The notes beneath the pieces were generated by a model that searched no databases, had not been told where the DNA came from, and was given only the letters and a program-made list of their open reading frames with translations. Below are positions 1-51,781 of a stretch of 51,781 bases of DNA, one piece after another. The stretch is taken from IMG/VR virus record IMGVR_UViG_3300032050_000030; one strand, written 5' to 3'. The stretch's first letter is position 1, and each line of letters starts with the position of its first letter. The DNA comes from a virus (taxonomy: Duplodnaviria; Heunggongvirae; Uroviricota; Caudoviricetes). The translations under genes were made by a program, and so were the position numbers.

Positions 1-1
1 G

Positions 2-3000
2 AAAGAATTCAGAGAGAGAAAAGGTGAGTTTGTAGACAGACCAACAGGACAAAAGGTTAAGTTTTCAGAAGCTACAAATGAGCAAATAAAAGAACAACTG
101 GCTGAGGAATTCAGGGATTATGTATTGTATAAGAAGATTCCTGCTAAGCCTACACAAGGCAAACCCTTCATCCTCAGACTGTTTGCAGATCTTGTAAACT
201 TTATCAAAACCTTCTTCACTGGAAACAAAGCACAGGTTAACACTGCAAACCTATTTGAAAAAATAGGCACAGGATATTATAAACAATATGTTCCAGAAGC
301 AGGAGCTTTAGCTTTTGCTAAACAAGGACTTATTGATATTGAAGAGGCATATATTACAGCAGATAGTGAACTTCGTGTAAACATGCCAGCAGACACTGTG
401 CATGATATTATGCAGGAAATGACCTATCAGACTCTCAGGGGAATTATTGAAGACAATGAAAGTTTGTTCAATATTCCAACAATGAGTAAAACTGATTTGT
501 ACAATAGACTTCTGCCAGCTATCCAAAAAACTGTACTAAAGGGTAGAAAAGAAGCACAAGCTAATTTGAAACTTAAGAAGATAACTGAGGCAGCTGCTAA
601 CGAACAGATTAACAAATCAGTACAGCTCTGGAAAGATGTAACTAAGAATTGGAAAGACCTTGTAGACAAACATCAGGAATACCTGAAGGTGTATTCTATT
701 GAGTTTGATGAGAATGATGAATTACAATTCAAGGATGAGGATAAAGTGAAGGAGAGTGATTATGTGGATGCTAGAAAAATTGATGCTTTCAAGAAAGCTA
801 ATTCTGCCATTAAGCTTTTGTTCTCTACACTCCCAGTGAAGGATACTAATGACAAACCTGTTTATTCTTCTATAAATGGATATAAGTTGGTTCCTGCAAG
901 CCAGGCATTTATATCTGTTATGAATAATGTTCATACATCTCGCACCCCTGATGAAATGTTAGAAAGGCTTCGTGAGATGGCTGAAAATGATCCAAACTAT
1001 CGTACACTGTATAGGCGTTTGACAAAGGTGGATTATTCTGCAAACACAGATAGTCTCGATGGTATCACAGAGGTGCATGATGGTCAACTCTTGGCTTCCT
1101 TCTGGAGAACATTCAAGAAATACAATCCAGATGTAAAGAATGTATTTATATTTGAAGATGGAGCTGTTGAGGTGGGTGATTCCAATCTTGCTACAGCAGC
1201 CAGACAAGTGAAGAGTGGATATGTTAATGAACTCATTGATCTTGTAAAAAGAAAGAATCCATACTTTGTATACTCTCAGGATAGGAAAGCATATATAGGT
1301 AATCCTGCTGGTGTTGCAAAATTTGGTGAATTCAAACCAGAGGGAGCTCTTACAGAAATTGATAAGATGGTGGCTTTCCTCAAAACTTTGGGCATTGAAT
1401 TTAAAGCAGAAGATGTAGCCAAGCTCCCTGGAAATGTACAAGATACATTCAAAGATGCTGTAAAAGGCATCAAGAGAAGTATTGAGAAGACTGACATGAT
1501 TGTTACAATGGGTGGTAAGGTGCTGAAGATTGATGGTAGGCTTATGTCTCTTGCTACAATTAAAGCCACAATTGATAATCCTGAGTTTGATAGCACATTC
1601 TTTAATGTTAAGGGTGAGCGCACACAAACATTCATAGGAACTAACCCATCCTCCGATCTGTTTGATTATTTGTCCAAAGTGGAAAGTCTCGATGATCTAA
1701 TTGGTACTCCATATGAATACCTAGTCACTGATGCATTTTCTAAGTCATACACTGATGCTGAAGGAAATCAAGTTTCAACATCTGTAATCCTTTCTAAGAT
1801 TTTCAACTATAAATCTGGAGAACGTAAGGGTAAGACAGAGAATATTATGAAGCCTGGTTATGCTGATGGTACCATCAATCGTAGCAATGGTAAAAAGAAA
1901 GAGTCTTCCAAGTTGAATTTCAGAGAGCGTCTTATACAAGAGATTAATCTGAATCTAAAAGGATACTATTACAATCTTGTACCTGGAGATGCTTCCATTC
2001 AGCATATGACATTTATGGGTAATCATATTAACCCAGATGAACTGTTGACCACTGGATATAACACACTCAATAACATATTCAAAGGTTATTTCATATCTGA
2101 GTTGGAACTCTCTAGATCTGATAGAAGGGTGGCAAAAGATAGGAACAATAAAGACTTGAGGTTCCTCAAACCCATTCTAGATGCATATGATCCTTCCCTG
2201 CACAAAGAGATATTGAAGGATAAGAGATCTGCATTAGAGGTTTATAATTCTTTTGAGAAAAAGATAAGTGCTGCTGTACAACAGTTTATTAAAAATGAAT
2301 CTGATAATCTGAAGAAGACTCTCACAGACTATAATATTATTAGTGTATCTCCTGAAGGATATTCTGTAGAAAATATTGGTTTTCAAGAAACTGACAATGT
2401 TTCAGATGAAGCATTGAATAGACAACTTAACTCACTGACAATCAATTATGTAATCAATAATATTGAACTGCATAAACTTTTGTATTCTGATCCATATCAA
2501 TATTCAGATGAGCTCAAACGTATTAAGAGCTTCCTTTCACCACGCCAAGCTATTGTTCATAGTTCAGAAGAAATGAACAAGGTGTTTGATAGGGTTTGGA
2601 ACAAGGGATATGAAAAGGATGATGTTGGATATACAGACATGACTCAGGAGTTCTTCCGTACAACCACTCTTGCTGATGTGAAAGCAACCAGTGCTCTAAA
2701 GGATTATGGAATATATGATGAGACAGATGGCAGTGGTATCATAGCAATGAAAGCCTATCGCAATCTTAGAATTAGGGCTGCTGACTGGACTGATAATGAG
2801 GAAAAACAATATAGGTATGATATAGCCTGGATGAAAAGAGATAAGGGTTTACCTGTTTCTCCTGAAGAGCAAAAGCTTCTGAATGCTGGTAATCCAGAAG
2901 TGATGAGTGCATACACTCCATATAAGCCTATTGTGGCTGGTGATAAAGCTAATGGTCAAAGCTTCAATGATGTGGTGCTTGATAAATTTGCTCTCTATCC

Positions 3001-6000
3001 TCTGTCCTATAGAATCATGAAAGAGATTAACAACTCTTCAAATGGTGTTAAGCTCTATGAGAAAATGCAGAATGAAAACATTGACTATGTTGTGTTCCAG
3101 AGTGGTAGAAAGGTGGGAGCTGAGGGAACTAATCAAGTGTATAATGAAGATGCATCATTCAATGAATCTGAATATGAAGGAATTGTAAATGTTCCATTCA
3201 ACATCATATCTGTACAATCAGAGGTTCCTTCTAAAGAAGAAGCTGTTGTAACAAGAGGTTCTCAGGTGACTAAACTTGTTACCATGGACTACATGCAAGC
3301 AGGTGTGCCTATTGACTTTATGTCTAATGAAAAAGACTTTACAAAGAGGTATATAGCTTGGAATGCTCTTGCTGATAAAACTTCTTATAATGGTGGTGAC
3401 AATCTTTATAATGAAATAAAGACTAACGAAAAACTACTCAAAGCTCTTACAGATTTTGGATACAAAACCCTTCTGAAGAAGATGGGTATTGAGGAAACTA
3501 TTGTAGATGGTAAGCCAGAGTTTAAAATTAAAGATTTCTCAAAAGTTGCTGAAACCCTACGTGATGAGATTCTCAAAAGAGAAGTGAATGATAATGTTTC
3601 TGATTCTTTAGCTGGATTCTTGGAAGGTGATGCAGTTCTTGAAGCCACACCTGCATATCAACAGGTAAGGAATATTCTTTATTCTATTGCTGACAAGAAT
3701 GTAATTAGTACTAAAATCAGTGGTAGTCAGAAGGTACAGATTCCTTCTACATTTATGGAATCCAATCGTCTGAAGGCTGAAGGTAAAGAGGGTAAGGTTT
3801 TCTCTACAGAGAATGGTCTTAAGTTCTATGAGAAAGATGGTGAGCGTGTATGTGAGATAATGATTGGTAGATGGTTTGATAGTCCTTTGTCTGATGAAGA
3901 ACTTCTTGACATGTGGTATGAGAAGAATGAGGATGGTACAAGAAGTACAAAACTAACAGAAGAAGGAAAGAAGATACTATCTGGTGTAGCTTTCCGTATT
4001 CCTACACAGAAACAAAACTCTATTGATAGCTTTGTAATCAAGAAGTTCCTCCCTAGGGAATTTGGTGATTCTGTTGTGATTCCTTCAGAGCTTGTTAAGA
4101 AGGTGGGATCTGACTTTGATATAGATAAACTCTTCATCTATCTGAAGAATACATATATAGATGCAAAGGGGCAGCTCAAATTGATTCCTTATTTTGGAAT
4201 TGGAGATGATGCAAGAAGTAAATATGAGCCCATATTCTATGACATTCTTCAAAGCAAAATTGACAAAGCTGAAGCTAAGAAGCTTTCTCAAACAAATCTT
4301 CAGGCAATGTTTGGAGATATTGCCCTAGGACAAGCAAAAGAAAAAACCACAGCTAAATGGGTTCCTTTATTCAAACAGTTCTTCTCTGAAGAAGTGGTAG
4401 ATGGTAAATTGAATGTTAGGAATGTTGAGGACATATTCATGATGAGACTTCAGAAGCTTGGAAAGAAACTAGACAAGCTTACTGACTATGATATTCAAGA
4501 AATACTTCTTGATGAATTTATGGATAGAATGTACAAGAAGTCTCTTGAGAATGAGTACATCCAATCTATGCAAAATCTTATCTCTCATCCTCTCAACTTC
4601 GACAACCTCATCAAACCAAACTCAGCAGATCCTCTGAAGGACCTTGCTGGTGATATTACCAGAAAGCTTGGTTTGCAAAAACTTGATTCTTCCTCCACTA
4701 GTAGTTTGATTAGTAGGGATTATATGACAAGGTTGAGACATGCATTTGTTACAGGTAAGTATGCAATTGGTATTGCTGCTGTGAACCAAACAAACCATTC
4801 TTTGAACCAGAGAGTACCTATTTATATTGATCTTGACAGATTTGACAATCTCAATGAGACAGATAAGTTCTGGATAACTGGAGGAACTAAAGATAGAAAA
4901 GATGCTGTTCTTAAGTTTAAGGACAATGAATTTAATCAGATTGATGTAGATGGTAAATCGGTTACCACTTTGTCTATGATTAAGAACAAAGCTAATGAGA
5001 ACATCTCTGATATCATTGGTATGTTTATCGATGGATATGTAGACATCTCTAAGGGTCCATGGATTATGGAACTTGGTGCCACACCGAATGTAGCTTCTAC
5101 ATGGTTGTTCTTGGTTAAAGCTGGTGTTCCTATTAAAACTGTGGCTTATTTCATGAACCAACCTATCATTCGTGATTATCTGCGCAAGATTGAGAATGAG
5201 GGATATTCATGGTTGTTTATTGATGACTTTGTAAAAGAAATTAAAGAGTCTGATAAATATAGAACATCTAGGTCTATTAATGATGTTAGAACCTTACCAT
5301 CAGCAACAAAGATGTATGAAACTATAGGTAAGGAAAAGCTTGACCAAGATGAGAGAATCAACCAGCACTTTGTACTGAATGAGTTCTTGAAATATGCCAC
5401 CATGGCTAACCAAATGTTCCAGGTGACACAAGGGTCAAACTTTGATACCTCAACATTCAACGATCCATATCTGATCTTCAAGAAGCTAAGACAATATGAG
5501 AAAGCTCAGAATACAATCATTTCTTCTGTAGATAAAATATTGGACAATTCTTTCATAGGTGATCTTCGTGAGAAGCTGGACAATATAAGAGGTGCTTTTG
5601 CAGAAATTCTTAAGTCTGACCACCCAACTGTTAGAAATGTAGTTCAGAAGGTGCTTGATCCATATGTGGATATGCCAGATAGGGAGTTTGTTAAGATAGC
5701 ACAAAAGATTGTGAACGACCTATTTGATTGGGCTGTGCAGGTAAAAGGAGGGGCAAATTCTCAGATTGAGTCAATATTACTGTCTGATAATAACGCTGCT
5801 AAAGAAGTGGACAAGTTTGTTAAAGAGGTGAAAGCTAACAGTAAACATCCTCTGTACAATAATCAGGTGATAAACATGTTCACTCCTCACTTCTCTAGTA
5901 GGGACAATAGTGTACAGAACCTGAAACTGAACAATAAGACAAATAAGGTTTATGATCAGAACCAGGTAATCTACTCTTTTGAGGAGCTCAGAAAATACCT

Positions 6001-6865
6001 GAATGGTATTAATAGTCCTCTCTATAAGAAGATTGTGAAACTTGCTGTTCTTCAGAGTGGTTTGTCAAACTCTCCTATATCATTTACATCTCTTCTTCCT
6101 TATCAGGATTTTAAAGAAGAATACAACGAAGTTCTATCTAAGTTGGAAAAAATTACTAACTTAGAGGACTTCGCAGATCTGGATGTTTTCCAAAGAAACA
6201 ACTGGAACGATGATGATATAGTACCATATAGAAAAGGTAAGATGAAGTTTCCTAAAGAAATTACACCAGAGGGAAAAACTATATACACTGGACCTCCTTA
6301 TTACAGTGAACTTAGATGGGGTAGAGGTTTTGGTGATGTCAAAAAAGCAATGACAGATGGTAAAATCCCACAGCTCATCAGACTTGATAGTCGCTCTAAA
6401 CAAGCAGGAGATGATGTAATTGTGTTCTCTTGGGAGGTAGGTACAAAGAAAGATAAGCAAGAAGCTAGGGCTAGAGGTGATTTGTCTTACATTCAAAAAG
6501 GGCTATTCAAGAAGGTGTATAATGGAGGTCAACCTTACATAATTGAAGACTATTTTGGTAATCCTCAGTTTGTATACAAGATGATAAATGCCTGGGGAGA
6601 TAGTCATCAGGAAGAAGGTAGATACTTCAGTGCTAATGAGTTCTATGATCATGCAAGAAAAAGCAAGATAAACAACGGATTCATCCCTGTAGAAAATGAG
6701 GTGGATGATACAACAGTGGTGGCATTCTTTGAAGGAACAGCTGGACCATTTAGCACAGATAAAGAATCTACTTCACCAGCTCCTGCATCAGGAACACCTT
6801 CAAATAAAGATGTAGTGAATGCCTTGAAGAAAACTAATACTATAGACAAAAAATGTAATAGCTAA
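2..6865 (+). CDS. Giant virion-packaged RNA polymerase (phi14:2 gp66 / crAss-like type), 5'-truncated by the window edge
   Basis: FRIPTQKQNS followed by GSDFDIDKL (DFDID at 4112-4126), the DxDxD catalytic motif of crAss-like two-barrel RNAPs. The frame is open from base 2 (KEFRERKGEF...EQLAEEFRDYVLYK), so the TTG at 125 is not the real start. Confidence 0.9.
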   Translation, partial: KEFRERKGEFVDRPTGQKVKFSEATNEQIKEQLAEEFRDYVLYKKIPAKPTQGKPFILRLFADLVNFIKTFFTGNKAQVNTANLFEKIGTGYYKQYVPEAGALAFAKQGLIDIEEAYITADSELRVNMPADTVHDIMQEMTYQTLRGIIEDNESLFNIPTMSKTDLYNRLLPAIQKTVLKGRKEAQANLKLKKITEAAANEQINKSVQLWKDVTKNWKDLVDKHQEYLKVYSIEFDENDELQFKDEDKVKESDYVDARKIDAFKKANSAIKLLFSTLPVKDTNDKPVYSSINGYKLVPASQAFISVMNNVHTSRTPDEMLERLREMAENDPNYRTLYRRLTKVDYSANTDSLDGITEVHDGQLLASFWRTFKKYNPDVKNVFIFEDGAVEVGDSNLATAARQVKSGYVNELIDLVKRKNPYFVYSQDRKAYIGNPAGVAKFGEFKPEGALTEIDKMVAFLKTLGIEFKAEDVAKLPGNVQDTFKDAVKGIKRSIEKTDMIVTMGGKVLKIDGRLMSLATIKATIDNPEFDSTFFNVKGERTQTFIGTNPSSDLFDYLSKVESLDDLIGTPYEYLVTDAFSKSYTDAEGNQVSTSVILSKIFNYKSGERKGKTENIMKPGYADGTINRSNGKKKESSKLNFRERLIQEINLNLKGYYYNLVPGDASIQHMTFMGNHINPDELLTTGYNTLNNIFKGYFISELELSRSDRRVAKDRNNKDLRFLKPILDAYDPSLHKEILKDKRSALEVYNSFEKKISAAVQQFIKNESDNLKKTLTDYNIISVSPEGYSVENIGFQETDNVSDEALNRQLNSLTINYVINNIELHKLLYSDPYQYSDELKRIKSFLSPRQAIVHSSEEMNKVFDRVWNKGYEKDDVGYTDMTQEFFRTTTLADVKATSALKDYGIYDETDGSGIIAMKAYRNLRIRAADWTDNEEKQYRYDIAWMKRDKGLPVSPEEQKLLNAGNPEVMSAYTPYKPIVAGDKANGQSFNDVVLDKFALYPLSYRIMKEINNSSNGVKLYEKMQNENIDYVVFQSGRKVGAEGTNQVYNEDASFNESEYEGIVNVPFNIISVQSEVPSKEEAVVTRGSQVTKLVTMDYMQAGVPIDFMSNEKDFTKRYIAWNALADKTSYNGGDNLYNEIKTNEKLLKALTDFGYKTLLKKMGIEETIVDGKPEFKIKDFSKVAETLRDEILKREVNDNVSDSLAGFLEGDAVLEATPAYQQVRNILYSIADKNVISTKISGSQKVQIPSTFMESNRLKAEGKEGKVFSTENGLKFYEKDGERVCEIMIGRWFDSPLSDEELLDMWYEKNEDGTRSTKLTEEGKKILSGVAFRIPTQKQNSIDSFVIKKFLPREFGDSVVIPSELVKKVGSDFDIDKLFIYLKNTYIDAKGQLKLIPYFGIGDDARSKYEPIFYDILQSKIDKAEAKKLSQTNLQAMFGDIALGQAKEKTTAKWVPLFKQFFSEEVVDGKLNVRNVEDIFMMRLQKLGKKLDKLTDYDIQEILLDEFMDRMYKKSLENEYIQSMQNLISHPLNFDNLIKPNSADPLKDLAGDITRKLGLQKLDSSSTSSLISRDYMTRLRHAFVTGKYAIGIAAVNQTNHSLNQRVPIYIDLDRFDNLNETDKFWITGGTKDRKDAVLKFKDNEFNQIDVDGKSVTTLSMIKNKANENISDIIGMFIDGYVDISKGPWIMELGATPNVASTWLFLVKAGVPIKTVAYFMNQPIIRDYLRKIENEGYSWLFIDDFVKEIKESDKYRTSRSINDVRTLPSATKMYETIGKEKLDQDERINQHFVLNEFLKYATMANQMFQVTQGSNFDTSTFNDPYLIFKKLRQYEKAQNTIISSVDKILDNSFIGDLREKLDNIRGAFAEILKSDHPTVRNVVQKVLDPYVDMPDREFVKIAQKIVNDLFDWAVQVKGGANSQIESILLSDNNAAKEVDKFVKEVKANSKHPLYNNQVINMFTPHFSSRDNSVQNLKLNNKTNKVYDQNQVIYSFEELRKYLNGINSPLYKKIVKLAVLQSGLSNSPISFTSLLPYQDFKEEYNEVLSKLEKITNLEDFADLDVFQRNNWNDDDIVPYRKGKMKFPKEITPEGKTIYTGPPYYSELRWGRGFGDVKKAMTDGKIPQLIRLDSRSKQAGDDVIVFSWEVGTKKDKQEARARGDLSYIQKGLFKKVYNGGQPYIIEDYFGNPQFVYKMINAWGDSHQEEGRYFSANEFYDHARKSKINNGFIPVENEVDDTTVVAFFEGTAGPFSTDKESTSPAPASGTPSNKDVVNALKKTNTIDKKCNS

Positions 6866-9800
6866 TGAGTTGCATAGTAACATACAACAATCAGCAAATG
6901 CCAGAGAAGGAATTTATTGAAAAATATATTCCTAAAGAAGGTGAGATTATTGAATATGATGGTATTGAATATATTGTTAGAGATGCTGGAATTAGTGGCT
7001 CTCAACTTCTTAAAGGCGAATCACAGTTAGCAATCTATGAAGATGGTGAAGATGCTGCTGCTGAAAGATTGAATGCTCTTGATAGTATTCCTGTCTATAA
7101 CCTTGATCCTGTAGGAGAAGCAACTGTGGTGTTAGGTGGAATTGATCCAATATTTAATATTCCTCTTACAGCACTTCTTCAAAATGGGTTTACTAAAACT
7201 GGAAGAAAAGTTGAAATAGTTACAAAAGGAGAAGATCTTCTTTTTCAATTAAACTCCAAAGAAATAATAGAACCTGCAATACAAGAGTTGGATGACTTTC
7301 TTCTAAAATTTTTAAAGCAATTTGGAGTTAGGTCAAAAGAATTTGATGAACTTAAATCTAGACTTGGTGTAGATGCTCTTGGTGCTACAGATATTTTAAA
7401 TAAGCTGATTTGGGTAACTAAAAATAGAAACGAAGAAACTGTTCCAGAAGAAGCTGGTCACATGATAGTTGCCTTGATGGGTGAGAATAATTCAATGATT
7501 AAAGAATTACTTTTTGAAATAAAAAATTGGCATGAGTATAGTGATATTGAAAAAACATATATGCCAATTTATAATAATGAGAAGCAAGTAAAGCTTGAAG
7601 CAATTGGTAAACTTATTGCAAAATCTCTTGTGAGGAATTATAAAGCAAGTGGTTTAGATAAATCATTGCTAGAAAAAATGTTAGATGCTATTGAAAAATT
7701 TATTGACAGCATGTTTACTAATTCAAATCTTGTTGCAGCAATGCAATATAATGAGAAACTTGCTGATCATATTGCGATAAATGTTCTTAGTGGAAATACT
7801 GAATATATTGGCAAACTTACAACAAATACACCAAAGCTTGATTATAAAAAAGCATTAAACGGTAATCCTTTAGCTAAAACTATAATAGAGTTTTTTACAG
7901 GTAAAGGAGCAAAACTTACAGGGTCTATAGCAATTGCTGGACAAGGAGAAGATATATATAGAAGTTCAGAAGAACCAATCCACGATGTTGATTTTGCTGT
8001 AAATTCTGTACAAGAATTTAATGATCTTGAGGAGGAATTAGATAAACTAAATGCTGTGCATTATCATTTTGGATGGAGTAATAAGCAAAAAGATTACACT
8101 ACATATGCATATATTATTCCAGCAAAAGGATATACTATAAAAGTTTACGACAGAGATCATTTAAGAGGTAATGGTTGGGTTACAAGTTACGACGTCTTAG
8201 ATGAGAATGGTAATATTGTGAAAAAAACTTCTAAGAACCATATGGCTGTAGACTTTTTTGTTTATAAGGATGGTTTAGCAAAATCAGATAATTCTGTATT
8301 CAAATCTTTCTCTGATATATTTTTTGGAAAACTTACACTTAGTCCAATAGGAAATGCAGAAAGATTATTTCAAAGAGAAAAAGATCAGGAAGATTATAGG
8401 TTAAGTAAACCTAGGAGAATCTACCAAACTGGTGGTGAATTTAAATATTTACAAACAGAAGAAGTGCCTGCCTCTAGAGCTTCTGCAGAAACCTTAAATA
8501 AGGTGAAAGAGGCTGCTAGGAAAATGGGTATTGATATTCAGGAACTTGCAGACTATGCTAAAGGTAATCCAGATATGGATACTAGAGGGGTTAATGGTTT
8601 GGCAGATCTTACCAGAGGCATAATTGCATTAGCTGAAGGAAAAGAGGGTGTAGCTCTTACGGAAGAAACTGTGCATATTGCTACAGCTATATTAGAGCAA
8701 ACCAATCCTAAGCTTGTCACAGAAATGATAAGCAAGATTGATAGGTTTAAAATCTATAAAGAAACACTTGATAAGTATAAGAACAATAAGAACTATCAAC
8801 TTCCTAACGGTAAACCAGATATCCGTAAGATTAAGAAAGAAGCTGTCGATAAGCTTATAACTGAGGTGATTATTAACAAGAACGAAAATATTGAACAATA
8901 CCCAGAGCTCAGAGAAGAAATAAATCAATCTATTGTAAGGAACTGGTGGAACACTATCCTTGATTGGATTAGAGGAATATATAGGAAATCTAACATCTCT
9001 CTATTTGAAGAAGCTGCTGCTCAGATTGTTGCTGGTGAGATAGGTACAGTTGCTGATATAACAGAAGGTGGTGTAATGTTTCAACTCTCTGATAATCAGA
9101 AAACTATACAAGAAAAGATTCTTGCTACACAGGATGAAATTGAAAAGGTGGTAGAAGATGAGACTAAGGTGGAACCTGTATTACTTGATTCAGAAGAAGC
9201 ACGTAACTATTACAGAAGAAAGAAACCAGATGGTACCTTTGAAACAATTAAGAAGAGGGTTACAGATAGGGTGAAGGCTTGGTATAAGCGTAAGTTTGGT
9301 GACAAACAATTCACTCCTGAAGAGAAGAAGTTTAATGAGCTAAAGAGAGATCTTGGTATACAAGGTCACAAAGACTTAGAAGAAATACATGGTAGATATT
9401 TTCACAAGGATGGAACAAGAAGAGCTTCTCCTGGACCAAGACCTACTAAGTTTAGTAACCTATCTGAGGAAATGTATGACAAGCTCGAAACGTATTTTAC
9501 AGATCTTCTGAAAACACTTGATCCTAAAACAATTGTTCTTTCTGAGGTGATTGTTTATGACAAGAAAAATAAAGAAGCTGGTACGATAGACTTTCTTGCT
9601 ATTGAACCTTCTGGTAAAGCACACATCCTTGACTGGAAGTTTATGCATATTAAGGGAGACGATGTTGCCTGGTTTAAGCAGGGAGCATTCAACATTCAGC
9701 TTGGTACATACAAGAAGATGCTTCGTGAGAACTATGGTATTAAAGAGTTTGGAATGACAAGAGCTATTCCAATAGCTATGGAGTTTAAACTCAAAAATCC

Positions 9801-12800
9801 CAGAGATCCTAAGTCTGGCTCATACCTTGGAGGTATAGCTATTGGTTCAGTGGATGTTAGCAAGATTGAAGACCTGAGGCTAGTTCCTATATCTGAAGAA
9901 ACAGAATCCACAGGATTTGAAGCATTGGATGAGATTCTTAGAAAGATGAACGGTCTTCTTGCTCAGATTGGTAAAGAGAAGGTAGGGGATGAAGAAGAGC
10001 GTGAGTTTAAGATAGAGCGTTTGAACACACTTAGAAAAGCAATTCGTTTGGCTCAAACAACAATGAATATTGCTCCTCTTATTGATGTGATTGAGGTGAT
10101 GAGAAAAGAGGGTGATAGAATCCTCGATGATTACAATGCTATTTACAAAAATAGGCCTGCTAGATCTAGTGATTCTAAGAATGCTGAATTATCTGATTTT
10201 GCAGATGACATGAATAACTATATCAAGCTTTCTGATATATTTGTGAATATTGGTAGAAAAATAGGAACACTTGTATACACTCCTCAAATGGAAGCTGAAG
10301 TCACTACAGAGGAAGAGAAAGCTGACGTTGCTCAAAGAAAAGAAGTTTTAAGAAAACTAAGAGAAGAATCTGATGCTATCTATGATTCTAGAGAAGCTAT
10401 AAAAAAAGCAACTCTTGATTTTGCTGATAAACATATTGGTGAAAGAAACTTAGTATTTGGACTTCTTAAAGCAGAAAAGGTGTTAAAGGGATTGGCCTCT
10501 ATGTTTAGAGGTGCTGCAGATATATCACTTAGGTCTGTAGAGATTCTTACAAAACTTGTAAATAATGCTCAAAGTTTAGCTACCAAGGATGCTTTAAGTG
10601 AAGTGGAGCAACTTATGTCTATTAGGGAGAAGCTTGCTAAAAGAGGAGGAGATCTTAGAAAACTTGTTCAACAAGTGTATCAGAAAGATGACAAGGGTAA
10701 GATTGTAAACAAACTGATATATAAATACAAAAAAGAATTCTTTAGTGAAGTGGATAAAAAAGCTGAAGATGGTGGAGATAAGAATTGGATTTTACAAAAC
10801 ATTGATGTAGAAGCATATAAGAAAGAAGCTGAAGAAAAACTAAAAGATCAGATAAAGAAGATACAAGGAAACAGATATGCAGGTACGCCAGAAGAAGAAA
10901 AGGCTACAAAAGAAAGGCTTATAGAAGAGGCTAAGCGTAAGTGGGATATAGATAGGATTGACTTTGATGGATGGAAAAACCATATCATAAAAAGACACCC
11001 TCTTGCAAAATGGTATTCTGAAGAATATAAAAATCTTCAGAAAGATCCTGAATTGATGGAGCTTTATAACTTTATTGTAAAGTTTAACAAGAAGGCTGAA
11101 GATACTGGATACATAAGTAATCAGATGTCAAAGATATTCCTTCCTTTTGTAAGGAAGTCTATGGCTGAAGAGCTAGTTTGGGATAATAGATTGTCTGTTA
11201 TGGACAATTTTTATAAGAGTATACAACTCAATCCTGATGATACAGGATATGGGGAATTTAATGAAATTACTGGTGCCCTTGAGAATAGTATTCCTAAATA
11301 CTATACAAAAGACTTTACATTTAAGGATGGGGTGAATGATTATTCTGATGTAAGTGAAGATTTGTTTAAGAATCTTATATTGTATATTCAACAAGTTAAT
11401 AAGTACAAATACTTAACAGATGTTGAGGGTCAGCTTAAACTTGTTAAAACAATTGAAGAATTCAAGAGTCATCTTAACACTGACAGACTTGGTAACGTTG
11501 TTTATGAAAACGGAAAACCTAAAGAAATTGAGGGTAATGAACGTAATACAAAAATATACGATGATTTCCTGAGAGTAATGTTGTATGATCAGAAATATGT
11601 AATTGATGATTCTGATTTACCATTTAATATTGGAAAGGTCTTAAACTTTGTTAAAGATGGTGTTAACAAGGTGGCTGGAAGAGAAGTTTGGAAAAAAGAC
11701 GAAGATCCTAAACCAAGTTCATTAATCAAAACAATAGATGCTGCTAATAGGGCGTTCCAACTAAAAACCTTGGGATTTGATTTTATATCTGGAGCTGTGA
11801 ACATGTTTGGTGGAAACATTCAGTTAAGTACCCAAGCAGGTAACTATTTTAAAGCTAGGGAGTTTGCCAAAAATGAGGCAAAACTTACATTTCAGAGATT
11901 TGATAGTAATGAGGACAAAGAAATGTTTGTACAACTCATCAATACATTTATGCCTTTGAAGGATGATCCTTCTTATAAAATGTACAAACAAGCAGGTATG
12001 TCAAAACTCACTCAGGGAAATCTAAGCGATACATTGATGTTCTTTATGAGACAGCCTGAAATACTGATTGAAAAGTCTGTATTCCTAACCTTGTTGCAAA
12101 ACTCCATGGTGGTAAATGGTCAGATTGTAAATATCAGGGAGCATGTAAGAAATAAGTATAAAGGCAGGTATGACTCAGCAGCAAGTTACAATGCTGTAAA
12201 AGATGATATTGAAAATGAAATAAATGAACTCAAAAGAACAAAGTCTATAGATAAGACAAAGAAACTTGTTGATGGAAAACTTGAAATACCTGGACTTAAT
12301 TTAAATAATATAGAAGAACTTCAACGTCTAACAAACCTGTCTAGACGTATAGCAGCAAATGCTACAGGTTCAATGACCAAAGAGAATATCAATAGAATGT
12401 CAATGTCTGTATGGACAAAGTCCATGATGGTGTTCAAAAACTGGATTCCTAAGCTTATTGATACAAGGTTTGGAGAGTTTAGAAAGGTGGTGGATGATTT
12501 CTCTGTAAGGGTTACAGACGATGGATTTATTGAAGGTCAGAAATATGATATTGGTAGAATTAGGCTTCTAACCCATGTGTTAGGTGATGGTATAATTACA
12601 GGTGCAGCCAATCTAAAAAATATACTTTATCTAAATGATGCTGGTTTGGAAAGACTTGATCAGATGTTTGAAGAGTTTAGAGAAAAATATGAACGTGAAA
12701 CTGGAGAAACATTAAATATATCCAGAGAAGACTTCATTGATCTTATTAGAACCAATCTTAGGAATCAGGTGAAGGAACTTGCTATACTAGTTTCTCTAAT

Positions 12801-13206
12801 GGGAGTATTGCTTTCTCTAGGATTTGTAGCTCCTGACGATGATGAGGATAAAGCAACTAAAAACTTCCACAGATATTCTCAAAAGGTGTTTAGTAAGTTT
12901 GCTGATGAACTTCTATTCTTCTACACCCCAAGTGGGATATCTGGAACCTTAAGTGGTGGAGTTTTTCCAGCACTAGGTCTTGCTGAGGACATTGGTAGGT
13001 TCACTAAACACTTTGCCATGGAAACTACAGGTATGGATTTAGATCCTCAAACATCTATAGAGGATGTTAGAAAGAAAGCTCAACCAATTAAAAATCTTAT
13101 GAAGGTGGCTCCTGTAACTAAGTCTTTGGTAACCTATCTTGCTATATTCAATGAAGATTTTGCTAAAGAATTTGATGTAACCATACAGAAAGAAAACAGA
13201 CGTTAA
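6865..13206 (+). CDS. Large polyvalent putative ejection/cargo protein (two degenerate zincin-like repeats, nucleotidyltransferase-like domain, PD-(D/E)xK nuclease domain, helical C-terminus)
   Basis: 2113 aa, TAATG-coupled to the RNAP gene. Motifs: EEAGH (7447-7461) and EETVH (8662-8676) repeats; LTGS...HDVDF (7915-7995); EVIVYD...AGTIDFLAIEPSGKAHILDWK (9541-9640); hydrophobic segments near the C-terminus. Confidence 0.7.
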   Translation: MSCIVTYNNQQMPEKEFIEKYIPKEGEIIEYDGIEYIVRDAGISGSQLLKGESQLAIYEDGEDAAAERLNALDSIPVYNLDPVGEATVVLGGIDPIFNIPLTALLQNGFTKTGRKVEIVTKGEDLLFQLNSKEIIEPAIQELDDFLLKFLKQFGVRSKEFDELKSRLGVDALGATDILNKLIWVTKNRNEETVPEEAGHMIVALMGENNSMIKELLFEIKNWHEYSDIEKTYMPIYNNEKQVKLEAIGKLIAKSLVRNYKASGLDKSLLEKMLDAIEKFIDSMFTNSNLVAAMQYNEKLADHIAINVLSGNTEYIGKLTTNTPKLDYKKALNGNPLAKTIIEFFTGKGAKLTGSIAIAGQGEDIYRSSEEPIHDVDFAVNSVQEFNDLEEELDKLNAVHYHFGWSNKQKDYTTYAYIIPAKGYTIKVYDRDHLRGNGWVTSYDVLDENGNIVKKTSKNHMAVDFFVYKDGLAKSDNSVFKSFSDIFFGKLTLSPIGNAERLFQREKDQEDYRLSKPRRIYQTGGEFKYLQTEEVPASRASAETLNKVKEAARKMGIDIQELADYAKGNPDMDTRGVNGLADLTRGIIALAEGKEGVALTEETVHIATAILEQTNPKLVTEMISKIDRFKIYKETLDKYKNNKNYQLPNGKPDIRKIKKEAVDKLITEVIINKNENIEQYPELREEINQSIVRNWWNTILDWIRGIYRKSNISLFEEAAAQIVAGEIGTVADITEGGVMFQLSDNQKTIQEKILATQDEIEKVVEDETKVEPVLLDSEEARNYYRRKKPDGTFETIKKRVTDRVKAWYKRKFGDKQFTPEEKKFNELKRDLGIQGHKDLEEIHGRYFHKDGTRRASPGPRPTKFSNLSEEMYDKLETYFTDLLKTLDPKTIVLSEVIVYDKKNKEAGTIDFLAIEPSGKAHILDWKFMHIKGDDVAWFKQGAFNIQLGTYKKMLRENYGIKEFGMTRAIPIAMEFKLKNPRDPKSGSYLGGIAIGSVDVSKIEDLRLVPISEETESTGFEALDEILRKMNGLLAQIGKEKVGDEEEREFKIERLNTLRKAIRLAQTTMNIAPLIDVIEVMRKEGDRILDDYNAIYKNRPARSSDSKNAELSDFADDMNNYIKLSDIFVNIGRKIGTLVYTPQMEAEVTTEEEKADVAQRKEVLRKLREESDAIYDSREAIKKATLDFADKHIGERNLVFGLLKAEKVLKGLASMFRGAADISLRSVEILTKLVNNAQSLATKDALSEVEQLMSIREKLAKRGGDLRKLVQQVYQKDDKGKIVNKLIYKYKKEFFSEVDKKAEDGGDKNWILQNIDVEAYKKEAEEKLKDQIKKIQGNRYAGTPEEEKATKERLIEEAKRKWDIDRIDFDGWKNHIIKRHPLAKWYSEEYKNLQKDPELMELYNFIVKFNKKAEDTGYISNQMSKIFLPFVRKSMAEELVWDNRLSVMDNFYKSIQLNPDDTGYGEFNEITGALENSIPKYYTKDFTFKDGVNDYSDVSEDLFKNLILYIQQVNKYKYLTDVEGQLKLVKTIEEFKSHLNTDRLGNVVYENGKPKEIEGNERNTKIYDDFLRVMLYDQKYVIDDSDLPFNIGKVLNFVKDGVNKVAGREVWKKDEDPKPSSLIKTIDAANRAFQLKTLGFDFISGAVNMFGGNIQLSTQAGNYFKAREFAKNEAKLTFQRFDSNEDKEMFVQLINTFMPLKDDPSYKMYKQAGMSKLTQGNLSDTLMFFMRQPEILIEKSVFLTLLQNSMVVNGQIVNIREHVRNKYKGRYDSAASYNAVKDDIENEINELKRTKSIDKTKKLVDGKLEIPGLNLNNIEELQRLTNLSRRIAANATGSMTKENINRMSMSVWTKSMMVFKNWIPKLIDTRFGEFRKVVDDFSVRVTDDGFIEGQKYDIGRIRLLTHVLGDGIITGAANLKNILYLNDAGLERLDQMFEEFREKYERETGETLNISREDFIDLIRTNLRNQVKELAILVSLMGVLLSLGFVAPDDDEDKATKNFHRYSQKVFSKFADELLFFYTPSGISGTLSGGVFPALGLAEDIGRFTKHFAMETTGMDLDPQTSIEDVRKKAQPIKNLMKVAPVTKSLVTYLAIFNEDFAKEFDVTIQKENRR

Positions 13207-13208
13207 TA

Positions 13209-13224
13209 GCTATATTATGTCCAA
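13209..13224 (+). promoter_or_regulatory. Copy 1 of 16-bp intergenic motif GCTATATTATGYCCAA
   Basis: gctatattatgtccaa; 15/16 identical to 27107-27122. Confidence 0.45.
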
Positions 13225-13236
13225 AATTTTATATAA

Positions 13237-13270
13237 CTCATTGTAAATCATTTAGAAACAATTAAATTTG
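13237..13270 (+). promoter_or_regulatory. Bacteroidota-type promoter (CTCATTG-N19-TAAATTTG)
   Basis: TAnnTTTG -7 element at 13263-13270, ATG 5 nt downstream. Upstream ctcattgtaaatca matches ctcattgctaatca at 30180 with identical spacing. Confidence 0.65.
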
Positions 13271-13275
13271 CAACC

Positions 13276-13503
13276 ATGCGTGTCGCTGTAATTTGCCCAA
13301 CTTGTGCAACAAACATTAATTCAGTTTGCGTCATTTATGATGGCGAATATCTGGAAAATCTAGATGTATCCCCTGGAGACACTTTAGAAGATATTCTCAA
13401 GAAAATAAATGATAGCTGTGCCTGTGTGCCTCCTACAACTACCACTACTAGTACAAGTAGTAGTACCAGCACAACAACAACTACCACCACTTCTCCTTTA
13501 TAA
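13276..13503 (+). CDS. Module-A stub protein with poly-Thr/Ser tail
   Basis: CPTCATNINSVCVIYDGEYL...DTLEDILKKIN resembles the N-termini of 13514 and 20538; ends TTTTTSTSSSTSTTTTTTTSPL. Confidence 0.75.
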   Translation: MRVAVICPTCATNINSVCVIYDGEYLENLDVSPGDTLEDILKKINDSCACVPPTTTTTSTSSSTSTTTTTTTSPL

Positions 13504-13513
13504 TAATATATAG

Positions 13514-16500
13514 ATGAACGTTAATTGTGGAGCTACCCCCTGTCCAGTTATACTGAATAGCACCTGCGTATTTTACGAAGGTGCTAATCTAGTTTATACA
13601 GGTATCAACACCAATGATAATCTGGAAACTGCTCTTGAGAAGATAGATGCAGCTTTCCAATCATCAGGATTAATATACGTATTTGATAACGGTATAGTTC
13701 AGCTCCCTTCTCAGCCTGTAAAGTTGGGAGGAAGTTTAATTGAAAACACTACTATTAATAGTAGTGGATATTTGTTTAAACTAACGGGAACAATTGAGTC
13801 TGCTGCTTTCAGAACAACTGGAGGCACAGCTTCTCAATTTGTCAGGGGAGATGGTACACTTGGTAATATTCCTATTGCTACAAGTGGTACCTCTGGCTCT
13901 AGTGGTAGTAGTGGAACTAGAGGTACGTCTGGTACCACAGGTACATCTGGTACTAGTGGATCAAGTGGTGCTCCTGGAACACATGGTACGTCTGGAACAT
14001 CTGGTTCTTCTGGAACTAGAGGAACCTCTGGCACTTCAGGGACAAGTGGTACTAGTGGACTTAATGGCACTAATGGTAGCAATGGTACATCAGGTACTAG
14101 TGGCGTAGATGGTATTATAGGATCAAATGGTTCCTCTGGATCTAGTGGAACATCTGGTACAGATGGGGCTGGTTCGGACCCAATGAACTATGTAACTGTT
14201 GGTCTACCTGGAAGTATAGGTGTTGACTTTAATTCTGTAGAAGCTGCAGTTAATAGTATCACTACAGCTACAGCAAGTAGTCCTTGGACAGTTAAGGTAT
14301 ATCCTGGACTCTATATAGAGAATACTATTACAATGAAGTCTTGGATTAGTGTTAAAGGTGAAAGTCACACTACCACTGTTATCCAAGCAAGTAATCCGAA
14401 TAATCCTGTGTTTGTAATGGCGGATCAGTCTCTTGTGATTGATGTGCAGATACAAGGATCAACAGGAACTGGTGCAGCTGCTGTTGTATATTCTTCCCCA
14501 ACCACTCCTCAGACAAATGCAATTGCTTACGTAGAGAACGTAAGATTTGGTGCTAACTACACCCACGCAAAGGTGATCGGTGTACCTGGTGGTAACTGTA
14601 TATTACAATGTTCCAACGTTAAATATGGCGGTTATCCATTCACTGTAGGTTTCCATGTAACGAATAGCGGTGGTGGTATTGGTAGGATGCAGTTGAGAAA
14701 CGTAACTTCCACCAATGGTGGCGTTGTTACCACTGCAGGATTGATATTTGCTTTGGCAGATCAGCCAGGTTGTACATTTATTGTAAACGGATGTTTACTT
14801 ACAAAAGCAGTAGGTGCTCCTGCTGGTACAGGTTTCTGGGTTGAGAACGGTGGTTCTCTACGTCTTACAGCTGTAAACTTCCAGAGATGGGCAACAGCAA
14901 TTTATGCTCCTAATGTGGGATCAGCTCCAAGTATATTTGGATCTGCCCTCAACTTTGAAAACAATACAAAAGACGTTGTTGTACAACATCCTACAGCAAC
15001 TGGTCATATAGAAGGTACAGATTCATTCCTTAAAACAGAAATTCCCATCCCTGCTCCTCTGTATGAGGTGAATACAGATCCTAGGGTGATCACGGTGGGA
15101 ACAAAGGGTGCTGACTTCACATCAATTAAAGCTGCTGTTGACTGGATCACTGGATCAAGTGCAAGTAATAGGTTTGTTGTACAGGTGGGTCCTGGTCAGT
15201 TTTTTGAAGATGAGATTGATCTAACATCCAAACCATACGTAAGTATTGTTGGTAGTAACATTCAGACAACACAGATATTCCCTAATTCTGCTACACAACA
15301 TCTTATCAGGATAGGTCAGAATAACGAGGTTTCGTTTTTGAGTTTGGCAAATGCTCCTGCTGGATATGCTGCTATATATTGTGATGATATTGGTGACTTT
15401 GCTCAAGCGCACAAGGTGTCATTCTACAATTGTGACACTGGTGTATGGATTAAATCTTCTACACAAGACACAGTGTTCTTTGGTGAATATCTGGACATGA
15501 ATGAGGTGTTCAGTTATGGTGTTAAGGTGGAGGCTACAAATGGATTTTTTGCTACAGCCAACCTAGAGAACTACTATCTGTTTCCTGTTGGAGCAGGTGC
15601 TGCCATTGGTACATATGCTTCAGGATCAGGTGCTGAACTATCTATGTACACTTGTTCCTTTGCAGGAGAAGGAGCTACAGGTTCTGTGTGTATTCAGCTG
15701 CAAGATGGTGCTGATCTAGAGACAGCTGGACTAGATATTCCTGATTGGGATTATGGTATACAAGTATTGAATGTGGGCAATCCATGTTCTTTTAAGGTTG
15801 TAGGTAGCATGATTCATAATTCCAGCACTTATGACATTGATGTACAAGACACATTATGTATAGGCAGATTCCAGGGTGTGTCTGATCATACTAAGATAAA
15901 TAATCAAAGTAATAATTTCTTCTGGAACTTCTTGGATGATACAGATGGTGAGAATGATATTACAAGAAAACTATCTGTAACATTTCAAGATGGAACACAT
16001 ACAGATGCATCAACACTCATATTCAACGGTAGTCCTATGGGACTTATGGATGGAGGTAATATCACTGTTGTAAGTGGACTACAAATACTAGTAGATGCAG
16101 GATATGGTTATCTGGAAGATTCAATTTCTCCAGATATATATAAAAGAATAGATTGGACAAATACCAACCTAACACTATCTGCAAATACAGACAATTATAT
16201 ATACATTAACGACAGTGCTATATTGTCTGCTTCTGGTACACCACCAAGCAGCTTGACAAATATTATCCTTGGTAGAGTGGTGACAAATTCCACTACAATT
16301 GAGCTCATAGATGACTCTCCTTACCAAGCAGATCACATGTCTAATAAGCTTTCTACATTCAATAGAAATGCCCTTGGATCTGTATATGTTTCAGGATCTT
16401 CTGTAGCAGAGAATGTTACACCATTCAGACTAGATGTTGGTTCAGGTAATTATTATTTCTCTGAAAACAACTTCCTTCCTTCAGGTGGAACAGCAATTAC

Positions 16501-18937
16501 ATTTAATCAGTATTATAGAGATGGTGGAACTGGTTGGACTATAAGTTCTACGAACACAGTTAATAATACACAATACGATAATGGTACAGGAACGCTTGCT
16601 TCCCTGACAGCATTGTATTATACTAAACATACACTGTATGTTGTAGGTCAGGGAGCTAATGAAAAATACTTCCTTGTACTTGGACAAGCTGAATATTCTA
16701 CACTTGTAGCAGCGGAAGGTGCTGATTTGCCTACACCTCCTACATATTTTACAGATGGTGTAGTTCCCATTGCATCCATATATATTCAGCAGGGAGACAC
16801 AAATATTGTACAGATTGAGGATATTCGCCCAGTGATTGGTTTCAAAGCTAGTGGTGTATCTGCTACAGCTGTACATGGAAACCTTTTGGGTTTAGCTGCT
16901 GATGACCACATTCAATATCTCCTTGTAGATGGAACCAGACAAATGTCTGGTGATCTTGGACTAGGAGGTAATGATATATTCAATGCATCTAACATAACTG
17001 CTTCTGCTCTCACAGATACCAATACACTTAAGATTAGTGGTATTACAAACGATGAGCTACAAACAAGAGTTGTTGTTGTAGACTCTTCTGGTAATACATA
17101 TTATAAAACTTCAGGAGTGGGGGGCACTGGAGGTACATCTGGTACTAGTGGTAGTTCTGGTACTACAGGTACCAGTGGAACTAGCGGTACTGATGGTAGT
17201 TCTGGGACATCTGGTAGCTCTGGTAGTAGTGGATCAAGTGGTACTGATGGAATAAATGGCACTAATGGTACCTCAGGTACTACAGGTACATCGGGCTCTT
17301 CAGGAACCACAGGTACATCAGGAACCAGTGGAAGTAGTGGTTCTAGTGGAATTAACGGAACCAATGGTACGTCTGGAACTAGTGGGGTGGATGGAACAAA
17401 CGGTACTTCAGGAAGCAGTGGTTCTAGTGGAACAACAGGAACTAGCGGCACAACAGGAACTAGTGGTACGTCTGGTATTAACGGTACTAATGGAACTAGT
17501 GGTACATCAGGAATCAATGGTACAAACGGAACCTCAGGCACCACTGGTACTTCAGGAACTACAGGAACCTCTGGCACATCAGGCAGCTCTGGATCATCTG
17601 GTATAAATGGTGTTAATGGTACAAACGGTACTAGTGGAACCAGCGGATCGTCTGGTATAAATGGAACCAATGGCACTTCAGGTACCACTGGAACAAGTGG
17701 AACAAGTGGTGTTAACGGTACCAACGGTACATCTGGTACCACAGGTACAAGTGGAACTTCTGGTCAGAATGGAGTAAATGGTACAAATGGAACTAGTGGC
17801 ACTAGTGGCACAACAGGTACCTCAGGTACAAGTGGTGTTTCTGTGAATGGCACCAATGGTACTAGTGGTACTAGTGGGACCAGTGGTACAGATGGTGTTG
17901 CAGGAACTAACGGAACCAGTGGGACAAGTGGTATTAATGGTACGAATGGTACCAGTGGGACAAGTGGAACAACTGGTACGTCTGGTACAAGTGGAAGCTC
18001 TGGCATAAATGGAACTAACGGTACATCAGGAACTAGTGGTACAACTGGTACATCTGGCACTAGCGGTTCTAGTGGCATTAATGGTGTAAACGGAACCAAT
18101 GGAACTTCTGGTACAACTGGCACAAGTGGTACGAGTGGTACAAGTGGTATACAGGGCACTAATGGTACATCTGGCACCAGTGGCACTAGTGGAATAAACG
18201 GAGCAAATGGTACCAATGGTACATCTGGAACATCTGGTAGTAGTGGATCTAGTGGTGTAGATGGTTCTTTTCTTGGAACTAATGGTACAAGCGGAACAAG
18301 TGGAACCAGCGGTGTGAATGGTGTTATAGGATCTAACGGTTCTTCTGGCTCTTCTGGAACTTCTGGTACAAGTGGTGTAGATGGTATTGTAGGAAGTAAT
18401 GGAACAAGTGGTACTAGTGGTACATCAGGTATATCACCAACAGGTCAAATTATATTAACAGCAGCTGGTAGCTGGCCTTCAATAACATCGGGTGCTAACT
18501 CTCCAATACAAAGTGAAACAATAACAAATGACGTTAACTTTTATTATGTAGGATTTGCAGATGTTGTTACATCGTATTGTAACTGGGCATTAGCTATGCC
18601 TTCAGATTATAATGGAGGCACTATAACAGCTGTGTTCTATTGGGTGGCAGGTGTAGCATCAACAAATAGTGTTGTTTGGGGGTTATCAGCTAGAGCATTT
18701 GCTGACAACCAAGCTTTGGATCAAGCATTTGGTACTGTACAAACTGTAACAGATGCTAATCAGGGAAACGATATAGTAAATATATCAGCAGCAACACCAG
18801 CTATTACAATTGGGGGAACACCAGCTGCAGGTAACTATGTACAATTTAGAGCGGAAAGACAAGGTGGTGCTGGTGGTGATACATTAGCAGCAATAGCAGA
18901 ATTATTACAAATAAGAATAACCTACACAAGAGCTTAA
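13514..18937 (+). CDS. Long fibre/tailspike-like protein: module A, G-T-S repeats, two beta-helix-like domains
   Basis: 1807 aa. Two pectin-lyase-like caps (DFNSVEAAV...VKVYPGLY; DFTSIKAAV...VQVGPGQF) and long G-x-x repeat tracts. Located downstream of the ejection proteins. Confidence 0.75.
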   Translation: MNVNCGATPCPVILNSTCVFYEGANLVYTGINTNDNLETALEKIDAAFQSSGLIYVFDNGIVQLPSQPVKLGGSLIENTTINSSGYLFKLTGTIESAAFRTTGGTASQFVRGDGTLGNIPIATSGTSGSSGSSGTRGTSGTTGTSGTSGSSGAPGTHGTSGTSGSSGTRGTSGTSGTSGTSGLNGTNGSNGTSGTSGVDGIIGSNGSSGSSGTSGTDGAGSDPMNYVTVGLPGSIGVDFNSVEAAVNSITTATASSPWTVKVYPGLYIENTITMKSWISVKGESHTTTVIQASNPNNPVFVMADQSLVIDVQIQGSTGTGAAAVVYSSPTTPQTNAIAYVENVRFGANYTHAKVIGVPGGNCILQCSNVKYGGYPFTVGFHVTNSGGGIGRMQLRNVTSTNGGVVTTAGLIFALADQPGCTFIVNGCLLTKAVGAPAGTGFWVENGGSLRLTAVNFQRWATAIYAPNVGSAPSIFGSALNFENNTKDVVVQHPTATGHIEGTDSFLKTEIPIPAPLYEVNTDPRVITVGTKGADFTSIKAAVDWITGSSASNRFVVQVGPGQFFEDEIDLTSKPYVSIVGSNIQTTQIFPNSATQHLIRIGQNNEVSFLSLANAPAGYAAIYCDDIGDFAQAHKVSFYNCDTGVWIKSSTQDTVFFGEYLDMNEVFSYGVKVEATNGFFATANLENYYLFPVGAGAAIGTYASGSGAELSMYTCSFAGEGATGSVCIQLQDGADLETAGLDIPDWDYGIQVLNVGNPCSFKVVGSMIHNSSTYDIDVQDTLCIGRFQGVSDHTKINNQSNNFFWNFLDDTDGENDITRKLSVTFQDGTHTDASTLIFNGSPMGLMDGGNITVVSGLQILVDAGYGYLEDSISPDIYKRIDWTNTNLTLSANTDNYIYINDSAILSASGTPPSSLTNIILGRVVTNSTTIELIDDSPYQADHMSNKLSTFNRNALGSVYVSGSSVAENVTPFRLDVGSGNYYFSENNFLPSGGTAITFNQYYRDGGTGWTISSTNTVNNTQYDNGTGTLASLTALYYTKHTLYVVGQGANEKYFLVLGQAEYSTLVAAEGADLPTPPTYFTDGVVPIASIYIQQGDTNIVQIEDIRPVIGFKASGVSATAVHGNLLGLAADDHIQYLLVDGTRQMSGDLGLGGNDIFNASNITASALTDTNTLKISGITNDELQTRVVVVDSSGNTYYKTSGVGGTGGTSGTSGSSGTTGTSGTSGTDGSSGTSGSSGSSGSSGTDGINGTNGTSGTTGTSGSSGTTGTSGTSGSSGSSGINGTNGTSGTSGVDGTNGTSGSSGSSGTTGTSGTTGTSGTSGINGTNGTSGTSGINGTNGTSGTTGTSGTTGTSGTSGSSGSSGINGVNGTNGTSGTSGSSGINGTNGTSGTTGTSGTSGVNGTNGTSGTTGTSGTSGQNGVNGTNGTSGTSGTTGTSGTSGVSVNGTNGTSGTSGTSGTDGVAGTNGTSGTSGINGTNGTSGTSGTTGTSGTSGSSGINGTNGTSGTSGTTGTSGTSGSSGINGVNGTNGTSGTTGTSGTSGTSGIQGTNGTSGTSGTSGINGANGTNGTSGTSGSSGSSGVDGSFLGTNGTSGTSGTSGVNGVIGSNGSSGSSGTSGTSGVDGIVGSNGTSGTSGTSGISPTGQIILTAAGSWPSITSGANSPIQSETITNDVNFYYVGFADVVTSYCNWALAMPSDYNGGTITAVFYWVAGVASTNSVVWGLSARAFADNQALDQAFGTVQTVTDANQGNDIVNISAATPAITIGGTPAAGNYVQFRAERQGGAGGDTLAAIAELLQIRITYTRA
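13878..14170 (+). repeat. Short Gly-X-X (GTS/GSS/GTN) repeat tract
   Basis: TSGTSGSSGSSGTRGTSGTTG...; Gly at nearly every third residue, synonymous codons vary. Confidence 0.9.
17110..18432 (+). repeat. Long Gly-X-X (GTS/GTT/GTN/GIN) repeat tract, about 440 aa
   Basis: Nearly continuous G-x-x periodicity without Pro; degenerate at DNA level. Confidence 0.9.
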
Positions 18938-18941
18938 TAGT

Positions 18942-20237
18942 ATGCTAAATTTTGCACATGGAGCAGTTCAATGGTTAACAACACAGGCATTGAACACAAC
19001 AATACCTGTCACAGGATTAGGTTTCATTCCTAAAGCAATTAGATTCTATTGGGTGGGTTTGCAATCGAACTCTCCAACAAACCTAAATTCAGAAGCAGTG
19101 AATGAAAGAAGGGGTGTTGGATTTGCTTCAAGTACAACATCAAGAGCATGTGTGGGCACATCTTCAATAGATAACTCAGCTGCTGCTGACTGTGGATCTA
19201 TTTGGTCAAACACACAATGTGTCATCACAGTGGATGCCCTTACAGGTGCTAAAGATGGAGCTTTGGATATTAGTAGTATAGACACAGATGGATTTACATT
19301 AATTGTTGATGACGTAACCCCTGCTAACATAACTGTATTTTGGGAAGCATGGGGTGGGGATGATATAAGAAATGTAACAATAGGAGAAATAGCAGAACCA
19401 GCAGCAACTGGTATACAGACCTACACAGCCACTGGTTTTCAGGTATCAGCTAGCCAAGCATATCAAGATCAATGTGTAATGTTTGCTGGTGTACAAGCAG
19501 TGAGTGCCACTGATGTTGGTGAACAACAAGATTCTGGGCTACATGTAGGATTTCTTACTAGGAATGCGACAGATAATAATATTACAGTGTGTGGAAATTC
19601 TGATGATGCTTCAGCAACAATGGACACTGATGGATATAACTTTACAGGTGATTGTATATCCATGATTGTTATTGCTGGTGGAAACCCTAATGCAAGGGCT
19701 TCTCTCAGTTCTTGGAATAATAATACATTTCAATTAAACTGGTCACTTCGTACTACAACAAACCGTAGAAGCATCTATATGGCAATTAAAGGAGGATATT
19801 GGCAGGCTGGATCTATAACAATAGCAGGTAACACGCTTAACTCAACAGCCACAATAAGTGGGGTTCCTTTTAATATAAAAGGAGTTTCTTTAATAGGTGC
19901 TATGAAAACCATAAGTACAGCAGGCACATCCACTGTTCAAGACAGAATTGGATTTGGATCAGGAGTATCACCAACATCTAGAAACTCAGCTGCTGTATTA
20001 GATGAGAATGGTACTGCTAACGCTGAAATTGATTTAAGTGTGTATTATGATCAGGTGTTAGTATATCCAAGTGTCACTGGTACACTGCAAACAGCTTATG
20101 ATATAAGTAGTTTAAGTGCTAATAGTTTAACATTAACAACAGATACAGCAGGTGGTGTTGCAAATGAATGGATTGGATATCTAATATTTGGCGATTTAAA
20201 AAGACCTGTTTCTGTAGGACATCCATTTATAGCTTAA
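18942..20237 (+). CDS. Putative fibre-associated structural protein (431 aa)
   Basis: Thr/Ser/Gly-rich; weak internal repeats (TGLGFIPKAI / TATGFQV / SGVPFNIKGV); follows the fibre gene. Confidence 0.55.
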   Translation: MLNFAHGAVQWLTTQALNTTIPVTGLGFIPKAIRFYWVGLQSNSPTNLNSEAVNERRGVGFASSTTSRACVGTSSIDNSAAADCGSIWSNTQCVITVDALTGAKDGALDISSIDTDGFTLIVDDVTPANITVFWEAWGGDDIRNVTIGEIAEPAATGIQTYTATGFQVSASQAYQDQCVMFAGVQAVSATDVGEQQDSGLHVGFLTRNATDNNITVCGNSDDASATMDTDGYNFTGDCISMIVIAGGNPNARASLSSWNNNTFQLNWSLRTTTNRRSIYMAIKGGYWQAGSITIAGNTLNSTATISGVPFNIKGVSLIGAMKTISTAGTSTVQDRIGFGSGVSPTSRNSAAVLDENGTANAEIDLSVYYDQVLVYPSVTGTLQTAYDISSLSANSLTLTTDTAGGVANEWIGYLIFGDLKRPVSVGHPFIA

Positions 20238-20240
20238 TTT

Positions 20241-20510
20241 ATGTCATATATTTTTACACATATAAGCACAGATATATTAGATCCTGATATACATGGGTCA
20301 GATAAAGAAGTAACTTTTAAGTGTGAGAACTTTCTATACTATGCTCGCTGTTTTGAAGGACAGTTGCAATATGTAAAAGGGGAAAGACCTGATTCTTACC
20401 TAAATTGGCCAACACCTCCAACAGAAGCAGAGATAGATGCTCACCATGAACGTAGAAAAATATTCAATCAAGACCATTCTATAGTGCAAGGTTGGATTGA
20501 TAGTTTATAA
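20241..20510 (+). CDS. Hypothetical protein (89 aa)
   Basis: ORF 3 nt after the previous stop. Confidence 0.55.
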   Translation: MSYIFTHISTDILDPDIHGSDKEVTFKCENFLYYARCFEGQLQYVKGERPDSYLNWPTPPTEAEIDAHHERRKIFNQDHSIVQGWIDSL

Positions 20511-20537
20511 AATGTTTTAATTTTAAAATAATAAAAA

Positions 20538-23063
20538 ATGATTGTCAGTTGTGAAGCTACTCCTTGTCCAGTGATACTGAGTGCCACTTGTGTTTTTTAC
20601 AAGGGAGAGAATCTCATTTACACTGGCATCAATATGAACGACAACTTGCAAACTGCCCTTGAGAAAATCGATGGGAAGTTTCAAGATGTTGGGCTAGGAT
20701 ATATATTTGAGAATGGTATAATTCAACTTAGTCCAGGTCAGCCTGTAAGATTGGGTGGTTCTCTAATGCAGAACACCACAATCAATAGTGCAGGGTATAC
20801 ATTCACTATATCTGGATCAATTCAAAGTGGTGCACATATTACCACTGGGGGTACATCCTCACAATTTGTTAAAGGAGATGGATCTCTAGATTCAACAACA
20901 TATCAACCTGCAGGTTCATATATTACAGGACTTACAGGGGATGGTATAGCATCTGGTCCAGGTAATGTACCATTGACACTAGCTACTGTAAATGCTAACC
21001 CTGGAACTTATGGAAATGCAGTTACAGTTCCTGTAGTTACAGTGAATGCAAAAGGATTGGTTACAAACATCACCCCTATTGCAATATCTATTCCTGCTGA
21101 TTCAATTGTTCTTGTTGGAGATGTGAGTGCTGTTGGTGTAACTGGTACTAATATTACAGCAACACTAGCCACAGTTAACTCAAATGTATATGGATCAAAC
21201 ACATTCCTGAAGTTTGCAGTTAATGGTAAAGGACTAGTAACCTCTGCCACACCTGTTGTATTAGGAGATTTGACATCTGTTCTTGGGTTTATGCCTGTTC
21301 CAGATAGTAGAACTCTGACAATCAATGGATTAACAAAAGATTTAACAGCTGATAGAACCTGGAACGTAGGCACTGTAACCAGTGTACAAGCATCTGTACC
21401 ACCAGCATTCTCTGTAACATCAGCTCCCATAACATCATTTGGTACAATAAATATTGTAGCTAATGGTGATACATCTCAGTATATAAGAGGTGATGGATCA
21501 TTAGCAGCTTTTCCTGCAGTATCAACAACATCTGGTACTTCTGGTACTTCTGGTGTAAGTCCGTCAATTACAAACATATATAACTCAGATGGTACACTTA
21601 CTGGTAATCGTGTGATGAGCCTTGATTCTAAGCGGTTAATATTTAGGGACACTAATGCTACCTTAACTAACTATACATATTCAGTTGGTGTGCCTACGGG
21701 TGTGACAGCACCTACTTGGCCATCGTCTTTTGTGTATGAAGGTCAGTATAATATTGTACCTGGAACGGGTCCTCAAATATTCAATACGAGAGTATGGGGA
21801 AGAAACACTTCAGCTACAAATAATAATCTTTGGGTTCAAGAAACCTTTGCAGATATTACTTCAGAATCTACTTCCTTTACTAACATTTATAATCAAACAT
21901 TTTTTACAGGTAGAGGTAGTACATTAGATACATCTACTGCTACCGCTTCTGTAATGCGTGGGATTTGGTCAAATATTGGCCATAGATACGCTGGCTCTCA
22001 ATCAACAACAGTACAGATTAATACAAATAATATACAAAGCTTTTACAGCACAATTGTTAATTATATTGGGAATGTAAGTAATGCTTATGGATATTTTTCT
22101 AGTCTGTCACAAGGTTCTTTAACCACATCGCAAACAAATACATTAACAAACCATTATGCTTTTTATGCAGAAGCAACAATAGGTTCTGCGAGTGGGGGCT
22201 CTTCTACTGTTACAAATTACTATGGTTTGTTTCTTAATACCCCAACTGTTGGGGCAACAGGTGTAATCACAAATCGATGGGGAGTATACGCTCCAGACTC
22301 CGCAATGAGTCACTACTTAAACGGGAATGTTGTCATTGGTACTACTACACTTGCTGGATATAAGCTAGATGTGTCTGGAACATCAAGATTGGCAAATACA
22401 CTTTCTTCTGGATTCGGGACAATTATTTCAACCACTCAAACTCAGGCTAATTCTACAGACGTGGGCGATGGTGCTGTATCTGTATCTCATAGTATATCTG
22501 CAACATCAGCAACCAATGAACTTGTAATAAGAGCAATGTCATTTGGTAGCAACAACAACCTAACGGGTGGTGGAGCAGTTACCAATCATAGAGTATGGAA
22601 CGTAGCATCTAGCACTCAAGCGGGAAGTATAACTACAGACCTTGACCAAATATTTATAGAGAGGGGTAATCAAGCTAATGGAACTGTAACAAATAATAGG
22701 GCTATACGTGTTAACACAATGCAAGGAACTAATAGGGCTGGGTTTGCCTGTGTTGCATTATCTGGAACCAATAATGTGTATGCACTACTTGGAACTGTTA
22801 CAATACCTACTGGAAACTGGGGCATTCATCAAACACAGTCTAACTTTAACAACTACTTTGCAGGTAAGATTTTGATTGGCACTACCACTGATCCTGGATT
22901 AGGAGTATTGCACGCTGTTGGTGGTTTATCTACAGATTCGCCTGCTGGAGGTACTGCAAGAACATGGAAGCTTGGGCAATATAATGCAACTGCTCCCACT
23001 GCCACTGGATATATAGAGGTGGAAGTTAATGGGGTTCTTTATAAACTTTTAGCATCAACTTAA
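20538..23063 (+). CDS. Second fibre protein with module-A N-terminus
   Basis: First ~115 aa align with 13514 (TPCPVIL..TCVFY.G.NL.YTGIN.NDNL.TALEKID...QPV.LGGSL..NTTINS.GY...SQFV.GDG.L); shaft-like repeats TVNAKGLVT / AVNGKGLVT. Confidence 0.75.
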   Translation: MIVSCEATPCPVILSATCVFYKGENLIYTGINMNDNLQTALEKIDGKFQDVGLGYIFENGIIQLSPGQPVRLGGSLMQNTTINSAGYTFTISGSIQSGAHITTGGTSSQFVKGDGSLDSTTYQPAGSYITGLTGDGIASGPGNVPLTLATVNANPGTYGNAVTVPVVTVNAKGLVTNITPIAISIPADSIVLVGDVSAVGVTGTNITATLATVNSNVYGSNTFLKFAVNGKGLVTSATPVVLGDLTSVLGFMPVPDSRTLTINGLTKDLTADRTWNVGTVTSVQASVPPAFSVTSAPITSFGTINIVANGDTSQYIRGDGSLAAFPAVSTTSGTSGTSGVSPSITNIYNSDGTLTGNRVMSLDSKRLIFRDTNATLTNYTYSVGVPTGVTAPTWPSSFVYEGQYNIVPGTGPQIFNTRVWGRNTSATNNNLWVQETFADITSESTSFTNIYNQTFFTGRGSTLDTSTATASVMRGIWSNIGHRYAGSQSTTVQINTNNIQSFYSTIVNYIGNVSNAYGYFSSLSQGSLTTSQTNTLTNHYAFYAEATIGSASGGSSTVTNYYGLFLNTPTVGATGVITNRWGVYAPDSAMSHYLNGNVVIGTTTLAGYKLDVSGTSRLANTLSSGFGTIISTTQTQANSTDVGDGAVSVSHSISATSATNELVIRAMSFGSNNNLTGGGAVTNHRVWNVASSTQAGSITTDLDQIFIERGNQANGTVTNNRAIRVNTMQGTNRAGFACVALSGTNNVYALLGTVTIPTGNWGIHQTQSNFNNYFAGKILIGTTTDPGLGVLHAVGGLSTDSPAGGTARTWKLGQYNATAPTATGYIEVEVNGVLYKLLAST

Positions 23064-23076
23064 AATAATATATAAA

Positions 23077-23379
23077 ATGGCAAAAACAATTACACCCATT
23101 AATGTATGGGTAAACGGACAAAACAAACAAGCAAAGATTTTAGATTCTTATGTAACTAGACTCACACTTAACCAATCTGCTAGATTCTATTGGGCAATTT
23201 TTGTAGAGAACACAGATGGCACACAAGGTGAGCAAGTGGCTGAAGGTAATTTGTCTATGGAAGGGGTAGACTATCAATCGTGGGAACAAGACACTTATGC
23301 TTGGGATTATATTTCAAGTAAACTTAATTTGACTATTACAGGGGAATTTGTACCGCCTGTACAAGAACAAAATCCTTAA
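23077..23379 (+). CDS. Hypothetical protein, possibly a fibre accessory/chaperone
   Basis: 100-aa ORF directly after the fibre gene; function inferred from position only. Confidence 0.55.
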   Translation: MAKTITPINVWVNGQNKQAKILDSYVTRLTLNQSARFYWAIFVENTDGTQGEQVAEGNLSMEGVDYQSWEQDTYAWDYISSKLNLTITGEFVPPVQEQNP

Positions 23380-23417
23380 ATTAGATAATTTTCAGTACAT
23401 TTGCTAAAATCTAATAT

Positions 23418-23555
23418 ATGGAATTAGTTGAATTAAAGGCTAAAGCCTATGATATCATTAGTCAGATTGAGTATTTACAGAAGCTGTTACAAGAAACTAA
23501 TCAGCAAATTGCTGTGAAAATTCAAGAACAAGAAGCTATGAAGGGTGGTGAATAA
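23418..23555 (+). CDS. Small coiled-coil protein (45 aa; not in the ORF track)
   Basis: MELVELKAKAYDIISQIEYLQKLLQETNQQIAVKIQEQEAMKGGE; preceded by TACATTTG (23396-23403). Confidence 0.65.
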   Translation: MELVELKAKAYDIISQIEYLQKLLQETNQQIAVKIQEQEAMKGGE

Positions 23556-23572
23556 CCACCCTTTCTTATTTT
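23540..23572. terminator. Probable bidirectional intrinsic terminator
   Basis: aagggtggt-gaata-accaccctt hairpin followed by tcttatttt, at a convergent gene junction. Confidence 0.65.
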
Positions 23573-26500
23573 ATAACATCTATTACATCCTGAGTTGTTA
23601 TTGATGTGTGACATTCAAACTGTCTGTCTGTTCCCTTATGTATAGGACACCAGTTCCAATCTCCTTTATCAAACTTGAAATTGGGATTGTTCCAACATCC
23701 ATTGCATACATCTTTCTTCACCACTCTTGTACATGTAAACTCATGATCAGGTTGGGTGAAATTACTAATCATTATCACTTTTTTATCCATAGCCCATGCT
23801 AACCAGCTCAATCCTGAGCTTAGTCCTATGAAGAACTCAGAATGATGTATAACATTCATTGTGTTCTCTATAGATGTATCATCTATTTGAAGACAATTAT
23901 TAAATGGGTTCTTCTCTTTAGATACATTTATCACACCATATCCCTGTTCTACCAGATAATCAATCACTCCCTGCCATCCTTCTTTGGTCCAGAACTTACA
24001 CCCAGCTGTAGAATTTGTAGCTATGGTGACATATTTACCATATGGATTGTTACCAATTTGGTAACTTATTCTTGGTTTAATCTCTTGATAATCAAGACCT
24101 AAGATGTTAGCTGCACACTTTTGGAGGTTTACAGTGTTTGGTAAAGCTGGTTCTCTATCTGCATCATAGAACCAACCAATCTTATACATTGCGTACACAT
24201 CTGGAATTACATCTCCTGGATTTACAAACTCCAGTTCTGGATAGACGTCCTGGAATAGGAAGTTCTTGAATGTGCTCACTATTACATGGCAGTTGTGTTT
24301 CTTTTTAAACTCTAAACAATAAGGTATCCAAGCAATATTATCTCCCAGAGAGTTGCTCTCAAATGCTATGTACACTCTCCTTCCTTCTAGATTCAGAACG
24401 TTTTCATATATAAGATCGTTATTCTCCCACACTCTGGTTATCCATCTGGTAAAATAACTTCTGTTTAGTTTCACCCAGCAGTTTGGTCCTATCTCATTAG
24501 CATAATACAGAGCTCCTTTATCATCATAAAAACACACCTTGAACTTGTTTACACTTGTTCCTTTGATTTCCAGGAATGGATGTTCAACAAAGTTTTGGGA
24601 AATAGTTACATTGCTCTTTGGTTTCTGTCTTGTTATAGGCAAGGTCACTATATACTTATATAACTCATTGTGCCCCATAGCAAAATGATAGGACGTATTG
24701 TTGATGGGAACAGTGTAGTCACATATAATTGTATCCAGATCTGTATCAATTGGTTGCAGATATGGAGTGAACATATCCTCATACTGAGGAAGGTTTCTTG
24801 CTATAATTGGTAGCTGATGGGAGATTGCTTCTCTCAACACCAATGGATTACATTCCCATGTACTATTGAACATGAATACGTCAGCAGCCTCAAGGAATGT
24901 TTCTGTATCATTTCTTTCTCCCCACACTATCACATTCTTTGGAACATCTTTCATTAATGGTTCCCAGTAGTGCTGGAAGTTTGGTGCCTGGTTTCCAACA
25001 AAATGAAACATCATGTGTGGGTACTTACGAGCTATTTCTAATCCTTCACCCTGATTCTTACCTGGAGTCCATAGTCCTATATTAACAACATGTTTCTTAT
25101 CACTACTAAACCCAAGCTTCTGTCTAGCAGCCTGTCTTGTTTCAAATGATACAGGATTGATTTCTATGGGAAACTCCAATACTTGTTTGTAGCTAGGCAT
25201 GTTTGCAAATGTCTTCAGATGATGGGGGGTACAGAAGGCATATGCTTCTGGGTGGTACATCTTATGTTTGTCTGGTTCAAACCACACATTGTGACAAGTT
25301 TCTACAATTCTCCAAGTTCTGTTGTTGTCATATAACTTAGCAAGTAGATCCTGAGGTATATGATTGTAACTATCAAATCCTTCTACTATCTCATCTATAT
25401 GCACTATATCAATATTATTGTTTTTAATAATATCGATGATCTCATGTTTGTTATCTGATAAGGTGTAAAAATTATTCACCAGTTCTCTTATCTGGTTCTT
25501 CTGCACTACATATGCTGGACCATAATCTGTATATTCTACAACAAATATCTCTACGTTGCTGTATTTCTTCAGCACCTGTATACGTTTTAACAGGAATCCA
25601 GGCATACCACCTGTAGATAGGTGGGGTGCAAGGAACAGCACTTTCATAGACTTTTTCACTGTCTTTTCCAGTTCATGTATCATTTCGTGCATTACATTGC
25701 TCTTTTTCTCACCATGGAAAGCAAACAGATATTCTTTCTTAGCTGGAATCTTAAACCAGCTAGATATCTCTCTAGCTACACCAGTGAAGCCTAACTCATT
25801 ATATATCTTGTCAATAGTATCAAGTGTACCATTTACATAAACGTATGGAAGTCCTGTAAGTATTTTCTTTTTCCAAAGAAGTATATTTACAATGGTTTCC
25901 TCATGGAATGGTGCATAGTATTGAGGATTCTTCATCACCTCAGGATGCTTACACATCCAATACCACTCATCCAGAAACTTTATACAATTAGTATTGGCTA
26001 CAAAGTATCCAGTTTGTCTGTATTTGGTTCTGACGTATTGGTCTACACCAAACAACTCACATGCTGGAGCTTCTAGTGTCATGGATAAATCGTTCTTATC
26101 TTTAGCCGCACCTCTACCATTTGCAAACAAATATTCATATATCCCCTCTGTGAAATATGGATAGTCTACATTCTTTGGATAGAGGGAGAATATATTGTCT
26201 ATGTATGGAGTGACAACACTATCACTGTCTATATATGCTACAGTGCGAGCATATCCTAATGTATCTTTTACAATAGCTGGGCGTTCTATCAATAGTCTAT
26301 AAATATCACCATCTAATCTATCAATATAGTCAGATTTACTATTTGCTGACACTCTAGAGAACCAGTATCTAGTGGTAGCCCCATCTATATCAGCATCAAA
26401 GTTGATAGTGTACACCACTACGGGAATTTTGCTGAACTTATTTATAGATGCTACACAAGCTTTTGCTGTCTCCAAATAGGAAGATGTTGTACACAGGACA

Positions 26501-27024
26501 TACACCTTATCCACCATACTCTCTAACATGGAATAATATCCATAGTACTCGTTGGTGAATATAGGAGTGAGGAAAGGATATCTCTCCTTCATCACTTCTT
26601 TAGTTAAGTCTGGCTGAAGATGGGTTTCATATATATTCCCATATTCCTCCCCATCCTGCTCCATGGTGTATGGAATAGCCACCATACATTCCTTATTCCA
26701 ATAGCGTATGTTCTTAATAAGCTCCTGGGCTTTGGTGGTTTCTATATGTTCCAGAACATCTCCTAAAATAATAAAGTCGTAGTCCTTATAATCAAAATCG
26801 GTGATATCACCAATATAGACATTGTCATATTTCTGTCTCAGCTGAAACTGATTTACATACGGTTCCCATATTTCTATGGCATCCATTCTATATCCCAGAT
26901 CTCTAAGTAGGTTGGAATATGTTCCTATCCCTGGTCCAACATCAAGTATTCTCTTACTAGTGGGAACGTTCTCAATGAACCACTGCCTCACCTCATCTTT
27001 GAAAAAGTTATAACTGTTTGGCAT
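23566..27024 (-). CDS. Four-domain fusion: SAM methyltransferase + GT-A glycosyltransferase + GT4-like + TibC/Aah-type O-heptosyltransferase
   Basis: ILDVGPGIG and GDVLEH (MTase); YIDSD (DxD); KVLFLAPHLSTGG and ADVFMFNSTWECNPLVLREA (GT-B); SLGDNIAW and CNGCWN...WCP...QFEC (BAHT iron-finger Cys set). ATG 27024 is preferred over the track start 27060 because a -7 element occupies 27030-27037. Confidence 0.8.
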   Translation of the reverse strand: MPNSYNFFKDEVRQWFIENVPTSKRILDVGPGIGTYSNLLRDLGYRMDAIEIWEPYVNQFQLRQKYDNVYIGDITDFDYKDYDFIILGDVLEHIETTKAQELIKNIRYWNKECMVAIPYTMEQDGEEYGNIYETHLQPDLTKEVMKERYPFLTPIFTNEYYGYYSMLESMVDKVYVLCTTSSYLETAKACVASINKFSKIPVVVYTINFDADIDGATTRYWFSRVSANSKSDYIDRLDGDIYRLLIERPAIVKDTLGYARTVAYIDSDSVVTPYIDNIFSLYPKNVDYPYFTEGIYEYLFANGRGAAKDKNDLSMTLEAPACELFGVDQYVRTKYRQTGYFVANTNCIKFLDEWYWMCKHPEVMKNPQYYAPFHEETIVNILLWKKKILTGLPYVYVNGTLDTIDKIYNELGFTGVAREISSWFKIPAKKEYLFAFHGEKKSNVMHEMIHELEKTVKKSMKVLFLAPHLSTGGMPGFLLKRIQVLKKYSNVEIFVVEYTDYGPAYVVQKNQIRELVNNFYTLSDNKHEIIDIIKNNNIDIVHIDEIVEGFDSYNHIPQDLLAKLYDNNRTWRIVETCHNVWFEPDKHKMYHPEAYAFCTPHHLKTFANMPSYKQVLEFPIEINPVSFETRQAARQKLGFSSDKKHVVNIGLWTPGKNQGEGLEIARKYPHMMFHFVGNQAPNFQHYWEPLMKDVPKNVIVWGERNDTETFLEAADVFMFNSTWECNPLVLREAISHQLPIIARNLPQYEDMFTPYLQPIDTDLDTIICDYTVPINNTSYHFAMGHNELYKYIVTLPITRQKPKSNVTISQNFVEHPFLEIKGTSVNKFKVCFYDDKGALYYANEIGPNCWVKLNRSYFTRWITRVWENNDLIYENVLNLEGRRVYIAFESNSLGDNIAWIPYCLEFKKKHNCHVIVSTFKNFLFQDVYPELEFVNPGDVIPDVYAMYKIGWFYDADREPALPNTVNLQKCAANILGLDYQEIKPRISYQIGNNPYGKYVTIATNSTAGCKFWTKEGWQGVIDYLVEQGYGVINVSKEKNPFNNCLQIDDTSIENTMNVIHHSEFFIGLSSGLSWLAWAMDKKVIMISNFTQPDHEFTCTRVVKKDVCNGCWNNPNFKFDKGDWNWCPIHKGTDRQFECHTSITTQDVIDVIK

Positions 27025-27029
27025 ATAGG

Positions 27030-27061
27030 CAAATGTAGAAAAAATATTTGGTAGTTTCAAA
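27030..27061 (-). promoter_or_regulatory. Bacteroidota-type promoter for the glycosyltransferase fusion
   Basis: Minus strand TTTG (27061-27058), 20 nt, TACATTTG (27037-27030), 5 nt, ATG. Confidence 0.7.
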
Positions 27062-27078
27062 TAAAATACATAGTTTTG
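27047..27078 (+). promoter_or_regulatory. Bacteroidota-type promoter for the lysis cassette
   Basis: TTTG (27047-27050), 20 nt, TAGTTTTG (27071-27078). Confidence 0.7.
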
Positions 27079-27106
27079 TTACCTAAGGGTGTACCTTCTA
27101 CTTAAT

Positions 27107-27122
27107 GCTATATTATGCCCAA
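27107..27122 (+). promoter_or_regulatory. Copy 2 of 16-bp motif GCTATATTATGYCCAA
   Basis: gctatattatgcccaa. Confidence 0.45.
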
Positions 27123-27181
27123 CAAGGGCATTTAAGTGACTATAATTACATAACACATCATTTCTTTTCGGAGGGAATGGT

Positions 27182-27808
27182 GTGTTTTTTATTTCCCATA
27201 TAATGAAGATAAGTAATATAATTAATGTCCTTCTAGCTCTGTTTGTATTGATTCTCCTGTATAAGGCTGAATGTGGCAAGCCTGTTGTTCCAGGTAAGGA
27301 TATTGTTGTGGGCGGTAAGACGTACGAAGTGATTAAACAAGTGATTGATACTCAATACGTTACAGTAAAAGAAACCAAATACAAAAAAGGAGAAGACATC
27401 TATCATGACACTACTATTTATGTATCTGTGCCTGTGCTTGACACTGCACAGATGCAGGAGGCCCTATCGAAGTATTACGCAAAAAACATCTTCCAAGACA
27501 CCCTAAAGGTGGGTAAGTTTGGACAAATATATATTAAGGATACAGTTCAATATAATAAACTAGCAGGTAGATCAATGTCTGCAGATTTGATGTTCCCCTC
27601 AATAACCAACACAACCTTCGTTAAGGAAAAACCAAAAGCACAATTATTCCTAGGTGCTAGAATGGATTACCTACAAGGGGGCTCAGTTCAAAACCCAAGC
27701 GTGGGACTGATGCTCAAAACCAAACGTGATAGGTTATATGGAATTTCTGCAGGTGTGTCTCCAAATGGCCAACCTGTTTATGGAGCTAGTTTTTATATTA
27801 AACTTTAA
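27182..27808 (+). CDS. Membrane-anchored protein of the lysis region
   Basis: N-terminal hydrophobic helix (IINVLLALFVLILLY); C-terminal beta-strand-like end YGASFYIKL. True start may be MKISN. Confidence 0.6.
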   Translation: MFFISHIMKISNIINVLLALFVLILLYKAECGKPVVPGKDIVVGGKTYEVIKQVIDTQYVTVKETKYKKGEDIYHDTTIYVSVPVLDTAQMQEALSKYYAKNIFQDTLKVGKFGQIYIKDTVQYNKLAGRSMSADLMFPSITNTTFVKEKPKAQLFLGARMDYLQGGSVQNPSVGLMLKTKRDRLYGISAGVSPNGQPVYGASFYIKL

Positions 27809-27814
27809 AATAAA

Positions 27815-28093
27815 ATGGAAAAAAAGAACTCAATTGTGCCCTCCTTCAGCTTTGAACAGTTTGTAAAAGAACCAGTAAAAGCGTTTCTTCTCATCACCCT
27901 GGCTGCTATTGGTTATCTCTATGTAGACTCCAAAGTGCAATATGGTGAACTCATTGAAAAGCAAAGTGCTAAGATTGAAAAGTTGGAATTGAAGATTGAT
28001 GAGCTCACGGCTCAGCTAAAGAAATCAGACAGCATTGCTGCTGCTACCACTTCTAAACTTATTCTCTTACAAGAACTTGGCAAAATAAAATGA
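27815..28093 (+). CDS. Single-TM coiled-coil protein (i-spanin/holin-like)
   Basis: TM AFLLITLAAIGYLYV followed by a coiled coil. Confidence 0.55.
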   Translation: MEKKNSIVPSFSFEQFVKEPVKAFLLITLAAIGYLYVDSKVQYGELIEKQSAKIEKLELKIDELTAQLKKSDSIAAATTSKLILLQELGKIK

Positions 28094-28467
28094 AATACAA
28101 TTACATTCTAACGGTTGCTTTTCTCTTCACCTCTTGCATGGCAAAGGTGGCTGAGAAAAAAGAAGAGGTTGTTATTAAAACATCGTACGATAGTATTATA
28201 ATAGCTTCACATAAATTACACGACTCTATTCTTGTGTACATCCCAAAGGTGGATGAGAAGATAGAGAAGCTTGAGAAGGGTATAGTTCACAAGGTGGAAG
28301 ATTTAGAAAAGGAAAATCAGTCTTTAAAGAAGGAAGCAATGGTTGTAAAAACTGTTGTTGTCAGAGACACCATTTACATCAAGGAGAAAACAAACTTCTG
28401 GGGTAAGAAAAAAATTAGCACAGACAGCACACAATCTATAGACTCAACAATTATAGAACATGATTAA
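28090..28467 (+). CDS. Lipoprotein (o-spanin-like)
   Basis: Signal peptide with lipobox-like LFTSC, then a coiled coil; ATGA overlap. Confidence 0.55.
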   Translation: MKYNYILTVAFLFTSCMAKVAEKKEEVVIKTSYDSIIIASHKLHDSILVYIPKVDEKIEKLEKGIVHKVEDLEKENQSLKKEAMVVKTVVVRDTIYIKEKTNFWGKKKISTDSTQSIDSTIIEHD

Positions 28468-28702
28468 GAACTTTTTGTGGAGCCTCTTTTCAGAGGACGG
28501 AAAAATTAGCAGTAAGCGTTTCTTTGGAGGAATGGCTGCTACATCTTTATGTGTCACCTTATTGGCTAACAGTTTTAGTCATGGTGATGTTAAACCTTCT
28601 GATGTTTTGGTTGAGGCAACAGCAGCATTTGCTGCTCTTTCCCTGGGAATATCTGCATGGCAAACCATAAAAACAAACAAAAATGAATCTGGAGAGGCTT
28701 AG
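28460..28702 (+). CDS. Putative holin
   Basis: Two hydrophobic helices, charged C-terminus, overlaps the endolysin start. Confidence 0.55.
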   Translation: MIKNFLWSLFSEDGKISSKRFFGGMAATSLCVTLLANSFSHGDVKPSDVLVEATAAFAALSLGISAWQTIKTNKNESGEA

Positions 28703-29300
28703 AACCAAAATTCCAGCTAACATTCTGGAAGAAATACCGTCTGTAATGGAGAAGTTCAAGATTGACACTCCTCTCAGACTAGCTCATTTCCTGGCACAAT
28801 GTGCTCATGAATCTGGTAACTTTAGTAAGTTTACAGAGAACCTGAACTATTCTGCAGACGGTTTGCTTAAAGTGTTTCCTAGATACTTCAGGAAAGCTGA
28901 TGGAACTCCTGACAAAGCTTTGGCTGATGCATATGCACGTAATCCAGAAAAGATTGGATCTAGAGTGTATGGTGGACGCATGGGAAATGGTCCAGAAGCT
29001 ACGAAAGAGGGGTTCAAATTTAGAGGCAGGGGTGCAATTCAGCTGACAGGCAAGGATAATTATAAAGCATTTGACCAGTTTGTACCTGAAGATTTGATAG
29101 CTAGCCCTGAACTGGTGGCATCAAAATATCCATTGCTCTCTGCAGCATGGTTCTGGAATAGTGTAAAGATAAATGCTATTGCAGATAAAGGAACTACAGA
29201 TGCTGTAGTTACAGAAGTGACTAGAAAGGTGAATGGTGGAACTCACGGACTTGCTGATCGCATATCCAAGTTCAAACTGTTCATAGCTGAACTATCGTAA
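28683..29300 (+). CDS. Glycoside hydrolase family 19 endolysin
   Basis: RLAHFLAQCAHESGNF, ENLNYS, FRGRGAIQLTGKDNY, SAAWFW, VTRKVNGG. Confidence 0.9.
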   Translation: MNLERLRTKIPANILEEIPSVMEKFKIDTPLRLAHFLAQCAHESGNFSKFTENLNYSADGLLKVFPRYFRKADGTPDKALADAYARNPEKIGSRVYGGRMGNGPEATKEGFKFRGRGAIQLTGKDNYKAFDQFVPEDLIASPELVASKYPLLSAAWFWNSVKINAIADKGTTDAVVTEVTRKVNGGTHGLADRISKFKLFIAELS

Positions 29301-29316
29301 ATTAAAACTCAACAAT

Positions 29317-29631
29317 ATGAAAAAGATTAGAGAAGCTGGTGTATTTGGTGTAATAGGGTTTCTTGTAGCAACCCTCTTTCAAATAGCCATTTGGAAAACA
29401 GATGAAGGTAGACAATGGATCTACAATGGTGGACAGTGGTTAGTGTTCGCACTTACACCTTTTTACTCCCTGGTTGGTGCAGCCATTATGGTTGGATATA
29501 TAGGGATTAAGGATAAGTTTTCAGCTAAGGATGATCAAGGGAACAGAATCTATTCTGCTTTCTGGTTGGTAGCTATCTTGTTGGAAATCATTAGTTTACT
29601 AATTGCACTTGAAGCAGTGCTTGAGGCATAA
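29317..29631 (+). CDS. Small multi-TM membrane protein
   Basis: Three hydrophobic segments. Confidence 0.6.
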   Translation: MKKIREAGVFGVIGFLVATLFQIAIWKTDEGRQWIYNGGQWLVFALTPFYSLVGAAIMVGYIGIKDKFSAKDDQGNRIYSAFWLVAILLEIISLLIALEAVLEA

Positions 29632-29999
29632 TGCTGGTTAAACTTGCCATAGCCTTCCTCTTTATTGGGATGAATCTCATCCTAGCATATCATGATGCTG
29701 AGCGCATCAAACTCCATTTAAGGATATATCACGGAATAAACACTCTGGTGTATGCATTGCTCCTAGCCCCTGTGTACATATATCTGAAAGATTGGTTCTT
29801 TATAATAGGACTGTTATGTTTAAGAAGAGTGGTATTTGATACATCCTTAAACATTATGAGAGGGTTGAGGTTTGATTACATATCATCCTCCACTGGATCT
29901 TTAATAGACAAACTCTCCTATAGGTTTCAGGCTAAATATGGATATTTTCCATATTATGGAATTTTTATAATCATCACCATACTATCAATTATATTGTAA
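29631..29999 (+). CDS. Small multi-TM membrane protein
   Basis: Three to four hydrophobic segments; TAATG-coupled. Confidence 0.6.
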   Translation: MLVKLAIAFLFIGMNLILAYHDAERIKLHLRIYHGINTLVYALLLAPVYIYLKDWFFIIGLLCLRRVVFDTSLNIMRGLRFDYISSSTGSLIDKLSYRFQAKYGYFPYYGIFIIITILSIIL

Positions 30000-30127
30000 T
30001 GGCAAAATCAAAATCATCAGGAGAGTCCAGAAAGATATCTTTTGGTAAAAGAAAAAAGGGCAAAGCTACCAAGACCAAAGGTCCAAAAGACAAAGCTGTA
30101 TCTAAATACAGAGGTCAAGGAAAATAA
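29999..30127 (+). CDS. Small Lys-rich peptide (42 aa; not in the ORF track)
   Basis: MAKSKSSGESRKISFGKRKKGKATKTKGPKDKAVSKYRGQGK; TAATG-coupled. Confidence 0.6.
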   Translation: MAKSKSSGESRKISFGKRKKGKATKTKGPKDKAVSKYRGQGK

Positions 30128-30179
30128 TCAATTTGATTATACTAAATTTAATTAACTCTGTTAATCGAATTTATTATAG

Positions 30180-30213
30180 CTCATTGCTAATCAAATATTA
30201 ATGTATAGATTTG
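30180..30213 (+). promoter_or_regulatory. Bacteroidota-type promoter (CTCATTG-N19-TAGATTTG)
   Basis: Same architecture as 13237-13270; ATG 7 nt downstream. Confidence 0.65.
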
Positions 30214-30220
30214 TAAACTT

Positions 30221-31561
30221 ATGGCTATAATACCTAAACAAATAGGCTGGAGCCAGGAGTCTAATCTCCTGTGGGAACTTCTTAGGAAGACTGATAGACT
30301 TATTGGTGTAACTTCTAATGTAAACACTAATGTCAACGTAGACAGTGCTATTACATTTGCTCCTTCCACATCACAGGATGCCTTTGGTAGGCTTAGAGTT
30401 TCAGAACCTCTTACAATGTTTGATTCTAGCCATAGGTTTGATGATAATGATCTTTGGTCTACAGCCACTGCTACAAGCGGTGCAGCTGTATTTAATGCTA
30501 ATCAAGGACTTGTAGATCTAAATGTTACAGCTGCTTCTGGATCTTCTGTTACAAGAGAAACAATCAAGGTGTTTGCTTATCAACCAGGTAAATCACTCCT
30601 GGTGATGAACACATTTGTAATGAGTGCTCCTAAAGCAGGTCTTACACAACGTGTTGGATATTATGGAGTTGAAAATGGATTCTATCTGGAACAAGCAAAT
30701 AGTGACATAGCTTTTGTGAAAAGAAGCTATGTAACAGGATCTGTTGTAAATACACCAGTTTTACAAGCTGATTGGAATGTAGATAAGCTTGATGGTAACG
30801 GTCCTTCAGGACTTACACTTGATCTCACCAAGGCTCAGATACTTTGGATGGATTTAGAGTGGTTGGGTGTAGGATCTGTACGTATAGGATTTGTAATAAA
30901 CGGACAGTTTATTTTATGCCATACGTTCCAACATGCTAACATCATCACTAGCACATATATTACAAGTGCATCATTACCTCTGCGTTACGAGATATTCAAC
31001 ACAGCTGGTACATCTGGAGCTAGTACATTGAAACAAATTTGTTCTACAGTGATTTCTGAGGGTGGTTATGAACTTAGAGGTGCACAGTTGTCTGCTGGCA
31101 CATCTATTGTTGCACCAAGAACCTTTGCTTTACCAGGAACCTACTACCCTATTGTATCAATAAGACTTAAATCTACAAGACTAGATGCTATTGCAATTGC
31201 AACAGCTGTTTCTATTTTAGGACTAGGTAATGGTAAAAATTACCAGTGGAGAGTGGTGAATGGTGGTGTTACAACCACTGGAGGATCATGGTTAACTGCA
31301 GCAGCTGATTCTTCCGTAGAATATAATATTACAGCCACTTCTGCATCAGGAGGAAGAGTGTTAGCTAGTGGATTTGTTAATTCATCTAACCAAGGATCTC
31401 CTTCAATTAATATTCTCAAGGAAGCTCTTTTTGCTAATCAGCTTGAAAGAAATGGGTTAACAGGCACACCTTACGAGATTGTAGTAGAAATGGCTGTAGC
31501 CACAACATCTGGTGGTGAGGGTGCATATGCTTCTATAGATTGGGAAGAAATCAGTAGATAA
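30221..31561 (+). CDS. Putative structural protein with module-B N-terminus
   Basis: Starts KQIGWSQESNLLWELLRKTDRLIGVT; beta-rich body (DAFGRLRVSEP...). Confidence 0.6.
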   Translation: MAIIPKQIGWSQESNLLWELLRKTDRLIGVTSNVNTNVNVDSAITFAPSTSQDAFGRLRVSEPLTMFDSSHRFDDNDLWSTATATSGAAVFNANQGLVDLNVTAASGSSVTRETIKVFAYQPGKSLLVMNTFVMSAPKAGLTQRVGYYGVENGFYLEQANSDIAFVKRSYVTGSVVNTPVLQADWNVDKLDGNGPSGLTLDLTKAQILWMDLEWLGVGSVRIGFVINGQFILCHTFQHANIITSTYITSASLPLRYEIFNTAGTSGASTLKQICSTVISEGGYELRGAQLSAGTSIVAPRTFALPGTYYPIVSIRLKSTRLDAIAIATAVSILGLGNGKNYQWRVVNGGVTTTGGSWLTAAADSSVEYNITATSASGGRVLASGFVNSSNQGSPSINILKEALFANQLERNGLTGTPYEIVVEMAVATTSGGEGAYASIDWEEISR

Positions 31562-31576
31562 TAAATTTAATATATC

Positions 31577-31714
31577 ATGTCAGTACCAAATAGACAAATA
31601 GGATGGAGTAATGAGGCTAATCTGCTTTATCAAATATCTAAGCAATTGGATCAATTGATTAAGGTGACAGCAGCATTGTCTACCACTACCACCACAACAA
31701 CAGCAGCTCCATAG
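31577..31714 (+). CDS. Module-B stub protein with poly-Thr tail (45 aa; not in the ORF track)
   Basis: MSVPNRQIGWSNEANLLYQISKQLDQLIKVTAALSTTTTTTTAAP; aligns with the N-terminus of 30221. Confidence 0.8.
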   Translation: MSVPNRQIGWSNEANLLYQISKQLDQLIKVTAALSTTTTTTTAAP

Positions 31715-31745
31715 AGCAAACATAAAACCAACAACATCTACATAT

Positions 31746-32336
31746 ATGAGGGACTTAAAATTTATCTGTGAAGAATGGAAAATTATTCCAGAATTTGATG
31801 GATATGAAGTTAGTAGTCTAGGTAATGTTAGAGGCATAAACAGACTTAGAAAAGGTAAAAATGGACTATGTTTGCTAAAAGGAAAAGATTTAAAACAATC
31901 TTTTAATAAAAAAGGATATCCTGAGGTAAGGTTTCGTAAAGAAGGTTGTCACACTAGACTAGTTCATAAACTTGTGGCTAGTGCCTTTCTGACAAAACCT
32001 GAAGGTTGTACCCAGATTAACCATATTAATGGTGTAAAAACAGATAATAGGTTAGAAAACTTGGAGTGGGTTACTCAATCAGAAAATCAACTACATGCCT
32101 ATAAACTTGGTTTACAACCTAGTAGAGCTGGTGAAGGAAATGGTAGAGCAAAACTTAATGATGAAAAGGTTACTGCTTTAAAAGAATTATATAATTCAGG
32201 AAAAAGTATAAAAGAGATTTCTAAAATAACAAACATAAATTTATATACTGTAAGACAAATTATTTATGGACAAACTTGGAAATCAAACACTACCAAAGTA
32301 GTTAGAAGAGATGAAAGATTTAAACCAACTATATAA
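31746..32336 (+). CDS. Free-standing NUMOD4-HNH homing endonuclease
   Basis: EEWKIIPEFDGYEVSSLGNVR (NUMOD4); LVHKLVASAF...QINHINGVKTDNRLENLEWVTQSEN (HNH). Confidence 0.9.
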   Translation: MRDLKFICEEWKIIPEFDGYEVSSLGNVRGINRLRKGKNGLCLLKGKDLKQSFNKKGYPEVRFRKEGCHTRLVHKLVASAFLTKPEGCTQINHINGVKTDNRLENLEWVTQSENQLHAYKLGLQPSRAGEGNGRAKLNDEKVTALKELYNSGKSIKEISKITNINLYTVRQIIYGQTWKSNTTKVVRRDERFKPTI

Positions 32337-33364
32337 TGAGTAAAGAACTAAAATTCGTGACCGCCCAGCCCGATGATAACTATTACATCTGGCAAGTGCA
32401 CATGTGGCTAGAAAGTCTGAAAACGCTTGGACATTCTGACAAAGCTATTGTTCTTGTTTTCACTCCCAACTTCAGAGAAAGGAATCAGGAATGGAAAAAG
32501 GTTGCTGACCTCTATCCAGAAGCTGAGTTCTTTTATGTAAAGGATGAGGATGAGATTAGCCAGATGCTCAAGGTTTACATTCCTGTATTACGTCCTTATT
32601 CTCTGATGAAATACTTCCAGGCTAATCCAGATATGGTGAATAAGGCAGTGTTTTATTGTGATAGTGATGTGGTGTTTACAGAGAACTTCAATGTAGATGC
32701 TTATCTGGAAGATGATGTATGCTATCTATCAGATACAAACAGTTATATAAGTGCCTCATATTTTGACAGCAAGGTGAAGGATGTACTTCCTGACAAGCTG
32801 AAAGAATATAAAACCAGGGATGTGCTGGCAGAAGTGACCAGCATGATTGGTATAACAAGAGAGATTTGTGAGCGCAATGAGGAAAATTCAGGCGGTGCAC
32901 AGTATCTCCTGAAAAATATAGGTGCAAGTTTCTGGGAAAAGGTGTTGGGTGATTGCTTAATCATCAGAACCTATCTCAGAAATATAAATAAAGATTACTT
33001 CGAGAACGAGAGTAAAGGATATCAATCTTGGTGTGCGGACATGTGGGCTGTTCTCTGGAACCTCTGGTTGAGGGAACAAGAGACAAAGGTGATTCCAGAA
33101 CTGGAATTTGCATGGAGCTCAGATCATATATCCAGACTTGAGAGAGTGGGCATCCTGCACAATGCAGGAATTGTAGGAGATAGTCAGGGTGACATTCCTA
33201 CATTCTACAAGGGTAAATACCACACAGGGGATAATCCTTTTAAAGACCCACACATCTACGAGGTGCTTGATAGTGAGAAGAGTAGGACACTCTGCAACCA
33301 CTACTACTTAAAACAATTATTCAACATTAAAAACAAATACAATTTAGATTATGGCCACAATTAA
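32336..33364 (+). CDS. GT-A glycosyltransferase resembling peptide O-glycosyltransferases (GT95 HPAT / GT96 SGT1-like)
   Basis: YYIWQVHMWLESL, LRPY, FYCDSDVVF (DxD), WCADMWA, ILHN; order and spacing recall the Y.xWQ...DxD...W.xEM pattern of GT95/GT96. Family call by eye. Confidence 0.55.
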   Translation: MSKELKFVTAQPDDNYYIWQVHMWLESLKTLGHSDKAIVLVFTPNFRERNQEWKKVADLYPEAEFFYVKDEDEISQMLKVYIPVLRPYSLMKYFQANPDMVNKAVFYCDSDVVFTENFNVDAYLEDDVCYLSDTNSYISASYFDSKVKDVLPDKLKEYKTRDVLAEVTSMIGITREICERNEENSGGAQYLLKNIGASFWEKVLGDCLIIRTYLRNINKDYFENESKGYQSWCADMWAVLWNLWLREQETKVIPELEFAWSSDHISRLERVGILHNAGIVGDSQGDIPTFYKGKYHTGDNPFKDPHIYEVLDSEKSRTLCNHYYLKQLFNIKNKYNLDYGHN

Positions 33365-33572
33365 CAAACGCCCTCTCAAAGCTTATGTACGCTTTGATGG
33401 TTCTGGGAGAGTAGTTCCCAGCAGCCTGATCCTCAGAAGGAAGAAGCCTAAGGTGGGAAATTGGACAGAGATTCCAGCATATGAGTGCTGCAATGAAACC
33501 ACTACCACCACTACTAGCACTAGCACTAGCACTAGCACAACAACTACCACTACCACAGCAGGTCCACTATAA
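33351..33572 (+). CDS. Module-C stub protein with poly-Thr/Ser tail
   Basis: KRPLKAYVRFDGSGRVVPSSLILRRKKPKVGNWTEIPAYECCN then ETTTTTTSTSTSTSTTTTTTTAGPL. Confidence 0.8.
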   Translation: MATINKRPLKAYVRFDGSGRVVPSSLILRRKKPKVGNWTEIPAYECCNETTTTTTSTSTSTSTTTTTTTAGPL

Positions 33573-33585
33573 AATCTGACAAATC

Positions 33586-34776
33586 GTGAGTAATAAAAGG
33601 GATTTAAAAGCGTACGTTAGGTATGATGTTTTAAAAAGAGCCGTCCCTGGAAGTAATATTTTTAGCAAATATATACCAAAGATTGGTGACTGGGAAGAGA
33701 TACCAGCATACAAGTGTTGTACTACTAACACCACCACTGCTGCGCCTATTCCTTTTATAAGTGTATGGAGAACTACATCTCCTGATGAATCTGTCACCCT
33801 TCCATATAATTTGGGTGGTGTATATGTTGGAACTATTGATTGGGGTGATGGAACTGTTACAGCAAATTCATATGCTAACAGAACACACACGTATGCTGTC
33901 CCTGGTGACTACACCATCACTATATCAGGAACCACTAGAGGGTGGTCTTTTGATGTTCATGGAGGAGACCCAACCAAGATGATAAGTGTATCTCAATGGG
34001 GTAATAGATTCAGATTAGGTAATGACGGTGGTTATTTTAGTGGATGTTCAAATTTAGATTTAAGTGGTGTCACCGATATACTAGACCTAACTGCTGCTAG
34101 TAATTTATCTTTTATGTTTTTTGGTTGTTCATCATTAACAACAGTGAACAGGATAAATGAGTGGAATGTTAGTAATGTCACTAATATGGAGGGTGTCTTT
34201 TATGATGCTACTCAGTTCAATCAGAATATAAGTGGGTGGAACACTTCTAGTGTCACCAATATGACATCTATGTTCCGAAATGCTTCATTGTTTAATCAAA
34301 ACATTGGTGGATGGGATACATCTAGTGTCACAACCATGGAATCAATGTTTTTGGATGCAAGCAGTTTTAATCAAGATGTAAGTGGTTGGGACACATCAAG
34401 TGTGTTAAACATGAGACAAATGTTTGACAATTCAATCTTCAATCAACCGATAGGAATTTGGGATGTCAGTAATGTCACCAACATGAGTTTGATGTTCAAC
34501 AGTACACCCTTCAACCAAAGTATTGGTGTATGGAACACTGTTGATGTTACAAACATGTCTGGCATGTTTAGTAATACACCTTTTAATCAGAATATAAGTG
34601 GATGGGATGTTAGCAATGTCTTTAATATGGGACAAATGTTTCAAAACGCAACAGCATTCAATCAAGATTTAAGTGGATGGTGTGTAACAAACATTCCTTC
34701 AACACCTACAGATTTTGCTACAGGTGCAACAGCGTGGGTGTTACCTAAACCAGTGTGGGGAACATGTCCTCCATAA
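33586..34776 (+). CDS. Module C + PKD-like + DUF285/BspA-type repeats
   Basis: GTG start; IDWGDGT (PKD-like); about seven W(D/N)(T/V)S(S/N)VTxMxxMF...FNQ repeats. Confidence 0.8.
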   Translation: MSNKRDLKAYVRYDVLKRAVPGSNIFSKYIPKIGDWEEIPAYKCCTTNTTTAAPIPFISVWRTTSPDESVTLPYNLGGVYVGTIDWGDGTVTANSYANRTHTYAVPGDYTITISGTTRGWSFDVHGGDPTKMISVSQWGNRFRLGNDGGYFSGCSNLDLSGVTDILDLTAASNLSFMFFGCSSLTTVNRINEWNVSNVTNMEGVFYDATQFNQNISGWNTSSVTNMTSMFRNASLFNQNIGGWDTSSVTTMESMFLDASSFNQDVSGWDTSSVLNMRQMFDNSIFNQPIGIWDVSNVTNMSLMFNSTPFNQSIGVWNTVDVTNMSGMFSNTPFNQNISGWDVSNVFNMGQMFQNATAFNQDLSGWCVTNIPSTPTDFATGATAWVLPKPVWGTCPP

Positions 34777-34794
34777 TAATTAAAACAAAAAGCA

Positions 34795-36333
34795 GTGGCA
34801 AATAAAACAGATTTAAAAGCCTATTTGAAATATGATGGATCTGGCAAGATGATTCCTGGTAGTCTCATCTTGAGTAGATCTAAACCTAAAGTGGGTGATT
34901 GGTCAGAAATTGATGCCTATAAATGTTGCAATGGACCAGCACCAACAATTTGCTCTAATTTCTGGATTAATCAAACAGTTAATTCAGAAAGTGCAGATAC
35001 TCTTTATGCTTTAGGATCTGCAATAGACTCCAATTGTAATTCATTCATGTTGATGGTTGACTATTGGCTAAGTCCAAACAATCCCAACCAAAACTCTTAT
35101 GTAAACTCTTTATTACAAAAGTTTAACGATGCTGGTGAGTTAGTTTGGAGTAGAACGTTTGATTTTGCAGAGAACGGTACAAGTCTATATATAGAAACTG
35201 AAACTATTGCTATAGATAAAGAGGATAATCCAATTTGTTTTTTTACTGTTTATGGTGGAGAACTTGATATTCTTACTACAACTGCTATTACAAAATTTGA
35301 TAACGATGGCAATGAGTTGTGGTCTATTGTTTTAGATAGATCTGTTTATAGTGCTAATATAGAATATGTTGAAAGTGTAGCATTTGATGCAGCTAATAAC
35401 ATGTATGTTTCTTTTCTTATTCAACCTCTTGGTGGTATTGGTAATAATATTGTAATTGTTAGAAAAATTAGTCCAGCAGGCGTAGTGTTAGCATCAAAAA
35501 CTGTAACATTTATCGATAATGTTTTTAGCCCTTTAATAAATGTAAATTCTGCTGGGGAGGTATATTTAGTTTGTACCACTCCAGATACTGATAAAAGTTA
35601 TATTGTAAAATTAGACTCCTCATTAATTGAGATTTGGAATAAAAGTTTTTCAGCAGGTAATCTTTCAGGTGCATATGGTATTGCGTTTGATAAAGATGAG
35701 AATATAGTGCTTCAAATAGGAAATGGGGCCAACCAATCATATTATTCTAACCCTTTATATGGAGCATACATAAAGATGTCTCCCGAAGGAAATGTTATTT
35801 GGACTACTAAAATAAGCAACATCAATACTATATATGGTAATGAGTATGTTCTAGGAACCTTTCAACTTAATTCTGATGGTGATGGAAATATTTATATATC
35901 CTCATATCTTCCAAATACACCAATTCCAGGATACACTTTAACTTATAGTAGTTCTCCGTTAATAATAGCTAAGCTATTATCAAATGGATCTTTTGAATGG
36001 GCGTATATAATAGAAAGTCCTAATGATATAGCTGGTTATTTTTGGGGAAGCCCTATAGTGGGAAATTTGGTGAACAACTCTCTTGTTCTTGCATTCTATG
36101 ATAACACTGATCCGTATAATGCTCAGCTTTTCAAACTCCCATTAACTCCTGTGGCTGATGGTGTATACGGTAGTTACAAATTTACAGACATCACTAACTT
36201 GTGGACAACATCAAGTCCCACACCTACATTTATTGATAGTGTAGCAAATTATTATGATGTACCCACAACTGTAATACCAATAACCTATCTAACATTTGAA
36301 GGAACCTACACAACAATAAACACACCATTATGA
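34795..36333 (+). CDS. Module C + beta-propeller-like domain
   Basis: Repeats IAIDKEDN, VAFDAANNMYV, IAFDKDENIV, LNSDGDGNIYI with KFDNDGNELWS-type strands. Confidence 0.7.
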   Translation: MANKTDLKAYLKYDGSGKMIPGSLILSRSKPKVGDWSEIDAYKCCNGPAPTICSNFWINQTVNSESADTLYALGSAIDSNCNSFMLMVDYWLSPNNPNQNSYVNSLLQKFNDAGELVWSRTFDFAENGTSLYIETETIAIDKEDNPICFFTVYGGELDILTTTAITKFDNDGNELWSIVLDRSVYSANIEYVESVAFDAANNMYVSFLIQPLGGIGNNIVIVRKISPAGVVLASKTVTFIDNVFSPLINVNSAGEVYLVCTTPDTDKSYIVKLDSSLIEIWNKSFSAGNLSGAYGIAFDKDENIVLQIGNGANQSYYSNPLYGAYIKMSPEGNVIWTTKISNINTIYGNEYVLGTFQLNSDGDGNIYISSYLPNTPIPGYTLTYSSSPLIIAKLLSNGSFEWAYIIESPNDIAGYFWGSPIVGNLVNNSLVLAFYDNTDPYNAQLFKLPLTPVADGVYGSYKFTDITNLWTTSSPTPTFIDSVANYYDVPTTVIPITYLTFEGTYTTINTPL

Positions 36334-36725
36334 GTAATAGAAGAGACCTTAAATCTTATATTAGATATGACGGATCTGGTAGAGTGATTCCAGGAAGTAA
36401 TATTCTTAATAGGTTTAAGCCAGGTGTAGGCAATTGGAAAGAAATTAATACTTACGAATGTTGCAACCCCTTACCTCTACCCTCAAACTGTATTGAGTTT
36501 GTTGTAGACACTACAGAGGGTACATTCTTTGGTTTTAGTTTTACCACTACAGGACCTATCAACTTCACTGTTGATTGGGGTGATGGTACTACACATGTAG
36601 ACGCAGGATTTGGTGGATATGATTATGAAGAACATACTTTTCCAGAGTCTGATACCCAGTACACTGTTAGAGTGTGCTTTGATGATATAAATAGTGTTAT
36701 TGAATTTACCTCTTCACCTGATTAA
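36330..36725 (+). CDS. Module C + PKD-like domain
   Basis: RRDLKSYIRYDGSGRVIPGS...YECCN; FTVDWGDGT...EHTF...YTVRV. Confidence 0.75.
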   Translation: MSNRRDLKSYIRYDGSGRVIPGSNILNRFKPGVGNWKEINTYECCNPLPLPSNCIEFVVDTTEGTFFGFSFTTTGPINFTVDWGDGTTHVDAGFGGYDYEEHTFPESDTQYTVRVCFDDINSVIEFTSSPD

Positions 36726-36734
36726 ACTTAAAAC

Positions 36735-37325
36735 ATGGCACAAATAGTATCAATAACAGGCTTACAGAATCTTGTAAACCTACAAAGAATTTATATAGAT
36801 TGGAATAGTTTTCAATCTGTTAATTTGTCCAATCTTCCTAATCTAGTAGAGGTTGACATTAGTGACTGTGATATTCCTGGAACTAACACTAGCAGTTTAA
36901 CATCTGTTAACTTTTCAGGATCTACAGCCATTCAGCAACTTCGTCTTGATGATAGCAACTTCTCTGGAGGAGTTCCTAATTTATCAGCGCTCACTGCTCT
37001 TGAAACATTAGACTTAGACCAATGTGATATTTCTGGTGTATTAGATCTTTCTGGACTTACATCTTTGATTAATTTAGACGTGTCTGGAAATCTAGCAATG
37101 ACATCAGTGGTAATAGCTGATTCACAACCTATTACAGACTTTAATGGAATTGAGTGTGCTTTAACAGAAACAGCTGTAGATGACATTCTTGTTGTATTAA
37201 GCAACAATGGTCAGGCAGGTGGAAATGTTGATCTTTCTGAGGGAACAAGCGCTCCTCCAAGTGCTACAGGACTAGCTGCAAAAGCTGTTCTTGAGGGCAA
37301 TGGATGGGTAGTGAATGTAAATTAA
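36735..37325 (+). CDS. Leucine-rich repeat protein
   Basis: LQNLVNLQRIYID, LSNLPNLVEVDIS, LSALTALETLDLD, LSGLTSLINLDVSGN. Confidence 0.75.
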   Translation: MAQIVSITGLQNLVNLQRIYIDWNSFQSVNLSNLPNLVEVDISDCDIPGTNTSSLTSVNFSGSTAIQQLRLDDSNFSGGVPNLSALTALETLDLDQCDISGVLDLSGLTSLINLDVSGNLAMTSVVIADSQPITDFNGIECALTETAVDDILVVLSNNGQAGGNVDLSEGTSAPPSATGLAAKAVLEGNGWVVNVN

Positions 37326-37337
37326 TAAACTAACAAA

Positions 37338-37748
37338 ATGGCAAAATCATTATTTCCTTCAGAGATGTTGAACAGTGGAGCTGGTGAAATGACGCTTGAA
37401 GGCATTGCTGGAAAGCTCACCTACTTCCATGAGCAATTGCATCTATTACATTGGAACACAACTAGTTATGCAGAACACCAAGCTCTTGGAGGATTGTATG
37501 ATTATGTACATGACTTTAAAGATGGGGTAGTTGAGAAGCTTATGGGCTATACAGGTAAACGTCCTGCACCTTATAAAATAGAACCTCTAATAAACTGTAC
37601 AGGAAATGAATGTGTGGCAAATCTTTTATCTTTTGCATCTAGTTTAAAAAGCTATGCAGAGAGTAATGGCTATCACGACATATCAAACCTCGCTGATTCT
37701 CTCTCTGGAGAAGCTGCAAAAACCAAATATCTATTAACTCTTAGTTAA
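37338..37748 (+). CDS. Ferritin-like (Dps/DUF5856-type) protein
   Basis: HLLHWNTTSYAEHQALGGLYD...DGVVEKLMG resembles the Dps ferroxidase HW...H...D...E pattern. Confidence 0.7.
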   Translation: MAKSLFPSEMLNSGAGEMTLEGIAGKLTYFHEQLHLLHWNTTSYAEHQALGGLYDYVHDFKDGVVEKLMGYTGKRPAPYKIEPLINCTGNECVANLLSFASSLKSYAESNGYHDISNLADSLSGEAAKTKYLLTLS

Positions 37749-38029
37749 TGCAATTACACAGAAAGTTCTTTCCTCCTGTAATGCAGGATAACGAACTAGC
37801 ATATTTCTCTCATCTACAGGGTGTAATAGACTCTGTAGATGAGCTTTCAATATTGGAAGTGACAAAGCACCCTAATGCATACCATTTTAGGCTTGCTCCC
37901 TCCCTTCCAAAATACAACCAATTATTGCTGGAAGAAATATTAAAACTCCATAACCTATTACAAATTAAATTGAATTTGTCAAAGAGCATAAAAAGCTCAG
38001 CAACAATTGTTTTTGAAATAGAAATATGA
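37748..38029 (+). CDS. Hypothetical protein (93 aa)
   Basis: Coupled ORF in the operon. Confidence 0.55.
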   Translation: MQLHRKFFPPVMQDNELAYFSHLQGVIDSVDELSILEVTKHPNAYHFRLAPSLPKYNQLLLEEILKLHNLLQIKLNLSKSIKSSATIVFEIEI

Positions 38030-38913
38030 AAAACCTAATACTTATTGTATTATTAATTGCTTTACCGTTTTCCTGTCAAAAGGAACCTAGTAGAGTTATT
38101 TATCCTCCAGAAATTTGTAACTTTGGAGAATTGGATAATGCTGTATATCCCAGAGAGGAGTTTGAACTTGCCAGATCTGGATCTGTACGTATAAAAGATT
38201 CAGATAGAGATGGGGTGGCTGATAATATAGATAACTGTCCCAGAAAAGCCAATGCTGACCAAAAGGACAGTGATGGAGATGGTATAGGAGATGTCTGTGA
38301 CAGCTCTCCTTTCTCTGTACCAGTGACAACACAGGGTGTAATTCTTCTAGATTTTGATGGGTATTATTTAAATAGTCCATCCTGGAACAATGGTATTCCT
38401 ATTCAGTGTCAGCCTAGTGGTCTCTATCCAGCAGATGTACAAACAATATTAGATAGTGTATCCAAAGACTACAATAGATTCAATCTTATTGTCACTACAG
38501 ATGAGAACGTATACAATGCTGCCAATAGATATAAAAGAATGAGGATCGTTGTTACAACATCGAGTGAGATATATCCAGGGGTGGCAGGTATAGCATATAG
38601 AGGAAGTATGTTCTGGGGAAGCGAAACTCCAGGATTTGTATTCTCCAACACCATGTCATTTAATCCATTGAGAATCAGAGTGACTGTTTCCCATGAATCT
38701 GGACATACAATAGGCTTACAACATCAGGCCCAATATGACGCAAACTGCAATCTACTATATACATATAAACCATGTGACTACCTATCTGGACCTATAATGG
38801 GATCTATAGGAGGTAATTGTCTTCCTCTCTGGTGGGTGGGACCAACTCCTACAGCATGTACAGATATACAGAATGACAGTGCTATAATTAAGGCTAATGT
38901 AGGGGTAAAATAA
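38026..38913 (+). CDS. Lipoprotein with thrombospondin type-3 repeats and a metzincin protease domain
   Basis: Lipobox-like LPFSC; DSDRDGVADNIDNCP...DSDGDGIGDVCD; HESGHTIGLQH (HExxHxxGxxH) with a downstream PIMG Met-turn. Confidence 0.8.
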   Translation: MKNLILIVLLIALPFSCQKEPSRVIYPPEICNFGELDNAVYPREEFELARSGSVRIKDSDRDGVADNIDNCPRKANADQKDSDGDGIGDVCDSSPFSVPVTTQGVILLDFDGYYLNSPSWNNGIPIQCQPSGLYPADVQTILDSVSKDYNRFNLIVTTDENVYNAANRYKRMRIVVTTSSEIYPGVAGIAYRGSMFWGSETPGFVFSNTMSFNPLRIRVTVSHESGHTIGLQHQAQYDANCNLLYTYKPCDYLSGPIMGSIGGNCLPLWWVGPTPTACTDIQNDSAIIKANVGVK

Positions 38914-38914
38914 A

Positions 38915-38946
38915 TTTGGTGAATTCATAAAAATTACATACATTCG
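38915..38946 (+). promoter_or_regulatory. Variant Bacteroidota-type promoter
   Basis: TTTG, 20 nt, TACATTCG (one mismatch). Confidence 0.5.
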
Positions 38947-38970
38947 CTCCTAAAACCAAAAATTTAGTAT

Positions 38971-39237
38971 ATGGAAATTGTAAAAGACGAACAAACACAG
39001 CAACCCAGCTATGACCCAAACAAGAAGTATACATGGTCACAGGATGATCTATTTGTCGTATCTGGAGGTGAATTTGGTGTATTATTAAACGCTCTTCGTG
39101 CTGTCCTAAACACTCCAGAATCCCAGAGAATCCTTCTAGCTGACAAGGCTAATCAAATTGTTGAACAAGCCCTGGCTAGAGCTGTAGAAAATGGTGTTGT
39201 TAAGGAAGTTCCTGAAGAAGATAAAAGCTCATTATAA
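38971..39237 (+). CDS. Hypothetical protein (88 aa)
   Basis: ORF after the promoter. Confidence 0.6.
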   Translation: MEIVKDEQTQQPSYDPNKKYTWSQDDLFVVSGGEFGVLLNALRAVLNTPESQRILLADKANQIVEQALARAVENGVVKEVPEEDKSSL

Positions 39238-39404
39238 TGGCAAAGGAAATGATCAAACGCAAAGATGGAAGTGTTTCTCAGAGAGGTCTCTGGGATAACT
39301 TGAGAAGCAAAGCTGCTAAAAATAAAGCAACTGGTGCTAAACCTAAGGCTCCTAGTAAAGCCATGTTATCTCAGGAGAAAAAGATCAAAGCTAAAGGAAA
39401 ATGA
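39237..39404 (+). CDS. Small Lys-rich protein (55 aa; not in the ORF track)
   Basis: MAKEMIKRKDGSVSQRGLWDNLRSKAAKNKATGAKPKAPSKAMLSQEKKIKAKGK; coupled at both ends. Confidence 0.7.
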   Translation: MAKEMIKRKDGSVSQRGLWDNLRSKAAKNKATGAKPKAPSKAMLSQEKKIKAKGK

Positions 39405-40024
39405 TATTAGCTATTAGTAGTGAAAGTAAACAAAAATACTTCTCTGAGAAACAAAAAGGAGGAGTTATTTACAAAATTACTAATGGGATAGATGGTAAGT
39501 TTTATATAGGGAGTACAAACAATTTAATAAAAAGGTATTACACCCATGTAAATCATATAAGAACTGGTAAGAATAGTTGTGTAAAACTAATCAGAGCAGT
39601 TAATAAACATGGAGAGAACCACTTTAAGTTTGAGATTGTTTGTGAATGTCCTACTGAAGAGATTCTTAAAACAGAACAAGAATATATTGACAATCTAAAG
39701 CCACACTATAATGTAGCTAAGATTGCTGGTAGTAATCTTGGGATAAAGAGAACTGAAGAAACAAAGCTTAAAAAGTCAGCTTCTCAGAAGGAAAACTGGA
39801 AAGATGAAACCTATAGGACTAAACACCTAGAGAACTTATCAAAGAACTGGAAGGCTGGGGCTAATCATAGAATGGCTAAGCTTACAGAAGAACAGGTCAT
39901 TGAGATTAAGAAACAACTAGCAACTGGTCTTCTTCCTAAACAGGTTGCAGATAGTTTAAAAGTAAGTTATCACTCTGTAAAAGATATCCACAGAGGAAAA
40001 ACTTGGAAACATATTAAAATTTAA
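39401..40024 (+). CDS. Free-standing GIY-YIG homing endonuclease
   Basis: GVIYKITNGIDGKFYIGSTNNLIKR...E...EQEYID...YN. Confidence 0.9.
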   Translation: MILAISSESKQKYFSEKQKGGVIYKITNGIDGKFYIGSTNNLIKRYYTHVNHIRTGKNSCVKLIRAVNKHGENHFKFEIVCECPTEEILKTEQEYIDNLKPHYNVAKIAGSNLGIKRTEETKLKKSASQKENWKDETYRTKHLENLSKNWKAGANHRMAKLTEEQVIEIKKQLATGLLPKQVADSLKVSYHSVKDIHRGKTWKHIKI

Positions 40025-40035
40025 AACCAACAAAC

Positions 40036-40377
40036 ATGAGACATGTAGTAAAAGCATGGGAAAAGTTACCTTTAAACCATGCAGAAAAAGAAAGGAAGTT
40101 TTTTATTGAAATTGACAATGCAGAAGATGTAAAAGGTGTTGCTCCAGTAGTTAAATTTACTATTCAGAGTGACCCTATTAGTGAAGTGGGAGTAAATGGA
40201 TGTCAAGCTGTAGACATGTTAGAATATGTAAAATGTCTATTTGAAAGTCTTAACGAAGCTTTTCCTTGTAGAGAGAATGCTCTTACAATTACTAAGATTG
40301 AAGAAGCAATTCATTGGCAGGAAGCTAGGACTAAAAATAGAATTCTTCGTAATGTTGAAGGTAAAAATGAGGCATAA
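40036..40377 (+). CDS. tad1: Tad1-family anti-defence sponge protein (anti-Thoeris/anti-CBASS signal binding)
   Basis: IQSDPISEVGVNG...FPCRENALTITKIEEAIHWQEARTKNRILRNVEG closely follows the Tad1 pattern as I recall it: FQxGPIxExGVNG...CRENAxAITKLEEAxxWLxKRTxxRxxRGVEG. Confidence 0.8.
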   Translation: MRHVVKAWEKLPLNHAEKERKFFIEIDNAEDVKGVAPVVKFTIQSDPISEVGVNGCQAVDMLEYVKCLFESLNEAFPCRENALTITKIEEAIHWQEARTKNRILRNVEGKNEA

Positions 40378-40470
40378 ATGAAACGTGCTAACAAAGGCTC
40401 AGGTAAGAAACCTACAGCTCAAATGCTCAAGCAAGAGCGTAAAATTAAGGCTGCTTCCAAGAAGAAATGA
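40378..40470 (+). CDS. 30-aa Lys-rich peptide or relic 3' half of the 39237 gene (not in the ORF track)
   Basis: MKRANKGSGKKPTAQMLKQERKIKAASKKK; aligns with KAPSKAMLSQEKKIKA of 39237. Confidence 0.45.
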   Translation: MKRANKGSGKKPTAQMLKQERKIKAASKKK

Positions 40471-40546
40471 AATTCTGTGGCATCCATATAATAGAATTAG
40501 ATAAAGACGGATTATGTTCAATTTGTTTGATAGAATCACAGAAGTA

Positions 40547-40903
40547 ATGGCAACAATCAAGAAATACTTGACAACTGCTCCCAGGATGCGTAATGTTACA
40601 CCTGTTCCTAATGGTCCATTGGTTAAGAAATCAGGTCCTGAGAAAGGATCTACACTTAAATCTGGTGGTAAGGTAAAGGTGAAAGCTGGTGGTGAAGACC
40701 ACGTAGTTTATAAAGCTTCCAAAAAGAGTAGTAAAGCTAACAAAGGAGACATAGTTGTAAACCATCCTACCAAAGACAAGGGTAAATGGGACACCATCAA
40801 CCTTACAAAGAAGGCTAAATCTAAAACCGTAAAAGAGGGTGTAGCTGCTACAAAGAAATGGCACAAAGACAATCCTGATTATAAATACAAAAAGTCTAAA
40901 TAA
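40547..40903 (+). CDS. Basic protein (MATIKK...KSGGK)
   Basis: Lys-rich; ATG 40547 preferred over 40514 by analogy with sibling starts. Confidence 0.65.
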   Translation: MATIKKYLTTAPRMRNVTPVPNGPLVKKSGPEKGSTLKSGGKVKVKAGGEDHVVYKASKKSSKANKGDIVVNHPTKDKGKWDTINLTKKAKSKTVKEGVAATKKWHKDNPDYKYKKSK

Positions 40904-41040
40904 TGGCAAAAGCAAGCAAAGCTAAAAACATCTCAGCAGGTGTTGGTGGCAAAGGAAAGAAAGCTCCTATGGTAGATCCTAAAGGTGCTTGGACTAAGGT
41001 TCAGCAAAGAACTATTGGTAGCAAGAGTAAAAAGAAATAA
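40903..41040 (+). CDS. Small Lys-rich protein (45 aa; not in the ORF track)
   Basis: MAKASKAKNISAGVGGKGKKAPMVDPKGAWTKVQQRTIGSKSKKK. Confidence 0.65.
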   Translation: MAKASKAKNISAGVGGKGKKAPMVDPKGAWTKVQQRTIGSKSKKK

Positions 41041-41042
41041 CC

Positions 41043-41198
41043 ATGGCAGAGAAGTGGATACAGAAGGCTACAGCCTCTATTAAGCGTAGAGGAACAGAAG
41101 GTAAATGCACTCCTATCACCAAACCTGGATGCACTGGTAGAGCTAAAGCTCTTGCCAAAACCTTCAAGAAAATGGCTAAAGCTCGTAAGGGTAAATGA
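41043..41198 (+). CDS. Small basic protein (51 aa; not in the ORF track)
   Basis: MAEKWIQKATASIKRRGTEGKCTPITKPGCTGRAKALAKTFKKMAKARKGK. Confidence 0.65.
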   Translation: MAEKWIQKATASIKRRGTEGKCTPITKPGCTGRAKALAKTFKKMAKARKGK

Positions 41199-41398
41199 TA
41201 ATATTTGAACCATCAAACCGTGTGGAAGTTAGTACACCAAAAGGTGATGGTATTATCTGGCTAGTTACAGATTATGGTCATGAAACTAACACAATATATA
41301 CAGTGATTATAAATGACACTGGTGAAATGTGGCAGCTTAGACATAAAGATATCATTGTAAAGAACAATATAACATTTGGTAGAAATGGCAACGGTTAA
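41195..41398 (+). CDS. Hypothetical beta-rich protein (67 aa)
   Basis: ATGA-coupled; not basic. Confidence 0.6.
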   Translation: MIIFEPSNRVEVSTPKGDGIIWLVTDYGHETNTIYTVIINDTGEMWQLRHKDIIVKNNITFGRNGNG

Positions 41399-41696
41399 AA
41401 AGGTAATGAAATCTGGTGGTAAAACACCAGCTTGGCAAAGATCAGAAGGCAAGAACCCTGAAGGGGGCTTGAATGCTAAAGGTGTAGCAAGCTATAGAGC
41501 TGCTAATCCAGGATCTAAACTTAAAACTGCTGTCACCACCAAACCTTCTAAGTTAAAGAAAGGTAGCAAAGCTGCTAAAAGGCGTAAATCATTTTGTGCT
41601 AGGATGTCTGGAATGAAGAAAAGATTAACATCTGCCAAAACTGCCAACGATCCAAATAGCAGGATTAATAAAAGTTTGAGGAAGTGGAACTGTTGA
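41385..41696 (+). CDS. Basic phage protein (DUF6321-like)
   Basis: PAWQRSEGKNPEGGLNAKG...RRKSFCARMSG...SRINKSLRKWNC. Confidence 0.65.
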   Translation: MATVKKVMKSGGKTPAWQRSEGKNPEGGLNAKGVASYRAANPGSKLKTAVTTKPSKLKKGSKAAKRRKSFCARMSGMKKRLTSAKTANDPNSRINKSLRKWNC

Positions 41697-42130
41697 GTGT
41701 AAAAAGAGACTGGGGTAGAGTTCCAAAAGCTCCTGATGAAGCAGGTAGATATAAATGTAGCAAGTGTAAAGAATGGAAAGATCCTTCTGAGTTTAATAAG
41801 AATACTAAGCAGAAGACTGGATTAAGTTATGCTTGTAGAGAATGTATGAGAGTGGCTACCAGAAAATGGAATCTACCTGCAAAATATAACATCACATCAG
41901 AGAGATTTGACGAGATGTTAAAAGAACAAGATTACAAATGTGCATGTTGTGGGGTAAAACTTGATGAAACAGGCAAACAACATAATAGAGCACATATAGA
42001 TCACAATCACATTACTGGAGAGGTTAGGGAAATTCTCTGTGGAAATTGTAACCTAGCTGCTGGTAAGGTAAAAGATAGTTCAGAAATAGCTAGAAAACTA
42101 GCTGATTATTTAAAAAAATGGAATTGTTGA
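41684..42130 (+). CDS. Endonuclease VII-family homing endonuclease with N-terminal Zn finger
   Basis: CSKCKEWK...CREC; QDYKCACC...HIDHNHITGEVREILCGNCNLAAG. Confidence 0.85.
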   Translation: MELLSVKRDWGRVPKAPDEAGRYKCSKCKEWKDPSEFNKNTKQKTGLSYACRECMRVATRKWNLPAKYNITSERFDEMLKEQDYKCACCGVKLDETGKQHNRAHIDHNHITGEVREILCGNCNLAAGKVKDSSEIARKLADYLKKWNC

Positions 42131-42131
42131 T

Positions 42132-42518
42132 ATGAAAAAGACTATTAAGAAAGTAAGAAAGTATGGTGAAGGTGGTGATGTTCCCTGCCCTCCAGGTGGT
42201 GGTGGAAAATGCAGACCCATGGGTGGCATACGTTTAGGGGGTTATAAGAGTGAATCTTATAAACCAGGTAAGGTTCCTAGAATGAGTAAAAAGGAAGAAG
42301 CTGAAGCAGAGAAAACCTATAGGGTGGAACAGAGACTCAAAACTTCTGGTAAAAGAACAGAACCACATTCAACAGCTCCTGGTGTAAGAGATATGAAAAA
42401 AGGCACTCAAGACTTCTTTGGTCGTGATAGGCGTGAAACTGAGGCCAAACATGGCAAGAAGGTGATGAAGAAAGCTAAGATGGGTAAGAAGGTGGTTAAA
42501 AAATCTAAAAAGAAATAA
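42132..42518 (+). CDS. Basic protein
   Basis: Lys-rich termini; KYGEGG, AKHGKK, AKMGKK. Confidence 0.65.
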   Translation: MKKTIKKVRKYGEGGDVPCPPGGGGKCRPMGGIRLGGYKSESYKPGKVPRMSKKEEAEAEKTYRVEQRLKTSGKRTEPHSTAPGVRDMKKGTQDFFGRDRRETEAKHGKKVMKKAKMGKKVVKKSKKK

Positions 42519-42520
42519 TC

Positions 42521-43033
42521 ATGCCAACTGTTAAAAAAATTAAGAAAGCTCAAGACGGTACAGTTAAACCCACTTATAAGAATCTAAGAATGGGCGTAGC
42601 TAATAAAAGAATAGCTGAAGGAAACTATCCTAAAGATGGTTATGGTGCTTCTAAAGAGGATAGTGCAGCATATAGATTTGGATTTAGCAGAGGTTTGAAA
42701 GGAGAAAAAGAATATCCTGGTGAAGGACCTCTTCAAAAAATGGGAAGATGGGAAGGACAAAATGTTAATAAAAAGAAAAAAACTATGAAAAGTGGTGGTA
42801 AATTAAAAGCTGTAAATTCTTCTAAGAACCCTGGACTTGCTAAACTTCCTAAGCCTGTTAGAAACAAGATGGGTTATCAGAAAGATGGTGGTAAATCATT
42901 CCCTGATTTGACAGGTGATGGTAAAGTGACTAAAGCTGACATTCTTAAAGGACGTGGTGTTATTAAGAATGGTGGCAAAATGAAAGCCAAGGGTGGAATG
43001 AAAATAGGTAAATGTAAATACGGTTGTAAATAA
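42521..43033 (+). CDS. Basic protein with several KxGG motifs
   Basis: KSGGK, KDGGK, KNGGK, AKGGM; FPDLTGDGKVTKADILKGRG (EF-hand-like loop). Confidence 0.65.
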   Translation: MPTVKKIKKAQDGTVKPTYKNLRMGVANKRIAEGNYPKDGYGASKEDSAAYRFGFSRGLKGEKEYPGEGPLQKMGRWEGQNVNKKKKTMKSGGKLKAVNSSKNPGLAKLPKPVRNKMGYQKDGGKSFPDLTGDGKVTKADILKGRGVIKNGGKMKAKGGMKIGKCKYGCK

Positions 43034-43170
43034 TGAAATCAGGTAAACCTAAGAAGGCTCCTAAGGTGCACAACCCTAGGCCCAAAGACAATTATATGAA
43101 AGAAGCTGATACAAAGCTTAGGCTAAAGAGTCCTCAATGGCCCATGAAACAGAAGCGTCTTTCCAAATAA
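43033..43170 (+). CDS. Small Lys-rich protein (45 aa; not in the ORF track)
   Basis: MKSGKPKKAPKVHNPRPKDNYMKEADTKLRLKSPQWPMKQKRLSK. Confidence 0.65.
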   Translation: MKSGKPKKAPKVHNPRPKDNYMKEADTKLRLKSPQWPMKQKRLSK

Positions 43171-43201
43171 AAAAGAAGCCCTCAATTAGAGGGCTTTTTT
43201 A
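43171..43201. terminator. Bidirectional intrinsic terminator
   Basis: aaaag-aagccctc-aatta-gagggctt-tttt at the main convergence point. Confidence 0.8.
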
Positions 43202-43727
43202 TTCCCCAGAAATATAGATCTTTTGAGGATGTGTTCACTTTAAATTCGTATTCTGAAAATATATCATCTACATTAATAGCATCTCTTACATCCTTCTCTG
43301 TTAGATTCTTATAATAATCTGCCCAATCATCTTTTAAAAGAGGAGCACTCCCTCTGTCATGGGTTCTTGTTCCATGTTCTGGTCTACCTGTTGTAGCACA
43401 TGTAAACAGAAACATTCCTCCAGGGCGTAACATTCTCACTATATTCATTAATGTTTTTCCATAGAACATGTCATGTTCAAAACACTCTGTTGATATAATT
43501 GTATCAAAAGATTGATCAGGAGCATCAAACTCATGACCTTTAGAAACCACATTTACATTTGGTCCCTCATCTATATCTATTCCAGTGTAGGATGATTCAG
43601 AGAATAACCACTTGTTATTACCGTTTACATCGAGCGATCCTACATCCAGCACCTTTACATTGTTGAAACTAGAGGGATGTTTTTCTGATACGTATTTACA
43701 AAAATCTTTTTGTTCTTGATGTGCCAT
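43182..43727 (-). CDS. Class I SAM-dependent methyltransferase
   Basis: VLDVGSLDVNG, GIDI, FDTIISTECFEHD, LRPGG. Confidence 0.85.
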   Translation of the reverse strand: MAHQEQKDFCKYVSEKHPSSFNNVKVLDVGSLDVNGNNKWLFSESSYTGIDIDEGPNVNVVSKGHEFDAPDQSFDTIISTECFEHDMFYGKTLMNIVRMLRPGGMFLFTCATTGRPEHGTRTHDRGSAPLLKDDWADYYKNLTEKDVRDAINVDDIFSEYEFKVNTSSKDLYFWGIKKPSN

Positions 43728-43732
43728 GGTAG

Positions 43733-44302
43733 TTAATTATGAACGAATAACACTTTATTTATTTTTACTATTCGTTGTTCTGGAAACTTTTGTTTAAAAT
43801 GCTCTACAAACCAACCGTCAGCAGCAAAATCTGTTCCCAGTTTGATTTGTTGAGCTAGATCTCTGTGTGTAGCAAATGCACCCATATCAATCTGTCCTCC
43901 TGCTGGTACACATTTAAAATATGTATATCCATAATGAGAATGCACCATATCCCAATACACCATTCCCACCTTCACCTCACATAGAGGTCTGATTTCTGCT
44001 ACAAAATTAGGAGTGTAATAGTTGTCATCACCAGTCATGATGATGTATTCAGCTGTGCTCATTTGCTTACCGATCTCCCTGGGTGTATGTCCCCAATCAT
44101 TATATCTCTTATCTGTAACTGTATGTCTTATTCTGGGATCGTTAAATCTATTGATAATTCCCAATATTTCATCTAGATGGTCTGTACCATCAATAATAAC
44201 ATTAGCTCCCCAGTGCCCATCGGTTTGGGCAACTAGGGATGCTAACATGCATGCAAGAGGAGCAGGTCTATGATAAGTTGGAATTATAAACTCTACTAAC
44301 AT
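43733..44302 (-). CDS. GT2-family glycosyltransferase
   Basis: FIIPTYHR, VIIDG, YIIMTGDDNYY, IDMG. Confidence 0.8.
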   Translation of the reverse strand: MLVEFIIPTYHRPAPLACMLASLVAQTDGHWGANVIIDGTDHLDEILGIINRFNDPRIRHTVTDKRYNDWGHTPREIGKQMSTAEYIIMTGDDNYYTPNFVAEIRPLCEVKVGMVYWDMVHSHYGYTYFKCVPAGGQIDMGAFATHRDLAQQIKLGTDFAADGWFVEHFKQKFPEQRIVKINKVLFVHN

Positions 44303-45035
44303 ATTCTTTGAATAGTTTTACGTAATCTTGTTGCCACCTTGGTTTTAATTGCACTTCTCCTGTAGGAATCTTTCCTTTAGATCTGAGAAGTTCTACATGA
44401 GCAGAGTGTCTTTGTATAACATTTGGTCTTGTTTCATTATCTGTACCCATACCACTCATATGGTAACCACGTCCTCCCCACATATAAAACCAGCTAGCCT
44501 CATCATTAGGTGGACTAGCAAACAGTCTTCCACCATTATTGTACATTCTTTCTACAAAGGTCATATCATATCCAGCATTCTCAATTGGATGACCACCAAT
44601 AGCTTCCCAAGCAGATTTTCTGAACACTATCCCTGAGTTACCTATCCATGTAATACCTGTAATATTAGGATGGTTATAGAACACACCAGGATTCCAATGT
44701 AGTATATTTACATCATCTGTAAAATACTTGGCTACATTCTTTAAATGCCAAGGCATAGCTACATCATCATCATCCCACTGACATATAATTTCTCCTTTAC
44801 ACTGAACTGTGGCAAAGTTTTCCTTATCTCCAATAGTAGGAAAGGTTTCATCTAGGTTGAATATTCTCACCTGAGGATGATCAAATATGAGCTTTTGCAT
44901 GGGGTAGTCATTGACTATCACCAGCTCACACTTATCAGCTGGATAGTCCTGTAACAGGAAAGAGTTCAAGGATTCCTCCAAGAACTCCACCCTGCCATAG
45001 GTAATCATTTTACATGATATAAATGGATATTCCAT
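44268..45035 (-). CDS. GT2-family glycosyltransferase
   Basis: SCKMITYGR, ELVIVND, IGDKEN, GEIICQWDDDD. Confidence 0.8.
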   Translation of the reverse strand: MEYPFISCKMITYGRVEFLEESLNSFLLQDYPADKCELVIVNDYPMQKLIFDHPQVRIFNLDETFPTIGDKENFATVQCKGEIICQWDDDDVAMPWHLKNVAKYFTDDVNILHWNPGVFYNHPNITGITWIGNSGIVFRKSAWEAIGGHPIENAGYDMTFVERMYNNGGRLFASPPNDEASWFYMWGGRGYHMSGMGTDNETRPNVIQRHSAHVELLRSKGKIPTGEVQLKPRWQQDYVKLFKEYVSRVYNSNLS

Positions 45036-45337
45036 TATCCAATGCTTGTAAGTTCGAAGAAACGTTGTGCATCTTCTGGTTCCAGATAAATCTCAGATTG
45101 AAATGTGTTCTTCTGACGCTTCATTCCTTTCACCTTGTTGGTTCTAGGATCTACATCTGGAACTTCTTGAGCTCTCTCATGTAAATCATCTAGAAGGATA
45201 AGCACTCTACCATCTTCAATAGTGAGAGATCTAACAACCTTCTCCATATTAAAGCTGTCCCTGAACTCATTGTACACAGGATTCTCTGGTGTGCCCGATT
45301 TTAATTCTTTTCTTGTGTAGAAAAACTGATTCTTCAT
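45035..45337 (-). CDS. Hypothetical protein (100 aa)
   Basis: Coupled ORF. Confidence 0.6.
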   Translation of the reverse strand: MKNQFFYTRKELKSGTPENPVYNEFRDSFNMEKVVRSLTIEDGRVLILLDDLHERAQEVPDVDPRTNKVKGMKRQKNTFQSEIYLEPEDAQRFFELTSIG

Positions 45338-45738
45338 TGTATTTCGTATTTGATTTTTAATTTATCACGCCTTCTGTTAATTTCTGGATATTTGTACATA
45401 TCTCTTTCAACATTATCGTGCTCTTCCAATGTCAAAAGTATGATATTTTCTTCATCCAGAGCTGCCTGAGGATATTTTTCTTTTGGAAGAATATGATGAA
45501 AGAACACTGTCAGAGGCTCTTTACCCAAATAATCCATGCTCACCTGTGAATAATGTAGCCTTTTTCTCCAAATTTGTAAGAAAAACTCCTGCATTTCGGA
45601 AATTTGTCGAATTACCTCTTCAGATTTGTCAAGTTTTTTGCTCAATAAACTTGACTTTTTAGCCATTTGTTTTCTAGGTTTGTGCTTAAAACAATAATCT
45701 CCCTCACAATTGTGACTACAAGTTTTACATTTATTCAT
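45334..45738 (-). CDS. HNH-like nuclease with N-terminal Cys/His finger
   Basis: CKTC...C...YCFKH; FHHILPK...ENIILL...EEH. Confidence 0.55.
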   Translation of the reverse strand: MNKCKTCSHNCEGDYCFKHKPRKQMAKKSSLLSKKLDKSEEVIRQISEMQEFFLQIWRKRLHYSQVSMDYLGKEPLTVFFHHILPKEKYPQAALDEENIILLTLEEHDNVERDMYKYPEINRRRDKLKIKYEIQ

Positions 45739-45965
45739 TTCACCTTGTTGTAAGTTTTGAATTTAGATTTAGTGTTGTACATGTCAATTAAGAAGTTAAT
45801 CTTCTCCTTCCACTCACTCACTTGTTTCTTCTTTCTCTTGTCCAGTTTCTCTCCCTGCTCAAATAAACTCTCTATTTCTTCATGTAGTTCAGGTAGGCTG
45901 AGATATTGTTTATTGAATAAATTGAGTTCATCTTCCTCAATGTCAAGGATAATTTTACTCTTCAT
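45735..45965 (-). CDS. Hypothetical protein (76 aa)
   Basis: Overlapping operon ORF. Confidence 0.55.
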   Translation of the reverse strand: MKSKIILDIEEDELNLFNKQYLSLPELHEEIESLFEQGEKLDKRKKKQVSEWKEKINFLIDMYNTKSKFKTYNKVK

Positions 45966-46350
45966 CGTTTAATCTATATTGTTTTTCCATTAAGAATAAT
46001 AATAGATATTCATCCTGCATATGCCCTGTCTGATAGTCAGATGGTATGTAATACCACAAAATGGCTTCTAGCCAATCATCAGGAATATCTTTAAGTAGGA
46101 CATATTCCTGGATGACATTATTCCATCTGTAATAATACTGCCTAATCAGAGAGAACGGATGGTCCTCCATGAACATGTAGAAATGTGTAATGGTGTCTGG
46201 TTCTCCTCTATATCCATAATGGACATAATCTAGACCACCATCTATCATAGCATTACCACACTTGCAATATTTGAAATCATGCCTGTAATAGCTCTGTATA
46301 TTGTCTCCACAGAGATTGCAATGAATTGAGTTGTAGAACAGATGTTTCAT
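45955..46350 (-). CDS. Putative Zn-binding protein
   Basis: CNLCGD...HDFKYCKCG...IDGG. Confidence 0.6.
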   Translation of the reverse strand: MKHLFYNSIHCNLCGDNIQSYYRHDFKYCKCGNAMIDGGLDYVHYGYRGEPDTITHFYMFMEDHPFSLIRQYYYRWNNVIQEYVLLKDIPDDWLEAILWYYIPSDYQTGHMQDEYLLLFLMEKQYRLNDEE

Positions 46351-46793
46351 TTTAATCCAGTTGAGCCAAACCCACCTTCTCCTCTTTCTGAGTCAGAGAG
46401 CTCGTCCACTTCTTCAAATTGCACATTCAGGTTCTTCTCAAAATAGATTTGAGCAACCCTCTCTCCCACCTCATAAGGAAATGGATAGGTCCAGGCGTTA
46501 TCAGTGATGTTAGTAAATACAGCCATCCATTCACCCCTATAGTCACTATCGATTATACCTATAGAATTGCCAAGCATCCAATACTGCTTTGACAAATTAC
46601 TTCTGGGTACAATTATTCCATGATAGCCCTTAGGGATTTCTGTGGCAAACCCAAGCTTAACTGTACGCTTGCGTGGATTCTTTTCATCATATACAATCTC
46701 ACTAGCGTATACATCATAGCACGCAGCATGCAAGCTACCCTTTACAGGTAGCTTTGCATTGGTGCGCATCTTTTTAAATTTCACTTTCAACAT
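46347..46793 (-). CDS. dut: Trimeric dUTPase
   Basis: ACYDV, PRS, GIIDSDYRGE, ERVAQ, RGEGGFGSTG. Confidence 0.93.
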   Translation of the reverse strand: MLKVKFKKMRTNAKLPVKGSLHAACYDVYASEIVYDEKNPRKRTVKLGFATEIPKGYHGIIVPRSNLSKQYWMLGNSIGIIDSDYRGEWMAVFTNITDNAWTYPFPYEVGERVAQIYFEKNLNVQFEEVDELSDSERGEGGFGSTGLK

Positions 46794-47805
46794 GTTCTTC
46801 TACGGGGATTTCAGTGTTCTTAATCTTGTTAACTATCTCAGTTTTGATGGTATTGAAGAATTCAGGATTGTCCATCAACATACTCTTGAACTGCTCAATG
46901 TCATACTTCTCTTCATTGAATGTAATGGTCTTGCCCCACTTCTTAATAAGGGCATACTCATTACCCATTTCCATAATCTCAGCTAGCTTATCAATACCCT
47001 GACCAAACACAATCTCAAATGATGACATCTTGTAGGGAGGGCTCATCTTGTTCTTAGTAGCCTTCACCTTGGTGATGTTACCATAGTTGATATCACCATC
47101 CTTAGCCAGACTCTTGCTCACCTCTATACGAACATCAGAATAAAACTTCAGTGCATGTCCTCCCTGCGTAGTGGTAGGATTACCGAACATAACACCAATC
47201 TTCTCACGATACTGACTGATAATTATAACACAAGTGTTGTTAGCAGCAGCTGCAGATTTCATCTTTGGATAGGCACCTGAATTCAATCTAGCCTTCTTAC
47301 CAATAGCACTATCTCCAACTTCACCATCCAACACAGCTTTAGGAATCAAACTAGAGTCTGAATCGATAATCACCAGATCAACATCACCAGTGTTAATCAT
47401 ATCCATAGCAATATTAAAACCTTCCTCACCACAGCTTGGCTGAGCAATTAACATCTTTGCTGTATCTACGCCTAGAGCTTGAAAATATTTCTTATCAACA
47501 GCATGTTCGCCATCTATGTATAATACAACACCACCCTTCTTCTGACACTCTGCTACAGCATGACCACAAATTGTGGACTTACCTGAGCCTTCCCAGCCCA
47601 TGAGCTCATACATTTTCCCTTTTACAAATCCACCTGTACCTAATGTTTTCCAATCAAAACCAATAGATCCTGTGCTGATGACATCATATTCACCACCTGT
47701 TTTACTGTCAAGTGTAAGCACTGTACCTACACCATAAGCTTTGTTTAATTTGTCTAATGCTTCCTGAAACTTGTTGTTTGTTGCCTCCTTACTTGCTTTT
47801 GCCAT
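46774..47805 (-). CDS. recA: RecA recombinase
   Basis: GWEGSGKST (Walker A), YIDGEHA, VIIDS, IISQYREKIGVMFGNPTTTQGGHALKFY. Confidence 0.95.
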   Translation of the reverse strand: MAKASKEATNNKFQEALDKLNKAYGVGTVLTLDSKTGGEYDVISTGSIGFDWKTLGTGGFVKGKMYELMGWEGSGKSTICGHAVAECQKKGGVVLYIDGEHAVDKKYFQALGVDTAKMLIAQPSCGEEGFNIAMDMINTGDVDLVIIDSDSSLIPKAVLDGEVGDSAIGKKARLNSGAYPKMKSAAAANNTCVIIISQYREKIGVMFGNPTTTQGGHALKFYSDVRIEVSKSLAKDGDINYGNITKVKATKNKMSPPYKMSSFEIVFGQGIDKLAEIMEMGNEYALIKKWGKTITFNEEKYDIEQFKSMLMDNPEFFNTIKTEIVNKIKNTEIPVEEHVESEI

Positions 47806-47820
47806 AATTTATTGTTTTAC

Positions 47821-47828
47821 CAAATATA
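47821..47828 (-). promoter_or_regulatory. -7 element upstream of recA
   Basis: TATATTTG 15 nt upstream of the ATG; no clear -33. Confidence 0.45.
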
Positions 47829-47844
47829 CAAAAATTAATTGAAA

Positions 47845-47878
47845 TAAAAAAGAGCCCCAGGATGGAAATCCTAGGGCG
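47845..47878 (-). terminator. Intrinsic terminator after nrdJ/HNH
   Basis: Minus strand gccctaggat-ttcc-atcctggggc-tctttttt. Confidence 0.7.
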
Positions 47879-47896
47879 TAAATCGAAAAACTAAAG

Positions 47897-48457
47897 CTAT
47901 GCTATCTCGCAAGCACCACCTGCAACTTTTTTACACATCTGTATAAAGTACTGATTGTCAAATTTGTTTTTCATAATATTTACATCTTTATGAACCCACT
48001 GAATATTATCAAGAATATATCCCTTAGATGAATCTATTCTATCCAGAGAAGCTGTATAAGATTTATCTTTACTTGCTCTTGGAAAAGTCAATTCTATACC
48101 AGATAGTGCACATTTTCTATTTTGTTTAAGAAATAAATTCCAAACATCTTCAATAGTTAAATTTAATTCTACAGAAGTTCTTCGTCCTTTATCTCCATTA
48201 GCACTTCTAACTATATGATTGTACCAAAAGTCTCCAGATATTTCCCCTACACCTTTCCATTGATGATGTGTTTTACCAATGGGTTTGTCACATCCACAAG
48301 ATTTAGTATTGCCTTGTATTAAGTGTGTTCCTAAAACGTTAGTTTCTTTACCACAGTCACATAAACATGTATATCTAATATGACCGTTTCTTGATTTAGA
48401 ATGTACACTTAATACAAGGAGTTTACCAAATTTTTGAGTTCTTAAGTCTTTTTTCAT
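47897..48457 (-). CDS. HNH-type homing endonuclease
   Basis: FGKLLVL...CLCDCG...SCGC; CALSG...SLDRIDSSKGY...NIQWVHKDVN. ATG 48457 preferred; the track start lies inside the promoter. Confidence 0.8.
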   Translation of the reverse strand: MKKDLRTQKFGKLLVLSVHSKSRNGHIRYTCLCDCGKETNVLGTHLIQGNTKSCGCDKPIGKTHHQWKGVGEISGDFWYNHIVRSANGDKGRRTSVELNLTIEDVWNLFLKQNRKCALSGIELTFPRASKDKSYTASLDRIDSSKGYILDNIQWVHKDVNIMKNKFDNQYFIQMCKKVAGGACEIA

Positions 48458-48475
48458 ATCTCGCAATTTATTCCG

Positions 48476-48507
48476 CAAAGATATGGTAAAATTGTGAAAC
48501 TACCAAA
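48476..48507 (-). promoter_or_regulatory. Bacteroidota-type promoter for the HNH gene
   Basis: Minus strand TTTG, 20 nt, TATCTTTG; shares TTTGGTAGTTTCA with the promoter at 27047. Confidence 0.7.
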
Positions 48508-48514
48508 TTTATTT

Positions 48515-50368
48515 TTATTCAATACTGCAACTTCCGCCTGCACAAGCAGCAACTTGGCCAAAATCTACTGTATCATCTAGCTCCATCACCTTAGTGAGAT
48601 CGATAGATTTAAGTGTAGCTATTCTGGATTCATATTGTTCTTTTGTAATGTCCTCAAAGGGAGCTTGTTGATAAGTTCCTCCCCAATAGGGCAATACAGA
48701 TAGGCCATTGTAAAACTCACGATTGGTCCACATCCACTCACCTACTGTAACCCATTCATCTTCTTTGATGTTGATTGTAGCACTTACGTTGTGTGTATTA
48801 TCTCCAGATATATGTCCTGGTTTAACCCATTCTGTAGAGAACTTCTTGACACGCTCTAATGTGTCAATAGCTGTTTCTGTACGGAAAATAGATCCCTCAG
48901 GTGCTTTCACTGGAATACGTACACACACGGTATCTGTAGGACGAAGAACATCATCTTCACAGAGCTCTGGGTGATTAACCATTAGATAGCTGGCAATATC
49001 CTCATTCTTATTAAACCTCATGGTACGCAGATAATAGTCATTATGCCATGCGTGTATACCTGAAGCTGTTCCAAGCACCAAACTAGTAGTACCTGAAGGC
49101 TTAATACAGGTGATACGAGCTGCCTCATTGGTTCCCAGTACATTACTAATCATACTGTTCATCACCTTGGCTACATGGGCTGCTACATCTAGGTCATATT
49201 TGAGAATCTCACCAGATCCAATTCCTGTCATACCAATTCCCAACAGAGCATCCTTTTGTGTGGTTTTCTGCCAAATGGGCCTCAGATAGTGAAAATCTGT
49301 AAATCCAGCCTGGAGTGTTCCAAAGAATGCTGCTGTGGCAACACGCTCATTTAGATCTTCCTGACTTTCTACATCAGATACATTCACCTCACACAGGTTA
49401 CAGAACTGGTATGGACGAAGACCAATTTCACAACATGGATTAGTTCCCCAATCCTTATTGTTAGTCCAATAGATACCAGGTTCACCAGATCCAGAAGCTT
49501 CTATTCTCTTCCAGAGGTCAAGGAATTCTTGTTCACTGATTTGTCCTCTTTCAAGAACAGCTGAGTTGTTAGCCCTACCACGCTGCTCATTGAGTTCATA
49601 CCAATTGCCATACTTACAGGTGATCATTTCCTCATCATCATGGCTAAATAGGGCAATCATAGCTGATCTACGAATACCACCAGCTAGCACGCTATTAGCA
49701 ATGTGACAGAGGATATCATGGCATTCTAGGGGAGAAAGCTTTTGACCCTCTTCCTTCCTATCCAATGTTGCCTGTACATGGGCTAAGCAAAGCTTCAATG
49801 GTTCAGGACCAGGAGCTTTACCACCAGCTGTCACCAATCTAGCACCTTTGTGCCTAATTGCTCTGAAATCAAATTTAGGCATAAATCCACCCTCAAGATA
49901 GGCTTTCATTAACACCTTTACAGCATCAGCCCAGCCCATAATACTATCCTCAATGAGGTAGTTTCTAGCCTTACCTGGTTTTACAATAGCAGGAAGCTGT
50001 TCTACGTGATGTTTCTGTACAGAATAACCTACACCTGTTCCTCCAAGGAGCAAGAACATTGTCTCACTGAAGCTATGCACACTGTCAATTGGCAGAAAGC
50101 AACAGTTGTAAATCCTTGAATTATTAACCTCAGCAGCTGGACCAGCAAACTGGAGAGCTCTCATAGATGGTAACACCTTTTTCTGCCTAATGAGCTGTCC
50201 ACTGCTCATGATAGCATCCTCAAGTTTAGGATATTTTTTAATCATCATTTTCTCATACCTGGTAACAATCTCTTCCCAGGTTTCCCTTCTCTTTAGTTCG
50301 GGAACATACTTTGCATACTTACTAAACACAGTGATTTTGGACAACGCGTCCAATCCTAAATCCATCAT
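48515..50368 (-). CDS. nrdJ: Class II (adenosylcobalamin-dependent) ribonucleotide reductase, monomeric type
   Basis: RRETWEE, PSMR, YNC, GTGVG, GGIRRSAMI, TNPCCEI, CNL.E, KPSGT, C-terminal CAGGSC. Confidence 0.9.
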   Translation of the reverse strand: MMDLGLDALSKITVFSKYAKYVPELKRRETWEEIVTRYEKMMIKKYPKLEDAIMSSGQLIRQKKVLPSMRALQFAGPAAEVNNSRIYNCCFLPIDSVHSFSETMFLLLGGTGVGYSVQKHHVEQLPAIVKPGKARNYLIEDSIMGWADAVKVLMKAYLEGGFMPKFDFRAIRHKGARLVTAGGKAPGPEPLKLCLAHVQATLDRKEEGQKLSPLECHDILCHIANSVLAGGIRRSAMIALFSHDDEEMITCKYGNWYELNEQRGRANNSAVLERGQISEQEFLDLWKRIEASGSGEPGIYWTNNKDWGTNPCCEIGLRPYQFCNLCEVNVSDVESQEDLNERVATAAFFGTLQAGFTDFHYLRPIWQKTTQKDALLGIGMTGIGSGEILKYDLDVAAHVAKVMNSMISNVLGTNEAARITCIKPSGTTSLVLGTASGIHAWHNDYYLRTMRFNKNEDIASYLMVNHPELCEDDVLRPTDTVCVRIPVKAPEGSIFRTETAIDTLERVKKFSTEWVKPGHISGDNTHNVSATINIKEDEWVTVGEWMWTNREFYNGLSVLPYWGGTYQQAPFEDITKEQYESRIATLKSIDLTKVMELDDTVDFGQVAACAGGSCSIE

Positions 50369-50391
50369 AATCTAAAATTTTTTGGGAGGTT

Positions 50392-50435
50392 AAAAAAAGG
50401 AGGGCAAATATACACCGCCCTCCTTTAATAACCAA
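50392..50435 (-). terminator. Terminator hairpin with an embedded promoter
   Basis: Minus strand aaaggagggc-ggtgtatattt-gccctccttttttt; TATATTTG at 50412-50405 and TTG 20 nt upstream. Confidence 0.6.
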
Positions 50436-50450
50436 GAGTTTTAGAAAATT

Positions 50451-50708
50451 CTAGCTAACCAATCTCCTTATTTTCTCTCCTAAATCAAAATCATTTGGAG
50501 TGGTTTTAACGAGATTGATTATTTCTGCATTTTGCGTCAGAATTTTCTCAATGTACAATGTAGCATCCTGCAATTCTTCCTGTAAATGGAGCAAGTAGTT
50601 ATCACGATTGTTTTCGTACAGTGTTGTACCATACTTCTCAATACCTACAGAGCTCCTTTGCTGGAACTTTGCAACCACCTGATCTACGATTCTGTCAGTT
50701 TTGGACAT
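50451..50708 (-). CDS. Small helical protein, possibly MazG-like nucleotide pyrophosphohydrolase
   Basis: GIEKYGTTL...HLQEELQDATLY. Confidence 0.5.
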   Translation of the reverse strand: MSKTDRIVDQVVAKFQQRSSVGIEKYGTTLYENNRDNYLLHLQEELQDATLYIEKILTQNAEIINLVKTTPNDFDLGEKIRRLVS

Positions 50709-51070
50709 AGTTTATCGTTTAAAAGTTTGATTGCTATTTCTACAACAGCCCTATCACATTCTTTTCTTGTTTTGATAGGGGAAGGATTAGATTCTGTTAC
50801 ACTTTCTCCATTAGTAATTGTATAATGAAAGTTGCCTTCCATATACAAAGTTTCAATAAAAAGACCATTTTCATCGAAAACATCAAATAGATTCCTTGGA
50901 GAACCCTCAATAATCTTTGCTATCTTATCATCATCTATTCCTCTTTCTCTTACATGCTCCTTAAATTCTTCTGGAAGACTGTTATCTTTTAAACTTTCCA
51001 ACATAATCTCCAGGTAATAAGACTTTATTGTCTCAGCAGCACAAGGGTATTTCTGTAATAGTTCTAACAT
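50684..51070 (-). CDS. Hypothetical protein (128 aa)
   Basis: Operon ORF. Confidence 0.55.
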   Translation of the reverse strand: MLELLQKYPCAAETIKSYYLEIMLESLKDNSLPEEFKEHVRERGIDDDKIAKIIEGSPRNLFDVFDENGLFIETLYMEGNFHYTITNGESVTESNPSPIKTRKECDRAVVEIAIKLLNDKLCPKLTES

Positions 51071-51270
51071 GGCTCATTGTTTTTTAAACGTTCTGCTCTT
51101 TCTTTCCACCAGTCTTTTTCATAAACCATCTCTAGTTTATCAATAGGATCTGCGAAAATCTTAGCTTCAATAGTCTTTTCATACTTTTCACTTTCTATTT
51201 CACAAAAAGAAATGGCATAATTCATACCATATTTGTGAATAACATACTGAAGAAACTGATCGTTATACAT
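51064..51270 (-). CDS. Hypothetical protein (68 aa)
   Basis: Operon ORF. Confidence 0.5.
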   Translation of the reverse strand: MYNDQFLQYVIHKYGMNYAISFCEIESEKYEKTIEAKIFADPIDKLEMVYEKDWWKERAERLKNNEPC

Positions 51271-51781
51271 ATTCTTCTTTTAATTTGTCAATGAATAATG
51301 TTTCTTTCTCTTCTATAAAACCTTGCCACACTTCCATAGAATCATCAAATTCTATTCCAATCTTCTCTTCCCAAAACTTCTTAAGATCTTCTGTCTTGTT
51401 AAAGATACGATATTGCAAGCTAATTTCATCTTTATGTAACCCATTCTTTTTAATCTTAATCACCTTTGGAAACTCTGATTGAAAATCTCTTGATGTCTTA
51501 GAATATTTACCAGATTTTATATACTGAAAATCTTTATTAAATTTAGGATTGAGCTGGTAGACAACTATAATAAATCCATCATCATAATCATAATCATCGA
51601 TTATAGATTTGGTTCTCTCATACTCATCATCCAAAAACTCCTTGAATTTATATACATCTTTCGGACGGAATAAAAGATATGCAGCATTTTCATACTGCAC
51701 ATCTCTTTTACCATCTTTAATATAAGCATTTATGAACCCATTCTCCTTCAATCTATCTCTATCAATCTTGAGAGTGGGCAC
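51263..51781 (-). CDS. Hypothetical protein at the window edge (possibly 5'-truncated)
   Basis: ORF reaches position 51781. Confidence 0.55.
   Translation of the reverse strand: MPTLKIDRDRLKENGFINAYIKDGKRDVQYENAAYLLFRPKDVYKFKEFLDDEYERTKSIIDDYDYDDGFIIVVYQLNPKFNKDFQYIKSGKYSKTSRDFQSEFPKVIKIKKNGLHKDEISLQYRIFNKTEDLKKFWEEKIGIEFDDSMEVWQGFIEEKETLFIDKLKEEYV

Follow-up and report, generated by a model that had tools for sequence, protein, structure and literature searches.

Glycosylation of phage particles has, to our knowledge, been shown experimentally only in mycobacteriophages and has been considered rare elsewhere. There, capsid and tail-tube subunits reportedly carry O-linked glycans at their C-termini. 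Statements in PMC11256854 and PMC12363180, which cite Freeman et al. 2023 (Cell Host Microbe), name Che8, Corndog, and Myrna as mycobacteriophages with virion glycosylation and describe capsid proteins glycosylated by phage-encoded glycosyltransferases. We analyzed a stretch of DNA of 51,781 nucleotides, referred to here in its entirety as the window, and judging from its sequence and a structural model, we consider it reasonably likely that it represents a freshwater crAss-like phage with a module that O-glycosylates its own particle proteins. The module would resemble the mycobacteriophage system in pairing phage glycosyltransferases with the phage's own particle proteins, which here is a prediction, and the C-terminal capsid and tube sites of mycobacteriophages match the position of the Thr tails in Firmicutes phages that carry the GT-A fold glycosyltransferase of the window. 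However, the enzyme family is a different one from that of the Che8 or Corndog glycosyltransferases, with no Mycobacterium phages among 77 GT-A-matching records (tblastn, E 1e-5), and the putative acceptors are pure Thr runs. In the window, these runs are located on free-standing stubs with fiber-type heads rather than on capsid or tube subunits, and the host group and habitat of the mycobacteriophages are unrelated to those of this phage.

Three further systems invite comparison. Tailed-phage fiber genes combine a conserved N-terminal attachment domain with exchangeable distal domains. The window contains three such head families, each common to several adjacent genes with different cargoes, but one member per family is cargo-less and carries a Thr tract only. 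SGT1 (the plant/algal peptidyl-serine alpha-galactosyltransferase, GT96) and HPAT1-3 (hydroxyproline O-arabinosyltransferases, GT95) start O-glycans on hydroxy-amino acids of extended, Pro-containing repeat peptides. The phage GT-A shares their GT-A fold with a DxD motif but is only ~10-13% identical to them, lacks a Pfam HPAT match, and would act on Thr instead of Ser or Hyp; because the alignment begins at HPAT1 residue 66, it also lacks the membrane anchor region. Lastly, the window encodes a domain like the Aah/TibC autotransporter O-heptosyltransferases (TIGR04414; TibC structures 4RAP and 4RB4). This domain exceeds the curated cut-off along almost the full model and retains the LGD motif and Cys cluster, but it is encoded by a phage, as part of a fusion with three further enzyme regions. 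The relevant features of the window are as follows.

13276..13503, + strand: stub 1, Cys-rich head A (~50 aa) and a 20-residue Thr/Ser tract ending in T7-S-PL
13514..18937, + strand: collagen-like fiber protein, 1807 aa, head A at its start (Pfam Collagen, E 4e-69; PHROG tail fiber families)
20538..23063, + strand: 841-aa protein, head A at its start
23077..23379, + strand: 100-aa protein without a Thr tail
23566..27060, - strand: fusion enzyme, 1164 aa, four regions, accessory gene
23569-24546, - strand: Aah/TibC-type O-heptosyltransferase domain, C-terminal in the fusion enzyme (residues 839-1164)
24736-25473, - strand: GT1/GT4-type domain of the fusion enzyme
25471-26613, - strand: middle region of the fusion enzyme, invariant D-S-D motif
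~26671-27012, - strand: methyltransferase of the fusion enzyme
30221..31561, + strand: virion structural protein (phrog_1645, profile E 2e-137), head B at its start
31577..31714, + strand: stub 2, head B (QIGWS.E.NLL...LI.VT) and S-T7-AAP
31746..32336, + strand: HNH/NUMOD4 homing endonuclease, an insertion separating stub 2 from the GT-A gene, outside the proposed system
32336..33364, + strand: GT-A fold glycosyltransferase (predicted fold), 342 aa, phrog_4417, invariant DxD (D109, D111)
33351..33572, + strand: stub 3, head C (...KAYVRFDGSG...PKVG.W...YECC) and a 20-residue Thr/Ser tract ending in T7-AG-PL
33586..34776, + strand: DUF285/PKD protein, 396 aa, head C at its start
34795..36333, + strand: 512-aa protein, head C at its start
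36330..36725, + strand: 131-aa protein, head C at its start

Thr/Ser-tailed stubs and the heads they share with larger proteins

The three stub ORFs (13276, 31577, and 33351) encode proteins of 75, 45, and 73 aa, respectively, each composed of a head of 35 to 50 aa and a Thr/Ser tail. All three tails end with T7, then one or two residues, and then P or PL, and the heads are not related to one another. A six-frame scan of the window identified four runs of at least eight Thr or Ser residues, three of which are the stub ORFs, while the expected number is 0.015 (mean of 200 shuffles) or ~0.01 (from amino acid composition), such runs being ~200-fold rarer in shuffled sequence. Thr codons in the stub tracts are mixed (ACA 11, ACT 14, ACC 12, and ACG 0), which excludes simple repetition of one triplet; in nine long window ORFs, Thr is encoded by ACA at 53%, ACT at 30%, and ACC at 14%. 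Translations and scan thus agree with the initial annotation, which had described three poly-Thr/Ser stubs at these positions, drawn from three unrelated families, with a common T7-(S/AA/AG)-P(L) ending and mixed Thr codons.

Since each head also starts large virion-type neighbors, the stubs can be viewed as cargo-less versions of these proteins. ORFs 13514 and 20538 begin with sequences ~28% identical to head A of stub 1, and the phrog_1645 protein that starts with head B is ~63% identical to virion structural proteins of cyanophages. The 100-aa protein at 23077..23379 adds a fourth head family, as its homolog in one relative (G001; 51% identical) ends in T7...T9. It had been proposed that the stub modules dock on the virion; the heads held in common with fiber- and virion-type neighbors fit docking, and it is this sharing of heads that points to a virion location.

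We also assessed how the stubs are kept in other genomes. Among 21 stub 3 relatives in IMG/VR, the heads are 64-85% identical, and 15 of the 21 are tail-only forms in which the head is well conserved and the number of repeat units varies while the pattern of a Thr run plus Pro is kept. Stub 3 is present in all eight complete crAss-like relatives of the window, and the stub 2 family is present in six (G001, G003, G004, G005, G006, and G007). In these relatives, the same tracts also connect heads to their cargo or form the C-terminal ends of fiber and capsid-module proteins. Contigs from RNA libraries of four studies contain exact matches to stub 3, stub 2, and the GT-A gene, with DNA carry-over as a possible source.

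A GT-A glycosyltransferase and its association with Thr tracts

The 342-aa enzyme lies between stubs 2 and 3, as first described, with the endonuclease gene in front of it and its end overlapping the start of stub 3 by 14 nt. The endonuclease gene is absent from the interval between stub 2 and the GT-A gene in relatives. The structural model has a GT-A fold (pLDDT 93), and its best Swiss-Prot fold matches are SGT1 (GT96; E 2.6e-10) and HPAT1-3 (GT95; TM ~0.6), with E values from 2.6e-10 to 1e-6; the PDB fold matches glycogenin, WbbM, and UGGT are all GT-A enzymes. All 27 close and 15 distant homologs compared retain D109 and D111, and more than 2000 homologs were found. Residues 5-306 match positions 1-272 of the 293-position phrog_4417 profile (E 1.5e-54). 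This phage family is functionally unannotated. A Pfam search with E up to 10 returned no matches to the enzyme, HPAT (PF23452) included, and an Atlas search found HPAT on just 10% of the members of one GT-A-related cluster. The GT95/GT96 likeness suggested in the initial annotation therefore stands for the fold, where SGT1 and HPAT are closest, but has no counterpart in a sequence-level Pfam HPAT match.

The GT-A gene occurs in all eight complete crAss-like relatives, each time flanked by stub 2 and stub 3 family genes, and no small genes other than GT-A and stub 3 are kept in all eight. Because the eight relatives are syntenic kin, this cassette represents one lineage and not eight independent cases. 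Independent lineages are represented by nine distant isolates with the GT-A family, from seven host genera (Chryseobacterium, Enterococcus, Lactobacillus, Lactococcus, Clostridium, Staphylococcus, and Lacticaseibacillus/Levilactobacillus). In all nine, a virion gene no more than ~700 bp from the enzyme contains a Thr-rich tract; in eight, this gene lies immediately upstream. The tract is mostly the C-terminal tail of the major tail/tube or capsid protein. By comparison, ~118 kb of far flanks contain a single Thr-tract ORF.

The reverse test gave a similar association from the side of the tracts. GT-A is present in 7 of 118 IMG/VR loci chosen solely by (ACN)8, with the tract 156-344 bp from the enzyme in six of the seven, compared to a background of 77 of 50,697 whole phage records. 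The other 111 T8 loci have no GT-A enzyme in the stretch of sequence examined, and Thr tracts therefore do not require this family. In phiFL1A and R3.3, both of which carry the enzyme, the tail-tube and capsid proteins end in Thr tails that their orthologs lack in seven of seven relatives without the enzyme at that place; the same contrast is seen inside the genus Coetzeevirus. The expected co-occurrence of Thr tracts and transferases is borne out for GT-A, and a phage-encoded glycosyltransferase is genetically tied to virion proteins with candidate acceptor tails.

The TibC/Aah-like fusion enzyme and alternative readings

The initial annotation also recognized a TibC/Aah-like domain, and our searches confirm it: the domain scores 281.4 bits against TIGR04414 (curated cut-off, 200), covers profile positions 28-372 of 374, and matches the TibC structure 4RAP with an E value of 8e-51. 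The LGD motif and the CxxC...C...C cluster are aligned in this match, and we take them to be the catalytic motif and the iron-binding cluster, respectively, of TibC-type enzymes. No autotransporter-type Pfam matches, which would point to a paired substrate with beta-helical repeats, were found among the ORFs scanned. This confident membership in a family of protein O-glycosyltransferases, the fusion to a second transferase and a methyltransferase, and a Thr-tailed 119-aa gene that directly adjoins the fusion enzyme in G001 could all suggest that the enzyme acts on the stubs too, or instead of GT-A, and initiates on the Thr/Ser tails a methylated glycan built from heptose. We regard this as rather improbable. 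Four of the eight complete relatives retain stubs without the fusion enzyme, a pattern of stubs without transferase that had been named beforehand as evidence against the proposed link. Thr-tract ORF counts are no higher with the enzyme (8, 7, 2, and 4) than without it (9, 9, 3, and 7), no window proteins were found to co-vary with it among the relatives, and no Thr tracts lie within 10 kb in any of three unrelated phages with the domain. Known Aah/TibC substrates, moreover, are Ser residues in beta-helical autotransporter repeats and not disordered Thr runs. Our results thus do not support linking the TibC/Aah-like enzyme to the stubs; the fusion enzyme would instead be an accessory glycosylation island of its own.

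It is also unlikely, in our assessment, that the Thr tracts are flexible unglycosylated linkers or spacers, with the stubs as blank plugs on head-binding sites and GT-A modifying the host envelope, DNA, or a small molecule. The tract is clearly an interdomain linker in longer family members, most T8 loci have no enzyme nearby, GT-A matches no Pfam family at the sequence level, and glycan on the Thr tails is a prediction. However, the adjacency of enzyme and tract repeats in all nine distant isolates, orthologous tail and capsid proteins gain or lose their tails jointly with the enzyme, peptide O-glycosyltransferases are the nearest folds, and a C-terminal tail with nothing behind it is not a linker. 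The mosaic fiber region raises another concern, namely that the stubs are truncated by-products of recombination among head-sharing fiber genes and have no function of their own. Identity to the near-identical relative G006 falls from ~95% to ~70-80% just ahead of stub 1, which is itself located within an indel missing from G006; the stub 1 homolog in G004 has another C-terminal part in place of the Thr tract; and heads recur on many cargoes. Stub 1 is also 19 kb away from the GT-A enzyme, which, like its absence from G006 and the missing Thr tract in G004, speaks against the glycosylation reading. We find an origin of the stubs as recombination by-products very unlikely given the conserved heads and Thr-run-plus-Pro pattern of the tail-only stub 3 forms, the retention of stubs 2 and 3 among the relatives, the mixed codons of the tracts, and the RNA-library contigs that span the stubs.

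A predicted glycosylation module and its significance

The glycosylation reading, which we favor, draws on fold, gene order, and co-occurrence. Its core enzyme would be a soluble 342-aa GT-A of a phage family whose fold is nearest to the plant enzymes initiating O-glycosylation of extensin peptides rich in Ser and Hyp, and it would add a sugar onto the Thr residues of T(5-10) followed by one or two residues and then Pro. In each stub, the Thr tract appears to replace the distal domain behind the head of the large neighboring fiber or virion proteins. The heads may plug the stubs into the same particle sites as their full-length paralogs, and the glycosylated Thr tract would then jut out as a stiff mucin-like stalk. 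It may shield the particle, alter adsorption, or reduce aggregation, as initially proposed. The presence of the stubs, and of a plant-like enzyme that adjoins Thr-tailed particle proteins in many unrelated phages, makes a sugar coat on the particle probable. More tentatively, many lineages, crAss-like phages among them, might build mucin-like virion glycoproteins via this Thr-run O-glycosyltransferase family, with cargo-less glyco-stalks competing with fibers for sockets and so tuning the particle surface, and with the heptosyltransferase island as an extra layer in some strains.

The hypothesis is directly testable because the cultivable phages phiFL1A, Lactococcus phage 1706, Clostridium phage phiCTP1, and SA2 carry the same enzyme. 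If it is true, sequence would suffice to predict particle glycosylation, through one unannotated enzyme family and an acceptor signature that is easy to spot, a Thr run and then Pro. This would hold for phages of Firmicutes and Bacteroidota as well as for the abundant crAss-like phages of freshwater. The stubs suggest a plug-in display, in which a cargo-less glycosylated stalk would use sockets common with receptor-binding fibers. Such a coat would bear on the adhesion of phages to mucus, polysaccharide, or cells, on the resistance of particles to proteases and aggregation, and on how antibodies view therapeutic phages.

Thr/Ser-tailed proteins of a freshwater crAss-like phage

The source of the window is a freshwater crAss-like phage, as indicated by the genomes of its relatives, the capsid protein of one of them, its nearest isolate, and its habitat. 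Its closest kin are IMG/VR genomes of 108 to 123 kb; the eight relatives that we compared as whole genomes are all estimated to be at least 98% complete, and four have direct terminal repeats. The major capsid protein of one relative (G001) is of the Crassvirus type (PF23898, E 1.5e-25), a Chryseobacterium phage is the closest isolate by both RecA and the GT-A fold glycosyltransferase listed below, and window DNA was found in freshwater and lake metagenomes. A first reading as a T4-like cyanophage, based on the phrog_1645 protein (ORF 30221, “virion structural protein”) being ~63% identical to cyanomyovirus proteins, was dropped given the genome sizes of the relatives and the G001 capsid protein. 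General knowledge of the crAss-like group suggests that the host is probably a member of the Bacteroidota.

Two giant ORFs (>2287 and 2113 aa; 2-13206) are kept in all relatives and have no match in Pfam or PHROG; they may encode a virion RNA polymerase or cargo proteins, as in crAss-like phages. The segment that holds them (1-13257) shares ~95% nucleotide identity with one relative (G006). Just before stub 1, identity to G006 falls sharply to ~70 to 80% or no match, a drop that marks a recombination breakpoint where the fiber region starts. The stretch at 13.5 to 30 kb corresponds to only ~8.7 kb in G006.

Features of the window, with lengths and tails of the stubs taken from translation
13276-13503, stub 1: 75 aa, a Cys-rich head (A) and a 20-residue Thr/Ser run, ending T7-S-PL; head A is also on a collagen-like fiber (13514) and an 841-aa protein (20538), at ~28% identity with the Cys pattern conserved
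31577-31714, stub 2: 45 aa, ending S-T7-AAP; head B is also on the phrog_1645 virion protein (30221), at 39% identity with an invariant QIGWS.E.NLL...LI.VT
33351-33572, stub 3: 73 aa, a 20-residue run, ending T7-AG-PL; head C is also on a DUF285/PKD protein (33586), a 512-aa protein (34795), and a 131-aa protein (36330), at ~50% identity
32336-33364, plus strand, GT-A: 342-aa GT-A fold glycosyltransferase
23566-27060, minus strand, fusion enzyme: 1164 aa, with a SAM methyltransferase, a middle region, a GT1/GT4-type domain, and a C-terminal Aah/TibC domain

The three stubs are as the initial annotation described them: the ORF translations agree, and their Thr/Ser runs lie far above shuffled expectation. 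A six-frame scan of the 51.8 kb found four runs of at least 8 residues, three of them the stub ORFs and the fourth antisense to a collagen-like gene, against an expected mean of 0.015 in shuffled sequence and ~0.01 from amino acid composition. The stub tracts use ACA, ACT, and ACC in similar numbers, while the long ORFs of the window favor ACA (53%); with codons so mixed, the tracts are not simple triplet repeats. None of the stubs had a tblastn match among 50,697 phage records.

The stub 3 family has 21 IMG/VR relatives with heads 64 to 85% identical. Fifteen consist of head and tail only, and their tails repeat T7-8 plus AAP, VAP, SP, or the like one to five times in tandem; in five the Thr tract leads into a globular domain, and one has a globular domain without a tract. 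The stub 2 family, which we collected by comparing the whole genomes of the relatives, occurs in six of the eight: it is tail-only in G001, G006, and G007, bears extra domains in G003 and G004, and was detected in G005 from the head alone. Head B in G001 is also found on a collagen-like paralog. Of a fourth head family, the window has a tailless member (23077-23379) and G001 a Thr-tailed one; a fifth (…LTTAGTDTGPFNLYS…) was seen in relatives only. Because the heads are common to large neighbors, and the families include both tail-only and cargo-bearing members, we read the Thr tract as a linker or stalk, and the stubs as versions that lack cargo within a modular design of head, stalk, and cargo. 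Collagen-like stalks are trimeric, so heads A and B presumably work at the N terminus of trimeric fibers.

Four freshwater metatranscriptome libraries, each set apart by study (four studies), yielded contigs that match stub 3 exactly in every run, GT-A in three, and stub 2 in one. Since DNA carry-over is possible, these contigs are consistent with transcription of these three genes and with no more than that. The fusion-enzyme gene is mostly uncovered by them, which is not a sign of silence.

Linkage of the GT-A enzyme to Thr tracts

GT-A falls in phrog_4417 and in a protein family of >2000 members, and has no Pfam match at E up to 10 and no NCBIfam match. Its AlphaFold model, built with 27 homologs, has a pLDDT of 93 and a pTM of 0.91. 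The best Swiss-Prot fold matches of the model are peptidyl-serine alpha-galactosyltransferase (GT96) and hydroxyproline O-arabinosyltransferases (GT95), and those among solved structures (glycogenin, WbbM, and UGGT) are all GT-A enzymes. The DxD motif (D109, D111) is invariant in close and distant homologs. The GT95/GT96 likeness initially assigned to this protein is borne out by fold, but not as membership at the sequence level.

An HNH/NUMOD4 homing endonuclease gene (31746-32336) is inserted between stub 2 and GT-A in the window. The relatives carry no gene at that site, and in them stub 2 directly adjoins GT-A.

GT-A is present in all eight complete relatives, every time between stub 2 and stub 3 family genes, a cassette that counts as one lineage because the eight are kin. 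The only small genes kept in all eight are GT-A and stub 3. Beyond these relatives, GT-A adjoins Thr-rich tracts in nine distant isolates from seven host genera. In phiFL1A, a 21-residue Thr/Ser run closes the major tail protein and T5-KP-T5-KP-T7 the capsid protein; in Lactococcus phage 1706, T10 ends the major structural protein and T9 the capsid protein; and the phiCTP1 tail tube has T5-NAPI-T6-V at its C terminus. The tracts of ENFP1 and Semele are repeats of (TTVAP)n and (T5-S-T3-VKP)n, respectively, and MA9V-3 has runs of 41 and 21 residues in two genes upstream of GT-A. Across phyla, the putative acceptor recurs in one form, a run of Thr separated from a Pro by one or two residues. The far flanks of the distant isolates, ~118 kb, contain one Thr-tract ORF.

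We also ran the search in reverse, from 118 IMG/VR loci picked solely by eight consecutive ACN codons. An in-frame T8 is present in 89 of them and a GT-A family enzyme in 7, against a background of GT-A matches in 77 of 50,697 whole phage records. The tract lies 156 to 344 bp from the enzyme gene, at the 3' end of the upstream gene, in six of the seven loci. Tail-tube and capsid proteins orthologous to those of phiFL1A bear Thr tails in both phages with GT-A (phiFL1A and R3.3), whereas in seven relatives without GT-A at that place (four Streptococcus prophages, the Lactobacillus phages phiJL-1 and Sabazios, and Bacillus SPP1) they end exactly where the tails would start. One contrast in this set falls inside the genus Coetzeevirus.

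Thr-rich ORFs overlap, in another frame, the 3' end of the major tail gene in Staphylococcus phage SA2 (14649-14927 of that locus) and of the major capsid gene in Enterococcus phage 9183 (11002-11121), an overlap which suggests that a programmed frameshift may give a Thr tail to just a subset of the subunits. Three genes downstream of its Crassvirus-type major capsid gene, G001 encodes a ~390-aa protein (66223-67401) with homologs in G002 to G004; in four of the eight relatives its C terminus is made of two T7 units. Searches with this T7-tailed protein, at 392 aa, gave no more than a faint hint of the auxiliary capsid protein of crAss001 (score 0.82) and one uninformative PHROG.

The TibC-like domain of the fusion enzyme

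The initial annotation correctly identified a TibC/Aah-like domain: it scores 281 bits against TIGR04414 (cutoff, 200) over positions 28 to 372 of 374, aligns to TibC as solved in 4RAP (E 8e-51), and retains both the LGD motif and the CxxC...C...C cluster. No Pfam family matches the enzyme's middle region at E up to 10; the D-S-D motif there is invariant, and a fold model from four sequences was of too low confidence (pLDDT 53) for a structure search.

A tie between this enzyme and the stubs, as had been proposed, is not supported. The domain occurs in only four of the eight complete relatives, which have 8, 7, 2, and 4 Thr-tract ORFs, compared with 9, 9, 3, and 7 in those without it; G006, so close to the window across the giant ORFs, is among the latter. 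None of the window proteins covaries with the TibC-like enzyme, and no Thr tract lies within 10 kb of the TibC-like domain in three unrelated phages. The gene is on the other strand, within a variable island flanked by the fiber and lysis genes, and additional transferase-like genes accompany it in G001, G005, and G007.

Four small minus-strand genes beside the TibC-like gene of G007 (32334-34826) resemble, by eye, a sulfotransferase, a GT9-like transferase, a nucleotidyltransferase (HxGH-type motif), and a P-loop kinase, a set that hints at sulfated glycans. In Microcystis phage Mel-JY01, the TibC-like domain is also the C terminus of a fusion (~1226 aa, annotated as methyltransferase FkbM; 4750-8430 of that locus), so its fusion to other enzymes recurs in phages; the gene adjoins a structural protein gene. 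Contigs of two RNA libraries join window positions 23706 and 28220 with four extra letters between them, which may reflect a related strain with another arrangement around the fusion-enzyme gene.

Proposed O-glycosylation of particle proteins

Virion O-glycosylation, as originally proposed, is supported for GT-A, on five linkage tests, and not for the TibC-like enzyme. We consider it reasonably probable that GT-A O-glycosylates the phage's own particle proteins. Our literature search on phage Thr-rich tails and glycosyltransferases turned up no publication that connects phrog_4417 or Thr tails with glycosylation. To our knowledge, virion glycosylation in mycobacteriophages is the only case shown by experiment. 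That system is described, with reference to Freeman et al. 2023, in PMC11256854 and PMC12363180. The window phage would follow the same principle; the two systems differ in enzyme family, acceptor signature, free-standing stub proteins, and host range.

Acting in the cytoplasm, soluble GT-A would glycosylate the Thr runs of freshly synthesized particle proteins, and the stubs would dock via their heads at the sites of their full-length paralogs. The glycosylated tract would become an extended, protease-resistant stalk, and such a modified stalk may benefit the phage through shielding, adhesion, or colloidal stability.

What the first reader, a model, noticed from the sequence alone, without database searches (positions are those of the whole stretch)
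23566..27024. Four-enzyme fusion ending in an iron-finger TibC/Aah-type heptosyltransferase, inverted in the late region
Seen: MTase (about 26520-27024), GT-A with DxD (about 25680-26510), GT4-like (about 24650-25647) and a C-terminal domain with SLGDNIAW and CNGCWN...WCP...QFEC (23611-23706). It is the only long minus-strand gene in the structural/lysis block and has its own promoter and terminator. Known: this four-Cys arrangement binds Fe in BAHT heptosyltransferases. Inferred: a single-chain assembly line that primes, extends and methyl-caps a glycan on protein Ser/Thr.
Basis: partly seen in the sequence, partly recalled or inferred. Interest (0 to 1): 0.8.

Follow-up and report, generated by a model that had tools for sequence, protein, structure and literature searches.

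The report
Phage four-enzyme fibre-glycosylating fusion protein
An uncultured marine phage encodes one soluble 1152-residue protein that joins a methyltransferase, two sugar-adding enzymes and a trimmed relative of the bacterial adhesin-heptosylating enzyme TibC, and comparison with hundreds of related loci indicates it most likely sugar-coats the phage's own serine/threonine-rich collagen-like tail fibre, which no experiment has yet tested.

Summary
One minus-strand ORF (23566-27024, 1152 aa from the ATG) joins four domains:
- a class I SAM methyltransferase;
- a DxD GT-A domain, GT8-like by fold only;
- an EX7E GT4 domain;
- a C-terminal TibC-like domain (TIGR04414 1e-83; model TM 0.89 to TibC).

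The catalytic Asp and all four iron-finger Cys are kept.

It is not a classical TibC/Aah. It belongs to a well-separated subfamily (split support 1.0). That subfamily lacks about 10 residues of the beta-hairpin thumb that builds the TibC dodecamer. It also has Thr where TibC's Arg contacts adenine.

GT4-BAHT is the constant core (154/156 phage loci). The other modules are swapped freely: methyltransferases, GT-A, GT25, GT32, a pyruvyl transferase, a second GT9.

Some orthologues sit directly beside ADP-heptose synthesis genes. This window has none.

The best candidate acceptor is the proline-free (Gly-Thr-Ser)n collagen-like fibre at 13514-18937. Short-thumb BAHT genes neighbour such repeats in phages and in unrelated bacterial contigs. 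The poly-Thr stubs travel with a different enzyme.

All function is inferred. The scan noted this fusion before on other DNA. I found no paper on it.

The parts
23566..27024 (-). Gene for the four-domain fusion (1152 aa from ATG 27024; an in-frame TTG at 27060 would add 12 residues; stop codon at 23566-23568)
26548..27024 (-). Class I SAM-dependent methyltransferase domain (residues 13-171 in TTG numbering; motif I ILDVGPGIG at 26923-26949)
   Evidence: Pfam PF13489, PF08241 above cut-off. 36% identical to the methyltransferase of mycobacteriophage Phrappuccino, which follows three glycosyltransferase genes. Motif I conserved in about 113-116 of 120 homologues.
25666..26547 (-). GT-A fold glycosyltransferase domain, GT8-like (residues 172-465; DSD at 26221-26229; HGEK at 25705-25716)
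   Evidence: AF2 pLDDT 89.4. Foldseek hits to UGGT catalytic domain, glycogenin, galactinol synthase and WaaO/RfaI, E 1e-7 to 5e-9, TM about 0.5. D278, D280, H449, G450, K452 invariant in 120 homologues. No Pfam or PDB sequence hit.
24661..25665 (-). GT4 (GT-B, retaining) glycosyltransferase domain (residues 466-800; EX7E motif at 24829-24855)
   Evidence: PF00534 5.5e-10, PF13692 1.3e-8; phrog_2170. E736 is invariant and E744 is Glu in 119 of 120 homologues. Present with the BAHT domain in 154/156 phage loci.
23569..24660 (-). BAHT (TibC-like) domain: N-terminal beta-barrel (24361-24609) plus GT-B catalytic core
   Evidence: TIGR04414 1e-83, 281 bits, cut-off 200. TibC 4rap 8e-51. AF2 pLDDT 92.3, Foldseek TM 0.89, rmsd 2.7 A to 4rap.
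24340..24342 (-). Asp907, equivalent of TibC catalytic base Asp110 (inside SLGDNIAW, 24328-24351)
   Evidence: Alignment to TibC; role of D110 from PMC4358343; invariant in 120 homologues.
23611..23706 (-). Four-Cys motif C1119, C1122, C1138, C1150 aligned to the iron-finger Cys339/342/358/370 of TibC
   Evidence: Iron binding itself was not tested.
23860..23862 (-). Thr1067 at the position of TibC Arg286 (adenine N1 contact). The shortened thumb region lies just upstream in the protein (residues about 1044-1064).
   Evidence: Thr in 39/43 phage sequences, Arg in 62/79 genome-collection sequences; thumb region median 21 against 31 residues.
23540..23564 (.). 10-bp-stem hairpin between the converging 45-aa gene (23418-23555, +) and the fusion gene; U-run on the plus strand only
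   Evidence: -16.5 and -15.6 kcal/mol; z -3.9 and -3.6
27025..27202 (.). Divergent intergenic region upstream of the fusion gene. No promoter can be assigned. Holds a plus-strand terminator-like hairpin at 27152-27186.
13514..18937 (+). Best candidate acceptor: 1807-aa tail fibre with 534 residues of proline-free (Gly-Thr/Ser-Ser/Thr/Asn)n collagen-like repeats (13886-14173 and 17114-18436)
   Evidence: PHROG tail fibre and collagen-like families; composition; association of such repeats with short-thumb BAHT genes.
13276..13503 (+). Poly-Thr/Ser-tailed 75-aa stub. Two more lie at 31577-31714 and 33351-33572. These are less likely acceptors for this enzyme.
   Evidence: Family-wide conservation. 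They co-vary with the homologue of 32336-33364, not with BAHT.

Best explanation
The gene encodes a soluble, cytoplasmic, single-chain glycosylation machine. It acts on phage structural proteins before assembly.

The C-terminal TibC-like domain recognises the Ser/Thr-rich, proline-free collagen-like repeats of the tail fibre (13514-18937). It transfers the first sugar, most likely a heptose from ADP-heptose, onto Ser/Thr hydroxyls, using Asp907 as catalytic base. The adjoining GT4 domain adds the next sugar; this pair is the constant core of the family. The GT8-like GT-A domain adds an outer sugar, and the N-terminal methyltransferase O-methylates the glycan.

**Shown here:**
- domain identities, folds and conserved catalytic residues;
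- the absence of membrane segments;
- the subfamily split from classical BAHTs;
- the genomic association with Ser/Thr repeat proteins;
- the adjacency of ADP-heptose genes in some relatives.

**Inferred, not shown:** enzyme activity, the donor, the acceptor, the order of steps, iron binding and the oligomeric state.
For: **Domains and catalytic residues.**

**Solubility.** The highest Kyte-Doolittle 19-residue mean is 1.19.

**Relation to a characterised protein O-heptosyltransferase.** TibC was shown to heptosylate protein Ser (PMC4358343). The domain shares its fold (TM 0.89), D110, T226, K230, W305 and all four Cys.

**Donor.** In orthologue-bearing phages, homologues of heptose-7-P kinase (3e-38), heptose-1-P adenylyltransferase (4e-29) and ADP-heptose 6-epimerase (5e-52) lie directly downstream of the fusion gene. 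Such genes occur in 11/163 BAHT-bearing loci and in 0/77 BAHT-less loci.

**Acceptor.**
- 53/55 BAHT-centred loci of 20 kb or more hold a large ORF with a 45-aa window of at least 50% Ser/Thr, against 0/15 BAHT-less structural loci.
- Among 15 long phage records that share the virion protein encoded at 30221-31561, (GTS)4-coding DNA occurs in both BAHT-positive records, next to the gene, and in none of 13 BAHT-negative records.
- In bacterial-genome contigs from several phyla, 14/16 short-thumb BAHT loci carry Gly-Ser/Thr-Ser/Thr repeat genes, mostly within 0.1 to 2.1 kb of the BAHT match (one is about 5 kb away). Only 3/29 classical BAHT loci carry Ser/Thr-rich tracts (Fisher 4e-7).

**Strand.** The Ser/Thr tracts are almost always on the strand opposite the enzyme gene: 209:1 and 606:19.

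**Assembly line.** GT4-BAHT is the constant core in 154/156 loci, with variable added modules.
Against: - No biochemical or expression data exist.
- The window itself has no ADP-heptose genes, and the host is unknown, so donor supply is unproven here.
- The adenine-contacting Arg286 of TibC is Thr in the whole phage clade, so the nucleotide part of the donor could differ.
- The association statistics are not corrected for shared ancestry. The two BAHT-positive records in the 15-genome test are probably one lineage.
- Which domain primes is open: GT4 enzymes can also prime Ser/Thr (GtfA of serine-rich-repeat adhesins, from my own knowledge).
- TibC's known substrates are beta-helices, not collagen-like helices.
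Confidence: 0.6

Rival explanations
1. The chemistry is the same but the acceptor is different. The enzyme decorates the poly-Thr/Ser tails of the small stub proteins (13276, 31577, 33351), giving mucin-like hairs, either instead of or in addition to the collagen-like fibre.
For: The stubs are conserved across the phage family and lie within 10 kb of the gene in 27/51 full-flank loci. Their tails are almost pure Thr/Ser.
Against: - T6+ tracts follow the homologue of 32336-33364: 22/25 against 5/26.
- In five BAHT-less genomes at least 94% complete, the T7-coding pattern occurs exactly in the three that carry that other enzyme.
- 24/51 BAHT loci have no T6+ tract nearby.
Confidence: 0.12
2. The fusion remodels a host envelope glycan (LPS core, O-antigen or capsule) during infection, for superinfection exclusion or receptor masking. 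In this reading the GT9-like domain acts on a sugar acceptor, as WaaC and WaaF do.
For: GT9, GT4, GT8, GT25, pyruvyl transferases, sulfotransferases and sugar methyltransferases are all typical of LPS or capsule pathways. The GT4 domain's weak best PDB hit is WaaG.
Against: - The C-terminal domain scores 281 bits for the protein-directed family and 25 bits for LPS heptosyltransferase I. Fold TM is 0.89 to TibC against 0.4-0.5 to WaaC/WaaF.
- There is no membrane anchor.
- The gene sits in the late fibre/lysis block and co-varies with Ser/Thr repeat proteins.
Confidence: 0.12
3. The enzyme glycosylates host proteins (for example surface adhesins or receptors) as a takeover or exclusion function.
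For: Classical BAHTs act on bacterial surface proteins (PMC4358343).
Against: No autotransporter-like partner lies in the phage loci. The consistent partner is a phage fibre-type repeat protein on the structural strand.
Confidence: 0.05
4. The fusion hypermodifies phage DNA with sugars.
For: Phage glycosyltransferases that glycosylate 5hmC-type bases are known (bioRxiv 10.1101/2023.12.21.572611, listed). The window has other glycosyltransferase and methyltransferase genes in its replication module.
Against: No domain of the fusion resembles the DNA glycosyltransferases. The closest characterised relative acts on protein. The gene is placed among fibre genes. The association with Ser/Thr repeats has no explanation under this reading.
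Confidence: 0.02

Closest known systems
TibC and AAH of E. coli (bacterial autotransporter heptosyltransferases, BAHT; TIGR04414; PDB 4RAP/4RB4; PMC4358343)
   Same: - N-terminal beta-barrel plus GT-B core (TM 0.89, 30% identity).
- Catalytic Asp, the Thr/Lys phosphate contacts and the heptose-contacting Trp.
- The four Cys of the iron finger.
- Ser at the stereoselectivity position, as in AAH.
- Soluble, and presumably protein-directed.

   Different: - It is a C-terminal domain of a four-enzyme fusion, not a stand-alone protein of about 400 aa.
- It lacks about 10 residues of the beta-hairpin thumb that makes the dodecamer.
- Arg286 (adenine contact) is replaced by Thr.
- It falls in a separate clade (split support 1.0).
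- There is no autotransporter partner; the neighbours are collagen-like or Thr-Pro repeat phage proteins.

Virion O-glycosylation of mycobacteriophages Che8, Corndog and Myrna (Freeman et al. 2023, cited in PMC12363180 and PMC12582341; the primary paper is not held in the library)
   Same: Phage-encoded glycosyltransferases modify the phage's own structural proteins in the cytoplasm. The fusion's methyltransferase domain is 36% identical to a mycobacteriophage methyltransferase that follows three glycosyltransferase genes.
   Different: There the enzymes are separate small proteins of other families, and the acceptors are capsid and tail-tube proteins. No BAHT-type domain, no fusion and no collagen-like acceptor has been reported.
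Glycosylation of serine-rich-repeat adhesins of Gram-positive cocci (GtfA/GtfB, Gtf3, dGT1) - from my own knowledge, not tested here
   Same: Cytoplasmic, stepwise O-glycosylation of long Ser/Thr repeat tracts by GT4 and GT8-type enzymes, including a bifunctional enzyme.
   Different: That system has no BAHT domain and no methyltransferase. Its enzymes are mostly separate. Its acceptors are secreted bacterial adhesins.
LPS heptosyltransferases WaaC/WaaF (GT9)
   Same: GT-B fold and ADP-heptose type donor site. PF01075 matches weakly.
   Different: Far weaker match (25 bits; TM 0.4-0.5). They have no beta-barrel and no four-Cys motif, and they act on lipid A-Kdo.
Thr-galactosylated cuticle collagen of the vent worm Riftia - from my own knowledge, a functional analogy only
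   Same: A collagen triple helix poor in hydroxyproline, in which glycosylated Thr in the Y position supplies stability. The phage fibre is proline-free, with Thr/Ser in the X and Y positions.
   Different: Eukaryotic, with unrelated enzymes. Whether glycosylation stabilises the phage fibre is pure conjecture.

Membership tests
BAHT (TIGR04414, autotransporter strand-loop-strand O-heptosyltransferase) | Sequence model above the curated cut-off | tested here: met
   281.4 bits against a cut-off of 200, E 1e-83, residues 839-1164
BAHT | Fold: N-terminal beta-barrel plus GT-B catalytic domain like TibC | tested here: met
   AF2 pLDDT 92.3 with eight N-terminal strands. Foldseek 4rap TM 0.89, rmsd 2.7 A, E 3e-34. 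LPS heptosyltransferases reach only TM 0.4-0.5.
BAHT | Catalytic base Asp110 and donor contacts Thr226, Lys230, Trp305 | tested here: met
   D907, T1018, K1022 and W1086 align and are invariant in 120 homologues
BAHT | Arg286 contacting adenine N1 (basis of ADP-sugar specificity in TibC) | tested here: not met
   Thr1067. Thr in 116/120 close homologues and 39/43 phage sequences. Arg in 62/79 genome-collection sequences.
BAHT | Four Cys coordinating Fe (iron finger) | tested here: met
   C1119/C1122/C1138/C1150 align to C339/342/358/370 and are invariant. This tests the residues only; metal binding cannot be tested with these tools.
   About 10 residues are missing in the alignment to TibC. 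The thumb region has a median of 21 residues in phage sequences and 31 in classical bacterial ones.
BAHT | Dodecameric ring | not testable with these tools
   A homodimer prediction gave no verdict; see Tried and rejected.
BAHT | Partner autotransporter with a beta-helical passenger as acceptor | tested here: not met
   No such gene lies in the window or in related loci. The neighbours are collagen-like or (Thr-Pro-Thr-x)n repeat proteins.
BAHT, classical TibC/AAH/BimC clade | Falls inside the clade of proteobacterial stand-alone enzymes | tested here: not met
   A FastTree split with support 1.0 puts 56 classical sequences on one side. All 44 phage sequences plus 21 short-thumb contigs fall on the other.
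GT4 (Pfam Glycos_transf_1) | Pfam model above the gathering score, and the EX7E motif | tested here: met
   39.5 bits against 26.4. E736-x7-E744: E736 is invariant and E744 is Glu in 119 of 120 homologues.
GT8-like retaining GT-A | GT-A fold with a DxD motif | tested here: met
   (E to 5e-9, TM about 0.5); D278 and D280 invariant
GT8 (Pfam PF01501) | Sequence model match | tested here: not met
   No Pfam hit at E<=1. A profile search against PDB sequences found nothing at E<=10. Only a language-model lead points to PF01501/PF03407.
Class I SAM-dependent methyltransferase | Pfam model above the cut-off, and glycine-rich motif I | tested here: met
   PF13489 29.5 against 27; PF08241 29.6 against 21.2; ILDVGPGIG

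The most novel reading that the evidence does not exclude
A previously undescribed and very widespread subfamily of TibC-like protein O-glycosyltransferases is specialised on proline-free (Gly-Ser/Thr-Ser/Thr)n collagen-like helices. It lacks the ring-forming thumb and has an altered nucleotide pocket. In phages it has been built into single-chain, module-swapping glycan assembly lines. The resulting heptose-based, methylated (in relatives also sulfated or pyruvylated) glycan coat would both stabilise the hydroxyproline-free triple helix and diversify the fibre surface in an arms race.
Probability: 0.3. Interest if true: 0.8.

Novelty: new variant of a known kind. Interest (0 to 1): 0.65.

Why it matters
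Experimental evidence for glycosylated phage particles exists essentially only for mycobacteriophages. Here a different enzyme family, known only from pathogen adhesin maturation, turns up in thousands of environmental phage proteins: 3211 near-length hits, and 733 clusters at 50% identity.

If the reading is right, three things follow:
- Many aquatic phages sugar-coat their fibres, which bears on host recognition, particle stability and resistance to proteases or grazers.
- It names a concrete enzyme-substrate pair, short-thumb BAHT with Gly-Thr-Ser collagen-like repeats, that can be tested directly in E. coli.
- It offers a natural single-chain, modular glycan assembly line for glyco-engineering.

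Tried and rejected
- **Close phage relatives:** megablast of the gene and of 20 kb of the window against GenBank phages found nothing.
- **Whole genome:** none is held for the window, and the ENA records behind L001/L002 cannot be searched. I could not check whether this phage carries ADP-heptose genes outside the window.
- **ADP-heptose genes in the window:** tblastn of the L003 ADP-heptose and sulfation genes found nothing.
- **GT-A domain by sequence:** a profile search of PDB sequences found nothing.
- **GT4 domain:** the PDB sequence search gave only marginal hits (WaaG 0.015), so no donor or acceptor hint.
- **Oligomer:** Complex prediction with two copies of the BAHT domain gave no verdict (score 0.00). 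This is not evidence either way.
- **Promoter:** the sigma-70 scan is not above chance.
- **Literature:** the Freeman et al. 2023 paper is not held and is cited only through PMC12363180 and PMC12582341. Searches for phage BAHT or O-heptosyltransferase found no relevant paper.
- **Rejected reading:** that the poly-Thr stubs are the main acceptors (see rivals).
- **Rejected reading:** that the phage sequences form one well-supported clade on their own. The best such split has support of only 0.34. The robust split is classical against short-thumb.


Full report
**1. Observation.**
The window is a phage late region.
- It holds giant ORFs, a collagen-like tail fibre, a GH19 endolysin and a virion protein shared with cyanomyophages and HMO-2011.
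- GC content is about 37%.
- One ORF, 23566..27060, runs against all its neighbours, and the strand skews flip over it.
- Homologue alignment and the atlas record place the start at the ATG at 27024, giving 1152 aa.
- The hairpin 23540-23564 sits between this gene and a converging 45-aa gene. It folds on either strand but has its U-run on the plus strand.
- No promoter can be called.

**2. Domains** (residues in TTG numbering).
- Residues 13-171: class I SAM methyltransferase.
- Residues 172-465: no sequence-family hit. A confident model (pLDDT 89.4) is a retaining GT-A most like GT8/GT6/GT24 enzymes, with DSD 278-280 and HGEK 449-452.
- Residues 466-800: GT4 with EX7E.
- Residues 801-1164: TibC-like. 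The model has pLDDT 92.3 and superposes on TibC at TM 0.89. WaaC and WaaF reach only 0.4-0.5.
- The DSD aspartates, H449, G450, K452, GT4 E736 and the BAHT catalytic, donor-contact and Cys residues are invariant in 120 full-length homologues. GT4 E744 is conserved in 119 of 120, E451 in 117 of 120, and the methyltransferase motif-I residues in about 113-116 of 120.
- There is no membrane-like segment.

**3. Comparison with TibC residue by residue** (PMC4358343).
- Kept: Asp110, Thr226, Lys230, Trp305, and Cys339/342/358/370.
- Pro300 is Ser, as in AAH, which accepts both heptose epimers.
- Changed: Arg286, the adenine N1 contact, is Thr.
- Across 43 phage and 79 genome-collection sequences these two traits go together. 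Phage sequences have a median thumb region of 21 residues and Thr. Classical bacterial enzymes (Burkholderia, Kosakonia, Enterobacter, Bradyrhizobium and others) have 31 residues and Arg.
- A tree split with support 1.0 separates 56 classical sequences from all phage sequences plus 21 short-thumb contigs.
- The domain is therefore a BAHT at the level of the curated model and the fold. It belongs to a distinct subfamily that probably does not form the TibC ring.

**4. Family and architecture.**
- The fusion is abundant. There are 3211 near-length relatives, more than 100 of them collinear at 55-70% identity, on contigs of 95-120 kb. There are 215 and then more than 580 matches in IMG/VR.
- The BAHT domain defines 733 clusters at E<1e-30 in the 1.84-billion-protein library. 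136 of the best 150 are longer than 450 aa, meaning they are fusions.
- In 156 phage loci, GT4 accompanies BAHT in 154, the GT-A domain in 109 and the methyltransferase in 60.
- Variants swap in or add FkbM methyltransferase, GT32, GT25, a pyruvyl transferase or a second GT9 domain.
- A constant inner pair with variable outer modules is what a glycan with a conserved core and diversifying periphery would predict. This is inference.

**5. Donor.**
- In L003 (orthologue 61% identical), the genes directly downstream of the fusion gene include the following. Their best NCBIfam matches are to ADP-heptose pathway enzymes (all below the curated cut-offs):
  - heptose-7-P kinase;
  - heptose-1-P adenylyltransferase;
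  - ADP-heptose 6-epimerase.
  - There is also a small phosphatase and a cupin.
- These are followed by APS kinase, a sulfotransferase and an FkbM methyltransferase.
- Homologues of the heptose genes lie beside the fusion in 11/163 BAHT-bearing loci and in 0/77 BAHT-less loci. The sulfation pair lies in about 26 loci.
- These relatives carry the same Thr at the Arg286 site, so Thr is compatible with a heptose-pathway context.
- The present window has none of these genes. The rest of its genome could not be searched.

**6. Acceptor.**
- The fibre at 13514-18937 has 534 residues of proline-free Gly-X-Y repeats. X is mostly Thr and Y is mostly Ser.
- In BAHT-centred loci with full flanks, such repeats occur in 41/51. 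Most of the rest have large (Thr-Pro-Thr-x)n proteins instead.
- Using one neutral measure (an ORF of at least 150 aa with a 45-aa window of at least 50% Ser/Thr), 53/55 BAHT-centred loci are positive. By contrast, 0/15 BAHT-less loci centred on the shared virion protein are positive.
- At genome level, (GTS)4-coding DNA is present in 2/2 BAHT-positive and 0/13 BAHT-negative long records, and it lies next to the BAHT gene.
- The most independent test uses one-genome-per-species bacterial contigs. There, 14/16 short-thumb BAHT loci carry Gly-Ser/Thr-Ser/Thr repeat genes, mostly within 0.1 to 2.1 kb of the BAHT match (one is about 5 kb away). These come from Bacteroides, Pseudobdellovibrionaceae, Methylococcales, Acidiferrobacterales, Arenicellales, Bradyrhizobium and others. 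Only 3/29 classical loci have Ser/Thr-rich tracts (p 4e-7).
- None of these statistics is corrected for shared ancestry.

**7. The poly-Thr stubs.**
- Three small ORFs end in Thr7-x(1-2)-Pro(-Leu). The two stub families are conserved across the phage group.
- They track a different gene, the homologue of 32336-33364: 22/25 against 5/26.
- In five BAHT-less, nearly complete genomes the Thr7-coding pattern occurs exactly in the three that carry that gene.
The stubs are therefore secondary candidates for the fusion.

**8. Mechanism proposed.**
Glycosylation is cytoplasmic and happens before assembly.
- The BAHT domain primes Ser/Thr of the collagen-like repeats with heptose.
- GT4 and then the GT-A domain extend the glycan.
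- The methyltransferase caps it.

Only the parts list and the associations are shown. Activity, donor, order, metal and oligomer are inferred. The GT4 domain could equally be the primer.

**9. Known or new.**
- Source pipelines already name these proteins 'autotransporter strand-loop-strand O-heptosyltransferase'.
- This scan has noted the same fusion on other genomes.
- I found no paper on phage BAHT enzymes or on glycosylated collagen-like phage fibres.
- Published virion glycosylation concerns mycobacteriophages, which use unrelated enzymes.
- I class it as a new variant of a known kind.

Noticed in passing
window 13276-13503, 31577-31714, 33351-33572; with 32336-33364: Three small proteins end in Thr7-x-Pro(-Leu) tails. 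Across related phages, such tails co-occur with the homologue of the 342-aa protein at 32336-33364 (phrog_4417, no Pfam hit), including in BAHT-less complete genomes.
   Followed up: partly
L003:13607-18665 (also L044, L087, L088, L098, L114; partial sets in L069, L073-L075, L078): Related phages carry a cassette directly beside the fusion gene. It includes a heptose-7-P kinase, a heptose-1-P adenylyltransferase, an ADP-heptose epimerase, a phosphatase and a cupin, followed by APS kinase, a sulfotransferase and an FkbM methyltransferase. This suggests phage-made ADP-heptose and sulfated glycans.
   Followed up: partly
L034, L036, L041, L046, L067, L081 (ORFs of 600-1200 aa): BAHT loci without collagen-like repeats instead encode large proteins with long (Thr-Pro-Thr-x)n tracts on the structural strand.
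   Followed up: no
window 43182-45035 (-): Two GT2-family glycosyltransferase genes and a SAM methyltransferase (phrog_32762) sit in the replication/nucleotide module, near dUTPase, a UvsX-like recombinase and ribonucleotide reductase. This could be a separate modification system, possibly acting on DNA.
   Followed up: no
window 27152-27186 (+): A 16-bp-stem hairpin followed by a U-run (-17.4 kcal/mol, z -4.5) lies on the plus strand just before the next plus-strand gene. It could stop antisense read-through across the fusion gene.
   Followed up: partly
window 38026-38913 (+): A 295-aa protein with a thrombospondin type 3 repeat and a reprolysin-like zinc metallopeptidase domain, in the structural block.
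   Followed up: no
window 2-13206 (+): Two giant ORFs (at least 2287 aa and 2113 aa) have almost no family matches. The second has a weak hit to a crAss-like phage protein (23% identity, 4e-7), which hints at a distant crAss-like lineage.
   Followed up: partly
L242 (Microcystis phage Mel-JY01, PP395634.1 4750-8430): A cultured cyanophage encodes a 1226-aa protein annotated only as 'methyltransferase FkbM'. Its last 360 residues or so are a BAHT domain (41% identity). It lies next to a structural protein gene, with a cytidylyltransferase-like gene nearby.
   Followed up: partly
window 13514-13860 and 20538-20880: The 1807-aa and 841-aa fibre proteins share a Cys-rich N-terminal region of about 115 residues. 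The 75-aa stub at 13276 has a related head.
   Followed up: no
window 31746-32336 and 39401-40024: An HNH endonuclease gene and a GIY-YIG homing endonuclease gene are inserted among structural and other late genes.
   Followed up: no

Follow-up and report, generated by a model that had tools for sequence, protein, structure and literature searches.

A conserved N-terminal head with exchangeable cargoes, a candidate virion-docking module of crAss-like phages

Introduction

Few phages are as abundant as the crassviruses and their aquatic relatives. The virion of one of them, PhicrAss001, carries two head fibres, gp21 (97 aa, a trimer) and gp29 (a dimer), whose N-terminal residues 1-38 and 1-58, respectively, bind pockets in the capsid hexons; its tail fibre gp22 docks in the tail hub through residues 1-26, and the particle is stabilised by disulfides (PMC10172136). 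Homologues of gp21 and gp29 are missing in most crassvirus groups, for which the authors of that study expect uncharacterised analogues (PMC10172136). Another way of decorating a particle is known from mycobacteriophages, where capsid and tail-tube subunits bear O-glycosylated C-terminal extensions (Freeman et al. 2023, as cited in PMC12619734).

Here, we describe a locus in a Caudoviricetes genome fragment of 51,781 nucleotides (IMG/VR record IMGVR_UViG_3300032050_000030; hereafter, the window), in which consecutive genes share one short N-terminal segment, the head, and continue as different sequences, the cargoes. A previous sequence-only reading of the window had proposed a plug-and-socket display system, with the head binding one site on the virion, or one partner protein, and the cargoes competing for or sharing it. 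We analysed the head as a protein family, compared its surroundings across related loci and weighed several explanations of its function. Genes are named by their position in the window.

Results

The window belongs to an uncultured crAss-like lineage

The lineage is uncultured and, judged by protein matches, crAss-like. The 2246-aa protein of the window matches gp66 of Cellulophaga phage phi14:2 and crAss-like virion RNA polymerases, and a related complete genome (G005) encodes a portal (phrog_6547) and a capsid protein (phrog_11589) belonging to the families of PhicrAss001 gp20 and gp32. This capsid link appeared through PHROG profiles only. In locus L087, the capsid protein of the lineage is encoded at 3268-4815 and a 376-aa candidate auxiliary protein at 6718-7845. 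When PhicrAss001 gp32, gp36, gp21 and gp29 served as single-sequence queries, nothing was returned from five complete genomes, which for gp21 and gp29 is a weak test, and the Pfam families Phage_sheath_1 and Phage_capsid had no matches in the related genomes. The hosts of this lineage of 114-119 kb genomes are probably Bacteroidota, likely ones of fresh water or the sea; one head-bearing contig of 112 kb is binned with a Sediminibacterium MAG. The Bacteroidota-type promoter motif TAnnTTTG has two well-placed matches, before 13276 and 30221, and none before the head array, which is too few to interpret.

Four consecutive genes begin with the same head

The sequence-only reading had placed four genes with a common head next to one another; their coordinates proved right, and the alignment fits the motif it had given. 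The first gene (33351-33572, + strand, 73 aa) has a type I head (33351-33494) whose loop, RRKKPKVG, is basic. Behind this head there is only a Thr/Ser tail ending in T7-AGPL, and we call such a gene a stub. The other three, also on the + strand, have type II heads: 33586-34776 (396 aa, head 33586-33723), 34795-36333 (512 aa, head 34795-34932) and 36330-36725 (131 aa, head 36330-36467). Over 46-48 residues, the alignment contains 17 invariant columns, with 59-67% identity to the head of 33351. When all six frames of the window were scanned with an HMM of the four heads, these scored 100-108 bits and the next best frame 7.6 bits. Because nucleotide identity among the heads is 0.59-0.67 and the same codon is used at only 35-54% of identical residues, the heads are, on this sequence evidence, old paralogues under protein-level selection. 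The head of 33351 clusters with heads that take the first position in other genomes and is 94% identical to that of one related locus (L001).

Behind the heads, the sequence-only reading had named a cargo for each gene. The poly-Thr cargo of 33351 is directly visible in its Thr/Ser tail. In 33586, which had been read as PKD plus DUF285, the DUF285 repeats were recovered (4.5e-68), but the segment ahead of them scored 19.5-20.6 bits against a Pfam gathering cut-off of 27 and can only be called PKD-like. The cargo of 34795 has no Pfam match; an Atlas model of residues ~52-512 resembles SBBP/DUF5122/NHL propeller clusters (TM 0.66-0.78), in agreement with the beta-propeller that had been proposed and pointing to the SBBP/DUF5122 type. 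A further PKD domain had been assigned to 36330, but neither Pfam nor Foldseek identifies one there: the 80-residue cargo, which carries a WGDGT motif, is modelled as a beta-sandwich (pLDDT about 90) and is PKD-like at most. The gene that follows the array (36735-37325, + strand, 196 aa) has no head, and its reading as an LRR gene was confirmed by a match to LRR_4 (4.2e-08). Since it lies in the same frame as 36330 with two stop codons between them, a fused head-sandwich-LRR protein was found elsewhere (P0028, 317 aa) and the same type of split recurs in two other loci (L017 and L033), this LRR gene is, by its sequence, the split-off distal cargo of 36330.

The head defines a large family

The head is widespread, with 902 clusters at 50% identity (E<=1e-3; 609 at E<=1e-10), and its cargoes are of adhesin or fibre types. 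The head begins at residue 1 in nearly all members, most of which are 55-150 aa long and comprise the 46-aa head, a linker and sometimes a small domain. None of the four proteins of the window has a Pfam or PHROG match over residues 1-48, and no match whatever was obtained for the 73-aa stub, in which little is added to the head. Among the 150 best representatives, no Pfam family is common to all, the commonest being LRR_5 (5/150). The head profile matched no PDB chain, tblastn found no head in GenBank phages and thus no cultured member, and an Atlas feature search with the head gave no usable match.

AlphaFold2 models the head as a confident three-strand mini-domain (pLDDT 85.8). For this model, no relative was found in the PDB by Foldseek (best E 2.8), by VIA-align wide (best Z 2.4) or among the AlphaFold DB clusters (best E 0.58). 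BFVD gave only a homologous protein of Virus NIOZ-UU157, itself uncharacterised, and papers mentioning "NIOZ-UU" viruses held no functional information. As far as these searches reach, the 46-residue head is previously undescribed and, whatever its function, a clean candidate for a new domain family. In 13 of the 150 best representatives two heads stand in tandem before the cargo, which indicates that the head acts as a structural module rather than as a signal to be cleaved off; a hydrophobic signal peptide was absent at the start of all heads read.

The CC pair at the domain boundary is nearly invariant (conserved in at least 90% of the 150 representatives), which raises the question of whether the head is an oligomerisation domain only, the nucleus of a trimer or dimer with the pair forming an inter-chain cystine knot like those of collagens, so that any attachment would occur via another part of the protein. 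One family member would suit such a role in a second respect, as the trimer-specific chaperone Peptidase_S74 lies right behind its head and poly-Thr. A complex prediction with three head copies, run without controls, scored 0.03 ("no answer") and is neutral on oligomerisation. We consider this explanation quite improbable: stubs have no other part able to attach, the CC pair is missing from several divergent two-head proteins, and the occurrence of two head subtypes in a fixed order, described below, would be left unexplained.

Heads occupy a single slot in which cargo is exchanged

We compared about 80 IMG/VR loci and the five complete genomes of 114-119 kb. There, heads occur only in one fixed syntenic slot, as an array of 1-4 genes (2-4 head copies per complete genome, n=5), which in nearly all loci has a glycosyltransferase-like gene directly upstream; a DUF5856 gene lies downstream. 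Collagen-like fibres, an endolysin-like gene and the virion structural protein phrog_1645 precede the array, which closes the late block; DUF5856 and the small basic proteins downstream have no obvious structural role. The order within the array is fixed as well. The first place belongs to a basic type I head, in most cases a mere poly-Thr stub, and the type II heads, either stubs or with cargo, come after it. On the head tree, the first-position label requires 6 changes, compared with 46.7 when labels are shuffled. With two subtypes in fixed order, the "one site" of the sequence-only reading may be two sites or a hetero-assembly.

Between genomes with a 92% identical upstream gene, cargo is replaced wholesale, and the match is limited to the first ~53 residues. 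Across the family, the cargoes comprise DUF285, BspA-type LRR (LRR_5), other LRR, PKD-like, SBBP propeller, beta-sandwich, Lcl_C, Ice_binding-like, Fib_succ_major and, in the one member mentioned above, the tail-fibre intramolecular chaperone Peptidase_S74; the largest cargo reaches 1292 aa. That the head is a discrete module with different cargoes, as had been claimed, is supported: it is always N-terminal, its cargoes are many and unrelated, and exchange takes place at its boundary even between near-identical genomes. As in fibre and spike anchors, the paralogues have in common a conserved module, placed strictly at the N-terminus, and differ in C-terminal parts that are unrelated to one another.

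The same layout could be expected of a small ligand-binding module that targets soluble proteins, released by lysis and not part of the particle, to a shared ligand, for instance a host surface glycan or matrix, much as in fungal CBM1-linker-enzyme proteins. A small beta-domain with conserved aromatics and a Cys pair, a Thr-rich linker and variable functional domains agree with this picture, as do the tandem heads of some proteins, an arrangement common for avidity-driven binding modules. However, the cargoes are binding domains, not enzymes, the position of the head is strictly N-terminal and one member carries the S74 fibre chaperone. The genes also belong to the late structural block, in a type of phage for which N-terminal plugs are known, and the Foldseek and VIA-align searches gave no fold match to carbohydrate-binding modules, although this last point is weak as evidence. 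We therefore regard a ligand-binding head as unlikely.

A glycosyltransferase-like gene and Thr7 tails accompany the heads

The gene directly upstream of the array (32336..33364, + strand) matches the glycosyltransferase-like family phrog_4417 (1.5e-54) and shares its last 14 nt with the first head gene. Homologues occur in 78 of 80 related loci, most of them ending 5-25 nt ahead of the first head gene. Its product contains an invariant D-x-D (D109, D111), and an Atlas feature search yielded leads to HPAT/GT95, DUF7164 and GT6. As the product matched neither Pfam nor, by single sequence or by profile, the PDB, the glycosyltransferase class is a lead, not a result. The window also encodes a methyltransferase-GT1-GT9 fusion (23566-27060). 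The T-runs of the head proteins are sharply quantised at seven residues, and we consider the Thr7-xAP unit a candidate acceptor for phage-encoded protein glycosylation.

These features invite the explanation that the head is a leader-like recruitment domain for the adjacent enzyme, marking T7 units for O-glycosylation without binding the virion itself. In nearly all loci the enzyme-like gene immediately precedes the array, whose first gene usually encodes just a head with a poly-Thr tail, and runs quantised at seven suggest a measured acceptor unit. Nevertheless, the T7-x-P tail is also found, away from the enzyme gene, at the end of a 376-aa head-block protein of G005 and of two stubs whose heads are unrelated (13276 and 31577), and this makes the tail a likelier recognition element than the head. 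In addition, a T5 run is present in only 64 of the 150 representatives, many head proteins are without any poly-Thr, and the enzyme class is itself only the lead described above. Recruitment as the function of the head seems improbable to us.

Short genes in tandem whose products have a common N-terminus and differ in their Cys/Thr-rich C-termini, with a putative modifying enzyme next to them, also resemble RiPP-like precursors, in which a conserved leader precedes a variable core that the neighbouring enzyme modifies. This identity was disfavoured and appears very remote, given folded repeat-domain cargoes of up to 1292 aa, the existence of two-head proteins and the finding of no leader peptidase and no exporter or transporter among those conserved neighbours of the window that were scanned. 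Moreover, the boundary of the head is a conserved ECCN, without a cleavage motif of the double-glycine type.

Discussion

The explanation we prefer, and to which we give about an even chance, is that small fibre or decoration proteins of a crAss-like lineage use the head as their N-terminal docking module. It is favoured by the discrete N-terminal family, the single slot, the order of the subtypes, the cargo swaps, the fibre-type cargoes, the late-block position and the lineage itself. With PhicrAss001 as a precedent, the plug-and-socket idea is plausible. Against docking stand the absence of similarity to the gp21 and gp29 plugs, the absence of a fold relative and downstream neighbours that are not obviously structural; the coupling to the glycosyltransferase-like gene would fit the head as an enzyme-recruitment tag equally well. 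We also count against it that the 1292-aa cargo exceeds, to our knowledge, every known crassvirus head fibre.

If docking is the function, head proteins would be made in the cytoplasm late in infection, and the head would fold as a three-stranded basic mini-domain and plug into a repeated site on the particle. The remainder would project outward on a T7-xAP linker, which the adjacent glycosyltransferase-like enzyme probably O-glycosylates. Stubs would display a bare (glyco)Thr brush, and the other proteins an exchangeable domain for ligand binding. On this view, the array forms a display locus, hypervariable in content and fixed in grammar: a single type I stub gene, then at least one type II gene. 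By analogy with the two PhicrAss001 head fibres, the most likely sockets are the capsid hexon pockets, with the tail-hub site as a second choice. A bolder and doubtful extension is a modular capsid-display platform, with the two head subtypes in two classes of hexon pocket and O-glycosylated Thr7 "mucin" brushes among exchangeable adhesins, where the array would be a hot-swap locus that retunes the stickiness of the capsid.

Should the head be the missing attachment part, a module of more than 900 clusters would fill the head-fibre gap of most crassvirus groups. Phages could then alter the stickiness or shielding of their surface with capsid and tail genes untouched, and the head would offer a compact natural tag for protein display on such particles.

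Compared with gp21 and gp29 of PhicrAss001, the similarities are of several kinds. The proteins come from phages with portal, capsid and virion RNA polymerase families of crAss type, are small (~100 aa) and occur as two kinds per phage. In the PhicrAss001 fibres, an N-terminal segment of 38-58 aa attaches and a small C-terminal domain follows on a flexible connection, a layout that is matched here; the N-terminal parts are alike in having no known fold relatives, and gp29 likewise adjoins lysis genes. At the sequence level, however, the head profile gave hhalign probabilities of 0.2-0.9% against gp21, gp29 and an alignment of the gp21 N-terminus, with only an eight-residue G-x-W-x-x-I stretch aligned. 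Several features set the heads apart from gp21 and gp29: the arrangement of 1-4 genes in an array, cargo that is exchanged and can be as long as 1292 aa, linkers of Thr7 and the conserved CC pair. Capsid binding, solved structurally for the PhicrAss001 fibres, is for the heads a proposal.

The mycobacteriophage extensions share with this locus the proximity of phage glycosyltransferase genes to structural genes with Ser/Thr-rich terminal tails. They differ in that the tails here are quantised T7-xAP units on separate small adaptor proteins, whose glycosylation is inferred.

The heads also resemble the N-terminal anchors of tail fibres and tailspikes, such as PhicrAss001 gp22, in their conserved N-terminus, unrelated C-termini, recombination at the boundary and the S74 domain of one member. 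Other anchors built on a shared N-terminus include T7 gp17, the head-binding domain of the P22 tailspike and the adenovirus fibre tail. Unlike most fibre and spike anchors, the head is much shorter, is often followed only by poly-Thr, may be duplicated in tandem, and exists as two subtypes in a fixed gene order.

A tandem array of genes with a common N-terminal head

Four consecutive plus-strand genes encode proteins with a common head, as the sequence-only reading had proposed. An alignment of their first 46-48 residues has 17 invariant columns and matches the expected motif, and a profile of the four heads, used in a six-frame scan of the window, retrieved exactly these four frames at 100-108 bits (next frame, 7.6 bits). 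The first gene is a stub (33351-33572), in which a type I head is followed only by the anticipated threonine-rich tail (Thr/Ser, ending T7-AGPL); the other three (33586-34776, 34795-36333 and 36330-36725) carry type II heads with C-terminal cargo. Since pairwise nucleotide identity between the heads is just 0.59-0.67, and the same residue is mostly encoded by a different codon, the heads are, on this sequence evidence, old paralogues maintained by protein-level selection rather than recent copies. The regions 5' of the head-gene starts are A/T-rich and no Shine-Dalgarno motif was found there, a combination typical of Bacteroidota. The motif TAnnTTTG, a Bacteroidota -7 promoter type, occurs 13 nt before the start of gene 13276 (at 13263) and 15 nt before that of 30221 (at 30206), and a motif search of the window found none ahead of the head array.

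The cargo predictions fared unevenly. For 33586, where PKD and DUF285 repeats had been proposed, DUF285 was recovered (4.5e-68), whereas the PKD-like stretch preceding it remained under the Pfam cut-off. The product of 34795 had no Pfam match; its Atlas model (same protein) superposes over residues ~52-512 on SBBP/DUF5122/NHL beta-propeller clusters (TM 0.66-0.78), which supports the predicted propeller at the level of a model. Among these clusters are many surface proteins of Bacteroidota that bear type IX secretion tails. The domain in 36330 was not confirmed as the proposed PKD by Pfam or Foldseek; it is a beta-sandwich, modelled with confidence (pLDDT about 90), that resembles (TM about 0.5) a domain located ahead of LRR_5/DUF285/BACON modules in putative phage tail proteins and in surface proteins of Bacteroidota. 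Directly after the four head genes lies a headless plus-strand gene (36735-37325), which Pfam identified as LRR, as expected. It lies in the same frame as 36330, with two stop codons between them (TAA ACT TAA), and a fused head-sandwich-LRR protein of 317 aa exists among the family representatives (P0028); from sequence, the LRR gene most plausibly represents a distal portion that has become separated from 36330. The same split recurs in loci L017 and L033, there in different frames; splitting thus appears to be tolerated, and the two chains may assemble.

The head defines a new domain family

As a route to a wider cargo repertoire, a profile search from the four heads had been suggested. Run against 1.84 billion representative proteins, it yielded 902 clusters at E<=1e-3 and 609 at E<=1e-10, with diverse cargoes; in nearly all clusters the head starts at residue 1. 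The cargoes found across the family include LRR_5, DUF285, LRR_4/8, PKD-like, PQQ/SBBP propeller, Lcl_C, Ice_binding, Fib_succ_major and Peptidase_S74, and in one locus (L010) an S74 fibre chaperone comes directly behind a type I head with a brief poly-Thr tract. Neither Pfam nor PHROG matched the 73-aa stub, no Pfam family was common to 150 representatives of the head family, and tblastn found no head in GenBank phages. The AlphaFold2 head model (148-row alignment; pLDDT 85.8) is a three-stranded mini-domain with no fold relative in PDB, AlphaFold DB or BFVD except one uncharacterised homologue. We regard the head as a new domain family. Less likely than the docking role proposed below are readings of the head as a soluble targeting module or a bare oligomerisation domain. 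Two heads in tandem precede the cargo in 13 of the 150 best representatives; these proteins and the large folded cargoes, together with scanned neighbours that include no protease or exporter, essentially exclude that the head genes encode RiPP precursors.

Several short members end in a double motif of ~25 residues, LLLE(D/N)G...LLQE(D/N)...ILL, replacing poly-Thr (L004 778, L043 6920, L063 6426, L013 1553, L050 6228 and P0003).

A constant locus with fast cargo turnover

IMG/VR contained at least 145 head matches, and 80 loci were retrieved. In every one, an array of 1-4 head genes occupies one constant slot. Homologues of 37338 (DUF5856) and 37748 lie downstream. Directly upstream, in 78 of 80 loci, is a homologue of the glycosyltransferase-like gene 32336, usually ending 5-25 nt before the first head. 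This tight link to an enzyme-like gene would also fit a head serving as an enzyme-recruitment tag. Five complete genomes (114-119 kb) carry 2-4 heads each, all within the slot.

A tree of 156 heads splits into basic-loop type I and type II, with a weakly supported deepest fork. Of the 89 type I rows, 78 occupy the first array position, and of the 67 type II rows, 64 lie at the second or a later one; position labels are strongly clustered on the tree (6 changes versus 46.7 for shuffled labels). The window obeys this grammar, a type I stub preceding three cargo-bearing type II genes. Cargo is replaced rapidly: in L007, whose upstream gene is 92% identical to 32336, the third head gene has only the first ~53 residues in common with 36330 and continues into another repeat domain.

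Two neighbouring genes deserve mention. An HNH/NUMOD4 endonuclease gene (31746-32336), lying between the stub of module B and 32336, occurs in just a subset of the related genomes (e.g., L018, L024, L031, L036, L063, L069) and therefore looks like a mobile insertion. A lipoprotein-like phage gene (38026-38913) encodes an N-terminal signal with Cys, followed by matches to a thrombospondin type 3 repeat (1.9e-08) and, weakly, to metallopeptidases of reprolysin/M12 type; none of these reaches its Pfam cut-off.

Threonine tails and putative glycosylation

Thr tracts follow a conserved ECCN boundary in many head-family members. In the head-family proteins from L001-L080 and P0001-P0150, T runs show a sharp maximum at a length of seven (n=170; six, n=33; eight, n=41; nine, n=1), and the usual spacer between runs is VAP or AAP. 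A T7-x-P ending also closes the window stubs 13276 and 31577, which together with 33351 represent three unrelated N-terminal heads. In G005, a related complete genome, the head-gene block includes a 376-aa protein (L087:6718-7848) that ends T7-AAPIL, like the stub tails; it occupies the position of the auxiliary capsid protein gp36 of PhicrAss001, to which its pairwise similarity is not significant (E 0.19).

In the 32336 product a D-x-D is invariant, and leads from Atlas point to HPAT/GT95, DUF7164 and GT6; its enzyme class was not confirmed by Pfam or by single-sequence and profile searches of PDB. Given these leads, a methyltransferase-GT1-GT9 fusion encoded at 23566-27060, and the glycosylated mycobacteriophage virions cited in PMC12619734, we reasonably infer that the T7 tails may be O-glycosylated.

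Phage lineage and host

Sequence matches place the phage in the crAss-like lineage, with a host that is probably a member of Bacteroidota. One window protein, of 2246 aa, has matches in the virion RNA polymerases of Cellulophaga phage phi14:2 and of Bacteroides and Flavobacterium crAss-like phages. G005 carries terminase, portal (phrog_6547) and capsid (phrog_11589) genes in crAss-like order, and PhicrAss001 gp20 and gp32 belong to these two PHROGs, respectively. Among cultured phages, Chryseobacterium phage MA9V-3 gives the best matches to the RecA-like protein and to the 32336 product. A head-bearing contig, probably phage (L082; JBBAJS010000010.1, 111,986 bp), was binned with a Sediminibacterium MAG (Bacteroidota), a weak host hint.

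For a virion structural protein (30221-31561), alignment to its homologues in cyanophages and Puniceispirillum phage HMO-2011 (~62% identity) begins no earlier than residue ~45. Its IGWS-type N-terminal head, by sequence specific to this lineage, fits N-terminal heads as lineage-specific adaptors.

Comparison with the PhicrAss001 virion

In PhicrAss001, a Bacteroides crAss-like phage, the trimeric head fibre gp21 (97 aa) binds planar hexon pockets via residues 1-38, the dimeric head fibre gp29 binds winged hexon pockets via residues 1-58, and residues 1-26 of the tail fibre gp22 dock in the tail hub; the virion is stapled by disulfides (PMC10172136). Homologues of gp21/gp29 are missing from most crassvirus groups, which probably rely on analogues yet to be characterised (PMC10172136). 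The head family resembles these head fibres in size, N-terminal placement, occurrence in two kinds, lack of fold relatives and position near lysis genes. Against a docking role stand the absence of homology to gp21/gp29 by hhalign and the tight link to 32336, which an enzyme-recruitment tag would explain as well. An eight-residue likeness links the ends of both N-terminal modules (gp21 residues 31-38, NGEWETIG; head residues 35-42, VGNWTEIP) at an hhalign probability of 0.9%, which is not significant.

From the several resemblances to the PhicrAss001 fibres, we interpret the head as a plug for docking and its array as a set of exchangeable display proteins, a reading to which we give about an even chance; by the same analogy, the plug would dock somewhat more likely on the capsid than on the tail. 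The plug-and-socket system originally proposed is partly supported: the sequences show a modular head-plus-cargo design, together with fast cargo exchange, and its socket is drawn by analogy. The system follows a known principle, that of phage fibres with common N-terminal anchors, of which the head and its cargo set are a new variant.
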